DNA of 64,000 nucleotides from Amoebophrya sp. A120 (Eukaryota > Protista > Dinoflagellata): the NCBI GenBank assembly GCA_905178155.1, contig CAJINV010000010.1, positions 124,001 through 188,000 of the forward strand. The letters are read 5' to 3'. How positions within the stretch are numbered: position 1 is the stretch's first letter; the number at the start of each line of letters is the position of its first letter. Both the position numbers and the translations under genes were made by a program. Positions 1 through 64,000 of this stretch are shown one piece after another. The notes below the pieces were generated by a model. It did no database searches and was not told the origin of the DNA. It worked only from the letters and a program-made list of their open reading frames with translations.

Positions 1-256
1 GGGAAGACAGAGGTCGGCGCCGAAGCCAAGAACGGAAATAGGCGGCGCGGTGAAAAGACACCAACAACATGACGACGAAAGGGCGACCCAGGCGAGGAAG
101 GCGGTGGCGAGGAGGGGAAGACAAAACAAGAGATCGCCCCGAACACCTGCACATTGGATCATTGCCGCGACTACTTAGTCACGACGATCCGACATGGAAG
201 ACGGGGCGATCTATTGAAACCAATCCGCAGGCGCCGACTGCTACAGTCGGCTTCTA

Positions 257-525
257 ATTTCGGCCTCTAGAGTCGGCCTCTAAAGCCGGTCTCTAAAACC
301 GGTCTCTAAAACCGGCCTCTAAAGCCGGTCTCTAAAACCGGTCTCTAAAGCCGGTCTCTAAAACCGGTCTCTAAAATGCTCCTCTAAAGCCCGCCTCTAA
401 AATGGCCTCTAAAAAGGCCTCTAAAAAGTCCTCTAATTCTTCCCTCTAAAATTCCTCTAATTCTTTCGCCCGCCCGGCAGTTTCGAGGCTTCTAAAAATC
501 CTCTAAAACTGCCGGGTAGGCGAAA
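257..525. repeat. Array of [GG][C/T]CTCTAAA(A/G) units (~13-bp period) ending in a hairpin
   Basis: About 17 CTCTAA/TTCTAA units. TTTCGCCCGCCCGGCAGTTT (464-483) is inverted against AAACTGCCGGGTAGGCGAAA (506-525). Resembles a subterminal repeat array of a DNA transposon. Confidence 0.75.
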
Positions 526-1534
526 TCACACACAAAGTCGCAGCTTTGCGATTTTAGAAGATGAGTTAGAAGAATTCGGGATGGCAAAACCGGAAGCGGA
601 ACCGGAAGATTCTTCCGGTGAACCGGAAGATTCCTCCGCCTCCGCTTCACGGGAACATGTGAGACCCGGCATCATATATGTGTTTGTGGGCTGCAGGAGA
701 TGACGTTCGCGCTCGAAACCCACGAACATCATCTTCCGCGAAACGACAAACGAATATTTTTGCTCTGGTTTCGAAAAACGCAGAGGCGATGCGAGCGTCC
801 ACAAATTTGCCCGACGACACCCTTCTCAACTTCCCACCCCAAAGCTGCACCCTCCCACGACCTACATCAACATAGTTTTAAAATTGCAGAGCATGAATTA
901 CCCCGGTAACCGCTTCGAATTTTTAAATTTTAAAACTAACGCCGCCCCGGTAAACCAAGAAACCAACAACGAACAACCAGGCGGCTGCCTGTACAAAACC
1001 AGCCGGGGACACCGGGCAGGATGTCACGCGGCACACTGCCACACGCCCGGGGCGAAGCCCGTCGCGGCCAGAGAAAACGGGCGGCGGGAATTTTTGAAAT
1101 CCCGGAAATTTTAGTGGGTTTTTAGCTGCAAAATCCGCCCGGGGTGTCTCCGCATGACCGACACAAAAAAAACCGGCGAGACCACAAGAGCTGGCCCGCT
1201 ACGCCAACACCGGAAGGGTGTTTTCGCCTGCATGATCAAGAACATGGGACCTCGCGAGAACTCCCACGCCGGTCTTTTCGCAAGAAACCCGAAGCAACCC
1301 AATGGAACATGGAGGGGCGGACACCAACAACACCCAAGAAGCCGGCCGGCCAAACTCCGCGGACAGAGGTCGGGGAGCTCCTCCGCGTAAACCTATGAGG
1401 CCGGGGAGGCAACGCGGGCCATTCCCAAAATTCCGCAAAAATCGCACAAATATTCCCCGCTTAGTTGGCCCGGTCTCGGACGCCTGATCACCCTCCAGCA
1501 GATCGGCGACCGTCTCGAGAAGAAGCTCGCGCAG

Positions 1535-2092
1535 TTGGTCAAGGAAGGGTCGCACAAGATCGAGAGTCCGTCCCTTGGCAAGGCCTTCCCGGTCGTCGAG
1601 GAAAAGACGAAGAAGAAGAAGGGAAACAAACGTCAGAAAAATGACGACGATGACGAGGAGCCGGACTCCGCGGATGATGGTCAAAATGCTGCTTCTGGCA
1701 AGGTGTTCTCGGCGAAAGCCTTGAAACGCATGAAAGCCAAATTACGCAAGCAGACCGAAGCGAGTGTCTTGGCTGCCCATGGCCTGCCCCCGAAGTCTAA
1801 CGCTAAGGGCGGAAGTGGCCAGAAAGGTGGTGGCAAGACTGGTCGGAACCAGAGCACTCCCTACAACACTGCGACCAAACCCAAATGCTGGATCTGTGGC
1901 AAGGAAAACCATAAGGCGGACCGTTGCCGCTGGAATCCTAACAATCAAGGGAAAGGTCAGTGGGGTGGTGCCTGGGGAAACCAGCAGCCGCAGTGGTGTC
2001 CGCCGGTGAACCAGAACCAAACGAACAACCAGAATCAAGGGCAGGGAGCCGGTGGAAAGCAGGGCGGTTGGGTCTGGCAAGGACCAGCCTGA
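1535..2092 (+). CDS. gag: Copia Gag C-terminal part with CCHC zinc knuckle
   Basis: CWICGKENHKADRC fits C-X2-C-X4-H-X4-C. True start unclear. Confidence 0.85.
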   Translation: MVKEGSHKIESPSLGKAFPVVEEKTKKKKGNKRQKNDDDDEEPDSADDGQNAASGKVFSAKALKRMKAKLRKQTEASVLAAHGLPPKSNAKGGSGQKGGGKTGRNQSTPYNTATKPKCWICGKENHKADRCRWNPNNQGKGQWGGAWGNQQPQWCPPVNQNQTNNQNQGQGAGGKQGGWVWQGPA

Positions 2093-2134
2093 CTCGATGA
2101 AGGAGGTGTTTATATCTCGGGTTATGGTAGCTGT

Positions 2135-3028
2135 ATGCTGAATTTCGAGAATTTAGAAGATTTCGACGTAGATTCTCCTAGCTGTTTTGCTGCACAGACC
2201 AAGGACGAAGTGAGCTTGGTCGATTCATGTGCAGACAAGTACTTATCTAGACACAAATCGGATTTTATTGACATCTCGCGCAACGTTCGCCGAATCAACG
2301 GCACGGCCGGGGCTCGTGATGGTTTTGTCGGAAAACTGAAGGAAAACGCTCTAGGTTTGCCCTATGGCGTCTACTTTAAACATCTTCCTAGAGATATCGA
2401 TCGCATTCTTCCGTGGCTCGGTGAGGACGATCTCAGTGATCGTGGGTGGGATCTGAACTACAACAGCTCTGGCGGTTCCTTAGTCAACAGGGAATCCGGT
2501 CAGATGCTACCAATCAAGAACCGCGAGAGGTTGACCCTCCCAGTCCTTGGGTGTGATCTTTTCGCGATGGGCCTCCGGGGTCAGGCGACTAGAGACACCG
2601 CGGAAGATATTGCATGCATTACAATCGAAGAAAATATTGCTAGTTGTCATCTCACTCGCCTAGAACAACATAGAAGATTCGGACGCTTTCACGTAGATGG
2701 TCTTAATGTCCAGTGTCCTGAATGCGACAAAGCGAAAGGCGCGGGAAGCTCTCACGCAAAAGAGCGAGACACTAGAAATTACAAACCTGAGCCATTGAAA
2801 CTACTCGCGATGGACTTCGCGGTAGGTATTAAACCTGTATCGATTCGGTCACGCACCTGCGTGCTTGTGGTCATCTGTGATGCCATCAAGAAGCGTTTCT
2901 GTGTCCCTCTTAAGCTGAAAAGTGACTGCGTTGAGGTTTTGGAAGAAGTAATAAAAGGCATTCGCCAGAGCTACGCTTTGATTGACCCTCGAGGACAAAG
3001 CGGCGTGGTTCGTCCGGCGGGACAATGA
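2135..3028 (+). pseudogene. pol: Copia Pol: aspartic protease and integrase N-terminal part
   Basis: LVDSCAD is a DSGA-like protease site. HRRFGRFH...CPECDKAK is an HHCC-like zinc finger. LLAMDF carries the first integrase Asp. Confidence 0.8.
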
Positions 3029-4029
3029 GCCAGCTCTGGGCAGTGACTCCATGACCAAGGTCATGCAATCGCTGCGGGTCGGTGATGCTCCTACGGCTCC
3101 CTACAACCCAGAGCAGAACGGAACCTGCGAACGCTTTATGCGGACCATATTCGGCGCTGTGCGTGCGATGTTGGTGAACGTGGACAAGCGTCTGTGGTGC
3201 TACTCGGTCGAGTACGCTGCAGCATGCTGGGACCGCCTCCCTTCCGCATAAGTATAGCAAAATGCCTGAGTACGACGGAAAGACTCCTGCAGAGATTCTA
3301 GATGAGAGAACTGGAAGAAACAGCTCGAAAGTTGGCACAAGGATGCTGAGGCGTTTTGGTTGTCTCGTGTATTTTCGTGAACAAGTCAAGAAAGGCGAAG
3401 CTCATGAAGCTCCTGAGGGGGGAGTAAATGTGGTAGCTCCAAAGCTGGCCGCGCCATTTCGTCGTGGTGTATTTCTCGGCCTTTGTCCTAAGTCTTCGGG
3501 CTGGCGGGTTGGGACGTACGTCACGGACGGCCGGTCCGCCGCGGGACGTCGTTGGATGGAGTATTCTACCATCGACGTCAAGTTCCGCGAGGAGTACCTC
3601 GTGAAGAATATTGAAGACCTAGCTCCTAACTCCAAAGGTATCTATGTCGAGTGTGACACAATCGAGGCCCTACCTAGTGGAGCGTCGTGCGCGCCATCTC
3701 TCCCGTGCGTCGGTCCTGACATCGGGGCTGTGCGTCGGCTGGGGGTGGATGTCTCGGAGCACACTGGTAGGCAGCCTGACGGTCCTGGGACGTTAGTGCT
3801 TGAGAGTTTGGATTGGGAAGATGATCCGGGCCAGATACATCCCGAGCCTGAAGGTGTTAAACCTGAGGAGGGGAATCTGGACGATCACCCCACTCACAGC
3901 AGCTTATCAATCAATCTAGTCCAAGAAAGGCGAGCCCGTCTCCGGCAAGGATTGTGGCTGGCAACCGTAACTCCAAGCCGCGAGGGCGTGGTCGTCCCAA
4001 AGGGAGAAAGGACAAGACAAAGCGCGTGA
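2982..4029 (+). pseudogene. pol: Copia Pol: integrase core and downstream region, frameshifted
   Basis: VRRDNEPAL (second D), TAPYNPEQNGTCER (E), KTPAE, RRFGCLVY and GVFLG motifs. Split by a stop/frameshift at ~3250. Confidence 0.85.
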
Positions 4030-4840
4030 GACGTACTAGAAAAGAGCTCGACGCACTAAAGAAAGACGCGAGTGCGTTTGCCGCAGCAATAGCAGCACAG
4101 GACGATCGAGAGGAAGGTGAGGAATTCCTTGGCGTCCAGTGTTACTTGACTACATCGGCCAAGTTGGATCCCGCTCGTTGCAAAGACTCAGTCGAATGGA
4201 ACGCAGCAACCAACAAGGAAGATCGTAGACCTGAAGCCTATAAAATGTGGGAGCCAGCTACTGGCGAGGAGCTAGCGACCGCAAAGCAGGCTTTGCCTAT
4301 TGCTATCCTTCTTACCGAGAAGCGTGACGGTACGAAGAAAGCGCGAGCAGTAGTACTCGGCAATCTTGATCGTTCGGGCGAGCTGGACACTTTCGCTCCT
4401 GTTGTGTCCCATGCAGCTAACAGGTTACCTCTAGCCGCTGCAGCCGCAGACGGTGATGATGTGACCCCGTTCGACCTTGATAGTGCGTTTCTCAATGCCT
4501 TACTTGATCGCGACGTCTTCTGCCGCTTGCCACCCATCTGGGCGAAGAAGCACGGCGCGGAGATCGTCAAGCTCAAGAAAGCGCTTTACGGCTTGAAAGA
4601 CGCCCCCAGGCTCTGGTATAAGAAGTATGAGGAAGCACTGACCAAGCTAGGTTGGGAACCCTGTCCCTCTGCGCCAGGTCTGTGGAACAAACCGAGCTTG
4701 GAACTCCCTGGGAAGTTTCTGAAGTTGGCAGTGTATGTCGACGATAATCTTATCACAGGTCCTCCGACTGGGTCCGAGTTGGCTGGAGAACTTGCGGAGA
4801 TCTTGCACCACGTCAAGGGGCGCATGATCGACGTCGAGCT
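3954..4840 (+). pseudogene. pol: Copia Pol: reverse transcriptase (RVT_2 type)
   Basis: KARAVVLG, TFAPV, FDLDSAFLNA, KALYGLKDAPRLW and VYVDD motifs. Confidence 0.92.
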
Positions 4841-5617
4841 CAGCCGGCCGGGGCCTGGCAAACTTTTTCCGTATGCCCGCCGGGTTTTTTCCGTAAATTT
4901 TTTTTTGGACTGGCCGGTCTGCGGCGCCGGAAGAGGCGGCCGGAGTCCGACAAAGAAATGGCGCCACGACGCCACTGCCCCCACGGCCAGAACGCCCGGT
5001 CGCGGCTCCCCCGAAAACAAGCCACGGAGACGCCGCGCTTTCCCACCCAGATTCCCCGTAAATTCCGTGTAAATTCCATGCAAATTCCCCGTAAAGCCCC
5101 CCCGTAAATTCCCTGTAAATCCCCAAACCACCCTCGGTTTTCACCGACAAAAACAACAAATCGCCCTCCGTAAATTCCCTGTAAATCGACCCCGTAAATT
5201 CCCTGTAAATTTCTGTACAGTGATTTCCCTTTGAAATCATTTGACAGAGATTTACGGGGAATTTACGGAGAATTTACGTGGAATTTACGGCCCGATTTAC
5301 GGGGTCCAAAAATGGGTGCTTCCGGGGCCAAATACGGGGAATTTACGGGGAAGGGGGGGAATGGGAATACGGGCGCCAACCTGGCGGCCGCAGCAGAGGT
5401 CCCCGCGACTGACGGGCGCGCAGAACTCTGCAAAACACAACCGCGGGCCGCCAAGCCGATTCATTGCCTGGACCCCTCGGAATAGCAGGACCCCGCGGTC
5501 GCTAGGAGACCGCCGGCGGCGCCGAAAAGCGCGGCGGAGATGCACAGGCCGAAAAAAAAACTTACGGAAAAAACCCGGGGGATTCCCGGGAAAATTTTGC
5601 CAGCGCCTGGCCGGCTG
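4841..5617. mobile_element. 777-bp non-autonomous hAT-like MITE inserted in the copia RT
   Basis: Termini CAGCCGGCC...GGCCGGCTG with long imperfect TIRs. 8-bp TSD gtcgagct (4833-4840) / atcgagct (5618-5625). CCGTAAATT repeats in the left half and AATTTACGG in the right. Removal restores GRMIDVELVPEF. Confidence 0.9.
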
Positions 5618-6664
5618 ATCGAGCTTGTTCCGGAGTTTGACTCCGTGTCCAAGAAGTTTGACTTCCTAGGGTCAATAGTGTGCTACAACTGGAATCTACG
5701 AACCGCTAGGATCGTGGTGCCAGAGTACATATCCAAGATTTGTAAGAAAGTCCACGTCTCAGAAGCGGGCAAGCCGGTCCACTCGCCAAACTTCGATGAG
5801 TCTGAACTCGCTAAAGAAGTTGAAGGGGCTAAAGTTATCGAAGGTCTTCCCCTTCGAGAGGTCGTTGGCTCTCTGCAGTGGGCTGCAACCACCTGCAGGG
5901 TAGACATTGTTGTCCCGGTTGCCACTGTCGCCAGATACGTGGGCAAGCCGGCGACCCGGCCTGTCGTAAACGCCTGTAAGAAGATTTCGAAGTATCTATT
6001 GACAACGAAAGAGCAGGGTCTGTCGTATAGTCCGGAAATTGAGGAGGAATTCAACAGAATCTACAGCAAGCTACTGCCCGACGGGAGAGACTTGCCTGAT
6101 GTGAATCTGTTTTCGGATACTAGTTTTGCGAACTGTTGCAAGACCATGCGCAGCACTAGTGGTAGCATTATGTACTTCCACGGCTTCCCGATCTGTTGGC
6201 GTAGCAACCGGCAGACCGTGAGGGCGTACTCCACGGCGGAGGCGGAGTATCTAGCTGCTTCCGACACTATTGCGCTGAGCGAGCAAAATGACTTTACAGA
6301 ATTCTTCAAACCTCTACCCACTGTCATGGTGGAAAAGCAGAACGGCTTATCTCCCTCCCTGGATGATGCCATATTGTGGATCGACAACCAGTCCGCGATA
6401 ACTACAGCTAAGAGCACAGACAACAAGCCGAAATCGAGGCACTACGCACTGCGATATCTCCGCGTGAGAGACACAGCGAGCCAGATCATGTTCTGCCCGA
6501 CTTATCTGATGAAGGCAGACGGTCTTACGAAGCTCGAGTGTAGTGCGCCGCAGAGACGCGGACTCTTGCACCATATTGATAACCCCGACCCTAAGTCTTT
6601 TACTTGTGACTCCTCTGACGATGAGGATGATTTAGACACGTTTATAGAGGGGAAAGAATCATAA
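5618..6664 (+). pseudogene. pol: Copia Pol: RT C-terminal part and RNase H
   Basis: VVGSLQW, FSDTSFA, RSTSG, STAEAEY, IDNQSA and KADGLTK motifs. Confidence 0.92.
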
Positions 6665-6912
6665 GGGCAAGGCTAAAGCAGGCTCTACTTATTCGATTTA
6701 TTTTGGTTTCTAGAAGACATGGGGGATAGCCAGTTTACCACAGCGCGCGCAGGAGGGGAGTGCGGTAGGATTGTTCCTGATTAACACCGCCGCAGCGATT
6801 GAGGAGGGGCGTTGGTCATGGAAATCGATCCCGCACACACGTAACACGATCGCCCCAGATGACGCCTGTTCCCAATGAGATGACACTTCTGAATAGCCTG
6901 AACTAGCTAGAT

Positions 6913-7407
6913 CCTTAGAACAGGGTAACAAGGAACGTAGACGTGACCGGGGGGGTCACGTCCGTCCGTCCGGCCGGACGGACGGCACGTGACCGGGGGT
7001 GATCCGGCCTCGGGGCGAGTTCGGCGCTGAATGCCGCAGCAACTGTGGCCCTCGGTAGCTAGAAGCCCCCGGCCGCGTCACCGACGGCGGACCAGGCGCA
7101 AGAGTCGTGCCTTTTTCCGTGAAAGACCGAACTCATGACCTTTTTTTTTTAGTTGGGCGCCCGAGCTAGCTGACAGCCCCCGGCCTCGTGACCGGGGGCG
7201 GAGCGTGACGAAGAGAGGCAGCGCTTCAGTGAAGTGCCGAGCTCATGACTTTTTTTTTTTTTTTTTAGTTGCCCGGGCGCGCGGTCCGCAGTGGCCACCA
7301 CCTCCTAGCGCCACGACCGACCCCCGGTCACGTGCCGTCCGTCCGGCCGGCCGGACGGACGTGACCCCCCCGGTCACGTCTAGGCTCCTTGTTGCCTTGT
7401 TCTTAGG
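6913..7407. repeat. ~495-bp foldback with ~90-bp inverted arms (possible MITE in the 3' LTR region)
   Basis: CCTTAGAACAGGGTAACAAGGAACGTAGACGTGACCGGGGGGGTCACGTCCG... is mirrored at ~7320-7407. Confidence 0.85.
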
Positions 7408-8761
7408 GAAATGGTCAGAATCTATCTAGATCCTAAAGGAATCTCTTCACCATGTTCCGCGAATCCCCCAAATACTACGAAGGCAAAGCCATCAGGATCG
7501 TAATGAAATGAATGGACTCAGCTCGGTCCAGACGTTCAGAATGGTCACCCTGGGGGACTTGACTCCCGCCAGGGTCGAGCACCAAACCGACAGCATTGAG
7601 GGATGGACCCCCATGCTGTTTTGCCACTTGACTCTGACCCGATTGGTCCATATGAATCTGATGAATTTGGATGAATTGATCCTACAGGATGTAACGCAGC
7701 AAGAGACTTGCGTCACTTGCTTGCTTGCTTGCAATTGAGAGAATTCATCGAATTGCTGTTGATAACGAGCTCAGTGGAGCAAACGTGTGTAAGTGTGTGC
7801 GAGTGTTCTCAAGTCCACTAACACAGGAAGAAACCTCATGGATATTTATTAGAAGCAACCACCGCCGCCCCCGGGCTGGTGGCTCGAATGACGCGCCCTG
7901 CGCAGCTGGACTAGCTTATAGCAGTGCTGACAATCTGAATCTGTGTGGAAGGAATCGCTCAAAGCCGCACAATGGGCAGTTTGCGCAAAGACTCCGCTTG
8001 CCAGTTTCATCGTCTCCCAATGCGCGCAACATCTACTTACGTAGAAGTACCTTGATGCAGGTCCAGCTCGTGGGTCCGTCGCAGGTTTCAGGTGGTAAAA
8101 TCGTCCGAATGTCGCGGGCTATATTCGTCGTTCTTCGTGTAAACACTATCAGAACGGACACGAGTCTAAGCGAAAATCCGTCTCGTTAGGTGTAGTTGTA
8201 ATATCCAAAAAATGTCGCTTAATAGTACTGCAGTATAAGTTGATTGTAGGGACAACATCGACCTCAGCGCACTAATCAATTCGAAATCTTTTGATATTGA
8301 TACGACCCACACAGCACTGGCGCCGAGTAAAAATAAATTCTGTCTTTGTATACAAAACTTTTTTTTCAATTCCGTCTATATTAAATAATTCGTTGAAAAC
8401 TCATGTGCAAAAATTGAAGACAAGAATGCAGCGAATCATGCATGACATAAGAAATCAAAACCAGAAATAAGAAGCTTGAGTGCATCGAGGCATGATTGTG
8501 TTGTTGCAATGAATAGATATCCAAATATTCTCAAAGTGTAACAAGTTCAAGTGATACTGATAGTCGCGATGAACAGAATAAAATTACAACCCAAGAAGAC
8601 AGCCATAGCGTAAACGTGTTGATGGGAACAAAGCATATAAGCAAAATTAAGTAAAAGCTGCAGGAAGAAATTAGTTCTAAATGATAGTGAAGATTTTCAT
8701 TTTCTCTCCGTCCCGAATCCAGTTCCATTCAGCAAATCTACATCTCAATCCCAGAGCCTTT

Positions 8762-11545
8762 TCAGTTTCTCTCCGGTATCGAATGCAAATATGTCTGGGT
8801 GTGGAAGATTGCGAGATTTGTGATGCAATCTTTCCAAGGTCCGCAAACTCTGTAGCGCAGGGCTTAGCATCACAAGTTCTGCAGCCCCTTGGTAATGCCT
8901 GTTCTGCATGAGAAATGCGCTCTCAGGACGGCCAGAAAAAGGCATCTTTTGCAAGTCACGCAAGACAAATTTTTTTGTGAACCGCAACACGCATGACAAG
9001 TTCCGAGTCTTCCAAACCCAGACATATTTGCAATGCATATCCGGATCCTTCGGTCCGAAGATCTTCGGCGCGTGATCGTCGTCATCATGGTCTATCCAGA
9101 CAAGAAAAGGTCGCGATCCATCTTCCCATCCATTTTTTGCATGACAAAGACTGGCTTTGAAGCCTGTTGTTTCGCATGACAAATAACTCGGACAATTCGT
9201 GGCAATCAGGACAGCTGCCACAGTGGTCTTTTCTTGTGGATATTTTCCCCGCCCTGCGTGGTCGTCCGCTGCATGTTGGTCATTTCCAGAGAATTCGTAG
9301 TCGAATCCTTCTCCTCCACAATATCCGACAGGTTGTCTTGCTGTTTCATGTTATTCGCCACGACGACCACGCCCGTCGAAGAAGACGACGACGAAGAAGA
9401 ATTCGTAGTTCCCTGTAGCGGTGGGGGCCCTCCTCCCCCTCCTTCCAGAAGCCCAGCCGGCTGGTGATGTCCTTGCACCACAACACTGATTCCACCAGCA
9501 GCACCTCCGTGATGTCCTTCGCCGGTCGTGCTCATCAATTGAGCTGCACCATGATCTCCTCCGAGGTTGATGCTGTTCCCGGTAGTTGTGTATGAACTGC
9601 AAAAGTATCGTACTAGTAGAAATCGCATGACAAATTTCCTCAGCATGAAAAATAAAATTTGTATATGCTGATTTGCCTTCACAAAGAAATTTGTATTACA
9701 AATTGCATTAAATGCAAGAGGACCTGCATTTATACGAGTACGATACTTTTGCACAGGATATTGTGCAGACCGCGTTGACAAACAAGGCGTCGTCCACCGT
9801 CGGCCTTCCGGTCTCCTGCACTATGGGAGTGTCAGGATTCAGATCGTCAAAGTTGAAACTCAAATAGTTTGCCATGCATAAAATGCAGCCCACAGAGTGC
9901 CTGTCTTGCAGAGTAGGCAAGTGAGGCAGATTGTAAGCCTGTTGGGGGGTAGGCACTGAGCTGCTAAAGTAGCATGACAAAAGGCGCCTTCCTTGTTACC
10001 CAAACAGCATGACAAACCAGATTTCGGCTCTACCCAAATTTGTCATGCGCCAATTGGAAACTGGGTTACAACTTTCATCCATTTTATGCAGTACAAGTTA
10101 TCTCAACTTTCTTGTCGATTTCAATCCTGACACTTCCATATGCACGCCCCCGATCGTACTGCCCCACGTCAAGGAGTTCGCCTTGGACCGCAAAGTCTGA
10201 CTGCTCATCGCGATTAGATGCCCCAGATCCGTGCTCGGCGGGCCCCCGCCCGGGGCGACCACGGAGCCACCACCGGTGTGAGATTCTTCCAGAAAGTTCA
10301 TGCCGTTCTGGTACACATAGGTCGGGGGTGCGAAGTCTCCGTGCGGATGGTGAAGATGATCATGATGTTGCTATGCTGTGTAAAAAAGTCCCCGCCCCAT
10401 AGTCAAGATGGGAAATCTGCAACACAAATCTCCAAGCTTTGGAAGTCCTACATGACAAGTTTCCATCTGCAGCGTAGTGCTGATTAGCAAGGAAAGCCGC
10501 ATGAGGAAGCCATTTGCTCATCCTATTTACAGCATTACAAATACCAAAACACGATTGGAAATGCCTCTTATGGAGATGCGCATTACAAATGTTCCTCTCG
10601 TTGCGCATTTGCATTACAACTCTAGGGTGGGAACGTTTTTACAAATGATAGCTGCTGCGTGTGTCGCCCCGACTGTCTCATGTTGTTCACCGTCATGGAG
10701 CCTGCTCGCGTGCGTCGGACGGTATGGCGTTCTCAACTGTTACACTCTCAACAACTGTTACATGAATTTGTCATCCAGAACTACCATCAAGATCCACACG
10801 AGAAAGCTGGTTCGCATGACAAATTTGCGAAGGGCTAAGCAGCACCTAAATCTGTGCAGAACTTGTAATGCTAGAGGTGCAGCCTCCCCCCTTTCACTTT
10901 TGCAATTCTTGCATCACAAATTCATATAAACAGTTGAGAATGTAGTAACAGCTGAGCACGCCATAGACGGGCTGGCCTCCCTGGTTGGGGCTGCACTTCT
11001 GCATGGCGTCGAAATCGATCGCGTTCACCGGATCAAGTCCGCCTGGGTAGGCAAGCAGCTCGGTGGACCGGGTGCGGGACCGGGACAGTTCACGCGAATT
11101 CTCTTCCTTCTGGTGCTCGTGAAAGGAGAGAAAGGTCTCGCGGTCACGCACGATTTGGTTCTTGTACTTGGGCTTGAAGTAGAATTTGGTATGAAAGTGC
11201 ACAACTCCCCGTCGTCCCCCTCATTTGTATTCCATGAACAGCAATACAAGCGTCAGCAATGACACAGTTTTTGCATGTTGACAAATTTGAACAGGAGTGT
11301 AGTGCTATTTGGGCTGCCAGAACTTGTCATGCAAACAGTGCCAAAAGGCAAAGCAAAGGGTGGACTGGGTATTTTGCATGACAAACGAGGGGGAGGGGGA
11401 GTTGTGCACTGTCATATTTGTACAGCGCGAACCAGAAAGCCTGGGTTTTGTTGTAGTTTGGATTATTTGATGTTATTTTCATTGCATTTATTGCAATATA
11501 AAGCTGCATAACGTTCTTGATCAGAAGCAGCTGCAGCAGCACCAT
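8762..11545 (-). CDS. Hypothetical low-complexity protein, 7 introner-type introns
   Basis: Elements at 11190-11416, 10723-10965, 10372-10650, 9822-10140, 9591-9760, 9093-9242 and 8777-9039. Traced junctions join in frame (e.g. GGQPV|RRTRAG, QQ|HHDHLHH...VYQNG). Start uncertain. Confidence 0.6.
8777..9039. mobile_element. Introner family A (TATnnnTGCAAAnnnGTCTGGGTCTGGAA TIR, ~250-345 bp); representative copy
   Basis: TSD tccgg. Other copies: 13808-15471, 24031-24292, 31669-31933, 34078-34333, 36288-36555, 37176-37520, 41685-41954, 44268-44529, 46698-46962, 47266-47529, 50565-50839, 50950-51202, 54635-54899. Confidence 0.92.
9591..9760. mobile_element. Introner family B (TATnnnTGCAAAAGTATCGTACTnGTA TIR, mostly ~145-175 bp); representative copy
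   Basis: TSD ttgtg. Other copies, in both orientations: 12260-12412, 16706-16855, 23785-23934, 31359-31503, 33813-33973, 36605-36753, 36983-37131, 45502-45664, 47068-47220, 53004-53163, 53413-53614, 54378-54521, 55210-55359, 56101-56274, 58989-59119, 60648-60797. Confidence 0.92.
9822..10140. mobile_element. Introner family C (TATGGAnGnGTCAGG...ATCGTCAAAGTTGAAA TIR, ~310 bp); representative copy
   Basis: TSD tgcac. Other copies: 23007-23319 (gcttg), 37647-37954 (cgact), 40519-40825 (ggcct), 48207-48517 (tgctg), 52074-52387 (ttgtg). Confidence 0.92.
10723..10965. mobile_element. Introner family E (TATGGnnTTCTCAA..GTTACACTCTCA TIR, ~245 bp)
   Basis: TSD gacgg. Second copy at 11897-12144. Confidence 0.85.
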
Positions 11546-11689
11546 CGTGTGTAATTTTATGCAGAATGGAACGGTAGAGCAAGATCATGTAGAAGTGTAA
11601 TCATTTTTGTCTATCGCGGCCCCATGGTGGGTGCCCATCTGCACCTGGCGGCAAATCTTATCTACTAGAATGGTTGAGCGGGGCGATCA

Positions 11690-14600
11690 CTACAATTGCG
11701 AGGACAGAAGTGGAAGTCGACGCTGGCTATTGGCTACATGATCGCCCCACATGACAAAAAATGAACGCCAGGAGAACCAAACAAAAATAGTACTTACCAT
11801 GACGATCCCGCTGAAGCCGGCCCACATGAGGATCCAGAAGGAGCTGTCCTTGGTGCTCATCGGAAACTTGAAGCACGTCGAAACCAACGCCACTGCTATG
11901 GGATTCTCAAGCGTTACACTCTCAGCTGTTTCATGCATTTGTCATGCAGAACTACCTTAACCCGCCAGATAACCAAGCGGCTTCGCATGACAAATTTCCG
12001 AAGTAGGGCTAAATAGAATCTAAAAAATCTCCTGTGCCAGATCTGTGATGCGACAGCTGCAAGTTTGCCCCTTTCACTGTTGCTGGTCTTGCATTTTTGC
12101 AAATTTATGCAACAGTTGAGAGTGTAACGTTTGAGAACTCCATAACCCACACACCCATCATGGGTTCGTGGACGAAGAGTTTAAACGCGACGGCAGAGCC
12201 CGCAGCCGTTTCGGAATGCGGGTCTACCATCTTCAACAGAATCAGCCCGTTTGCCGTCGTATCCTGTGCAAAAGTATCGTGCTCGCAGTTATAATCGCAG
12301 TCATGCATTACAAATCTCCATCCTAACCTAAATCCGCATTACAAATCCGATTTTTCATGCTGAGGGAATTTGTCATGCGATTTATACTAGAACGATGTTA
12401 TTTCATTTCATACGTCGTGCCCATAGAGTGCCCGACCTCGAAAATGGCCCGCTCGAACCACGCGTCGGGCAGCATTTTTGGCGCTATATGAGAGCGCACA
12501 ACTCCCCCTCCCCCTCATTTGTATAGCATGAACGGCAATACAAGCATCAGCAAGAGTGCCGGTTTTGCATGACAGATTTGCACTGGAGTGTAGTGCTATT
12601 TGGGCCACCAGAACTTGTCATGCATAATAGTGACAGGAGGGAAAGCGTGGATTTGGTATTCTGCATGAGAAATGAGAACGAGGGGGAGTTGTGCACCGTC
12701 ATACGCTAGGAAGAGAATGCAGAAGAAGTGCCACGCGAAACCCACAATGTTGAGGATCACGAAGGCGAGGGTCGCGTAGGGCCAGCCGGTGGCGGCTTGC
12801 AGATCCATGGTGCACAGCACGGCCGTAATCAAGTAGTCCAGGGCGATACCGGACACCTGGAAGTCAATTGAAACAGATGTTGACACGTCGTACAACAAGT
12901 TGTGCAAACAGTAACAGCAGCAGAAACGTTACCGAGACCGCTATTTTTCCGGATACAAATTTGCAGTTGTGCGTGAAGGCTACGAAAAATTTGGTCCAGA
13001 ATATTTTTTATCAGTGGAGAACCAGAACTGGGATGCAAAAAACATATTTCATCTTAGCCACCGCATCAAGAAGATGATCTCAATCTCATATTACCCGCTG
13101 CATGCAGTTGTGGTCAATCAGCATGGGATATTACACTGAAAAGTGCCCCCCCATCCCCAAAGGTGCAAAAATTTGTGATGCGAAGTTTCCGAATGAAAAC
13201 TTTTTGTCATGCATGAAAAAAATATGGATCTTTCTGAATGATGCAGATTCTAGTGGTGTTTCGCATCGCTTGCATGACAAGCACCGCTCTTGCTGGGATC
13301 TTTTGCAATACAAATTTTTGTTATTCACGATCGGAAATCTGTGATGCTGATACATGCAAGAGGGCGAGTGTTTCACTTGGAAAGGTTTGCAATACAAATG
13401 CTTTCAAGTTCGGGGGTGGGAGCATTTTTCATTGTAATATGGAATATCCAATCGCTCGGATCAACCGGTCCACCAGAATCCCGCCCACCATACAGAGCGG
13501 AAACAGCGGAAAATTTTCGCCAATGGTGGTCTCGGCTTTCGGGATCCAGCCGACGGTATCGGAGGACAAAAACTCCTGTAGTGCGATCATGCCCTTCTGG
13601 ATTCCGTATCCAAAAGCGCAAGCCAACCCGATCAAAGCCGCGTGGAGCGTCAGTGTGTCAATCGAATCCGATACAACCGTTTCGTACGCCATCGGCTTCC
13701 GAGAATCTTCCGAATACACTCCAACTAGCAGCAACGGATCAGAAGAAGCCGCCCCCTCGATCCCCTGGCCACCTCCTTCCGCCAGGGTTTTGGAAACCCG
13801 CGTGCCGTATGAAGTGCAAATATGTCTGGGTCTGCAATTACTAAGTGGAATTTTGCAGGAAACGGGAAAATTGAAAAAAAATGCCCCCTGTGCTGGATTG
13901 GGCGGTGGCTGCGGCGGTTTGGAGTGGTGAGGGCGCGGCGGCCTTTGTAATCCTCAGTCCTCATCAAAGAACACCAGTACAGGCACGTGGCAGACCTTCA
14001 TCAAAATACATCGCTACAGCTACAAATGAGGGACATGAGGACCATGGCCCATGAGATGAGGGCAGCCTACCTCCAACAGGGGGCGGCTGTGCCAAGCCGA
14101 CGGCGCGCGCCAGACGGGCGTGCTGTGCGGGCAGGGAGAGGACGGCGCCCAAGCGAGCCGAGGCCCTGCCAAATAATTGGGTGGCCCAGCAGCTGACGCG
14201 CCAGACAGACCATATGTTGCCATTAGGACAGTCGCCCCGAACTATTTCCGCACTTTTTGCGCGCGCCGGGGAAAGTGCGAAAAAAATGGCCATCCAGATT
14301 TCCCCCCCCCCGGCGGAGGTGAAACCGCACCTAAATCTCCGAATTGTGGCGCCAGTTTTGGGCGTCCGGAAAAATGCCAAGAAAAGCCCCCAAGGAGAAG
14401 GCCCACCGCGCCTATTTGCAACGTTTGGCCGGCCGAAAAGGCGAAAGCGCGCAACTTTTGCACCAAAAATGATGGCCCGGGGCCACCCGCCGAAGGGGGC
14501 CCCGGGGGGGTCGCCCCCTCATTTTCCTGTGGAATTGAAGCACCGGTGGCACGGCCCCGATTTTGCCCCTCATTTTGGGGCCCCGGATTGGCCCGATTTT

Positions 14601-17600
14601 GGCCTCCCCCGGAGGCCTCCCTCCTGCGTTTTCCTGTGAACTTAAACCGCATGGGTATACAAACTTTTTCCACTCAATCACGAGCGGAATGGCAAAAAAG
14701 GGCACCCGAGTCGAAGCCCCTGGCGATGTCCATGTCCGGACACTCCCGGAGAAGGTAGTCGAGGTGCTTCAGGGTTGCCGGCCTTTTTCGGCCCTGCTCG
14801 CGGAGCCGCGCCCGGGCCGCCCCCTTCCAGCCGACTCAACCAGGGCCATACCAAGGGACGCGGTGAAGGGGCCGGGGAGGTAGTGGCAGCCGCCTACTAT
14901 GTCTGCTCTTTGGGTTTTGTGACTCGCGCAAGGTATTTTTTGAACAGTAACGGAGGTGGGCGCCGGGCTCTGTGACGATTTGCGCCACAGTGTGTGCGTG
15001 TGTGGCGCGGAAAGCCGGACCCCTGTGCGAGGCAGGCTGCTTGCACCTTATGAGCCATCATCTTCATGGGCCTCATTTGTGCCTGTGGAATGTACTATGA
15101 TGAAGGATTCGCTTTGTGCCTGTAGTGATGTTTTTTGATGAAAACAGATTGCAAGAAAGGCCGCCGCGTTGTCCCCGCTCCCAGCCGCTGTCGCCCTCGT
15201 CCTATCCAGCACAGGGGGCATTTTTTTTCAATTTTCCTTTTTCCTGCAAAATTCCACTTAGTAGCAATAAACTTGAGATGCTAGTTCGCGAATCCTGAGG
15301 ACGCCACAAGTGATGGCTTGTTGCTAGGTGTTGCGTATAATGCTGCATGACAAACCGCGTTTCGGCATGACAGAAAAATGGGGCTTTTGGGAATTAACGA
15401 GCATGACAGAATTTGGAGTCATCGACTACTTAGCAGAGCATGACAGACCTTCCTAATTTTTGCAATCCATATGCCCGGTGCGCGCCAGTTCCGGCGAGAT
15501 GCGATGTTGATCAGCATGACGCCCCAAATGGTCGCGCCGAGGAGACCGGTCGTGGCCATACCGATGGAAACGTCAAAACCGTCTTTCCATTCTTGCATCT
15601 TCGGAAAGTCATCACGGAGCCCAGCAACCTAGAATTTGATAAAAGTTTGTGTCTGTGTTGACCCATATCAATGTAAGTAATCGACAGGTAGGAGGTAGGA
15701 GGAGTAGCAGGAGTAGAGACGAGAACAAGAAGACAGATGTGGCTGTGCTGGACGAGCCATGAGAAGTTTATAGTTTGCAAATAAACAGTAACAGTTACAG
15801 TAACAGAACTACAGCAAGTCACAACCGCAAGTCGTGCACCGGAGTTGGAATCAAACTAAAAGGTCAAAAATTCTATATACCGTTCCATGACCACCCTCAA
15901 AGCCGAGATACATGGAGATCCCGTAGCAATGCGGTAACCAGTCCGCAGATTTTCCGTGCGGTAATTTTCCGTCTTCCGTGTTCCAGGCTTGGTTCCCGGT
16001 CCAGAAGTAGCCCCACTCGTTGGCTTCGAAGAACCTTTTTGATACGATAATCACAATTACAATAGACAAAGGTGTCGTACGATAGCAGTGAAAAGAACTT
16101 TGCGTATGCAGCACAAATAAGAACTAGAACATGCAACATCTTCAGAAAGACCACAACATCAGGCTGAAAATGAATGAAAATGAATCATGAGTATCTTCTA
16201 TCAATACAGAAACAATGCTCCAAACACCCAGCCCGCTAACAGTCCGAACATCCACAGGCCATGCGTGACCACCTGCCCGTACATAATCTGCGGTCCGGAA
16301 CCTTCCCAGATCGCTTTCACAGGGGGGATATGCAATACAAATTTCCCGCACGACACGTACAAAATGCAAGACAAATTTGGCCGAGTTCTTAGAGCATGCG
16401 GTTTGTCATGCTGAATAGGATTGGCGAAGAGTTTTGTCATGCAGAGACGGCAGTTCCAGTTGTGCGTCGTGTACGGGAAATTCACTGTGGATACGGGATA
16501 TGCAATACAAATTTCCCGCGCATGTACAACATGCATCACAAATCTATTCACCAATTTGAACCGCAAAACTTGTCATGCAAGACTAGGATCGAAGTCAAGT
16601 TTTGTCATGCAGAGACCACATGTGTACATGTACGGGAAATTCACTGTGGATACGGGACCTCGACCCCAATAAACACCGCGGCAAAAATCACCGAGATCAG
16701 AACCTTATCCTCTGCAAAAGTATCGTACTCGTAGTAATCGCAGTCATGCATTACAAATCTCCAAACCAAGGTAAAACAGCATGACAAATTTCATTTGTCA
16801 TGCTGGCCGAATTTGTAATGCGATTTCTACTAGTACGATACTTTTGCAGTGCATAAACCTCCGGGAGTTGCGGTCCCTTATCACGAGAAAAAAGTGATAC
16901 AGTTACAGATTTGTTGGAGTTTCTGCATCGGAAATTTTTTCTGTGTGGCAGAGAAAACTTGTAATGCGCAGATCATATTAAGGGAAAACAGGAAGGAAAC
17001 GAGGCTCCCAAGCATTTCCTGCATGAGAGAGGTTGTCTGTGGTGCCTGTCTTGCAACACAATGTGTAACTGTAACACTTTTTTCTTGCGATATCCCCACC
17101 CGATGGTGTAGTAGGCAGAGAAGTAGCTGTAGACCTTCCTGATTCCGGGCAGACACTCCCCCCGTTGCCCAACCGGAACGGTCGGGTCCGTGTTGGAGTA
17201 ACGATTAATGTGGTCCTCGGGGACACGCTATGCAATACAAATTTTCCGTACATCAACATGTACAAGATACATCACAAATCTTGCCAATTTGGAGGGTAAA
17301 ACTTGTCATGCTAAACTAGAATCGAAGCCAAGTTTTGTCATGCAGAGACTGCATTTGTACGTGTACGGGACCGCATTTGTACGTGTACGGGAAAGTTACT
17401 GTGGATACACACCCATGCGGCCCGACGTTGTTCGCGAGGAGCAGGATGAGGTAACTGATAGATGATGTAGATGTAGTGTGTTTAGCATGACAAATTGCAA
17501 CAAGAATACAGCCACATGCATGACAACTCACTTTGGAATAAAAATCTTTATACCCAAAAGTCCCGCCGACGACCGAACTCGGCAAGTACAGGTCCCGCAG

Positions 17601-20454
17601 CGGCTTGATCAGAACCCGCAACACCTTGCCGCAGAGGAGTAACAGAGATAAAAACGCGAAGGAAGAAATCGGTGCGTTTTTCAGATCCAAAGAGGGACCA
17701 GAGGAACCCATCTCGTCTTGGGATGTGTCGGTGGAAGAGTCTTCTTGTATCCACAAAAAACAACGAACCATCCCCATCCATTTTCTGCATGACAAATACT
17801 GAATTTCATGCTTGTTTTGCATGACAAATTAAATGGGGATGGTTGTTTGTTTGTGGATATCTTGTCCTGTCGCCGCGTTACTAAACGCTGGACTCGTACT
17901 CCCACCGATCGCCAGATTGGCCGTTGCGGGGGTGGCGGCGGGACGTCGCACATCAGGTGGAGAAGTAGATGCCTCTCCTGCTCCAAGAACTTCTTCCGTC
18001 TGGCTCTGTTTCGTTTCCAACGCAACATCCCGGGAGGTTGCTCCTGCTGTCGCACCTGGTGTGCTATAATCTTCCCCAGCACTGGTGCTCTCGGTCTGTG
18101 TCATCTTCTCATTCTGGCCACTGATCAGTTTGGGTTCGATTTTCTGATCCGGGTTGTGTGCCACTTGCACACCAGAACCTTCGGAGAATTCATGCTCGTC
18201 ATCCGGGCCGCTGCCATCCGTGATCACCTGATAGGACTCGCCTGCTGCTGCAGGTCCTGCAAAAGAACCACCTCCAGCCGGCGCCGTCGCGGTCAAGTCC
18301 ACTGCTGTCGGGGTGTACACGAACGCATCGTCCGGCTGTTTTTTATCATGCGGAGTTGTGACTATTACGGCTGGCGCAGTGGCGGTAAGATCGACGATGT
18401 GCGGCTGCGGGTGTTGCTTTATCCAGCAAAAAAAACCCATCCCAACCCATTTTTTGCATGACAAACACGAGGGCTTTATGCAAGTTAATGTTTTGCATGA
18501 CATCAAATTGGATGGAGGTGGGTGTTTTTTCATGCTGCATATGCTCAACAGGGATGGTATTTCCGAGCATCGCGTTGTAGGAAGGAAGTTCCTGCGGTAC
18601 TGAATTTTGTTCCTGCGGTCCTGAATTCAGCACCGCCGGTGCTGAATTCGCCAAGTTTGGGAGTTGTTCTAAAACATTCTGCCCACCAGCACCTTCGATC
18701 TGCTGCGAAGAAGTGGCAGCTTCGCCGAGTTTCACAGCCGGAAGAGAGTTCGTGATGAAAGCTGAATTCGGCTGTGGTGCTGGCGGTAGTAGATGCGGTT
18801 GCTCTGCCTGGTTTTCGTTTTGATGCACATCTACCGCTGCGTTCGATTGCAACACTGCCGGCGCGGTGTCGTAGAGCGGCGAAGCAGCTGGCGGCGCGGG
18901 GGGATCGATGGTGTTGATATCGTTATCAGTCGTTTCTTGCATCACAGCAGGAGCCGTGGAGGATAGATGCTGCTGCACGTTGACATGCTCGGGCTGCTCT
19001 ACGTGTGCCTGTGGCTGCGGGAGGTGCGGTTCTACTTGCACTACCGGTTGTACTGGTACCGTCTGCAGCAAGGGTTTCTTCTCCTTTGTAGAACCTTCTC
19101 CGGTGGTCGCGGCTCCGCCAGACAAAAAAATCGCAGGGGAAGAGGAAGATAAGGCCTGTTGCTGCACCCCTGCCCCCAAGCTACCGCTGCCCTCCTCGCC
19201 TGGCTTTGTCGCGTGAAAATTCGCTGGTAGGGAGGAGGACAAGAATTGTTGCTGGGCTGGAGTCGTCGGTGGTTGATGCACACTAGCACCAGCAGTGACC
19301 GTGGGCAACATAGCGTCCGGCAGCTGGGCCACCATTGACGCTGCTGGCACCTGCACCGCACTTGGTGCGGAAGCGGCCAACTGCGCGCCAATGTTTTGCA
19401 CCTCACTGGCAGTAAGAAGTTTGTTTTCCTCGTGTAATTGGGAGAGTTCCGGCGCAGAGAGGGCGAGGTCTGGATTGATGACGCCGTCACCAACATAATC
19501 TGCTGCACTCTGCTGGGGTGCTGCTGCGGCTGCGGCAGTGGTTTGATGAGACATGGCAGCCGGGTCTGTAGCTTGCGTTGAAATTGTTGTTGCAACACCA
19601 GCAGCAGCTGCCGCGCTACCACTGTTCTGTTCCGGAGTTATCTGCACCACACTGGGTGCCGTAGCAGCCAAATTGAAGTTCACGTCGCCCGGGCCCAACA
19701 GCGTTGGCTCGTGCAAGTCCGGCGCCGACATTGCGAGATCTGGGTGCAGAATTTGTTCTCCTGTAGTCGATGCGGACACCAGTCTGAAATCCGCCGTGTT
19801 CGCCATAAAAGTTTTCATCGTGTGGATATTAACATTGTTCGTGACCGCCTTGCAAAAAAAGGACAATCCGCCAACCCCCAGTCCGGAGAATCTGGGCCGC
19901 AGGGGGCGTCTGTTTGTAGCTTTACTCTGCGTTGGTTTCTTGGAAGCCGTGGTCGGCTTAGAAGTACCATTCGTTTGATTTTGATTGTCGTTCTGTGAAG
20001 CCACGACAGTGGCGGCCGGGGAGGTGGACTTCTTCTTCTTCTTTATCTTTTCTGATTCATTATGATCTACTCGCTCCTTCACATCATGTTGATCTTCGCT
20101 GGCAATATCGCACAAATGCCGCTTGCTTGTGGAGGATCGTTGCATGGTTCTCCTCGGTGCAGCTCTTGTAGGAGTTCCTCCTGGCGCGACAGAACGAGGG
20201 GGCTCAGCAGTTCGCCGCAAACCTCGCGCAGGCAGCTGCACACTAGCAGGAATGATAACGCCTGCTCCTGCAGTAGGCGATGAAGAGGAAGAAACTCTGG
20301 TTGAAATGCGCTCGTTTTGTTGGTTCCGTGGGGTAAAGCCGATCCGTCTGGGTCTGCTCAAAGGCGTCTGAGTTGCAGCTGCTACCTCCACGGGCTCGAT
20401 CGTCGCCAGCGGCAAGAGAGACGCCGCGCTTTTGTTTTCTAGATTTGATGACAT
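11690..20454 (-). CDS. Sodium/glutamate symporter (GltS/ESS family) with ~850-aa low-complexity N-terminal extension; at least 14 introns
   Basis: Exon peptides LYLPSSVVGG, GPQIMYGQ, GFEGGHGT, SIGMATTGL, SIDTLTLHAALIG, FPLFPLCMVGG, VSGIALDYLI and TTANGLILLKMVDP match GltS-family motifs. N-terminal exons join in frame across 18420-18541 and 17748-17859. Confidence 0.85.
12487..12703. mobile_element. Introner family F (TATGAnAGTGCACAACTCCCC TIR, mostly ~200-235 bp); representative copy
   Basis: TSD cgcta. Other copies: 11190-11416, 21901-22122 (aggat), 38409-38711 (cgttt), 40237-40439, 51522-51743, 56338-56573. Confidence 0.92.
13129..13439. mobile_element. Introner family H (TATTACAnTGAAAAnTGCCCCC TIR, ~310 bp)
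   Basis: TSD tggga/tggaa. Opposite-orientation copy at 22325-22634. Confidence 0.85.
13839..15263. mobile_element. 1425-bp TIR element (TAC...GTA ends, 5-bp TSD) nested in an introner
   Basis: ~60-bp TIR TACTAAGTGGAATTTTGCAGGAAA...CCCCCTGTGCTGGAT. TSD gcaat at 13834-13838 and 15264-15268. Lies inside the family-A copy 13808-15471. Confidence 0.9.
15629..15880 (-). other. Canonical GT-AG intron in the GltS-like gene
   Basis: acg|GTATAT...TTCTAG|gtt joins GGHGT to VAGLRDDF in frame. No TIR seen. Confidence 0.75.
17748..17859. mobile_element. Introner family D (TATCCAnAAAAAA..CCATCCC TIR, ~110-150 bp); representative copy
   Basis: TSD tcttg. Other copies: 18420-18541, 28020-28129 (tccgt), 9093-9242. 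Confidence 0.88.
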
Positions 20455-21572
20455 CTTCGATAAAGTTAAAGCTTTAGAATAATTATAATTCGGTATCAAT
20501 GTAGTTTTGAACAAGTACGATAGCAAGATCTTTATTCTTGGAATTCGTCGACGACCCTGTCGTCTGCAACAAGTGGCGTGCCCTATTGTCGTTTTTGATG
20601 ATTTTCACGAGCCTAGAGGAAATTATAATCACCTCCAAGTAGAGCGCGCGTTTCTTCAAAAATTCTCGTGGACGATGAAAGCAAGGTGCTTACCAATGAT
20701 ATGGCCGCGCGCTGCAAGAAAGGCGGCGCACTCCGTCCTTCTACTTGTCGACGGTGAACAAGCCAAAGACAAGCCATAACGTGAACCTCCGAACGAAACA
20801 CAATGAAAAAGATCTTTGTTCCGTAAAAAAGACCGAATGAACAGGCTAGGGGTCATACACTTCGACGTCATGACGGAAAAGAAAATGCGCTGATCTTGAA
20901 GATCTTCCTGATCTTTTTCGGGCCGTCCGTGTTGAAGTTGATCACGATCGTCGTCCTTGGGGCAGAAAGTACAGCAGGGAAACTTGTGTGTGTAGCATCG
21001 ACGATTAGAGCTGAATGATTGAAGATTTACTTTCCTCGCTTTTTGTTCTAGGCTACATTTACAAGTGCGAAGCGCTTCTTCAGCCAGAGCGATTGTTACA
21101 GCACTATGAGGTTGTACTTGGCTGCGGGTACTACGGCACTAACGTTATTCCAGGAGGAACACAAGTGCTGGATGAGCTACAACTTCCGTTGCTTTTCATG
21201 TGCTGGTATTTTGCTCCGCAGCAAATGGGTCCAGTCTCTTGCTGTGGTGTACAGGATATGAAAATGCATCCAAATTACGATCTACAGTTGACAGAAGTTT
21301 TTGTCCAGATTTGGTCAATACCGCTGGCAGCAGTCTTCTTCTAACCTCCCCTAACAACACAGAATATACAAGAAAAACCTGCGTGACGGGTATCATATTC
21401 AAAAAGAGTGTTGCACGATGAAGCAACAATAGAGACAATAAACATAAAGTGAAAACGATTTTTGAAGAACGCGTGTAAGACTGTTCGTGATCGTGACGTA
21501 GCTGTCTATTGTAACAGTATCATGGATGTAAGTAATTGGGTCCCACCTTGACAACTATGGGGTGAGGACGTT

Positions 21573-24500
21573 TTATTCACTCAGAATATCCCTCGAATTA
21601 TTGCTACCCACACTATCACCTCCACTTGATATTCCACTGTCTTGATCACCCGAAGATGTGTAGCCAGCTTCTCTGCTGTTGCTCTGGAAGAGCAAGAGGT
21701 TGCTTTGCCCCTCGGGAGATTTCGTGCTCCGTTTTTTTTTGTTCGACGCACTAGATGGAGGGAGTAACAGGCCCGAAGAAGAGCCTGGGCTCGCTCCGGA
21801 TCTGACCGCCGAGACAATATTGGCTTTCATTTTCGCCTTCCGGGCGCGAGACGAAAAAATCGACTTTTTAGTGGACGACCGGCCGGACGAGCGGGAGGAT
21901 TATAGAACTGCACAACTCGTCCCCCTCTCCCTCATTTGTCATGCAAAATGCCTAATTTACGCCATGGCTCTTCCTCTTGGCACTGTTTGCATGACAAGCT
22001 TCTCTGGAAGCCCAAATAGCACTACACTCCTGTCCAAATTTGTCATGCAAGACCTGTATTCTTGCTCACTCTTGTGTTGCTGTTCATGCAATACAAATGA
22101 GGGGGAGTTCTGCACTTTCATAAGGATTCGCGGGAAGACAAAAGCATCTCCTCCGAAACCGGAGCTCCAGTTGGTTCGCCTCCACCTCCGGTGGAGTTGT
22201 AGGTCTCGCGGCCGCTACGTGGTCCTCCCGATGTTGATTGCAGTCCGCTCTGCTGCCCCGACTTGAACTCGTCCGCAGCCGTGCTTTTCCGGGTCGAGGC
22301 CGGCGCTCCGCTCGTCGGGGTTCTTATTACAGTGAAAAATGCCCCCACCCCCGAACTTGGGAGCTTTGTCTTGCAAACCTTTCCAAATGAAACATTCGCC
22401 CTCTTGCATCTATCAGCATCACAGGTTTGCAATCGTGAATAGAGAAAATTTGCATTGCGAAAGACCCCAGCAAGAGCGGCGCTTGTCATGCAAGCGATGC
22501 GATACATGCCTAGACTCTGTATCAGAAAGATTCATACTCCTTTCATGCATGACAAAAAGTTTTCATGTGGATTTGGAACCTTCGCATCACAAATTTTTGC
22601 AACTTTGGGGGTGGGGGCATTTTTCATTTTAGTAGTTTTGCTTCTGCTCCGCGGTTTTATTGTGCTGCTCCTGGGACTTTTACTTCGCATGGAACTACTC
22701 CGAATGTTGGAACTAGTCCGCACCGAACTCCGCGGACCTCCACTAACGCTTTTCCTCGAAGATCTACTTGATCCAAACTCCTCCCCCTTGGGCAATACCG
22801 ACAGTAAACCCGCCGCCGTCATTCGCGTGTGCTCCACGGGCGCACCGAGAACCGTCTCGGAGACCTCGTGCCGCATGTCCGAGTGCCCATCGTGGTCCCC
22901 CGGGATGGTTCTCGCGCCCCCGAGGTACATGTGCTGCTTCTTTTTCTCAATGTCGTCAACAAACGCGGTGGTGGTACCAATCCCCTTGTATTTAAGGGGC
23001 AGCTTGTATGGAGTGTCAGGATCGAAATCGTCAGAGTTGAAATAATTTGTGATGCATAAAACGGATACCAGTTGGCGCCTAGTTTTCAACTGGCGCATGA
23101 CAAATTTGGGTAGAAGTGAAATCGAGTCTGTAATGCTGTTCTGGTAAGGAAGACGCCTTTTGTCATGCCCTACTTTAGCAGCTCAATTTCTACCCCTCGA
23201 CAGGCTTACAACCGAATCTGCACCCCTTGCGCCCTCCGCAATAGAGGCAGTTTGTGCGTTGCATTTTATGCATCACAAACTATTTCAACTTTGCCGATTT
23301 CGATGCTGACGCTTCCATAGCTTGACTTTGATTTTCTTTTCCAACGCCTTCGGCGGCTTCAATTGTGGATACTGCCCCGGTTCCACGTCAAGGCTGGGCA
23401 CCTGCGGCGGCTCCGGCGGCGGATGCTCGACGAAGTCTTCAAAATCTTTCACGTTGAGACTTTCGAGTCCTGCTGGTCCCTTCGATTCGAAACTCGCTGT
23501 CTTCATAAGAACGACCGGCGCAGGCATGACGGCGGACGTAATCTTCTTCTTCTTTTTCTTCACCTTTTTGCTTATTTTCGGCGGCTTGGAAGGCAGGTAG
23601 CTCACGGAAGGAAGAACCTCCGGCTCTGTCGTAGTATCTTCGGTGATGTCCGTGACAGTAGTCGTGTTATCTTCTTCCCCAACATCTACCTCGGCCGGAG
23701 GGGCCGTAACTCCTTTCTCCTGTGCGAAAGCTTTGGCACAGCAGTGGTAGAGGCACCAAAGGAGAATAGAGACGACAATGAGGGCATCCTGTGCAAAAGT
23801 ATCGCACTCGTAGTAATTGCTATCATGCATGACAAACATCCCTTTTTAGGTAAATCAGCATTACAAATTCCATTTTTCTTCTTGAAAAAATTTGTGATGC
23901 AATTTGTACTAGTACGATACTTTTGCAATGCATAGAGGGCGATCAGGATCCAGCCCCACCAGGGGATGCAGCCCGTGTCCAGGCCGGCGGGGGAATCTAG
24001 GTTGGTGTTGGATTGCTCGGTCAATGTAGTTATCATGTGCAAAAGTGTCTGGGTCTGGAAGAATGCCAGGTTTGTCATGCACATTTTGCATGACTCCTGA
24101 TGTCTGTGATGCATGCCATAGCATCACAGATTTTGTGAGGGCTTCCTGATGCCTATACCGCATGACAAATGCTCTTTCCGCGCAGCAAAACTTGGAGTCT
24201 CTTTGCTGATCATGCAATACAGATTTTTTTAAAATCCAAAATCAGCACGACAACTTGGATTTTTCCAGACCCAGACATTTTTACATTTGATAGTATTTTG
24301 TTCACCCGCCTCGCCCCCGCCCTGGGCCGTTAAATTGCTGTTCGGTGTAAAAGGCTTGAGTTTCCCAGCTGCTGGGTCCATCGTGATTCCTCCTGGCGCA
24401 ACCGTGGTCGAACTGGTTGGACAGGTGTCAGGCTTAGTGTCTATGGATTGCAAAAGTATCGTAATTTAGCATAAAACAAACGCATGACAAGTTTTTCCTA

Positions 24501-26733
24501 GAAAAATTAAGATGAAAATGAAGTTTTTGGTCATGCAGATTCACGTAGGAAAGCAGACCTGTAATGCAAGGCTCGCACTTAATACACAAGTACGAAGATA
24601 CTTTTGCATTGGACACTAACATCCCTGTAACAACACGTCGTTACCCTCGTGACTTCGTGATCGTAACTTTCCGGATCATTCGCACTCACCGGGTACACTG
24701 CGAGGTTGTTTGTGTAGCTGGATTCTCCATTACTAAATTGCTGAACGCGTTCCACGCACTCATTTCGTACGCACTCGTCGGTCATCCTGCCCTTCCGCCC
24801 AAGAAGCTCGTTGCTGCAACTCTCCCCACCGATCGGTCGCACGTAATTGGGGTCGTACCTGGTTTTGCAAAGGCTCGAATACCACCCGTACCGCGGGTAG
24901 AAGGTGTCTTGCGGTCGTAGCGGGCCGCTGGTGGTGCTTCCCTTCGGCCAACAGTAGTACTTCAAGCCGTTCGACTGATCTTTGCCCTCGTCTGCCTGCG
25001 TGCTAACGTACGTGAAAACGTTGCAATCGTCCATCTTGTCGCAGATAAATTTGCACATCCACATGAAGTTCTCGTTATTTGGCTTCACGATTCCCTGTCC
25101 GGAATTCAAGTTCGCAACGAAGCTGCTAGAAACGTCGACTGGGTAAAAGTAGTTTCGCATGAACACTTGCTCCGGGCCGTCGAACTCCATTTGGTTCACC
25201 GGGATGTTGTCCAGTGCTGAAACCGTTTCGAACTCCGTGCGCAATTGGTTCGCTTTTCCCAGTAGGTCGGAGCACTGTTTTGCGTATTTCGTTTTTTCGT
25301 CCTCCGTTGGTCTGTGTCCGGTGATCGTGTCTACTGGAATTTCTTTCAGTTCCGCTTCCGTCGGAGTATTTCTTCCCGGCGTCAGATCAATCGCACAGAG
25401 ATCTCCGAAAAGAAAGTCGGTGTCTTCGTTTTCCTCTTTATGCAATGGAAACAGTTTCTCATTCCCATACTACATGTTGTGTAAAACCACGCATCACAAA
25501 TTTATTTTTCAAGATGAACGTGAGTAGAGTTCTCCTGTGCCACTTGTCAACATTCTGAACTACAGGACGGAAGTGGCTGGTCTTGTCATGCAGAAACCGC
25601 AACTGTTCATGTTCTTGTACGGAAATAAAATTATTTTCGATTTTCTGTGTATACCCTTGTGTGGTCCAGTCCGATTTCTCGCAGGAAAGAGGCATGAGAT
25701 CCGTGTCGGAGAAGGGATGGTCAGCAGGAAACTTCGTCGAGGTCGCCGTGGTCGTAGTTGCCTCGGCTCCTTGAGGAACCTGCTGCGCAATGTTGCCGTC
25801 CATTAGCGGCGGCGTACGCGTACTCTCCCCCGGCGATGGTGCAGGAGCAGCAGGCGCGAACACCTGGCTCGGTCCGTGTGGAAGCGGAGATGGAGATGGT
25901 CCCGGAGTAGAGGCTCCAGCTTCTCCGTCTCCAGGGCCAGATGATCCGGGCGTTCCGCCTGAAAATGATCCAGGATCGCCATCGCCGCCCTGCTGCTCGT
26001 CGCCGGTGCCACGTCCCCGCTGTTCGTCGCCGGTGCCTCCACCCCGCTGCTCGTCGCCATCCTCTCCGGAGAAGGAGATCTGCTCACCAGCATCGTCTTT
26101 TTTACTAGAATGCGACCCCTGATGCTGCTGCTGCTCCTGCTTCGCGTGAGAGTTAGTGCCTGTTCTTCTTTCCAATTCGAGCAAAGCGGTTGATGTGATT
26201 TGCTCACTACTTCTTGTTTCGACGATGTCGTCGTCAACTCGCGGGCTTGTCCTCTGGAGGACAGAGGTTTGGTCAAAATCATCTGGACCACCAGCTCCCT
26301 GCTCAACGACCGCCGGTCGCGAGGTTGTTCTCGCAGCTTTTGGTTCCTCGAGTTCTTGGACAGCCACAGCAGGATCAACCACGTCATCTTCTTCTTGCGG
26401 TCGAGGCACTGTTGCCTGCTTTGGCTGGAAGAACAAACGGCGAAACTCGTTTGTTCTACTAGGCGAAGAAGTAGCTCTTGATGAACTTGATCCTTGGTGT
26501 GCCGTTGCCGTAGGAGCTGCTTGTTCTTTTGTCGTACTAAAACCACCCCGTTGCAGCGGCCCACCTCGCTGTACGGAGAGACGCAACTGATGTGTTTTCC
26601 GCTCGGACTCCAGCTTGACTGTGAATGCAGTCGCTCTGTCGACGAGTGAAAGGAAAGTCAGGAGGAGCAGCGGGATCAATGTGGAAACAGAGACGTGACC
26701 GCAAGCAGGACAGCACGTCTTCAGCAGCATCAT
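21573..26733 (-). CDS. Type I membrane protein: signal peptide, low-complexity pro-region, Cys-rich ectodomain, TM, Ser/Arg/Lys-rich tail; 7 introners
   Basis: LIPLLLLTFLSLVDRATA signal; Cys-rich exon at ~24620-25438; TM WWGWILIALIVVSILLWCLYHCC. Traced junctions in frame (TTQG|ENEDT, SRES|SRSSG). Confidence 0.7.
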
Positions 26734-27696
26734 TCTGTTTTTTCTTTTGCGAAGATGAGCAGTCGCTCCTATTAACATTAAATACGGCACTGGTGATAGG
26801 AAATTTCAAGAAAAACCCGGGCTCATTTTGCAAGTGGTCTATTTCTCCTGGTCTAATGGCGAAATCCAAATCAATCTAGAAGTGGTTGTACCTGCAGACA
26901 CGAATGATCCTGTGCAGGGAAGTAGTAACAACAACTTGACGTATCTTAGGTACTCAGTATTTGAATATTGATATTCCTCATATTTAGCACGTGACGAAAA
27001 AGATGCCACGACTCTTTGTTAACCACAACGCATCACGATGCCCTCCCACGATGAGATATTAACATCATGGCGACCGATTTTATTACCGAGTGAAGAAGAC
27101 CCCAGCTGCAACGAACACGATCAAGTAGATGATCGTATAGAATACGAAAGCCCGAGGGCGGCGCTATACCATACGAAGATCATGTTGCGCTTGTTCTTTG
27201 TTCTTTTTGTTGCCACGACCACGACAGAGAGGAAAGACGAAGTAGATGTCGTATGAAATGATCTTGAACGAAGTAGAAATTTGTCTTGGCAGCTTATTGA
27301 TGAAGGAACACGAATCGACAAGCAGACGGAGCAGCCAACGCACACTGATCATGTGCCGGGTAAGTACTTTCGCTTGCGAGGATATCTTCTTTCTGTACAA
27401 TCAAATCTAGGTCCGAATGAATGCTTAATCAGAGTGGATACTGTCGATAAGAAGAAGCTGCAGCTTTCAACAACATTTATAAACTGCAACAATGCACACC
27501 AGTAGAGACATCACCCCAATTAAATTATTGTACAGCTGCGAAGATTTCTGTTGTGGCGATGCTCTTTTGATTTTCATTTTGAATAACGTGGTCAATAACA
27601 ACATTCACAACTACTGTTTCGGTTTCCTTTCGCCACAGCATAAACTGCGGTAAAGGAAGAACAACATTGCTGACGACAAGTAGTCATGGATGCTAC

Positions 27697-29209
27697 TTAA
27701 GTCCGATTTTTTTCTTGTTTGATCTTCTCTCTGATCTCCTCCTTTGCCTTGTTTTTCTCGTCCTTCTTTTCTTGTTCCTTTTTTTCTTTTTCTCGTTTTT
27801 TTTCCGGGGATAATTCTTGCTGCGCCTCCACAAGCTTGTCCTTCTTCTCCTTCTTCTGTTCTTTTTGCCTCTTGGTCTCTGCGCTCCACCATTCGGCGCA
27901 GCACCACGCCCGTACTTGCCCCACCGTCGGGTTGGTTTTCATGCCCATCTTTTTGAACAGGCCCGGCGCCTCCGAGTTGTCGTGGTGGTTGTAGTCGGGG
28001 ACGTAGTCCTTCTTTCCGTTATCCACAGAAAAAAATCCATCCCCATCTACCTTGTCACGCAAAACATGCACAAAGTCCAGTGTTTGTCATGCAAAAAATG
28101 GATCGGAAAGGGTTTTTTTTCTGGGAATATCCGTGCGTTCGGTTCGACTGTACGTACAGTGCCAGTTTGCCGAGGAAGGGTTCCTTGAAGCCCATGTTTT
28201 TCAGCGTCTCGTAGGCGTGGTCTTTCGCGTAGCCAGCAAAGGCGGAGTGATCTTGCGAGTCCGGGACGATTCGTTCGTACCACTCGCGCGTCACAATCAC
28301 CCCCGGGACGTGAACAGCTTCACCCTTGCTTGTTTTGTCGCGGTGATGATGACCCCGGTGATGACCAGTACCGCCATCTTCTTTCGGAGTTTGCGACGAG
28401 GATTTTGATTTACTACTCGTTTCACTCGTTGTTCCCGCGTCCGGGGAGGCTTCGGATTCGGGACCCGCCTCAGACGGTTCCGGTTTCGCCCGATTGTTCA
28501 GCAGTTTTCTGCGCCCTGACGTCGGAATCGAGGGCATCATTCCTTTTGCATCCCGATGGACCGTGAATGGCATCGCGGCCTCTGCATCGCGCTCCTTTTT
28601 CATGGTCGAATAAATAACACCACCCACCGCAGCAAAAACGATCGCGAGCACTAGCACCAAAAGCAAGCACCAGGTCCCGGTCTCGTCTTGGTTTCGTTTG
28701 TTATTTTCAGCGGATCTCGATTTGTCATCATTCTTCGCGTGTTGTTGCTTTTTGATTTTGTCGCGTGTACCTCCGCGGTTTTTGCTGGTCGGAGATTCTT
28801 GATGTTTCTGTTTCTCCTGCTGTGCGACAGCCTTGGCTTTGCTGGCTGCGGCTGCAGCAGCTGCTGATGTTTGGCTGCTCTTACTACTTTCCGTGTTCTT
28901 CTGATTGAGATGCAGAAAAGCGCCTGCTCCGGTGGGGGCATGGCCATGATCTGCAGCTTTTTCATCTTGGACAACATCGGCACCACTGGAAGGAGTACTA
29001 GAGGAAGATGTTTTCCCCTGTGCGGCTTTATTCTGAGCGACGTTGGGACCTACCAGCGTTAGCTTTTTCTTTTTCTCAACTTTCCGGTCAGACTGCTGGT
29101 TCACAACGGAGATGGAAAGCGCGGTGTGCTCGAGGTGGCTGATGAGCAGCAGCAGCGTGGCTGGTAGGGGTAGAAGAAGTGCTCCTGTTGGGGACTTCAT
29201 GATTGTCAT
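27697..29209 (-). CDS. Signal-peptide, single-TM protein (QSDR family, divergent); 1 introner
   Basis: Hydrophobic leader, QQSDRK, TM WCLLLVLVLAIVFAAVGGVIY. Removing 28020-28129 gives THG|KKDYVP in frame. Confidence 0.75.
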
Positions 29210-29818
29210 TGTATTTTTTGAAGACGAGCTCCGTTCTTTCTTTGGTCGAAAGCAATATGAAATCTTAACTTTGAAAAAACAGCCAGTGCTCGGCCTGTCT
29301 TCCAAATTCTTGTGAAAGGAAATAAAACAACGACATCACATCGACGTCATCGTTGCAAGAAAGACGACGACGAGAGCCTTCTACTAGGTACCTACTAGTA
29401 GTGCAGCTCTAGGAAAGATCAATGGTAGACACCTGCAACTACTCACAATCACGAATCTGCAAGAGACGAGCGACACCGACACGACCTTACTACTATAGTA
29501 TACGTCGAATTGCATTGTTAGCAGCACGAGAACGACCCCAGCTAGCACAACGACGTCTATAATTTCTGGCCCATTCTGCTTTCTTCACAGACACGACTCG
29601 GGCAACAAATACGAATGAGTACTACGAAATTGCTGGATTGTACACGTGGTTTTCCCTTTCGGGTTCTCCTGCACCAATACCAGACTTTTCAAAATCAAAA
29701 CAGGACCGATCACAACAAACATGAAACTCGAACTAGTGCACGATAAAAAAGCGTGTGCTCGTCCTTCTTGACAAAGTCCGCCTCACCTTCGTTCTGGTTC
29801 TGTTGTACTGAATTCAAT

Positions 29819-30982
29819 ATGGTACAAAAACAAATAGAGGAGGAGGAGGATCCTTCACACCTGTTTTTTAGCTATACACACTGCTACTCAGGTGGAACAT
29901 GATGTCGCAGACCACCCGGAGGAAACGAGCAGGGAGGCACCGCTCTCAGGAGAAACACCTACTCGGCCAGCATTCGCTCCTGTTCCTTGTACCAGACGCG
30001 CCATGTTGCAACTACCACTCTTCGAGTTGCGGGCACTGAGGTACACTGTTGCAGCTTCTTCTCTTCGAGCCGCGGCCGGGTGCGCTCCGTCTGCTCACAA
30101 GCTTACCCTCTGTGGTGCGGCTGTCTACTCTGGGACGGTCCGGGGCTTGGGCAAGTTTAGGGTCATATTGGGCACCATATGTGTTAGGTGCTTGTCCCTT
30201 AACTCTGTAGACACTGCGCTGCCTCCGCCCTGGAGCAGCTTGAGGCAGAGCTCACCTCCCGTCTTTGTCACGATCAGGCGCTTCAAGGTGGTAGCATATT
30301 TGTCATGCTAACACCTTCTCTCGGATGGCTCTGGCCGGACCTTCGTCTCGTTCTACAAAGTTGGCGTCTACGAATGCAAGACACGAACTTTAGCGGCGCA
30401 AAAAGATCTGAGATTCTTCCAATACGCGGCTGCACTGGAGCGTGGGGAATTCTAATATGTATGGATCTGTACCTTGAATCGAGAAAAGACAGGGATAGAT
30501 CTGGAATCTCTATCTGAGAAAATCAATATCAGGATCTATCGACATCTCAGCAGCTCCTGGTCCAGATGTATATCTTTTCCTCATTCTCCAGCTTCCGCGC
30601 TCCCGTTTTCCGCTTTTTCGTTTTTCGGTCGTGGTCTAGTTTGCTTGTGCTTAGGCTAGACGTGACCTGCTAACTTTCGTTCTCCCACCCTGTGCGATCG
30701 TGGCCGTGGAAGAGAAGATGTGAACCCATCCAGAGAACAAGATGTTGAGAGCCCGTCAAAAGAAGACGAAGTACTGCCGGCGCTGTGGAGAGGGAAATCG
30801 CCGACAGGGACCATATTTCTGGATGGAATGCGCACACAGATGACGCACGGGGCGCTGAGGCTCTACCTACTTTCTACTGCACTTGAGCCGTACTTATAAT
30901 CCGATACAGCACTTACGAGTCAACATTGCGTAGTTTATTGCAACGAAGGCACTTGAGCCAAAATGGTACAAAAACAAATAGA
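29819..30982. repeat. ~1.1-kb segment flanked by a perfect 20-bp direct repeat
   Basis: ATGGTACAAAAACAAATAGA at 29819-29838 and 30963-30982. Confidence 0.75.
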
Positions 30983-31198
30983 TACAACATTCTCCAGTGC
31001 CTAAACGTGGCCAATTGTCTAGTAAGTCATCTTGCACTTGTTAACTGAGTCAAAACGAAACCAACGCATAAATTTCAAGTCAAATTTTCAAACTGAATTG
31101 CACAACAAAATTGGTACTAGTATCGCACAGGCGATTGCGATTCATTGGAATTTGCTTTTCGTTGCTGTGATGAAGAAGATAGTAAATTTACTTCATCT

Positions 31199-34100
31199 CT
31201 ACTCGTTTCTCTGCCTCAAATTCATTTTCTTACCGATCATCATGTTCAGTATGAGTATCGTCTTTTTTAATTTATCGAAATTCGCATCGATGCGATCTTC
31301 CTCACCTATGAAGATCATGCACTGCTCCCCCGCCGAAGGATGCGTGCGGAGACAGTTGTATGCATTGCAAAAGTATCGTACTCGTATAAATGCATTACAA
31401 GTTTCCTCAGCGTGAGAAATAAAATCTGCAATGCTGATTTACCTTAAGAAAAGGATTTGTAATGCATGATTGCAATACGAGTACGATACTTTTGCACAGG
31501 ATAAGTTGTTGCGGTCGTGGGCTCGGCTTTGCCACGGCCTTCTTCTTCGGTTTGAGTTTCTTCACCCACTGCTCAATGCAGTAATCGCGCACCATGCCGA
31601 CAGTTGCGTTGCCCTGTCCAAGACCGAGGTCCCGGTAAACCGTCAGGGTATGGGCATCAAGATCGTACTATCAAATGCAAAAGCGTCTGGGTCTGGTAGA
31701 AGATTGCCAAGTTTGTCATGCATATTTGGAATGACCCACGATGTTTGTGATGCATGCCCTAGCATCACAGATTTTTGGAGGACTTTGTGATGCCTCTACT
31801 GCATGAGACATGCCCTCTCCGTGTAGACCAAACCGGACTCCTCTTGCTGGTCATGCAATACAGATTTTTTCCGAATCCGGAGACAGCATCACAAGTTGCA
31901 ACCTTGCAGACCCAGACATTTTTGCATTTGATACGTACTCCGGCACGTAGTCCCGCTTGCTGTAGTATGGAATACAAATAATTTCCGAGACACACACTGA
32001 CACATGTACGAAATGCATGACAAATTTGGCCTATTTCTTACACTGATGCGCCAGTTGTACTTGTCATGCTGAATAGTGATCCAAGGCAAGCTTTGTCTTG
32101 CGGAAATCAACGAGTGCTCTTTACGTGTACGGGAAATTTACTGTGGATAGGTAGGCTGTACTCTCCACCGCCGTGGAAAGCCTGCGCAGGTAGGGTTCCC
32201 GGAACCCCGCTTTCTTCAAGGTTGCATACGCGCTATGCAATACAAATAACCTACCGCTCCCGCTCGTCGTGTACGAATTGCTTTTGCTTGACAAATTTTT
32301 GCCCAACCTGCAGCACGAGCGACTACACATGAGACTTGCACTTGTCATAATCAGAAATAATCGTCGTCATGCTGAATAAGTTTCAGTTTCAGCAGCTCGT
32401 GGGAGTTTCGTCCTCATGCAGGAGAAGTGCCAGTATTCGTACACGTCGTGCACGGTAAGTTAAATGTTCTCTCTGCATACGCGTGCTGCTGCGCGTACTT
32501 GAAAAACTTCGTCTTCTCGTCCTGGTTTCGGGGCACGTGTCCAAGAAAAAAAAAATTGTACGTAGGTGTAACTTTCTTGTTGGAGGATTAGCATGACAAA
32601 TATCTCATCTCGCATGACAGCAAAAACCTGTCATGATGCGCAGATACTACGTGAAAACGCCCTTGAATGAACCCGACGACGCATGCCAAGCATGACAGAC
32701 GCAATCAGCTTGAATGTTGCGCATCACAAATTTACACTACTAACAACGTTTTTGTCTTGGATAGCACGGCGGTATTCATGACGTCCACGACGGACGACGC
32801 GAAGGCGGAGGATGCTTCCCCCCCGAAAGTTCCCTCCATAAACGCGGCCTGTTTATTCTTGTCCGCAGCCGGATTGTACGTGTAGCGGGTGCCGGCTCCG
32901 GGTACCGGTGCTTGGTTCTTCGCTGCGCGACCACGGGGCGAGGCGCTCGGGGTTCTCGAGGAAGCTTTTCCGTGATCGAGGGGGGAAGGCGGTGGCTCTT
33001 CGTTCGTCACGTATTCCTTCTTTTTCACAACTGGCGTGGTGCCGTCTGCCTGCTTTCCGTGCTTCAACGCGTTTTTTTTCTCCTGTTTGATCGCTGTCGC
33101 CGCTTTCCGGAACTTGCTGAGTTTTTCCATGCCCCCCTTCTGTCGTCCATCGCCGTTTGCGAGGAGTTTTTGTTCTTCCTTTATTATGAGGAAAAATCCC
33201 CCCTCCCCATATCGAAAAAGCGTACTTTTCAAAATTTGCGATGCTGATTTGTGGCCACAAATCGAGTCTGTGTTGCAAAAGAGCAAAGCCAGAGCTTCCG
33301 CCGCATTTCGCAGGCGATTTGTAATGCTGCTGCGCCAATGGGGCAGACGTCTGCCATGCTAAGTGCCTACCGCAGGCCGCTCCTTTCCGGGCTTTGTATC
33401 TGCCTGCAGTGCGCTACTGCAAGACAAGACTGATTTGCGTACGCAAATACAGCATCACAGATTTGCCTTTTGATATGGGGAGGGGGGATTTTTCATTTTG
33501 ATATCCTCTGTCAGTTCCTTGCTTCTGCCCCAGCACGGACAGCAAGAACAGCACTCGGTCGACGTAACTTCCTCGTCCCCGGCCGAAGCCGCAGTCGCCG
33601 TTGTGGCAGTACGACCACCAGTACTTGTGCTAGAACCAGCAGCAGTAGCACGAGCAGCGCTAGGACGGGAAGATGCTGCTGCACCACCTCCAGAAGTGGC
33701 GCCAGTAGGAGATGGAAGATTAGTATTAGCCACCGCATCAGTCACTTCTTCCGGCGTTCCCCAGCAACAGCAGCAGTAGATGATGAAAAACCCACCGACC
33801 AGCAGCGCAACTTGTCCTGTGCAAAAGTATCGCACTCGTAGTTGTAATCGTAAATCCGCATTAGAAATCTACGTTGTTGAGGTAAATCCGCATTACAAAT
33901 TCAATTTGTAATGCTGAGCCAACTTGTATTGCGATTTGTACAACTAGTAAGCACGATACTTTTGCAGAGCATACGACTCCAACAGCGGCAATCGTGATCC
34001 ACACCCAGAGTGCGATCTTCTTTTTCTTCTTCCCCGTGGCTTGCTCCGGATCCGCATCGGGATCGTTGCTCGTGGTCTATCAACTGTAAAAGTGTCTGGG

Positions 34101-35240
34101 TCTGGAAGAATTCATGTTTGTCATGCTTGTCTGGCATGACTCTTAAATCTGTCATGCACGTTACCCAAGAGCTCCGCTTTTGTTTCTGTGATGCAGAAGC
34201 GCAGTTTGTCATGCAGAATAGGCAACACCTAGGAGCTCAGAAACTTGTCATGCTGAGCCAGCATTTGTAGCCTCATCATGAGACGCCACCCAGCATCACA
34301 ACTTCCCAGACCCAGACATTTTTGCATTTGATATGGTCTTCGTAGTGGTCAAACTTTTCCGGGAAGTGGTCCCGCGTCGCAGCGCTTGTTCCTCCACGAA
34401 GGATCCGCTTATCTGTTCCCCTGCGGTGTTCTTGTTTGCTGTTCCGACTATGGTTGTACTCCTGGGCTCCGTGTGCAGCTGTCCCTGCCCCTCATGGTCA
34501 ACCTCATGCGGCAGGAAATCAGTCAATAAATCGATGTTGTTCAGAGTCTCCTGCACTGCCCCGGTAAAGTCCAACACGTACTGAAACAAGAAGGCCGTCT
34601 CCGCACCCTCCCGCTGCGCCATGAATTTCTTCCGGTTCTTCCGCTCCTTTTTCCGTGCGTTCAAGTCGAGGAAGGAAGACGCCGCGGTTTTTGTCGTTGG
34701 GGATGACATGCTAGACATTTCTGCTGCAGAGGCGGCTTGTTCGCCCGTGTTCGTGAGTTCAAAATGTGAAGGCTGGAGGTGGTGATGCAATTCATCCTCG
34801 CTGTGACTCGGGCTTGCACTGTTCCCGCCTGCTGCACTCTCGTCGGAAGAATAGTCCGCCGCGGCCGAAAGCGACAGGTCTTTTGATGCTTCCTTGTTGC
34901 CATGTTGAGCTTTATTTCCTTCTGCATCCACTGGCCGGACTGTGGTGGTTCCGCCCGGCTGCACCAGAACTGCTTCTGGATCTTGTTCGTCGTCGTGGTC
35001 CACGTGATCTTTAGTACTGTGTCTGTGTACTATCTTCCGGTCGGATTGCTGTAGCTGTTGTGTATCGACGGCGGCGACAAGAGTACAACACCGGTGATGA
35101 TCATGAAAAAGGAGGTGGAAGAACAAGAGTTCTTGCTGTGATGCGGCTACGAGAATCAGTCTCCGGAAAAGTCGTGAAGAAGCGGAAGACGGAGCAGGTC
35201 CACGACGACCTCGAAGCAGGCCCTGCATTTCCATCCTCAT
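31199..35240 (-). CDS. QSDR-family membrane protein; 8 introners
   Basis: QQSDRK, RKKFMAQRE..AFLFQYVLDFTG, TM ending GGFFIIYCCCCW. Confidence 0.7.
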
Positions 35241-36199
35241 CTTGATCGTTTTCCGCAAAATTATTGTCTGAAAAAAACACCTCCCCACAACATAATTTTG
35301 CGCTCAACTTTCAAAAAACCAATCAGCTTCCATCAGCGTCTTTTATCAGCCAATTAGCTATAGTTGGTGACAAGAAATCGATGCTGGCGCGTCCGGTTCA
35401 ACATATTCAAATTTCATCATGTTCATGCCTACAGAAGCGAGACGATGAAGGGCGATAATTCAAGAAATATTCAACAAGCACGATTGTATGAAACTTCCTA
35501 GAGTTGAAGTTGTGTCTCTTGGTCTTGTGTTGAAGTTGATGACGTCAAAATTTCCAACATTTCGAGAAGCACGATAGGCGGCGAATTGGTAGTTTTTTCT
35601 CCGAAATGTTGACGACCTCAAGACGATTTGTAGATAGAATACTGAATACGACGACCCTGAACGACCTGCTGCTCACGACGAGTCACACTACTAGAACTAG
35701 AAAACCATGTCTATGTGCAACATATTTCTTGTATTCCAGACGAGACGAAAGAGTAGCGATTTCAACATTCTTCAACGACCACGATCTTGTCTGCGACAGT
35801 AGACCAACATCAACATCAACATCAACAAGCGACTGCAGGAGTACCACAGGCATCCCAGTAGTATTGCAGCTGTTTTCATCTTGCCGCGAGTCGAACGCTT
35901 TCGACTCTTGCTGTGTGATGTTGGTTGGAGGTTTAATTTTTACTTTCAAGTCCTCAAATCGTACAAAGCTCTACAATCGTTCTGCAGGTGCGGTCCCGAT
36001 AATCATAATTTGTTGCGAACAAATACAAAAGTTAAAGTTTTGTTGTCTGTAACATACAAGCGTGCTGTACAAGCACAACAACATCTGTGTACATAAGAAA
36101 ATTAGAAATGGTCTGCAATCGTATCGGTACAACTCTTGTGTTCGAGCTCCTCGTTCTCGTGGAAATTCAGTACCGTTCTGCAATACTAATACTTCATAT

Positions 36200-39141
36200 T
36201 CATCACGCTGATTTTTTCAAAACATCTTCAGGCTTGCCTTTACCCCCCTTTGGTGCTTCCAGAACCAAATCGCCGAAGCCTCGTCTTTATCAAATGCAAA
36301 AATGTCTGGGTCTGGAAGAATGCAAGATTTGTGATGCAGGTTTTCCATGACCCATGAGCATGAGGTCTGGAATGCGAGACCCAGCATGACAGATTCTCTG
36401 AGGTCTCTATCATAGCTTTCCTGCGTGAGAAACTCCCTCTCAACTTGGTGAAAAGCGGACAGGTTTTGGCACTCACGCAACACAGATTTTCGCATCATTC
36501 AGATTTAGCATGACAAGTTATAATCTTCCAGACCCAGACATTTTTACATTTGATAGTCTTACTTATGCTGTCCGTGTGCCTGAATGTGGTCATCTTGGAA
36601 ACTGTATGAACTGCAAAAGTATCGTATTCGTATAAATGCATTTACAAATTTCCTCAGCATGAGAAATAAAATTTGTAATGCGAATTTACCTTGTTGAGAA
36701 AAAGATTTGCAATGCATGATTGCAATACGAGTACGATACTTTTGCACAGGATAAACTGAGCGCGTCGCCCTGGTCGTGCGTCGCCGCACTGTCTATGCAA
36801 TACAAATTTCCCGCCGCACATGTACATACAATATGCATCACAAAGTTTTAGAAGAAGTTACTTGTCATGCTGAAGGGGCTTGAAGGAAAAGTTTGTCACG
36901 TGGAACCCACATTTGTACGTCGTGTACGGGAATTTTACTGTGGATACTGCCCTCTCCGGCGACATGATTTCCCGGCGCGGCCTATCCTGTGCAAAAGTAT
37001 CGCACTCGTACTAATCGCAGTCATGCAAGACAAATTTCTTGTCCAAGCTAAATCAGCACGAGAAATTCCATGTGTCATGCTGAGCGAATTTGTATTGCAA
37101 TACTACGAGTACAATACTTTTGCACTGCATACGGCAACCAGGGTAGCGTTTTCGGAATCGCTGGGCCAGTTGTAGTATCCAGTGCAAATCATAGGTCTGG
37201 GTCTGGAAGATTGCAAGATCTGACACGCAGGTTTCGCATGAACAAGAGGCTCGTTTAGATGAATGCGGGCGCTAGAAGCATAACAAGTTTTGTAGTTCAG
37301 AAGCTCCTGCGTTCTTCTTTATGCCTATTCTGCATGAGAAATGTCGTCCTTTTGTTCGGGTAAGCAAAAGTGCGGACTTTTGATGTTTTGATGCAGCAGG
37401 TCATGCAATACACATTTTATTTTTGTTTCGAAGTCGTAGTCGATAATTGGACCTACGATGTTGACATCAAACTCGGATAATTCTTTCCAGACCCAGACAT
37501 GTGAATTACAAAAATGGATAGGTAGCCGCAGCCCCTGTACACGCAGTAGGCCACCATGAGGATCAAGGCGCACCCCATAATCCCCGCGAAAACGAGAAGG
37601 ACGACGCCGGCGATCGCACTCCCAGTCATACCGTCGGAAATCGACTTATGGATGTGTCAGGTTTGAAATCGTCAAAGTTGAAATAGTTTGTCATGCATAA
37701 AACGGATATGAGTTAGGCCTACAGTTTGTAGTCGGCGCATGACAAATTTTCCCGGTCCTGGAAGCGAGTCTGTCATGCGGTTTAGGGCAAAAGAGCTGCC
37801 TTCTGTCATGCTAGTTAGCAGTCCAACTTTTGACCCTTACCAGGACTATAATCTGCCTCCTGTTGGTCCTCTGCAATAGAGTTACTTTTTGTGTCGCATT
37901 TTATGCATTACAAATTATTTCAACTTTAACGATTTCAAACCTGACGCTTCCATACGACTCGACAACCCTGTCCTCCAGCTCGTTCCGCTTTTTCGGGTCA
38001 TTGTTCTGCTGTTGTTGGGGGTTGTTGCCTTGATCACCATTTTGTTGTTGCTGAGCAGGAGTTGAAGTTGTTCCAGCTCCTCCACCACCGGCGGCGGGCA
38101 TGGCCTTCTTCTTGTTCTTTTTCTGCTTCGTCATCTTTCTTGCGACGTCGACTTCCAGAAACATGGTCGACTTGTCATCCGCGCTAGCAGATGAATCTTG
38201 TTCCGAGATTTCATTCTGTTTGTTGTGGTTTTCGACGTTTTGATGTTCCTCGTTCAGTAAGAAGCCATTGCTCGTCGTTTTGATGTCCGCTTGGCCCGCT
38301 TCAATCACGTCGGCCCCCTGGCCCTGCTCTCCCGTCGTACCAAATACATCCCCAACCGCCCCAGCGAAATCCAGTGCGTACTGGAACATCGACGCAGGCT
38401 CATCGTTTTATGACAGTGCACAACTCCCCCTCCCCCTCATTTGTCATGCTTAACAGACTGCGCAGCTAAAGCCCGGGGGGGTGCGGGGTCCGAGGGGTGC
38501 ACAATGCACTGCCCTCATTTGTCATGCAAAATGATCCCAAATCCAGGCTGTGCCTCTTGGCACTGTTTGCATGACAATTTCTGGTAGGCCAAAAAGCACT
38601 ACACTCCAGTGTAAATTTGTCATGCAAAGCCGGCACTCTTGCAGATGCTTGCATTGCCGTTTATGCTATACAAACGTAAATGAGGGGGAAGGGGAGTTGT
38701 GCACTGTCATACGTTTTCCCGGCGCTGCAGGAATTTTTTGCTTTTGGTCTGCCCGTTTTGGGAGGCGAAGAAGAGGAAGGAGCTCGAAGAGGAGACTTGT
38801 TCAGCATGATCAGCAAGCTGCACTTGATGTTCTGGCGAGTTCTTTTTGCACGAGGAAGAAGAAGTTGCACATGACACGGCAGCAGGGCCAGGCGCTTCAT
38901 CATTATCGTCTTTACCAAATTCATGATGTGCACTGCCGGCTTCGAGGTTCTTCGCCTTCCGATCATCCTGCAACAGGTTTTCTCGTCGTGAAGACGTTCT
39001 GTCAACAACAGTCTTCACGTCGATGGCTTCGACAAAAGCAACAAGCCCCTCCTGCCGAAGATGCAGAAAAGTGAAGGCAGTTAGTCGAATCAACATGAGG
39101 ATCTTCGAGAGCTGTTGAAGTCGTTCCGGCATCTTGTTCAT
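36200..39141 (-). CDS. QSDR-family membrane protein; 7 introners (3' end approximate)
   Basis: LQDDRK, QNGQTKSKKFLQRREN|DEPASMFQYALDFAG, hydrophobic exon at ~37521-37646. Confidence 0.7.
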
Positions 39142-40123
39142 CACCACGCGCGCTTTATCGGAGGGGGAGGCTGCACTGAAACGGGTTCAAATGCAGGTGG
39201 TCGTGATTGCCATGCTTATTATTTTGCGTTTTCTTGATGTTCTTGAACAACGATGAAAAAAAATCCTTTCCATCTGTGAGTGCTATTCATACTGTAGAAA
39301 GACAACGTCAAAGCAGCCAGGCAGTTGCATAAACTCAAACCGAACGAAGTCATATTAGAACCGTACCTTGCCTGCTCGGTAATTCGTACTTCGTCTTCAG
39401 TGGAGAATTTGATTAACTACACATCGCAGAAGTCGCACGAGATACGACTACGAATATAATGAAGACGCCGAAGCTTTTCACGATCATCATACCTCCTATC
39501 GCTACGGTACAAGTCGATTGATCCCTACGACTACGAATGACGACTCGGCCCTTCCTTGCCCCACGAGAGATGAAGAATGCAAGATGGAAAGAACGACGGA
39601 CAAACGTTTGGTTCATTTTCACCGATGAAAACTGAGATGATGATCGTCCCAAGGCACCGTCGGCACGACTTGACGAGAAAGGCGAGCAGGGTGTGGCCAC
39701 GAGGGAGGAAAACGACAAAAGGGGTTCCGGTTGGAAACCAAAGCGGAATCGAAAATAAAGCCAGAAGCGTATAAAATTTTCTCCGATTTAGTTGTCGATA
39801 TGGTCGCTATTTCCCGTTTACTCTTGCACGAATAATCGCTGCTGTGTGTAGTCGTGTTTTGCATCCAGCTTGAAAACGATGTAGATGTTGCGAGTAAAAG
39901 TACCGTTCAACTTAAATTGTACATCTGAAAAGTGGAAATCAACTGAGTGTAAATCATGCACTGAAACAATTGGAACAGAACCGTCAATGTAATGTAAAAT
40001 GTAAAAAACGTTGAGTCAAACGAAATAGAAATGCGGAAATCTAGCATGCACTTTTGAGATTTGTTACGAATTCCTCGTCCAAACTGCACGATTTGGTCTC
40101 GGTGAACTACTTCTGAACGAAGT

Positions 40124-42381
40124 TCACTGCGCCGCTCCGTACCCGTACGCAGCTGCTCCCTGGTTGTAACCGTACGCAGCTGCTTGTTGGTTGTAGCCGT
40201 ACGCAGCCGCAGCCCCCTGGTCGTACCCGTAGGCTGTATGACAGTGCACAACTCCCCCTCCCCCTCATTTGTATTGCATGAACAGCAATACAAACGCCAG
40301 CGATCCTGGAGCTTGTGCATGGCAAATTTATGTAACTGTTTGGGCTTTCGAAATTTGTCATGCAAACATTGCCACAGGGAAGCGACTGGATTTGGGATTT
40401 TGCATGACAAACGAGGGGCGGGAGTTGTGCACTGTCATACGCTGCTCCCTGGCCGTACAACCCGCCATAAGCGGCGGCGGCCCCTTGTTGCTGGTCATAG
40501 TACGCTGCCCCCTGGCCTTATGGAAGCGTCAGGTTTGAAATCGTCAAAGTTGAAATAATTTGTAATGCATAAAATGCATGACCCGAGGTACGTGTGTTGC
40601 AGAGCAGGCAAGTGAGGCCGATTGTCAGCCTGTTTGGGGTTACAGATCGAGCGGCTAAAGTAGCATGAGAAAATCGCTCTTCTTTGCCTAAGCAGCATGA
40701 CAAACTGGATTTAGGGACCACCGAAATTTGTCATGCGCCAGTTGGAAACTGGGTCCCAACTGGCGTCCATTTTATGCATGGCAAATTATTTCAACTTTGT
40801 AGATTTCAACTCTGACACATCCATAGGCCTTGCTGTCGATCCCGAACCAGGGCGTGCTGGTCCGCCGCACTCAGCCCTCCGGGCGCCGAGTTGCGATCGC
40901 CGTCGGAAGTCGTAGAAGTGGCTCGGAAACAGTAGCAGTACACCAGAACCCCAGCCACTGCAATCCCGACGACGCCGACGCCGAAAAGCACGAAGAAGAT
41001 GATCATGCTTTGCTGCGCCATCCCATTGACGCCGTCCGCCATGTCCTTGGCCTGATTCGCGTTGGCTCCGAAGATGCTCGTCTGGGTCGTTGGTGTCCCG
41101 GCTGCTTGCTGCGGCTGCTGTTGCCCGTCCGGCAGTTGCTGTTGCTGTTGTGCAGCTCCTGCTGGGGGTTGCACTTGTTGTTGCTGTGGGTCTTGCACTT
41201 GCTGCGCCGGTGCAGCAGCAGGGCCCCCTTGCATTTGCCCGTCTGCCTTGCTCACTTCCTGCTTCTCGGTCTGCCCGACAGCCAGTTTTTCGTGCTCCTG
41301 CACAAAAGTACTTTCGGCACCATCAACCGGAGCTGCTGCTGTCTTGCTGGTCCCGGTCCCGGAGGAACTCGTAGTTGTACCTCTGGCATCAACCTCCGCT
41401 CCGCCGGTCACCATACCGGCAAAATCGAGCGCGAGCTGAAACATGGAAGCCGGCGAATCGTTATCATCAAGCAAAAAAATGTTAACGTTCTTAACGGCTT
41501 TGTGGCATTTTCGCAGTCATGCATGACAAATTTTTGCTATCATGATGCATGCTAGGCAATACAAATGTGGGAATCATTTCTTGTCGTGCACTCCTGCATT
41601 CCAAATTCTGTTAAAGTTACACACTTTTTGCTGTGATAATCGTTTTCCCGGCGCTCGAGAAATTTCTTGCTCTTTTCCTGCCCGTATCAAGTGCAAAAGT
41701 GTCTGGGTCTGGAAGAGTCGTGCTGTTTTTGCATGACGCACCAGAAGGTCTGGCATCGAAGCTCTAGCATCACAGGTCATCTCGAGAAGCTTCCGCCATG
41801 CCGAATCCGCATGACAAATCCCCCATTTATTTGGTGACAAAAAGCGGGCAGCTTTTGCTGCCTATGCACGAGAGATTTTTCTGTGTTCATCTTCATCTGA
41901 AACGCGCGTCACAGGTTTGTACTCTTCCAGACCCAGACATATTTGCAATGCATAGCCCGTTCTGGGAGCTGAAAAAGAGGAAGCTGCTGGAGGAAGGATC
42001 AACTTGTTTGGTATGATCAACTGCAGCTGCGCCGGCGGGGACGTCTTCGGAGGAAGAAGCTGTGGAGGATGACACGACAGGTGTTGTTTGTGTTTGATCG
42101 TCTTTGTCCTTTTCCGCTTGTAGTTCATCCTGCGTGGCTGGCAGAATTTCCGCCGGAGCATCAACATCAGAAGATGTTCCATCGTCCTTGGCCTGTGCCA
42201 TCCGATCGGCCTGGAGGTGATCTTGTCCTGACGTATCCTGCTCCACGGCCCCGGCGAAAGCGGTAAATTCCTGGAAGAGAAAAATGAAGGCCGTGATCGA
42301 CAGAAGCAAAAACTTGTTTGGAGCACGCGGCTCCGATGCCGCAACCACAATGCGGGGAGAAATCAGCGCACCGGTCGTCAT
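40124..42381 (-). CDS. QSDR-family membrane protein with AAYGY repeat tail; 4 introners
   Basis: LQADR, QNG|QEKSKKFLERREND|SPASMFQLALDFAG, TM IIFFVLFGVGVVGIAVAGVLVYCYCF. All four junctions traced in frame. Confidence 0.8.
41462..41638. mobile_element. Introner family J (TATCAnnnAAAAAAnTGTnAC TIR, ~180-215 bp)
   Basis: TSD atcgt. Related copy at 16879-17092 (tccct/tcccc). A further type at 56608-56816 (caggc). Confidence 0.8.
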
Positions 42382-42988
42382 GATACTTTTTTGTTTTTGA
42401 ACCAAAAAAATGTTGTTCCAGTGAAACTCACAAACTACTACGATTTATAGGTAGCGAGAGAAAATGTCGCGAAGAAAATTATTGACGATGTTTGGGCGGT
42501 AGTAGAAGTCATCATAGAAGATCTAGCAGACGAAGATCGATACGACACACGATTTTCGTTCACGACGACCCTTTCCTACTTAATCTAAAATTTGTTTCTG
42601 AAAACAATAGGATGTCACCTTGAGTGAGTGCTACGAAGCAGAACGAAACGACGAAGACTCATTCCTACAGAATCTTCAGAGATCTGGTTCACGATTACGT
42701 CAAGACACCGAAATCAATGCATTTTCATTTTCATTCATTGGGATTCTTGGACATGGAAACCACGAGCGAACTTTTGTACGACGCGGGCAACCGTAGTAGA
42801 CGGCGTTTATTTGATGCCATTCAGGTGTGTCAGTGGAAGGATGGACTTCAACAGCTTAGGAGTGTCAGTGTTCATAGTTCGACAATTGTTCTTCCACAAA
42901 AATCAGCTCACTTTCGCGGCGTGCGTCCGTGACCATCAGCTACTCCACACCCTGGCAATACTACGCTGCAGCTGCTCCACACGGGTTG

Positions 42989-43939
42989 TCATATCGATCC
43001 GTACGCTGCTCCCTGATCTTCATACCCCGCGTGGTCCGCTCCTGCGGCCGTATCCTGGTCTTGCTGCTGCAGAGCCCGCGTGGTCACTACGGCGTCCTGC
43101 TCCATAGCAGTCGTTGTGGTCTTGACATCGCTTTTTATTTGGTGAGTGCCACTAGAAGAAGAAGATGCACCACCATCTTCACGCCGGGGGCAAGAACAAC
43201 CACAGAAGTAGCACACCAGCACGATGATCACGGCGCCCGCCAGGATGCCGACCCCCAAAAAGCTGAGAAAAATCTTGAGGAAGGCAGCCCACAAATCTTC
43301 TTTTGCTCCCGCCGCGATCGATTGGCCGAGCGAGGTGCCGACGGGCCGGACCACATCTACATCAGAGACGGTCTTGGAGACTGCGTCCTGCAAAGATGAA
43401 GGCACCTCCAGGGGATCGTCGTTCTTTTCATCGTCCCGGCTGTGACGTTCTTCTTCTTCGAGGTGGAATTTCTCCGTTCTGGTTCTTTTGCTCCCCTGGT
43501 CTTGCTCGTTTTGCGATGCGGAGAAGAGGAAAGAAGTGCTCGCCGGGGGAGAGTCGTGTGCATGTGCTGCAATAGAGGGTGTTCTTACGGCCCCCGCATC
43601 TACCGGGCCCGAAGGGGCTCGTTGAGAGTTGACACCTTCATGATGTTGCAGCGCCGAAACGATCTCACGATCTACCGGAAGATTCATTTTCTCCAAGACG
43701 ACCACCTCTTTAGAGTTGCTAGTCTTCCTCTCCATCGAAGATCGAATTCGGTCAGCTTCTAGTAGGTCGCCAGGCGCCACCTCGTGTTTCAGTTGCTGTT
43801 CATCTGTTGATGTGTCGAGGTCGACTGTCTTTGCCCTTGCTCCGACAAGAAGAAAGACCGGATGTCCATCTTGACGCAGGTGGTTCGGCTGCAGAAGAAA
43901 GTAGATGAAGCAGCGAGACCAAAAACGAAGAAAAATCAT
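42989..43939 (-). CDS. Intron-less divergent QSDR-family membrane protein
   Basis: Uninterrupted ORF. LEADR, SFLFSASQN, TM FLKIFLSFLGVGILAGAVIIVLVCYFCGC, and a DQGAAYG tail like the neighbouring paralogue. Confidence 0.7.
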   Translation of the reverse strand: MIFLRFWSRCFIYFLLQPNHLRQDGHPVFLLVGARAKTVDLDTSTDEQQLKHEVAPGDLLEADRIRSSMERKTSNSKEVVVLEKMNLPVDREIVSALQHHEGVNSQRAPSGPVDAGAVRTPSIAAHAHDSPPASTSFLFSASQNEQDQGSKRTRTEKFHLEEEERHSRDDEKNDDPLEVPSSLQDAVSKTVSDVDVVRPVGTSLGQSIAAGAKEDLWAAFLKIFLSFLGVGILAGAVIIVLVCYFCGCSCPRREDGGASSSSSGTHQIKSDVKTTTTAMEQDAVVTTRALQQQDQDTAAGADHAGYEDQGAAYGSI

Positions 43940-44529
43940 CGTCGACAAAATGTGCGCGTTCGCCGAAACAACACTAGAAGGTGACTTTCTCGCCCGTGAT
44001 ATTTGATCCCGACGAGTGCCAATGCATTTTGTTACATTTTACAACAACAAAAAATGCCTACATAAACATCTGTGGCATGATGTACAATAGCGCTTCATGA
44101 TTCCATTTTCATCGTGTTGTAGCGCTGGCGCTAGTGATTTGAAAACGCCCTCCTTTCATCTTCATTCACCTTAAACGCGATGTTAGTAGAGGAGCAGAGC
44201 TAGCGCGGATTGCAATCATGATGTCACGACAACGAATCAAGTCGTCCCAGCACGACGACCACGACCCTATCAAATGTAAAAATGTCTGGGTCTGGAAGAA
44301 TGGAAGGCTTGTCATGCTTGTCTGGCATGACCCATGATGCTTGTAATGCATGACCCAGCATCACAGATTTTTGGAAAGCTTCCTGATGCCATTTCCGCAT
44401 GACAAATGCCCTCCTCGCGTAGCACAAATGTGGCTCCTCTTGCTGGTCATGCAATACAGATTTTTTTAGACTCCAAAGTTAGCATCACAAGTTCCAACTT
44501 TCCAGACCCAGACATTTTTACATTTGATA

Positions 44530-45967
44530 CGACCCGACCGGTCCTTATCTCGCCCACGCCTCCCCGGTGAACTTCTTTCCGCAGAAGCCCGTATCAAAAT
44601 GAAAAATCCCTCCTCCCCATATCAAATTGGAAATCTGTGATGCAGGATTTGTGTACAGGGATCGGCTTTGTCTTGCAGAAGAGGACTGCACGCAGATACA
44701 AAGCCTGAGCTGGGCTCTTTCGGTGTTGGCGCCTAGCAAGAGAGACGTATCCTCTGCGCGCCATACAGCATTACAAATTGCCCGCAAAGCACGGCGGAGT
44801 CTCTGGCTTAGCCTTATTGCAATACAGAGACGATTTGCGTCCGCAAATCAGCATCGCAAATTTTCAGAAGTATGTCTTTTCAGTATGGGGAGGGGGGATT
44901 TTTCCATACGATAGCCCGGGGTGTTTCCCTTGCGCCTGACGAAGTTGGAGTATCTGAAGCACAAAAACACCGCAGATGCTGCAGCAAGTGCTCAGAAAGA
45001 AGATGCCGATAAAGTACAACCAACACAGTTCATGCTCGACGACCCGGGTTTCCTCTACGTTCGTCGTCCTCTAACCGCCGAGGTGGTCGATGCGGAGCAC
45101 ATGCCGGGGAGTGCGAACCGTAGATGGTGGAAGAAGCGCTGTCCCCAGTCGCAGGAGCGGTGCAGCAAGCCGGGAGAGTGTAAGGACAAGAACTACTCGG
45201 GGGTGAAGATGACAAAGGACGATAGTTGCAAGGGAGTGTATTACGACCAGAAGATTGAAAATTGGACAAGTTTGGACGGAGATTACAAACAGCAGCTGCT
45301 TGGACGGTCGAGTCCTAAAAGTCCCGCTCTTCATCCCGTCGGAGGCCATGGCGACCAGAAAAACAGAAACAAAGCCGGCGACACGCCTTTCACCAAGCTG
45401 CTCTCCCTTCCGCTGGCGGAGTTTTTGCATCTCTTTTTGGAAGCGGATGAGAAGGAGATCCGGAAAATAGCGGAAGTAATCGACGTGACGGTGCAGGTGC
45501 ATATGCATTTGCAAAACTATAATCGTACTAGTATAAATCGCATGACAAATTAGCTCAGCATGAGAAATGGAATTTGTCATGTTGATTTGCCTTGGGATGG
45601 AGATTTGTAATGCATGACTGCGATTAGGATTACAACTACGAGTGCGATGCTTTTGCGCAGGATAGTGCACCTGACGGCGCAGTTTCTTCGGGTGAACGAT
45701 GAAGACAAACTGTTGAAGTGCAATCATGAATGTCACGACAACGAATCAAGTCGTCCCAGCACGACGACCACGACCCTGAGTTGCCGAGTGAAAGTATTTC
45801 ATCTTCAACGACGTGAAGGCGCCATTTCTTTCTACTTCGTCACCGATCATATGACATCACGACCGATATGTCACCTCGTGTTGCCAGTATGCGATGATAG
45901 ATCAATGCATCAGGACGACGAGACTGAGACAACTGTGCTTGACGTGATTGAAGAAGGTTGTAGGTGA
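44530..45967 (+). pseudogene. Plus-strand introner-containing gene fragment of unknown function
   Basis: Frame stays open across 44592-44913 and 45502-45664 (FFPQK|PGVFPL; VQV|HLTAQF). No in-frame start found upstream. Confidence 0.45.
44592..44913. mobile_element. Introner family G/M (TATnnnATGnAAAATCCCnCCTCCCCATA TIR, ~280-320 bp)
   Basis: TSD gcccg. Other copies: 33182-33503 and a diverged copy at 10372-10650. Confidence 0.85.
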
Positions 45968-46634
45968 AAGGAGTTGGACATCGAGTAGGACCGGGAGACA
46001 TATTTTTGTGCAGCATCGCTTTATATTCACATCGTTTTCATCATTTTGGAGGTCGATGCTCTCCCACAAAAATTGTACAAAAATATTCGATCGATCTCAT
46101 CTTCATCAACGGTCGGAAACTCGACCTGAAATATTCCAGTGTTAACATCAAGCGATAGAGTACATACGTGTTCGTGTGAAAATGATAAACAAGTAGACAT
46201 CATTCATAAAGGTCGCGCTCCTTCAGTGCTTGCAGCCACGGGGCACGACAGCAAACCGAGATAGTATAGAATCTTGTGCGATGAAAGACACACGTCAACA
46301 AACTTGGTCCGGAATAAAAAGTAAAAATGCAGCTACTCACCATCGTAGTCGTGGAGGTTGTGGCGCATCTCTTTACCCTCAATAGTTTCCGGAAGAAGAC
46401 GAGTCCCAGTCCCCCGGCGGGGTGACAGACTCGACTCTATCGAGGAGTAGAGCTAGAGTTTATGCTAGTACATTCATGATCAGCCTGTGGTGACAACGTG
46501 TAGTCGACGTCCGTGGAACTGCTACAGGAGTTCGACGTGCTCCTTCAGATAACAAATCTGCTGCTCCTCCTTCTCCGAATGTAGAAGAAGTGGACCATCA
46601 ACTACCTCCGATGTAGTACAACTTGTCGTCCTGC

Positions 46635-49260
46635 TCACGACTCCTGCTGGGTCCCCCCGTAGTCCTCCGCCCCCTGCACCCGCTCCTGCTCACGTGCTAT
46701 CAAATGCAAAAGCGTCTGGGTCTGGAAGAGTGCAGACTTGTCACGCATATTTTCCATGCCCCATGAGGTCTGGAATGCGGGGCCTAGCATGACAGATTCT
46801 GCGAAGTCTCTATCATGCCCACCCTGCGTGAGAAACTCCCGCTCATGTTGGTATAAAAAAGGACAACTTTTGGCGATCACGCAACACAGATTTTTGTGTG
46901 AAGACCCACAGGACGCATCACAAATTCCATCCTCACAGACACAGACATTTTTGCATTTGATAAGTGCGCGGAACAGCGCGTTCTGGTCCGCTGCAGTCAG
47001 TCCGCCGGGGCCCGGAGTTGTTGTAGCTGCTGTCGCGGCCTGCTTTTTGGCGTCGCTGGAGTCCCAGTATGAACTGCAAAAGTATCATACTCGTATAAAC
47101 TATAAATGCATATACAAATCTCCCCAGCATGAGAAATAAAATTTGCAATGCGGATTTACCTCGGGAAAAAGATTTGTAATGCATGATTGCAATACGAATA
47201 CGATACTTTTGCACAGGATATCCAGCACCGCACGATGATGTAGAAGATGATTCCAAGCACGATCATATCAATTGCAAATATGTCTGGGTCTGGAAGCGAG
47301 GAAGTTTGTCATACTCAGCGAGCATGACTTTCAAGTCTGTCATGCACGTTATCCAAAAGCTGAAGCTCGAGCTCCAATTTTCTGTCATGCGAAAACGCAG
47401 TTTGTCATTCTGAATAGACAACACGTAGCAAGTCCGAAACTTGTCATGCTGAGCCGTCACTTGTGGCATCCTCATGATTCGCCACTCAGCATCACAAGTT
47501 TCCAGACCCAGACACTTTTGCAATCCATAGATCACCCCGGCGCAGCCCAAAAAAACGATCGTGCACACCATAGCACAAGCGCATCCTTTCGCGTATGCAA
47601 GAAAAAAACTGCGTAAGTTGTGTAACTTTCTTGGAGGATAGCATCACAAGTTTGCTCGGCATGACATAGAAAACCACCTGTCATGCGCAGCTAGTACAAC
47701 GTGTATTAAACACGTACGTGTAAACACGTACGAAAGTAAGAGCCTCTGACGCATGTCCAACAAGACAGGAGGTGTACTTGTCTTGCATCGTCTGCAACAC
47801 AAAGTTACACCTACACAGTTTTTTTGTTGGATATTGCGGTCATGTCCACTGCTGTGCCCACGTCGTTTGCCATGTTGGCTTTCGCCTGCTTCCAAGCGGT
47901 ATGCTGCGCAAAAGCATCTTCGCACTCGTTCTAAAAATCGCAGGCGTGCAAGACAAATCTCCTTGTTTCGCTTTCAAAGCTAAATCAGCATGACAAATCC
48001 ACCCACTACTTGATGCACAACTTGTCACGCTGAGCTAATCTCGATCTTTTGTGTACTTGTTGCAATGACAACTACTAGTACTTAGTGCGAATCTTTTGCA
48101 AGATTTCCATTTCGTAAGCTGCGTTAGAGGTGGCCTGGAGATCCTGCGAAGCCGTCATCTGCTGCTGCTGCTGCTGCTGCTGTCCCTGCTGCTGTCCCTG
48201 CTGCTGTATGCTGGATGTGTCAGGTTTGAAATCGTCAAAGTTGAAATAGTTTGTCATGCATAAAACGGATACCAGTTAGACCTGCAGTCTGTAGTCGGTG
48301 CATGGCAAATTTTCCCGGTCCTGGAAGCGAGTCTGTCATGCGGTTTACGGCAAAAGAGCTGCCTTCTGTCTTGCTAGTTAGCAGTCCAACTTTTGACCCT
48401 TGCCAAGACTATAATCTGCCTCCCTTGGGTCCTCTGCAATAGGGTCACTCTTTGCATCGCATTTTATGCATTACAAATTATTTCAACTTTGACGATTTCA
48501 AACCTGACGCTTCCATATGCTGTCCACCTCCGGTATTCGCGTTCAGCTTTTCCAGTTCCACAAAAGTGGTGGCAGATTTCGTTTTCGACGTAGCAGCAGC
48601 ACACCCGGTTGATGTGCCAGCATCGTCGTCCTCCTCGTCACCCGCGCAGTTGTTGTGGCTTGCGAGCTCAACATCCCCAGCGTACCCGAGAGTGATGCTA
48701 ACCGTATCAGCCAAGTCGATCATGGTTTGAAACGTCCACGCAGGCTCCCGGTCTTCTCGTCGCTCCAGAAACTTCTTCGTTTTGCTCTGCCCGTTCTGGG
48801 TAAAAGCGAGGAAGCTCGTCCAGGAAGGCTCTTCTTGTTCAAGATCGCTGGCAGTTGTAGTAGCAGAAGCTTGTCGTGCTGTGGATGATGGTGCACCAGG
48901 AGCTCCTTGCGCTGGTGGCTCCGCAGGAAGAAGACCCGAAGGATGATTTTGATTCTTCTCATCTGCAATTTTCGCCTTGTAGTTTTCATCGTCCTTACTG
49001 CTACTACTGGTCTTGGCTCCTGCGCGGTCGGACTGCATGTCTTTACTTGTTTTACTGACCCGCTGCGTGTCGATGGCTTCGACGGCAGTATGGACAAAGA
49101 CGGCGCTGTTGTTAGTCAGGAATTGCAGCTGGTGCCGTAGTACTGTCGTGCTCGTCCACAGAAAAAGTTGTCTCCAACATGTAGCTGCCCTGGTTGTTAT
49201 TTTCAACGCCGGGGCAGCACAAGCCGCCGTCGACGAAGAGCGTCCTTTTCGGAGGTTCAT
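46635..49260 (-). CDS. QSDR-family membrane protein; 6 introners
   Basis: MQSDR, QNGQSKTKKFLERREDREPAWTFQTMIDLAD, poly-Q, TM exon at ~47530-47593, PGGLTAADQNAL tail similar to the 40.8-kb paralogue. Confidence 0.75.
47594..47833. mobile_element. Introner family L (TATGCAAGAAAAAAA...GTAACTTTCTTGGAGGAT core...TTGGATA, ~210-240 bp)
   Basis: TSD tcgcg/ttgcg. Other copies: 32538-32763 (gcacg) and 60389-60597. Confidence 0.85.
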
Positions 49261-50473
49261 TTTTTTTCCGTCACTTGTTTCAATGAAGACAAAAAAAAAC
49301 ACGGTACTGCGAGCCTTGACAGCAAAAGCTCCCTGACCAACAGCAAAAACTGCAAGAGAATTTGGGTGAATTGTTGTCGGTATACGGATGTTTTTTTCAT
49401 ACAATCATGAAAATCAACATGTGTCAAAGGATGCAGGGGCATTGGTTTTAGCCTATTCGTATATACAACACGATACGATTTTTACGATGCAAACTACTTG
49501 TTTTCCTACAGCATGGCTTTTCCATCTTCTTCACGAAACGCCAAAGCGAAGGCCGTAGAGCAGGATAGGCGCGGAAGTTATAAGAATATACAGTGCTAGC
49601 TACAACTTCTTGCAGACCACCAGTGACGACCCTACAGAGCATGAAACAGACCACCACGAGTTGTAGTTCTATGTGTGCGACGATCAGACGAGCAGCACTA
49701 GTAACGATGAGGCGCAACGGTGAGCAGCTGATCGTGATGACTGACTCCTTATGACGAGTGTGACCTTAAACGATCGTGCGCGTGATTGCTGACGGCACGC
49801 CTGCTGAAACCGTGGCGTGTTTCTACGCGGCAACGCAGCACGCGTGCCCAAGACGAGGCGAGTCTCGTCTCCTACCCATTTTCATTTTTTCCTTTTCCAA
49901 AGCAAAATGCGTAGTATACAGGTTTACAACGAGTTTTTCTTAAAGCGATTCGTTAGTTGGAAACAAACGCCACTCTCTACTGAGCACGATGTCATCATGA
50001 AAAGCGCTTCTTCAATAAGAGGTGTGTCTCGATAAAATTTGTACAAAAATGCTACAGAAATTGCAAAATAAAACAAGCCAGTCGTAGTGGACAAATTCAA
50101 AGGTCACAGCAATTTTCATCAAAACTTAGTAAACACAAACAGATCGTAGTTGTAAGATGTAATGTTAAAAGCAGAATGAAAAGTCAAATGCTAAAAGCGA
50201 ACAATCAAACAGTCGTACAAACACAAAAACGGTGCATCAACAGCGGTAGAAGTCGGCGGCTTCTACCGAGGTTTAAAGAACTTGAAGTCATTCATTCTCA
50301 TTCCTAAAAATCAAATCTGTATCTGAAAATAACCCAATTGAAGTAGTAGTAGATGTAAGACATACTGCTGAAGCTGAAATAACGGAGCAGAAGGAGTGCG
50401 CCGGTGATCCACTTCGCAATAGTAGACAAAGACATACTCGAGCAAATAAATTGTAAGCACGTCCTCGATCATT

Positions 50474-53400
50474 TCACATTAAGTTGTCAAACAGCAAGCT
50501 TCTGTGATCCTTCTTGACGGTGGTCTGTTTCCGCTCGGAGGAACGGTCGCTGCTGCTTGCCGAGTATGCATTGCAAATATGGCTGGGTCTGGAACTCTGC
50601 AACTTGTCATGCTAAATCTGGACCAGGCAAAAATCTGCGTTGCATGGTTACCAAATGCTGTCCACTTTTGATCAAGTTGACGACAGGCAGTTTCTCATGC
50701 AGGCTGGGCTTGATAGTCATTGCACTGAGTCTGTCATGCTAGCAGGTCCTCCATTGCAGATCATATGGGTCATGGAAACCCTGCATGACAAGTTTAGCAA
50801 TCCTTCAGTCAGACCCAGATATATTATTTCCATTTGATACCGAGTCGTCATCCGGGTCTGCCCGCTTGGAGGTCATGCTCTTCCCCGACGCTCCGCTCTT
50901 CATCGACGCTCCGCTGAGGACCGAGATGTTCTTGCTTTTCCGCATGCTGTATCAATTGCAAGAGTGTCTGGGTCTGGAAGAATGCGCGATTTGTCATGCT
51001 TGTCTGGCATGACCAAAAAGTTTGTGATGCGTGTCCAAGAAGAGACGCCTTTGCGTGTCATGTAAAAACGCAGTTTGTCATGCGACAAACGCAACACAAC
51101 GAAGCGCAGACATTTCTCATGCTTGGCTGTGCATTACAGAGCGTTCACTACTCCCACCGCAGCGTTACAAGTTTCCAGACCCAGACATTTTTACAATCCA
51201 TATGCTCTGATTCCCCGCAGCATCCGGGCTCAGTTGCTCCATCTCCTCTTTTGGTGCTTTCGGGTATCCGAAGGAAAAGATTTACCATTTTGTTCATGCG
51301 CCATTCAAATTTCAGCATGACAAAACTTTCTCACAACTCCAGCAAATCTAATGTTCATCTGCACGCCAAATGGCATCCTCCGATGGATTTCAAAAAAATT
51401 CTTTTGATGCATTTGTACGGTAGATCGTGTACGGTAAATGTTTCTTGCATATCAGCACCGACTGAAGCGTGGAGTTCATCCCCCCGTCTCCCCCTCCAGC
51501 AGCGATGTCTTTCTTGCCCTGTATGAGAGTGCACAACTCCCCATCCTCCTCCTTTGTGTAGCATGAACGACAATACAAGCGTCAGCAAGAATACCGGTTT
51601 CGCATGGCAAATTTTCCCAGGAGTGTAGTATTTGTATTGCTTGGGCTTCTGGTGTTTGTCATGCAAGCAGCGCCAAGAGGCACAGCCTGGATTTGGTATT
51701 CTGCATGACAAATGAGGGGGAGGGGGAGTTGTGCAGTGTCATACTCTGCGTGGTTTTCCCGGAAAGAAAATTCCTGCCATCACCCGATGACTGGACCCAG
51801 TCCCCTGGCTCTTGAATGCTCGGGTACTTCTCACGCCCCGACACCCCCGCCGCTTGCGTCGTGCCACGCGCCGAAGCGTTGGGAACTGCGACAGACGGTG
51901 TGGGCACAGCCATGCCGCGCTGAACCGCGACAGGGCTCACCGCGAGCGGGTTGCTGTCGGAAGCATCCTCGTCCTTCGACGACTTCTCGCTCTTCTTCGT
52001 TTTCGGATTAGGAATTCTCGCTCCCGCGGAGGATGCTGGTAATCCGGCCTGGGTAGAATTCCCGGCGGTTGTGTATGAAAGCCTCAGGTTGAAAATCCTC
52101 AAAATGGAAATTATAATTTGTGATGCAAAAAAACGACTCCACTTGAAGCGGCATTTGTAGTCGGCGCATGACCACAAATTTCCCTGGCACTTAAAGCATG
52201 TCTGTCATGCAGGTTAAGGCAAAGGGGTGCCCTTCTGTCGTGCTAAGCAGCACTCCAATTCTTCAACCCTAGCAGGACAATAGTCGCCTCCTTTGCGTCC
52301 TGTGCAATACAGTCTTTTTTGCGTCGCATTTCATGCATCACAAATCATTTCCACTTTGATGAGGATTTCCATTCTGAGGCTTTCATATTGTGTCATCCAA
52401 GCGGAGGTAGGGTGTGGTGGAGTTGTCCCTAGTTTGTGATGCAAAAATGCAAAAGCATCGCACTAGCACTACTATCTAAATTGCATTTTACAAACTCTTA
52501 TTTCACGGGAAGACGTAGAAATGGGACTTTTCTCTAATGCAGCTGAATCGCCTAAGAAACCAGATTTGTTCATATTGTGCATGCAGTATTGAAATCACTA
52601 CGAGTCAGTGCGATCTTTATCATTTCCAATTGATATCATCTGTTGCTCGGAGGCATTTCTTGTAGTTCCATCCCCGCGAGAGGGCAACGAACTGGCCCCA
52701 CCAATCGTCTGCGAAGGATCGGAGCGCCCCGACGCGTCGGATTTTTGCCGGCCCGTCTGGCGCGGGAACAGGCCAGAGGGTACTGGCGGGACGGTGGACA
52801 TGTTGTTTATCCCGCCGCCCACACTTGCGGTGCTCGCCCCGGAGTGATCGCGGCGCGAGGACTTCTCTTTCCGGCTCTTCTTCTCTTTTATTTCCACCTT
52901 TTCTCCCTTCTGCTCCGGCGGCGTGGTGTTACCACCAACATGCCGTTTCTCCAACGACGTCGGGTGCAGGTGGATATCCTTGTAGTGCTCGATGTGGCCC
53001 TCGTATCCACTGGAGAAGTATCGTACTGATAGTAGTTGCAGCTACCGTGCATGACAAATGTTTTCTTTTTAGGTAAAATAGCATTACAAATTGCATTTTT
53101 CTTCTTGAAAAAATTTGTGATGCAATGTATACTAGTACGTGTACGACACTTTTGCAATGCATACATCGGCATCCGGGACGATGCCGCTGGGTACCGCCGG
53201 AACCGAGGGATCCGCCGCGGAGGAGTGGGCGCCGACCTCGCCCGCAGCGGGCTTGCCGTCGGGGAACAAGCCGGAGGGAAGTCCTGGCATGGATGACGCA
53301 TCCAGCGTGCCCTTTTTCTGGAGCGACTGGTCGTTGGAGGACTGTTTCACTCCCGTTGGCTGTACGGTCACTCGGGACGCGTCAATCCCGGAGCCCAGCG

Positions 53401-56400
53401 ACTGATTGCCTGTATGCATTGCAAAAGTATCTTCGTGTTCGTGTGGTGTACGAATTGCATGACAATTGCTTTTACTCCATAGGAAAGGTGAGGTGCAGAT
53501 CTGTGAGGTTTTTTTAGGTCAGGAAAAAGAATGCAAAACTGTAGTCATGTACTACGATGGCCATTCTAATAAATATACGCCGGCGCGAAGGACATCACTT
53601 TTACAAATGTCATAGCTTCCTTTCTTGGACAAAATCCTGTCGCCCAGCGCAATAGCCTCATCCCCCTGTTCGGGTGCGGGAGCGGGAGTTGTGGCCGCGT
53701 CTCCGACCTCTTCTGCCTCGTGTTCCTCCTGGTGGGCTGCAAAATCGGCCTTCGCGCGCATGAGTCCCATCCCGGCGTCGACGGTAAAATGCTCTTTCTT
53801 CCCGAACTTGACGCCCACCTTCTTCACGTGCAGATTCAAGTTCAGGTTTTCCTTCGTCACTTCGGGGATGTGCTTCTTGTGCATTTTGTGATTCATGTTC
53901 GCAGTTTCCTGCGCCATCAGCATGGTCGACGCGGGCGCGACAAAATCCTTCCACTTCTTGCCGCGCTTCTTCCCCTCCTCGGTGGCAAAGATGCCCGAGG
54001 GAAGCGCCGTCGCCGCGTCGATATCCACCGCGCCGCGCTGCTGGCCAGGCTTGATCTTTTTGCTTTTTTTCCCGTCCTTCGGCTCTTCTTCTCCGGGCTG
54101 GACCGGAGGAAGAATTCCCACGGGCGGAATCTTCCTGGTTTCCTCCGTATGCAATACAAATTTCCCGGACATGTGCAAAATGCATCACAAATCTCACCAA
54201 TTTGGAGTGTAACACTTGTCATGCTAAACTAGGACCGAAGCTCAATTTTGTCATGGAGAGACTGCATTTGTAGTTGTACGTGTAGGGGAAATCTACTGTG
54301 GATACTCCGTAATCTCCTTCACCATCTCCAAATCCTTGGGGCTCGCCAGCTGCTGAAAGTCCGCATCTTCGATGAGCTATCCTGTGCAAAAGTATCGTAC
54401 TCGTATTGCAGTCATGCATTACAAATCATCTTGTTAAGGCAAATTAGCATTACAAATTTCATTTCTCATGCTGAGGAAATTTGTAATGCATTTATACGAG
54501 TACGATACTTTGCAATGCATATAAACGCCTCCATCCCGTGCCCGTGCGCGCCGCCCTTCATGCCCTTCCGGTGCTTTTTGCGCTCCTGCTTGTACTTCTT
54601 CCGCCGTTCCTCCAGGGTTAGCGTCTTATCTTCATATCAACTGCAAAAGTGTCTGGGTCTGGAAGGATGCGAACTTGTGATGCTGCATTTGGATGCTACA
54701 AAAATCTGTATAATTGCATGAACAGCAAAAGCGGTACATTTTTTGCCACGAAGAGAGGGCTTTTGCTTTTCTCAATGAGCGGCATAGGCATTAGAAAGCC
54801 CTCACAAAATCTGTGATGCTAGGGCATCCATCACAGACGTCAGGACTCATGCAAAATGTGCATCACACATTCCAGACCCAAACATTTTTGCATTTGATAC
54901 TTCATCCGTCAGCGCCATTGTGGCCCGCTCGTCATCGTCATCCAGGTCGTCGACCAACCTTTCCGCCAGAAACTCCGCCGCTTGCGGCGAGAACCCGTGT
55001 TGTTGGAGAGCTTGCTCCGTCTCCTTCTGTTGTTTTTGCCGTTCGGCCAAATTCATCAAAAACTCGCGCATGCGTCCCACGTACTCCGGCCCGTCATCCC
55101 AGCTCAACCCAAACTGCATCAGGACTTTCTCGTCCCCATCGCCACTGGGACGCAGTAAAAACTCTCCGTCATGCACGTACTTGTCGCAGATTTGGTTCGC
55201 GCACATTTTTATGCAATGCAAAAGCATCGTACTAGTATAAATGCATTACAAATTGACTTAGCATTACAAATTAAATTAAATTTGTAATGCGGATTGGCCT
55301 TCAGAAAAGGATTTGTAATGCATGATTGCAATATGAGTACGATACTTTTGCAGTGCATAGTTTTCGCGTAGCCGCCCGAGACACCGGCGTCAATCAGCGC
55401 GTTCTCGACCACAGTGGGATCCAAATTCACCTCGATAGACTTGCGGGCCGGGTGCTCCGAGATGAAGTGCTTCTCGTCGAAACTCAAAGCGTCCCCCTTC
55501 GCGTTGGGCGCCCCGTGGGGGTCTGCCTCCGTTTCGGTGCCGGTCGTGTCGCCCCCGGGCGTTTTTTTCTTCGCTTTCAACTTCTTCTTCGCCTTCTTCT
55601 TCGGCTGCTCGACCGGCGGCGGAGGGGGCTGCTGCACCACGACGGGCGGGTGGTAGGGCACGGGCTTCTTCTCCTCGTCGGCCGAAGAAGAAGTGTAGAT
55701 GAACCAGAAAAGCAGGCCCAGCCCGATAAGGCCGAGGATCGAGCCCGCGACAATGGCGATGATCTTACCGCACCCGAGGCCCTGCTGAGCTCCACCGGAA
55801 ACGAGGACGTTTTCATTTGTCACGGTGGTTGTCATTTGGTCTGCCTCCGTGAGCATTTGGTGATTTGGGTCATCTGCAGCGTACGTGGAATAGGCCGGTC
55901 CACCCTGATGCGGAGTCGGGGGTGTATATTCCTGAACAAGTGGCACAGTACCCACGAGTGTGGCCGACTTCTCCTGCTTCTTCTGCAGCACATCCATTTC
56001 CACAAAGGCCGACGTGCTCGCCGTGGCCGTGGAGAACTCCGGATCGAGAAAAAAGTGCGACGAGGCTTTTTTCTTCAACATCTTCGCTTCTTCCTCCTGT
56101 TATGCATTGCAAAAGTATTGTAAGTACTAGTGGAAATTGCATATACACGACATCATCAACTGGTGGAAATAAAACCGAAATACCACTTTTCACAAGCACA
56201 TTAAAAAACCAGATATAGTGATGCATGTATAATTTGCAATCAGGAGTACAAGGACAATACTTTTGCAGTGCATCCCTGTTCGCCATCCTCATCTCCACTC
56301 GGCTCTTTGACCGCGCCAGTGACCGCTCCGGCGATGTTATGAGAGTGCGCAAGAACTATACCTCCTCGTTCCCTCATTCGGGATGCAAATTGCTGAAGCT

Positions 56401-57282
56401 AGTTCGTGCTGGCCTTTGGAGGTACCGTTTGCATGACAAATTTCTGAAGTACTTTAACCAGTCCGGCACTGTGTCATCTATTACCGTGCTTCCTTTCTTG
56501 CTGCTCATGCCCTTGTTACAAACTCAAACGAGGGAAGTTGTACCAGATATACTCATTCTTGTGCACTCTCATACAAGTCGAGGACGTATTGAAACATCCA
56601 CGCAGGCTATCCAAGAAAAAAACACCATCACAACCACATTTAGAAGGTTACGCATCAGAAATTTCTCTCGCATGACAATTTTTTCTTGTATTGCAAAAAC
56701 ACAAAGGGAAAAAATCGCCAATAACTCTTGACTGTGATGCATTTTTGCGCATGACAAAAGTTTTTGTATTGCAAAAATGTGCAAAAGTGATTGTGATGGT
56801 GTTTTTTTCCTGAATACAGGCTCGTCCCCGTTTCGCCGCTCCATGAACTTCTTGGTTTTGCTCTGCCCATTCTGTAGGGTAGAGGAGCTGAAGGGGAAGA
56901 CGGAAGTGGCTACTCCGGCGTGCTGCGAATTTTGTTCAACATCCGGCTTGCTAGACTCCGCTTCTGCTACTTCTGTGTTTTCATTTTGCTTTTGGCCGAG
57001 GACTTGTTGTTCCTTGTTCTCTGCTGTAGTACTCTCATCGTCGACCTTCAACGCCCGATCTGCCTGCAATTGTTCAGCATTTTCTGCACGCCCATCCGAC
57101 GCCTCTATGTGCATGCGCGGCTTCAGGGCAGAAACTTGTTGGAAGGTGTCCGTAGTTGTACCCAGAAGTAGGGTTATGAACTGCAGTACTGCAAGGCGCT
57201 TGGTCGCCGTTGAACCAATCCTCGCCGTGGCGAGAGGTCCTCGTAACGCACGGGCGCTCATTAGGATCTTGCTCTGCTCCAT
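50474..57282 (-). CDS. QSDR-family membrane protein with long cytoplasmic tail; ~15 introns
   Basis: LQADR, QNGQSKTKKFMERRNGDEP|AWMFQYVLD|xAG, TM IIAIVAGSILGLIGLGLLFWFIY. Not every junction traced, so it could be two genes. Confidence 0.65.
54148..54304. mobile_element. Introner family I (TATGCAATACAAATTTCCCG...GGGAAAnnnACTGTGGATA, ~150-245 bp); representative copy
   Basis: TSD ctccg. Other copies: 16329-16493, 16499-16652, 17229-17407, 25439-25653, 31966-32149, 32234-32479, 36794-36946, 59217-59437, and reversed at 51265-51451. Confidence 0.9.
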
Positions 57283-58402
57283 TTTGATTCGATTATCTGG
57301 TCTTACTTCAATTCAGATTCAGTCTCGATTTTTGAGCAAGCTGCGCGATGTTGAATCAGTAACATTCATCTTGTTGTTCTAGTTCTTCGTCCGTAATTTG
57401 TCTAGTATAGAAAAAAAACAGTCAGAATGCGCAGCTATTGAGTGAAATTTGGTGTCATTTTCTTTGTCTGATTGCACGACCCCACTTCCATCTCTTTTCG
57501 AAGAGCCACACGATATGCCAATGAGGCATACGTCGCGTGCGATATCACCGCCATATTATACGACGAAGACGATCTTCCGGTCGGAATACGAAAAAGCACG
57601 AAGGTGGTTTTCGACGGCAATAGTAAACGACGACCATCATGCAGATTACGAATAGCGACAACGAAGACAACGACCCTGACGACACCAGATGAGATGCGCC
57701 GGAGCTAAAATTTCATAAGATGAATTTTACGATGGACGAAGTTGTACCTAATGTCAGCTAGACAAGCCTTCAGGACTAAACTCCTTCAACGCGGCGAGGA
57801 CTTGATTTTCAAACTAAATCACAAGCGCAGGTGGAGCAGCTGCTTTATGCGTAGACGAAGGTGAGATCCTTCTGGCTGTCTACTTGCATCTTTCCTTGCA
57901 GCGCGCTTTAGCCTCTGCGCAATACCTGACGGGCCATAGTATTTTCAAATTTTTGTACAGTGGTTCAACTTCAATGGTTTGTTACTGTTCGTAAAATGTA
58001 GCTCTCGCTCGGGCACGAAGATCAGCACAACGTCGTGCTCATCGTGAAACAAGCTACGAAAAAGACCACCTACTTCCTTCGCAACTACTGAAACTGATAC
58101 TGAACAAATCTCTTTTACAAGACACGACAGTGCGGTCATAATATCATGAAATCTTGAAACAAAAGATAGGCCTTGCGGCGAACACGACACATTTTCTTCC
58201 GCGCATGCGCATTAAAATGGTACACAAAGATCGGAAATCAAATTTACGAAACACATGAAAAAGATGAAACTGATGGTTGTCAATTGTCAAAATGAACATT
58301 GCAATACTCTGATCAAAAACAAAAAAATGTGGTTGTAAAAGCGAAATGAAAACATTGAAACTGAAATAATTAGATTTTGCTCTTCATCGACATTGTTGAG
58401 CA

Positions 58403-61400
58403 CTAGTCGCGCGCCGTGGGCGAGTTGTTTCTCGAGGCGGCTTTGGCGGTTGTTACGACTGCAGCGAAGCTCATGATGCTATCCTCCGGTGCGTTCTTGA
58501 TGACTCGCTTGGCCGCTGCCGCAAACTTTGCCTTCCCCTTCGGTTTCGCCTTTTTACTTCCCCCGGCGTCGCTGTCCACCGATTTCGGAGTGCTGTTCGA
58601 TTTTGGTGTGCTGTTCGATTTCGGCTGTGCCGCTGGGGATTTGCTTTTCGAAATGATCGCGCTTTTCAGACCCGCCTTGTACACTGCTGCATACTCCTGA
58701 AAACTTGTGTTCGATTGTCTACTAGTTCGACTGTTGATGTTACTGGAGGCATTGCTCGCGTTACTCTCGAGGACTTTATTTCGGCTGTTACTGGTAGTGC
58801 TGTCGTTGGACTGGGGCTTCAGAAAAGACGGGCGATCGCGAAAACCGGTCAGGTCGCCGGTCACGCCAACGGGCAGGTCGTTGGAATCTACTCCGGGCGA
58901 CTTCATGGTGGTGGTCACTTCCGGTGGTCCGCCGGTTTTTTCAGGGTGGTCATCAAAGCCGCGGTTGAAAATGCTGGACTTCTTACACTATACAGTGCAA
59001 AAGTATCGTGCTACTATAAATTGCATTACAAATTTCCTCAGCGTCAGCATTAAGTAATGCGGATTTACCTCGGGAGCATGACTGCAATTACAACGAGTAC
59101 GATACTTTTGCACAGGATACACTCCTGCTTTTCAACTGCACCTCTTGTACTTGTTGATCAACAACTTCTGGCGCCCCGCCGGCACTCGCTAGTGATGCTT
59201 TGGCGCTTTTCATTCATATGCAATAGAAATTTATTTTCCCGCACAGGAGGAGGTACAAACGCAGGTACAAACTTTGCGAAGGAGAAGCAGATGAACCTGA
59301 ACAAGCATGAAACTTGTGAAGATGTCGAATCGATGTGCTTGCAGCTGCGGAAAAGTTTTATCGTAAAAAAATGCAGTGTCAGCATCGGATGTGCTTCTTG
59401 TACGTCGTGTACGGAACTAAGTTTAGTTATGTGGATACACGACCGACTGCTCCCCGATCGGTTCATTGGCTGAGTGCTCGAGCTCGCGGCTTTGTCATAT
59501 CGCGGGGAAAAAAACGTGTTGACGTTCAGACACAGGAGAGAAAGGGCCGCATAGATGCATATGCATTGCATGCATGATACAGAAAATCTGTCATGCAGGA
59601 CAGCACCAGAAAGTGCCAGTTGTAGTACTAGCCCTCAAACATTTACATTAACGTTAACAACTACAACACTTCTTTTTTTCTGTGATATGCCAAAGCTTTC
59701 CGCCAAGATCGCAGCCTTCGCTTGCGGATTAGCCTTCAGGATGTTTTTCGCCGCAGTGACAAATTTTGGACCCTTGACTTCGTATGCATGGCAAAGTTGT
59801 ATTGTCCCAGCATGACAAGCGTAAATTATCGCAGTTAGAAAACTACAATTGTCAACATGCAGCAGGTAGTAAAGCAAGAACGAAGTCTGATGTCATGCAG
59901 GAGCAGGACGTCAGCAATTCACTTTACAGGAGTTTGCGATACAATTACAACTTTTGCAGATCATACTCCTGCCTTGGCCTTCTTTTTTGGCTTCTTGCCT
60001 TGTCCGAAGGCATCCTCGTCAGCAAAGGTGTGAATCAAATCTGCACCGGGGCCAGGTTTGCGGGGTGCGCGCTGCCAAACTTTCATATCGACAGTATGCA
60101 ATCGTTACGGGTTCTTGTACCGCACGTGTTGTACAAATAAATGGTGCACCAGGGACTTGAACTTGTCATGCAAGATGAAAAATGCAATGACATTTGTACA
60201 CACAACATGATACAAAAACTTGATTATTTCCTGTTCATAAACATCTCCTTTGCCCCCGTACATCAGATCACCCTCGAAGCCGTCCGTGCTGGGCACGATC
60301 CCGGGACCGGTCGTGGAGCCCATGACCCCGCCTGATCCAAGGAGGGCGGAGTCCATCTCGCCTGCGGCTGCCGCGGTGTCGTAATCTCTATGCAGGAAAA
60401 AAAGATTGTAGGCGTAACTTTCTTGGAGGATTAGCATGACAAATATTTCTCGCATGACAGCAAAGACCTGTCATGCGCAGATAGTAGCGGAAAACGCCGC
60501 TGAATGGACCCGACAGCGCAGGCACAGCATGACAGGCGCAATCAATTTGCATGCTGCGCATCACAAATTTACACTAACGCTCTTTTTTCCTTGGATAATC
60601 CCCAGTGGACCCGCAGTACCCCATGTACACCATACTCGCGATGACACTATCCTGTGCAAAAGTATCGTACTCGTACTAATTGCAAGTCTTGCATTACAAA
60701 TCTCTTTCTTGAGGCAAATCCGCATTACAAATTTTATTTCTCATGCTGAGGAAATTTGTGATGCATTTATACGAGTACGATACTTTTGCAGTTCATACAC
60801 ACCCCCGACGACCAAAACGACACAGATCGCCGTGACGGTAACGCAGCAACCGCCACAGCAGTTCTCCTCCGCACTGGTGATAGTGGTCGTTTCTTCCACG
60901 GTATTTTGCGTTGAAACGGTGGTCCCCGGGCCTGGTGCTGCTGCACCTCCTGCTTGGACAGGTGGCGATTGTGGGGCTGCTGGTGCTGCAGGAGGTGCTC
61001 CCCCTCCTGCTGGTTTCCTCGGTGCTGCTGGCTGCTTCCTATTTATCACTAGCGCTTGCTGCGCTATTTTTTGTGTCTCCAGAAATGTCGCCGACGCCGT
61101 TGCGGTTGTTTTTTTGACAACATCTTGCTGGTCCCCTGCTGCAGACGTACTGCTGTCCGAGAAAAGAAAGTCGCTGTCAGTGATCGAGTTTGTCGTTTCC
61201 CCGGCGCCGTCGGTGTCGCTAGTTGTAAACAATGCGCCGCCGCTGATCAAGTTCTCCGTGACTGAACCGGCAAAGTCCAATACGTATTGAAACATCCACG
61301 CTGGTTCGTCATTCTTCCGTCGCTCCATGAACTTCTTTGTCTTGTTCTGCCCGTTCAGCATGGCGCTGAAAGAGGAGGAAAGCTGGTCCAGGCTGGGGTC

Positions 61401-61919
61401 GGTGCTGTGGAGCAGGTCATTGTTGGGTATTGAGGGTAACAAAGATGCTGGGTCCTCTCGTCGTGTCTGTGCCGTTTGGGTTTGCTCGCGATGTGGTCGG
61501 CCAAGGTCGTCTTCTACTCCAGTTTTGAAATCATCATGATCTGTCGCAGCGGCGGCCTTCTCGTCTGGAGGTTCTACTTGCGTGGAAGATTTATTTCCGC
61601 TGTCGTTTTCTTCTTCGACATCTTCTTCATTGTTTTTTCTTTCCTCGTGCACCACCCCAATCTTCCGGTCGGACTGGATGTTGTACTGCTCGGCGTTCAG
61701 AGCTTCGACAAAGGGAACTTGGCCTCCCACCAGGTGGGAGGACAAGGACAAGAAAAATGCGTGGTCAACATTGGGAGTACATCCTAGCAGAACAAGAGGC
61801 ACTCCTATCGCCAATTTCATTGCCTGCTGCAGTGCTTGCTGTTGCCGTCTTCGTAAACCACTACGTACGGGAGCGGCAACAACTGAGCAGGGTAGCGGTA
61901 CAGGAGTCCTCATTTTCAT
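58403..61919 (-). CDS. QSDR-family membrane protein; ~7 introners
   Basis: IQSDRK, NGQNKTKKFMERRKNDEPAWMFQYVLDFAG, TM CCGGCCVTVTAICVVLVVGGV, Ser/Lys-rich last exon. Confidence 0.7.
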
Positions 61920-63587
61920 CTACTAGATCTAACTCCTGCTACCTGTGCGCACTCGTTATCATAAAGTTTTGCTTAGGATTTTAGTCATTTTTCGCCGGAA
62001 AAAACCTACACGAACTTGTTCTACAAGAGTTCAAGTTCATCCTGATGTGCTGCTGGTGAAATCATCATCTTCTTCTTCAGTAGGACGAATGTCGATTCAT
62101 CAATATAGAAAGTTGTCAGACAAACTACCAGGAGGTCGTCATGATCTCGGCTTCTACGGACGTCGGGGAGCAGACGAATAGGAATAGCACGACTCAGACG
62201 AGCGAAGAAGATCGTAACGACATCGTGATCAATACGTCCATCACGAGGTGGAATTATTCGATGACCCACGACCAACATTTTCACGACGACCCAGCTGCTG
62301 TGCGAGATGAACCCGTAAACGCACACCGAAATTGAGACGCCGATCAGATGCATGCCATTATCTTTTTTTCTTGGCGAGGCTATCGATTATCGTGATGGAA
62401 ACTAGAGTAAACGTCGAACCGCGACACATCAACGACCCAACACCTACCACAAAGACGAAGACGAGAGGTCGAAGCGGAGCGATAGCAAGCACGTCGGTTT
62501 TATTTTTGAACAGAAGTTCGAATGTTACTACAAGAAAAAAATGCGCGCCGGCTGGCATTGTGCCTGCTCATAGAGATCCAGCGTTTTTTCTTTTATTTTC
62601 GTTGTGCATTGGATGTCGTAAAGGTTAAGGCTCCAGCGTGTTCAGTTTTAGTCGTTGTGCACTATAATGCATTGTGCTGTCGTTAGATTTACTTGCAACG
62701 CAGCGGGGTGGAATCACCACTGATATTAGGTTCGTACATTGCATTTCCATTTATGTGGCTAGTCAAACAGGAAGACCTCGCAATTTTCGAAGCCGTTTTT
62801 TCATATTGATGTCCTTTATTGAAAAATTTGTGCAAGCACCCGCCCACCGTCATCTAGTCTTATTGAAAAACCAGAAGCCCAGCCGCCTACCTTCTAGCCT
62901 AAATCGGAAGGAGACATCACTGAGCCTACGTCCGCCACTGAGCAATGAGCTCAGTGGCGGACAGACACACACTCTATCAGGCGCAAAGTTCTATCGCCGA
63001 CTCCGACACAGACGGGCGCCTGACTTGGTCGCCAGGTCGGGCTCCACCGAGAAGGCCCACCTCCGACATCCAGGCTCCACCCTGAAGCCAAATCCCATCT
63101 ATAGATCAAGTGGGCAAGGAGATCTATCGGACGGCCACAGACCCACCTAGGCATCAGTGGTGAAGCCAGCACCAACCACACACACACACACACACACCTG
63201 CCCACTTCCGCGAAGTGGTCCGCTTTCGGCAGGTGACAGTCAGTGTGAATCAGATCGCTTTATCGGCTTGATGTAGCTGCACCAAGTGGCACAAGCTGGA
63301 TCAAGCCAAATCATTAAAAATTGATTATATTGTAAGGCGGTTTCGAGTTAATTTTTCATCGTGATGTCCTTATTGAAAAATTTGTGCACCGCCCTGCCAA
63401 GCAACATGCCCAGATTCGGCAGCGCCCTGTAGGTGGCCTACTTCTGGGACACCAGAGGGGAAGGGCGCAACCAGAATGAACTCCGAGCTTTCGGGGAAGG
63501 GCGAAAAACCGCATTACAAATTGCTTTTTTCAGAAAAAAAAAATTTTCGATTTCCCTTTCGCCCAGGAGGGTCGGCCATACCGTCGG

Positions 63588-63725
63588 CGGAAGGATTTCG
63601 GAAGGATTTCGGAAGCATTTCGGAAGGATTCCGGAAGGATTCCGGAAGGATTTCCGGAAGCCTCGGGAAGGATTTTCGCGGGCATTCCGGAAGCCCTTCC
63701 GGCGGCCCCTTCGGAAGGATTTTCT
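63588..63725. repeat. Tandem CGGAAGGATT[T/C] repeat array within a GC-rich, probably mobile, segment (~63425-63995)
   Basis: About 9 CGGAAG-containing units with 10-11 bp period. Element ends not established. Confidence 0.65.
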
Positions 63726-64000
63726 GTTGGCCCTCTTCAGGGACAGCTGTCGGCTGGCGACGCACTCCGCGAGCCGCGGGGCCTTCCACAAGCAACCCAT
63801 TACGGCCCGGCGGCTGCATCGATCTTCGAAGGCCGCGGGCCGGCCCCCTCCGAGCGCGGCAGGCTTGCTGGGAAGCCTGCCTCGGCCTTTCGTTAAGTTC
63901 GTTCCGCTGTAGTGCACAACACAGGGGGCAAGGGGGCGCAACTCGCCCGATTTCCGGCGTTGGTTTAAGGTGGCAATGGGGCGCAAGCCCTACAGCGAGC

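Follow-up and report, generated by a model that had tools for sequence, protein, structure and literature searches.

The window, that is, the whole 64,000-nucleotide stretch of Amoebophrya sp. A120 DNA analyzed here, contains 74 curated elements that begin with TAT and end with ATA, which are spread across positions 8777-60797, have a median length of 216 bp and are accompanied by about four decayed copies. Nineteen of them interrupt gene 1 on the minus strand (8762..20454; 1712 aa, annotated as P0001), namely 8777-9039, 9093-9242, 9591-9760, 9822-10140, 10372-10650, 10723-10965, 11190-11416, 11897-12144, 12260-12412, 12487-12703, 13129-13439, 13808-15471, 16329-16493, 16499-16652, 16706-16855, 16879-17092, 17229-17407, 17748-17859 and 18420-18541, with 16329-16493 and 16499-16652 forming a tandem pair that has one target-site duplication (TSD) in common. 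Judging from its sequence, the gene 1 product would be related to the ESS-family Na+/glutamate symporters, a name that comes via its relative P0004. The same gene holds five GT-AG introns, also on the minus strand (11441-11797, 12857-13094, 15629-15880, 16035-16207 and 17455-17553), which were fitted to the length of the RNA contigs and afterwards confirmed by identity to P0001. The intron at 17455-17553 begins with G-TAT, contains two internal copies of the motif described below and is probably a decayed element turned canonical intron. Nested within the element at 13808-15471 lies another one of 1425 bp (13839..15263) with TAC...GTA ends, 244-bp terminal inverted repeats (TIRs) and the 5-bp TSD GCAAT, in which we found no internal motif and no Pfam match.

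Further elements on the minus strand occur in gene 2 (21901-22122, 22325-22634, 23007-23319, 23785-23934, 24031-24292 and 24442-24615), gene 3 (28020..28129), gene 4 (31359-31503, 31669-31933, 31966-32149, 32234-32479, 32538-32763, 33182-33503, 33813-33973 and 34078-34333) and gene 10 (58989-59119, 59217-59437, 59498-59687, 59783-59965, 60095-60239, 60389-60597 and 60648-60797). Here the support comes from restoration of the reading frame, which is all there is for gene 2, a gene with no cover by long RNA-like contigs, as well as for three elements in an open reading frame (ORF) on the plus strand (44268-44529, with an apparent 6-bp duplication CGACCC, 44592-44913 and 45502-45664). In gene 8 on the minus strand (46698-46962, 47068-47220, 47266-47529, 47594-47833 and 48207-48517, plus a decayed copy at about 47900-48110) the frame is restored in two pieces, and the annotated protein P0009 stops at 48207-48517 and gives no support for the removal of that element. 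Annotated proteins are available for the minus-strand genes 5 (P0006; elements 36288-36555, which lies beyond the stop codon, 36605-36753, 36794-36946, 36983-37131, 37176-37520, 37647-37954 and 38409-38711), 6 (P0007; 40237-40439, 40519-40825, 41462-41638 and 41685-41954) and 9 (P0005; 50565-50839, 50950-51202, 51265-51451, 51522-51743, 52074-52387, 53004-53163, 53413-53614, 54148-54304, 54378-54521, 54635-54899, 55210-55359, 56101-56274, 56338-56573 and 56608-56816, with a decayed copy at 52431-52636). Overall, frame restoration is the sole support for 31 of the 74 elements.

The list was compiled by searching for TAT...ATA pairs flanked by direct repeats and by means of a library of terminal 18-mers, and its size matches the 70-75 elements with 5-bp TSDs that were originally claimed for this DNA. 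Exact TAT and ATA ends are present in 68 of the 74 members, and their TSD copies agree at all five positions in 34 cases, at four in 28, at three in eight and at two or fewer in four. The flanks have a mean identity of 0.85 at 5 bp vs 0.23-0.30 at 2-4 and 6-9 bp, in a list partly picked by TSD; strict matches with a perfect TSD and at least 12 of 20 TIR positions paired number 28 in the window vs 0-1 in each of 30 Markov simulations. Scanning one TIR pattern over a sequence collection yielded 163 outside loci (L001-L163), which appear to represent one assembly with the same families as the window. Detection independent of the TSD found 350 copies in these loci, 254 with a perfect 5-bp TSD, two with one of 4 bp and none with one of 6-9 bp, while a perfect 6-bp repeat flanks one of the 74 window elements and none of the 350 outside copies. 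The same TIR pattern had no match in viral contigs, and neither an Rfam search nor a separate homologue search returned any. The window copies fall into 10 multi-copy families (59 copies) and 15 singletons; the number of families had been predicted correctly, but their TIRs, then considered unrelated, share the initial TAT and a degenerate 10-mer.

Once an element and 5 bp are deleted, 73 of the 74 sites lie inside a long ORF, the exception being 36288, just beyond a stop codon, and the junctions RREN/DEPASMFQY and GQ/EDSST are reproduced as predicted; if retained, only three of the 74 elements have a length that is a multiple of three and a stop-free frame. The claim that single families occur in both orientations within genes of the same strand likewise held, for 6 of the 10 window families in minus-strand genes, and the largest outside families split 59:39, 15:7, 7:3 and 5:3 (among the 185 copies, out of 318, with a callable gene strand). 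Nor is there any consistent GT/AG at the boundaries, as had been noted: in any of the six registers, only 3 of the 72 window elements and 13 of the 185 outside copies with a callable strand could have GT-AG borders, so that the elements lack the borders of U2 spliceosomal introns.

The original prediction had taken Amoebophrya as an analogue, but the window is that very genome and its elements are the same ones. One exon in the window is 100% identical to the A120 protein P0001, and five genes of the window correspond to A120 gene models, likewise at 100%. Because of this identity, and because the published A120 inverted and direct repeats fit the window elements, the latter are the introners described by Farhat et al. 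2021 (PMC7789003), and the system was already known. In that description the A120 inverted repeat consists of TAT followed by seven variable bases and three or more A, with which our terminal matrix (148 termini) agrees, and direct repeats of 3-5 nt lie at the exon/intron boundary (5 bp in the legend of Fig S19). It counts 29,850 repeated introns (about 30,000 copies) making up 17% of the assembly, with non-canonical introns averaging about 240 nt and supported by RNA-seq. The window elements thus share with them the genome, the inverted repeat, the direct repeat (5 bp here), repeated spliced copies and non-canonical borders. Canonical introns are described in other Amoebophrya strains (PMC12005148). 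The published account calls the splice position variable or unknown and leaves the removal mechanism open (PMC7789003). Our literature searches did not find the fixed register, the orientation counts or the phased motif arrays reported below, which Farhat Figures S19-S25 or subscription papers (e.g., Roy et al. 2023) may hold.

Direct evidence on how the elements leave comes from assembled sequencing-run contigs, whose junctions concern gene 1 only. The runs X3 and X4 derive from one sample and are taken as RNA by their splicing pattern. In the region 8000-27900 their contigs show no difference to the exons and skip the elements, with 17742/17860 and 18414/18542 being contiguous in the record, and three short contig gaps (47, 56 and 67 letters) correspond to predicted exons without fitting. 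With the 19 elements and the five GT-AG introns taken out, the model of gene 1 predicts 6002 nt, precisely the length seen, every listed contig piece sits at its record position in this model, and its translation is identical to P0001 over 1712/1712 residues. Neither the nested 1.4-kb element (RNA-like depth is absent over 13976-15303) nor most of the adjoining DNA has any depth in X3 and X4, which therefore behave as mRNA. Transcripts retaining the elements would have spoken for pseudogenes; in gene 1 all 19 elements are skipped. The DNA-like contigs of X1, in contrast, cross the elements at 9093, 16329 and 18420 at a depth of 43-46, like unique sequence; a raw-read run, X9, offered five partial reads only. 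Since the element-free contigs also lack the five GT-AG introns and the DNA-like contigs keep the elements, removal in gene 1 occurs at the RNA level.

This result separates the two routes that the original prediction had allowed, RNA processing and excision of DNA in the manner of ciliate internal eliminated sequences (IES). The former agrees with the spliced contigs of gene 1 and the latter conflicts with elements kept at single-copy depth in X1, for a ciliate-type IES should be missing from the genome that is transcribed. In favor of a precise excision from the DNA of a somatic or stage-specific genome are the symmetric ends and the exact loss of the TSD, as in a transposase-type reaction, and rare DNA junctions would be invisible in assembled contigs. 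Yet the element-free contigs cover the expressed gene only, the same polarity of cutting fits the minus-strand transcripts checked and the introns were validated by RNA-seq (PMC7789003), so that we consider this explanation highly improbable. Some minor DNA excision may nevertheless occur, given that X1 is possibly the source of the assembly and that contigs hide rare variants.

The exact position of the cut can be deduced wherever the two TSD copies differ, for the product then shows which copy was kept; we applied one register at a time to all elements and compared the outcome with annotated gene models, which were built from transcripts aligned with BLAT. Only the register N-TAT...ATA-NNNN, with one nucleotide removed before the stem and four after it, rebuilds all four informative annotated proteins (42 elements), a cut after TSD position 4 giving no mismatch to P0001, P0005, P0006 and P0007. 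Gene 9 is the most demanding, since P0005 is recovered over 1199/1199 residues only with this cut, while positions 0-3 leave 8, 6, 5 and 2 mismatches, respectively, and position 5 leaves 2; two of its junctions, at 56101 and at the decayed copy 52431-52636, are beyond the 42 and were placed by hand. P0001 allows position 4 or 5, P0006 (381/381 residues) positions 2-4 but not 5, and P0007 (426/426) any register. Site by site, 55210, 56338 and 37176 rule out a cut at position 5, and 9093, 51522 and 53004 rule out one at position 3 or earlier; at 56338 the residue kept, F, matches a D-F motif of four paralogues, and the RNA contigs agree with the register at 9093 and 10372. AT-ward mutation bias was uninformative for placing the cut. 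One fixed register, -1/+4, therefore fits all junctions checked, although about seven sites are informative, mostly through annotation and each mostly as a one-sided bound, and variation from site to site is accordingly possible. In this register the 5' dinucleotides are GT in 26 elements, AT in 22, CT in 15, TT in 9 and GG in 1 (n=73), and the nine predominant A120 boundary classes of Farhat Table S4 (PMC7789003) all begin with N-T, as the register predicts.

Together with the gene 1 contigs, the register upholds the expectation that an element is removed precisely with one TSD copy. The symmetric removal signal that had been proposed is supported as well, but the cut is not symmetric: in the direction of transcription it precedes the stem by 1 nt and follows it by 4 nt. 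The 5' and 3' transcript ends are statistically identical, with no AG enrichment or other 5'/3' asymmetry found and no preference for TATG, which among 259 cases is confined to the 5' end in 47 and to the 3' end in 58. A drift of the intronic TSD copy toward GT/AG was seen in the window (15:5, p=0.02, in one of six registers tried) and was not replicated outside it (7:7).

The terminal stem itself is predicted on both strands in 23 of the 25 elements folded, 12260 and 45502 being without it, and the median hairpin z is -6.2 in sense and -5.6 in antisense. In the stems G-U pairs are not in excess over A-C mismatches (166:150), hence nothing hints at selection for pairing in the RNA. The splicing of element 12260, whose predicted terminal stem has only 4-5 bp (z -1.5), goes against a reading of the stem.

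The second shared feature is the motif GCAWKRCAAA, which has 249 matches in the 16,045 bp of the elements vs 14 in the 47,218 bp outside them, an enrichment of about 50-fold, and occurs on both strands in 48 of the 74 elements; the termini of the elements consist of TAT plus a looser copy of it. Of 605 pairs of copies in the same orientation (some related, and so not independent), 284 have a spacing of 31-33 bp, which is also present, by eye, in seven of the eight largest family maps. Arrays with a period of three helical turns of DNA suggest a DNA-binding array, for example of transposase sites. Alternatively, a sequence-specific protein could bind these arrays, in DNA during transcription or in RNA, and recruit the splicing machine, the hairpin being incidental. 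Such a protein would account for the splicing of the weak-stemmed 12260 and for the conservation of the motif (0.86 vs 0.76 in other interior columns, a partly circular measure), and the only TA..TA element without the motif sits inside an intron (n=1). The phasing, however, suits a transposase on DNA, four of the 74 elements have no interior match and 22 have matches on one strand only, and the cut follows the terminal TAT/ATA rather than the inner arrays, which together leave this explanation with little likelihood.

The reading we prefer, and to which we give about an even chance, is that these known, non-autonomous A120 TIR introners have one cut position and leave through an altered spliceosome without U1, which reads their paired ends. 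An integrase-type (Ginger/IS3EU-like) transposase acting in trans would insert them with a 5-bp stagger, probably by binding the phased GCAWKRCAAA arrays in DNA. In the pre-mRNA the TIRs are predicted to pair in either orientation, bringing UAU and AUA together. The intron, as established by fit, is N-TAT...ATA-NNNN, and the removal of 1+4 TSD bases restores the empty site exactly. U+2, A+3 and U+4, the sole invariant bases near the 5' junction, would then serve as a GU-like signal with +1 free, and the 3' site would be set by its distance from the stem and not by AG. We favor a spliceosome because U+2 is invariant, because the A120 spliceosome is nearly complete, with 83 of 89 proteins and U2, U4, U5 and U6 found but U1 not detected (PMC7789003), because one element mixes canonical and element rules and because there is a precedent in Fritillaria borealis. 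The mixed element, 56101-56274, is annotated as a GT-AG intron (56097..56260, minus strand; annotation only, n=1): its transcript-5' end reads GAT, and the annotated GT is new and lies inside the TIR, while the AG is at the usual +4 position. Along with 17455-17553, it suggests that elements can pass into canonical introns. The introns of Fritillaria are likewise derived from MITEs with TIR and TSD and are removed by an adapted U2 spliceosome, but they prefer AG-AC/AG-AT borders with an upstream TAC, whereas in A120 only +2 to +4 are fixed (PMC11282704). Symmetric ends without AG enrichment are odd for a spliceosome.

End symmetry and a precedent in euglenids lead us to keep a rival in which a structure-specific endonuclease and an RNA ligase, independent of the spliceosome, dock on the TIR stem or on motif duplexes and make the same -1/+4 cut in RNA. 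Here the statistical identity of the two ends and the irrelevance of orientation would be natural, GT/AG would not be needed and the failure to detect U1 would be of no consequence. The nonconventional introns of euglenids share the TIR stem, TSD-like repeats, non-GT-AG borders and a junction unevenly offset from the stem (+4..6, -8..-6), though they have ends (CAG/CTG) and offsets of their own, and in their case circles and no lariats have been shown (PMC11282704). Against such an enzyme pair stand the near-complete spliceosome, the U+2 kept at the junction and the annotation of 56101, which pairs a canonical GT with an unchanged 3' position; moreover, no enzyme of this kind has been identified, and our literature search for one gave nothing relevant. 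We regard this rival as possible but somewhat less probable than a modified spliceosome. The same tentative standing applies to its broader form, a spliceosome-independent splicer that reads transposon ends as structure and could undo any insertion of the superfamily with a 5-bp TSD, in any orientation or context.

As to the mobilizer, TAT ends with a 5-bp TSD do not match the usual end and TSD rules of hAT, Tc1/mariner, PIF or Transib. The search with Pfam found no transposase in the 139 ORFs of 220 aa or more (from 577 kb of partly overlapping outside loci) or in three ORFs of the nested element. The published A120 description reports none either (PMC7789003). For one A120 family, the combination of TA..TA ends and a 5-bp TSD has been catalogued before as Ginger-like: Gozashti et al. 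2025 (PMC12130899) list family 38 as Ginger, with '5-bp TSD, TA/TA Termini' and integrase-like homology, and also describe large families with TIRs of 149-305 bp and mixed splice sites in A120. The window copies are short and non-coding, and their likeness to family 38 lies in the described ends and TSD. The IS3EU/GingerRoot elements, which have an integrase-like DDE transposase, share the TA..TA termini but usually have a TSD of 6 bp (PMC10045372) vs 5 bp here, for which reason we do not claim membership. The mobilizer is probably a Ginger-like integrase-type DDE transposase.

Although the elements themselves have been published, their splicing has been an open question since 2021. It becomes directly testable through the register, the counts of both orientations and the phased motif. 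Where there had been 'no clear splicing signature', the uniform -1/+4 register sets a rule: U stands at +2, and the 3' site keeps a constant distance from the stem. Assays for lariats or circles thus have precise junctions to aim at, and the outcome can be predicted for a TSD of 6 bp or for a mutation of TAT. A structure-guided splicer without need of flanking sequence would, if true, be of general interest, and a machine erasing insertions so precisely would explain how A120 tolerates in coding sequence some 30,000 copies amounting to 17% of its assembly (PMC7789003).

The element at 44268-44529 is the only one among the curated TAT...ATA introner elements to show an apparent 6-bp duplication, and removal of 6 nt here leads to an earlier ATG start than removal of 5 nt. 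A 58-bp segment ends at this same element and has a second copy at 45719-45776. At 16329-16652, two elements of one family lie in tandem with a 5-bp TSD common to both copies and, judged by length, are absent together from the mRNA. Beyond the window, in loci carrying the same families, two elements (L007:2123-2341 and L044:8386-8713) show an extra TTA or TAA between the left TSD copy and the TAT end, which may represent footprints.

One spliced element is itself host to a GC-rich, low-copy TAC...GTA element (13839-15263) having 244-bp TIRs and a 5-bp TSD; it lacks the inner motif GCAWKRCAAA and has no match in the outside loci, which were found with one TIR pattern.

Near the window start lies a degenerate Copia-type LTR retrotransposon (1391-6664, forward strand), recognized by an RVT_2 domain match at 3867-5069 (E 3.6e-25), the remaining frames of which appear by eye to be gag-, integrase- and RNase H-like. 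Its RT region is the insertion site of a 777-bp CAG...CTG element (4841-5617) with an 8-bp duplication matching at 7/8 positions, which is hAT-like by the usual rules for that superfamily. A short way downstream of the Copia there is a long inverted repeat (6913-7407), with 88-bp arms of 93% identity separated by a GC-rich spacer.

On the reverse strand, the region 31300-61920 encodes a set of membrane proteins that are paralogues of one another, specific to this lineage and clustered in tandem. These proteins have in common a QNGQ...KKF(L/M)xRR...(W/S)MFQ(Y/L)xLDF-like motif, which no relative outside A120 spans among the six matches of one search. As to the distribution of the elements, a few raw reads of run X9, presumably RNA, contain the TIR end 24263-24292 followed by dissimilar sequence, hinting that the same element family is present in another sample.

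Follow-up and report, generated by a model that had tools for sequence, protein, structure and literature searches.

A repeated internal motif in the introner elements of Amoebophrya sp. A120 and its possible role as a transposase binding site

Introner elements, host genes and removal junctions

We analysed a 64,000-nt stretch of Amoebophrya sp. A120 (contig CAJINV010000010.1, positions 124,001 to 188,000), referred to here as the window; the features discussed are presented in Table 1. Window exon 55365–56099 is 100% identical to a deposited Amoebophrya sp. A120 protein of 1,199 aa, and exon 17865–18419 is 99% identical to another of 1,712 aa. The host genes, including those of P0005 and P0001, were assigned to no family in Pfam.

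Table 1. Features of the window, with coordinates and strand
Feature	Coordinates	Strand	Description
TAT...ATA elements (n=75)	8777..60797	.	5-bp target duplications; the first 74 hold 112 strict motif sites
Host gene of P0005 (1,712 aa)	9041..20454	-	17 element introns, 5 GT-AG introns
Motif site	9139..9148	+	within element 9093-9242, which has another site in the same direction 35 bp further along
Motif site	9625..9634	+	within element 9591-9760 of the largest family; lies 31 bp inward of the degenerate terminal copy (positions 4-13)
Motif site	10039..10048	-	in element 9822-10140
Motif-free insert, 1,425 nt (1.4 kb)	13839..15263	.	long inverted repeats, TAC...GTA ends, 5-bp duplication; nested in element 13808-15471; control, different family
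Typical 150-nt element	16706..16855	.	four sites (43>, 74>, 90<, 108<), same-direction pair 31 bp apart
GT-AG intron, 99 nt	17455..17553	-	two sites 33 bp apart (17485, 17518); without terminal repeat or target duplication
Shared orthologous element	24442..24615	-	only window element also present in L079; of three sites, each lineage broke one by a 3-nt insertion, keeping two
Typical 265-nt element	31669..31933	.	five sites (45<, 77<, 94>, 117<, 218>)
Host gene of P0006 (381 aa)	36561..39141	-	6 element introns
Decayed family copy	37176..37520	-	five one-mismatch sites, none exact; removed as a 350-nt intron, no GT-AG option
Host gene of P0001 (1,199 aa)	50477..57282	-	15 elements
Copy with zero exact sites	56101..56274	-	changed terminus; P0001 fits GT-AG removal from an internal GT, keeping 15 nt

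The elements are 110–345 nt long, with one outlier of 1,664 nt that contains a nested insert. A motif-blind detector called 61 of them in the window, of which 59 were kept and two were rejected by eye. Another 15 of the first 74 had their limits set manually around the remaining motif sites, so the per-element motif rates of the window are biased upward; the 75th (37176–37520) was added later. The first 74 elements comprise 10 multi-copy families and 17 singletons (27 groups), and in 62/74 the flanking 5-bp duplication has at most one mismatch. In the family-weighted end profile, positions 1–3 (TAT) reach 0.95–0.98, a value partly built in by the detector, which required TAT/ATA, and A at positions 11–13 reaches 0.78–0.91. 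The ends thus fit the A120 introner consensus of inverted repeats with TAT, seven looser bases and at least three A, and the elements are the known introners of Amoebophrya sp. A120 as described in the text of PMC7789003. Like MITEs, they are short and non-coding, with terminal repeats, a target duplication and recent insertion, and they carry a repeated internal motif in both directions near their ends.

When each element is removed together with 5 nt, long minus-strand ORFs are restored, and 71/75 elements are spanned by an ORF of at least 150 aa. The other four (8777, 36288, 44268 and 44592) are located at the ends of genes or within a short stretch lacking annotation, and no clearly intergenic element was found in window 8777–60797. 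The two large families are inserted in both directions. The six copies of one family (16329, 16499, 17229, 31966, 36794 and 54148) all have the same direction relative to the gene, which may be chance among ten families.

Concerning removal from RNA, the annotation of three deposited proteins contains 37 element junctions, and in all of them the removed length is that of the element plus 5 nt. One offset alone fits 37/37 of these annotated junctions, with the intron running from 1 base before TAT to 4 bases after ATA; offset 0 fails at three and offset -2 at four. The 5' dinucleotides of 74 elements (GT 25, AT 22, CT 16, TT 10 and GG 1) hold no information beyond the T, and AG is found at the 3' end in 5/74. 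The single offset would replace 'no clear splice signature' by a simple rule. Two tandem copies of one family share one target at 16329–16652, with a single 5-bp repeat between them; in P0005 the pair is excised as one 329-nt intron, by use of the outer ends. The copy at 56101, which is without an exact motif site, seems to have switched to GT-AG removal. According to the text of PMC7789003, U1 was not detected in A120, and both the removal of its introners without U1 and GT-AG and their movement are left open.

The window also contains inserts of other kinds. The motif-free insert nested in the longest element has two candidate ORFs, neither with a Pfam match. Inverted-repeat inserts with 88-nt arms and no strict motif are found at 4840–5618 and 6913–7407; the former has a 6-bp duplication and lies inside the reverse transcriptase of a broken copia-type retroelement at about 1390–6660 (RVT_2, E 2e-25).

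Distribution, spacing and conservation of the internal motif

A first-pass annotation of the window had described one internal motif as common to all introner families, present several times per element and unseen in exons, spacers and the copia element. The three sites it cited (9139, 9625 and 10039) are present, on strands +, + and -. Counted on both strands of the window, the strict motif is found as GCATGACAAA 62 times, GCATCACAAA 23 times and GCATTACAAA 30 times, against order-3 Markov expectations of 1.0, 0.5 and 0.3; the A variant GCATAACAAA is found 0 times (0.2 expected). Strict sites are concentrated in the 74 elements (112/115, or 7.06 per kb, vs 0.04–0.13 per kb outside); one of the sites counted lies across the left end of element 52435, which is uncertain. 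There are no strict sites in the copia region or in the two unrelated inverted-repeat inserts, but ORF-covered DNA (24,492 bp) has one, at 17485, which in reality lies inside the 99-nt intron, and other non-element DNA (15,412 bp) has two.

Based on the number of element groups, the strict motif is present in 18/27 (10/10 multi-copy families and 8/17 singletons), and the wider motif, GCAT[GCT]ACA[AG] or GCA(T/A)(G/C/T)ACA(A/G), is seen in 25/27; the description 'all families' is therefore nearly, but not fully, correct. Likewise, at least two strict sites are found in 34/74 elements and none in 13/74, so that 'several per element' applies to part of them. The number of sites rises with element length, from 1.4 at 113 nt to 4–5 at 310–325 nt. 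Measured from the termini, the first sites are centred 36–50 bp from the element ends, with none at 9–30, and further sites extend to the middle of the 310-nt elements.

The motif is also the more conserved part of the elements. Identity between copies is 0.88–1.00 for the fixed motif letters vs 0.52–0.86 for the spacers, with the same order in 10/10 families (p=0.002); these alignments are partly anchored by the motif, and the spacing test is alignment-free. Same-direction sites lie 31–33 bp apart in 11/17 eligible groups (35 pairs in the window), across unrelated spacers. Taking one copy per group, 7.5 groups have such pairs, compared with 1.2 under random placement and a maximum of 6 in 5,000 draws. 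Among 124 unseeded elements of a second set (described below), 60/194 same-direction pairs fall at 31–33 bp, and the pooled pairs number 76, 42 and 18 at 31, 32 and 33 bp, seeds included. The spacing persists despite frequent 3-nt indels. Inward opposite-direction pairs are most frequent at 34 and 65, and outward ones at 16–17 and 48–50, spacings by which a 16-bp lattice is only suggested. The direction of the sites relative to the element end differs between families. B-DNA has 10.5 bp per turn, and 31–32 bp corresponds to three turns; we infer two binding units three helical turns apart.

No strand bias is seen: sites on the mRNA strand and its complement number 50:62 in the window and 122:121 in the second set, the latter counted in the 76/161 elements with a strand call. 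Wider-form sites are confined to one strand in 26/72 window elements (10 sense, 16 antisense). In mirror sites, the variable fifth letter matches in 21/63 pairs vs 21.6 by chance, so there is no co-variation. The spacing, the strand neutrality and the lack of mirror co-variation point to a protein that would read double-stranded DNA. On these sequence data, the idea of one common trans-acting binder is well supported, since the motif is conserved in 10/10 families and its spacing is kept across unrelated spacers. A factor reading single-stranded RNA, for example at a sense-strand splicing enhancer, is not supported by the strand counts or by the many elements with sites on a single strand only.

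A degenerate copy of the motif is present at positions 4–14 of the element ends (best offset 4 in the window and 5 in the second set). When the A-run is kept constant, the score of the terminal copy is -0.42 vs -3.52 +/- 0.67 in the window and -1.74 vs -4.0 +/- 0.6 in the second set, and 105/458 ends reach 4 bits vs 0.5% in the background. The terminal copy is clear in 12/27 groups and exact in one family, and weak or absent in others, so the echo of the motif is a weak one. The published end consensus ('TAT, seven bases, AAA') aligns with it.

A related assembly and an orthologous locus

Metagenome contigs were scanned with a motif-pair pattern in 10 of 64 parts. Among the 122 metagenome matches listed, 60 come from assembly JACKZZ01, of which 59 match elements; the other 62 match none. 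We used 33 of the 60 loci (180,837 nt) as a second set, dropping L022, which overlaps L021, and 26 short ones; loci L015 and L060 overlap by 2.9 kb. This related assembly carries the same element families as the window. The motif-blind detector found 161 elements in the 33 loci, 153 of them with an internal motif site and 33 holding the search seed, and site density is 13.6 per kb inside vs 1.0 per kb outside the elements. Of 70 motif clusters outside detected elements, 44 are family remnants, 16 single sites, 8 orphan clusters and 2 weak-ended. The motif-pair pattern was also found at 6 viral and 108 prokaryote loci, none of which matches an element by blastn, and the terminal-repeat pattern had no match in viral contigs. 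The 12 motif-rich non-Amoebophrya loci inspected consist mainly of tandem or simple repeats. TAT...ATA elements of greater length, filled with unrelated sequence and flanked by perfect 5-bp duplications, are seen at L028 433–1641, L073 3622–4243 and L065 3119–3749; in these longer elements, among them the 1.2-kb and 622-nt derivatives, exact sites are confined to one end.

Among the loci of the second set, L079 is the ortholog of window 21135–25001, with 88–96% identity. It lacks 5/6 of the window elements, three of the sites being left as one clean 5-bp target, and contains two insertions absent from the window, one of them truncated at the contig end, and one element shared with the window. 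The empty sites imply that the elements move and that most of them postdate a split of a few percent. The shared copy has diverged at about the same rate as non-coding DNA (10/164 vs 20/426). At its ends (window 24434–24623), base changes on both sides form a new 8-bp inverted repeat outside the old termini, which looks like template switching restoring end pairing. Also, indels of 3 or 6 nt dominate between L079 and window 21135–21575 even in non-coding DNA (3, 3, 6, 3, 6, 5, 3), and 3-nt indels make up 23/65 in 38 close element pairs; based on these sizes there is a mutational bias toward 3-nt steps.

Mismatch within the target duplication was tried as an age clock and rejected. Within families the fraction of intact sites is flat (0.73, 0.73 and 0.74), and ends and spacers do not track the mismatch, so this clock says nothing for or against the readings below. 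Over all elements, site density by duplication mismatch is 1.37, 1.25 and 0.95 (p=0.096; window p=0.21).

Candidate roles of the motif and comparison with known systems

The explanation we favour, with a probability that we would put at about even, is that GCA(T/A)(G/C/T)ACA(A/G) may be the repeated double-stranded DNA binding site of a transposase moving all the TAT...ATA introner families. The motif would be kept since only copies that bind the enzyme yield new copies, and the spacing of three turns would place two binding domains on the same helical face. The enzyme would belong to the integrase-like DDE transposases, those of the Ginger or IS3EU/GingerRoot kind, and act in trans, and removal from RNA would proceed mainly via the paired ends, with cuts 1 base before TAT and 4 after ATA. 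Its identity is a guess because no transposase or autonomous element was found in 245 kb (window and second set). The copia integrase, followed as a route to a transposase, matched only two A25 retroelement-like proteins; the integrase region is 67–75% identical to them, which is close for strains described as highly diverged. The arrangement of the sites resembles the inner and outer sites of Mu, Tn7 and Sleeping Beauty. Against mobility alone, about five GT-AG introns keep spaced site pairs without terminal repeats.

The first-pass annotation had argued that the motif persists in copies with decayed terminal repeats and that this retention speaks for removal rather than mobility. Of its examples, the intron at 17455–17553 is a good one: it is confirmed by the deposited protein P0005, it matches none of 235 elements by blastn, and family profiles align to its motif part only. 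The other two are poor, as the single exact site of 52430–52600 lies at the extreme end, and 59560–59690 shows no more than the variant GCATGACAGA, within an element that retains 11/17 terminal matches and 4/5 of the target duplication. In the second set, candidate GT-AG introns without terminal repeats are found in L043 (sites 51 bp apart), L065 (33), L075 (16) and L015 (98), and in L040 (16 and 32), which was a search seed; L035 and L066 are unclear as GT-AG introns, and L014 was set apart as a family remnant. All these introns were located through the motif, and all except 17455–17553 were predicted by ORF joining.

Based on these introns, a possible but rather doubtful reading is one of dual use, in which the transposase, or a domesticated fragment derived from it, would also mark the elements on DNA for co-transcriptional removal by a spliceosome without detectable U1. 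Put more broadly, and just as tentatively, introns would be defined on DNA, with a transposase-derived protein on the phased sites of tens of thousands of introners directing the U1-less spliceosome; old introns that keep sites after losing their transposon ends might, with the same reserve, be included. Such a role agrees with the uninformative splice dinucleotides, with the published failure to detect U1 in A120 (text of PMC7789003), with the apparent switch of the motif-free copy 56101 to GT-AG and with the location of two motif-free inserts inside an intron or a broken retroelement. In the most end-decayed third of 142 copies, mismatch is 0.096 at the ends vs 0.044 at motif letters, a contrast inflated because the copies were sorted on end decay. 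However, the decayed copy at 37176–37520 is removed with non-canonical ends and no exact site (its one-mismatch sites stand against a background of 4.4 per kb), the orthologous copy lost one site per lineage while diverging at about the non-coding rate, and copies with zero sites number 3 vs 2.5 expected under independent loss. Also, 4/5 of the GT-AG introns in P0005 have no exact site (boundaries used a few bases off, 28 at one end), and the ends echo the motif. A role in removal over mobility is thus not established; conservation among copies cannot separate selection for the two because nearly all copies lie in exons, and mobility is the simpler reading.

It is unlikely that the motif binds a host DNA-binding factor unrelated to transposition, such as one marking DNA for splicing or chromatin, and that introners acquired it, by copying or by their own evolution, as a means of being tolerated in exons. 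The introns with site pairs, the growth of site number with element length and the lack of a transposase in 245 kb would suit such a factor, but the motif is echoed in register at the ends, the part that a transposase has to read, and it is missing from most GT-AG introns seen and nearly absent outside the elements. More improbable still is a role in RNA, in which opposite copies would form stems joining the splice sites or an RNA-binding protein would read the motif. Predicted pairing is indeed higher for motif bases (0.79 vs 0.58 in spacers; 0.44 to another motif), and interior folding has a median z of -1.8. This pairing follows from the copies being reverse complements; the commonest arrangement, same-direction at 31–32 bp, is unable to pair, and with the mirror pairs at chance and many elements having sites on one strand only, the RNA role is largely refuted. 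That the motif is a neutral relic of the families' common ancestry, itself likely from the common TAT ends and 5-bp duplications, is very hard to credit, since motif and spacing persist although spacer identity is as low as 0.52 within a family and the spacers of different families are unrelated; this idea is refuted unless alignment anchoring explains the whole contrast, and anchoring cannot explain the alignment-free spacing test.

Returning to the transposase-site reading, the motif with its fixed spacing would tie what had been counted as 1,954 separate families to one binding protein. It could serve as bait for that protein, as a rule for finding autonomous partners and eroded introns, and as a test of whether removal depends on it. 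A protein serving mobility alone would make this a good specialist result; one that marks introns as well would amount to a new way of defining introns.

The elements and subterminal repeats as such are already known, and the motif, its phase and the offset rule appear to be new. None of these three was found in a literature search that covered article text, with supplement figures and subscription papers outside its reach; the motif is absent as a string from 14 supplements of PMC12130899 and from the supplement text of PMC7789003, and the accessible part of 10.1101/2020.10.14.339549 contains no Amoebophrya. The A120 introners of PMC7789003 and PMC12130899 have the same TAT start, seven looser bases, AAA, direct repeats of 3–5 nt and non-canonical junctions; the text of these papers describes terminal and direct repeats only, with no internal motif, spacing, terminal echo or -1/+4 rule, and no transposase is reported in A120 in the text of PMC7789003.

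The closest parallels in organisation are Ac/Ds (hAT) and the Emigrant MITE with Lemi1, which are likewise heterogeneous non-autonomous elements with only common termini and short internal repeats. As described in the consulted parts of PMC3260210 and PMC1636448, these subterminal repeats are bound by the transposase, cooperatively and in trans, and, according to reference titles in PMC3260210, splicing can remove Ds1 as an intron. Ac/Ds differs in its 8-bp duplication and AAACGG repeat; the window elements have 5 bp, TAT ends, a motif of 9–10 letters with a 31–32 bp phase, and binding that is only predicted. Concerning superfamilies, the window elements share TA...TA termini with IS3EU, which always has them, and GingerRoot, which mostly does; both usually make 6-bp duplications (PMC10045372, part consulted), so with their 5-bp duplication the window elements are not filed as members. 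In supplement 8 of PMC12130899, covered for 19/58 A120 rows and row 580, the latter files A120 family 38 as Ginger with a 5-bp TSD and TA/TA termini; no transposase gene is linked to the window families in the 245 kb. Finally, the nonconventional introns of Euglena are also non-GT-AG, with short paired motifs set back 3 nt at the 5' end and 5–6 nt at the 3' end, a rule tested by knock-in; they have different letters, and no internal repeated motif is named in the portion of PMC12501133 consulted. In the window introns the setback is 1 at the 5' end and 4 at the 3' end, likewise smaller at the 5' end than at the 3' end.
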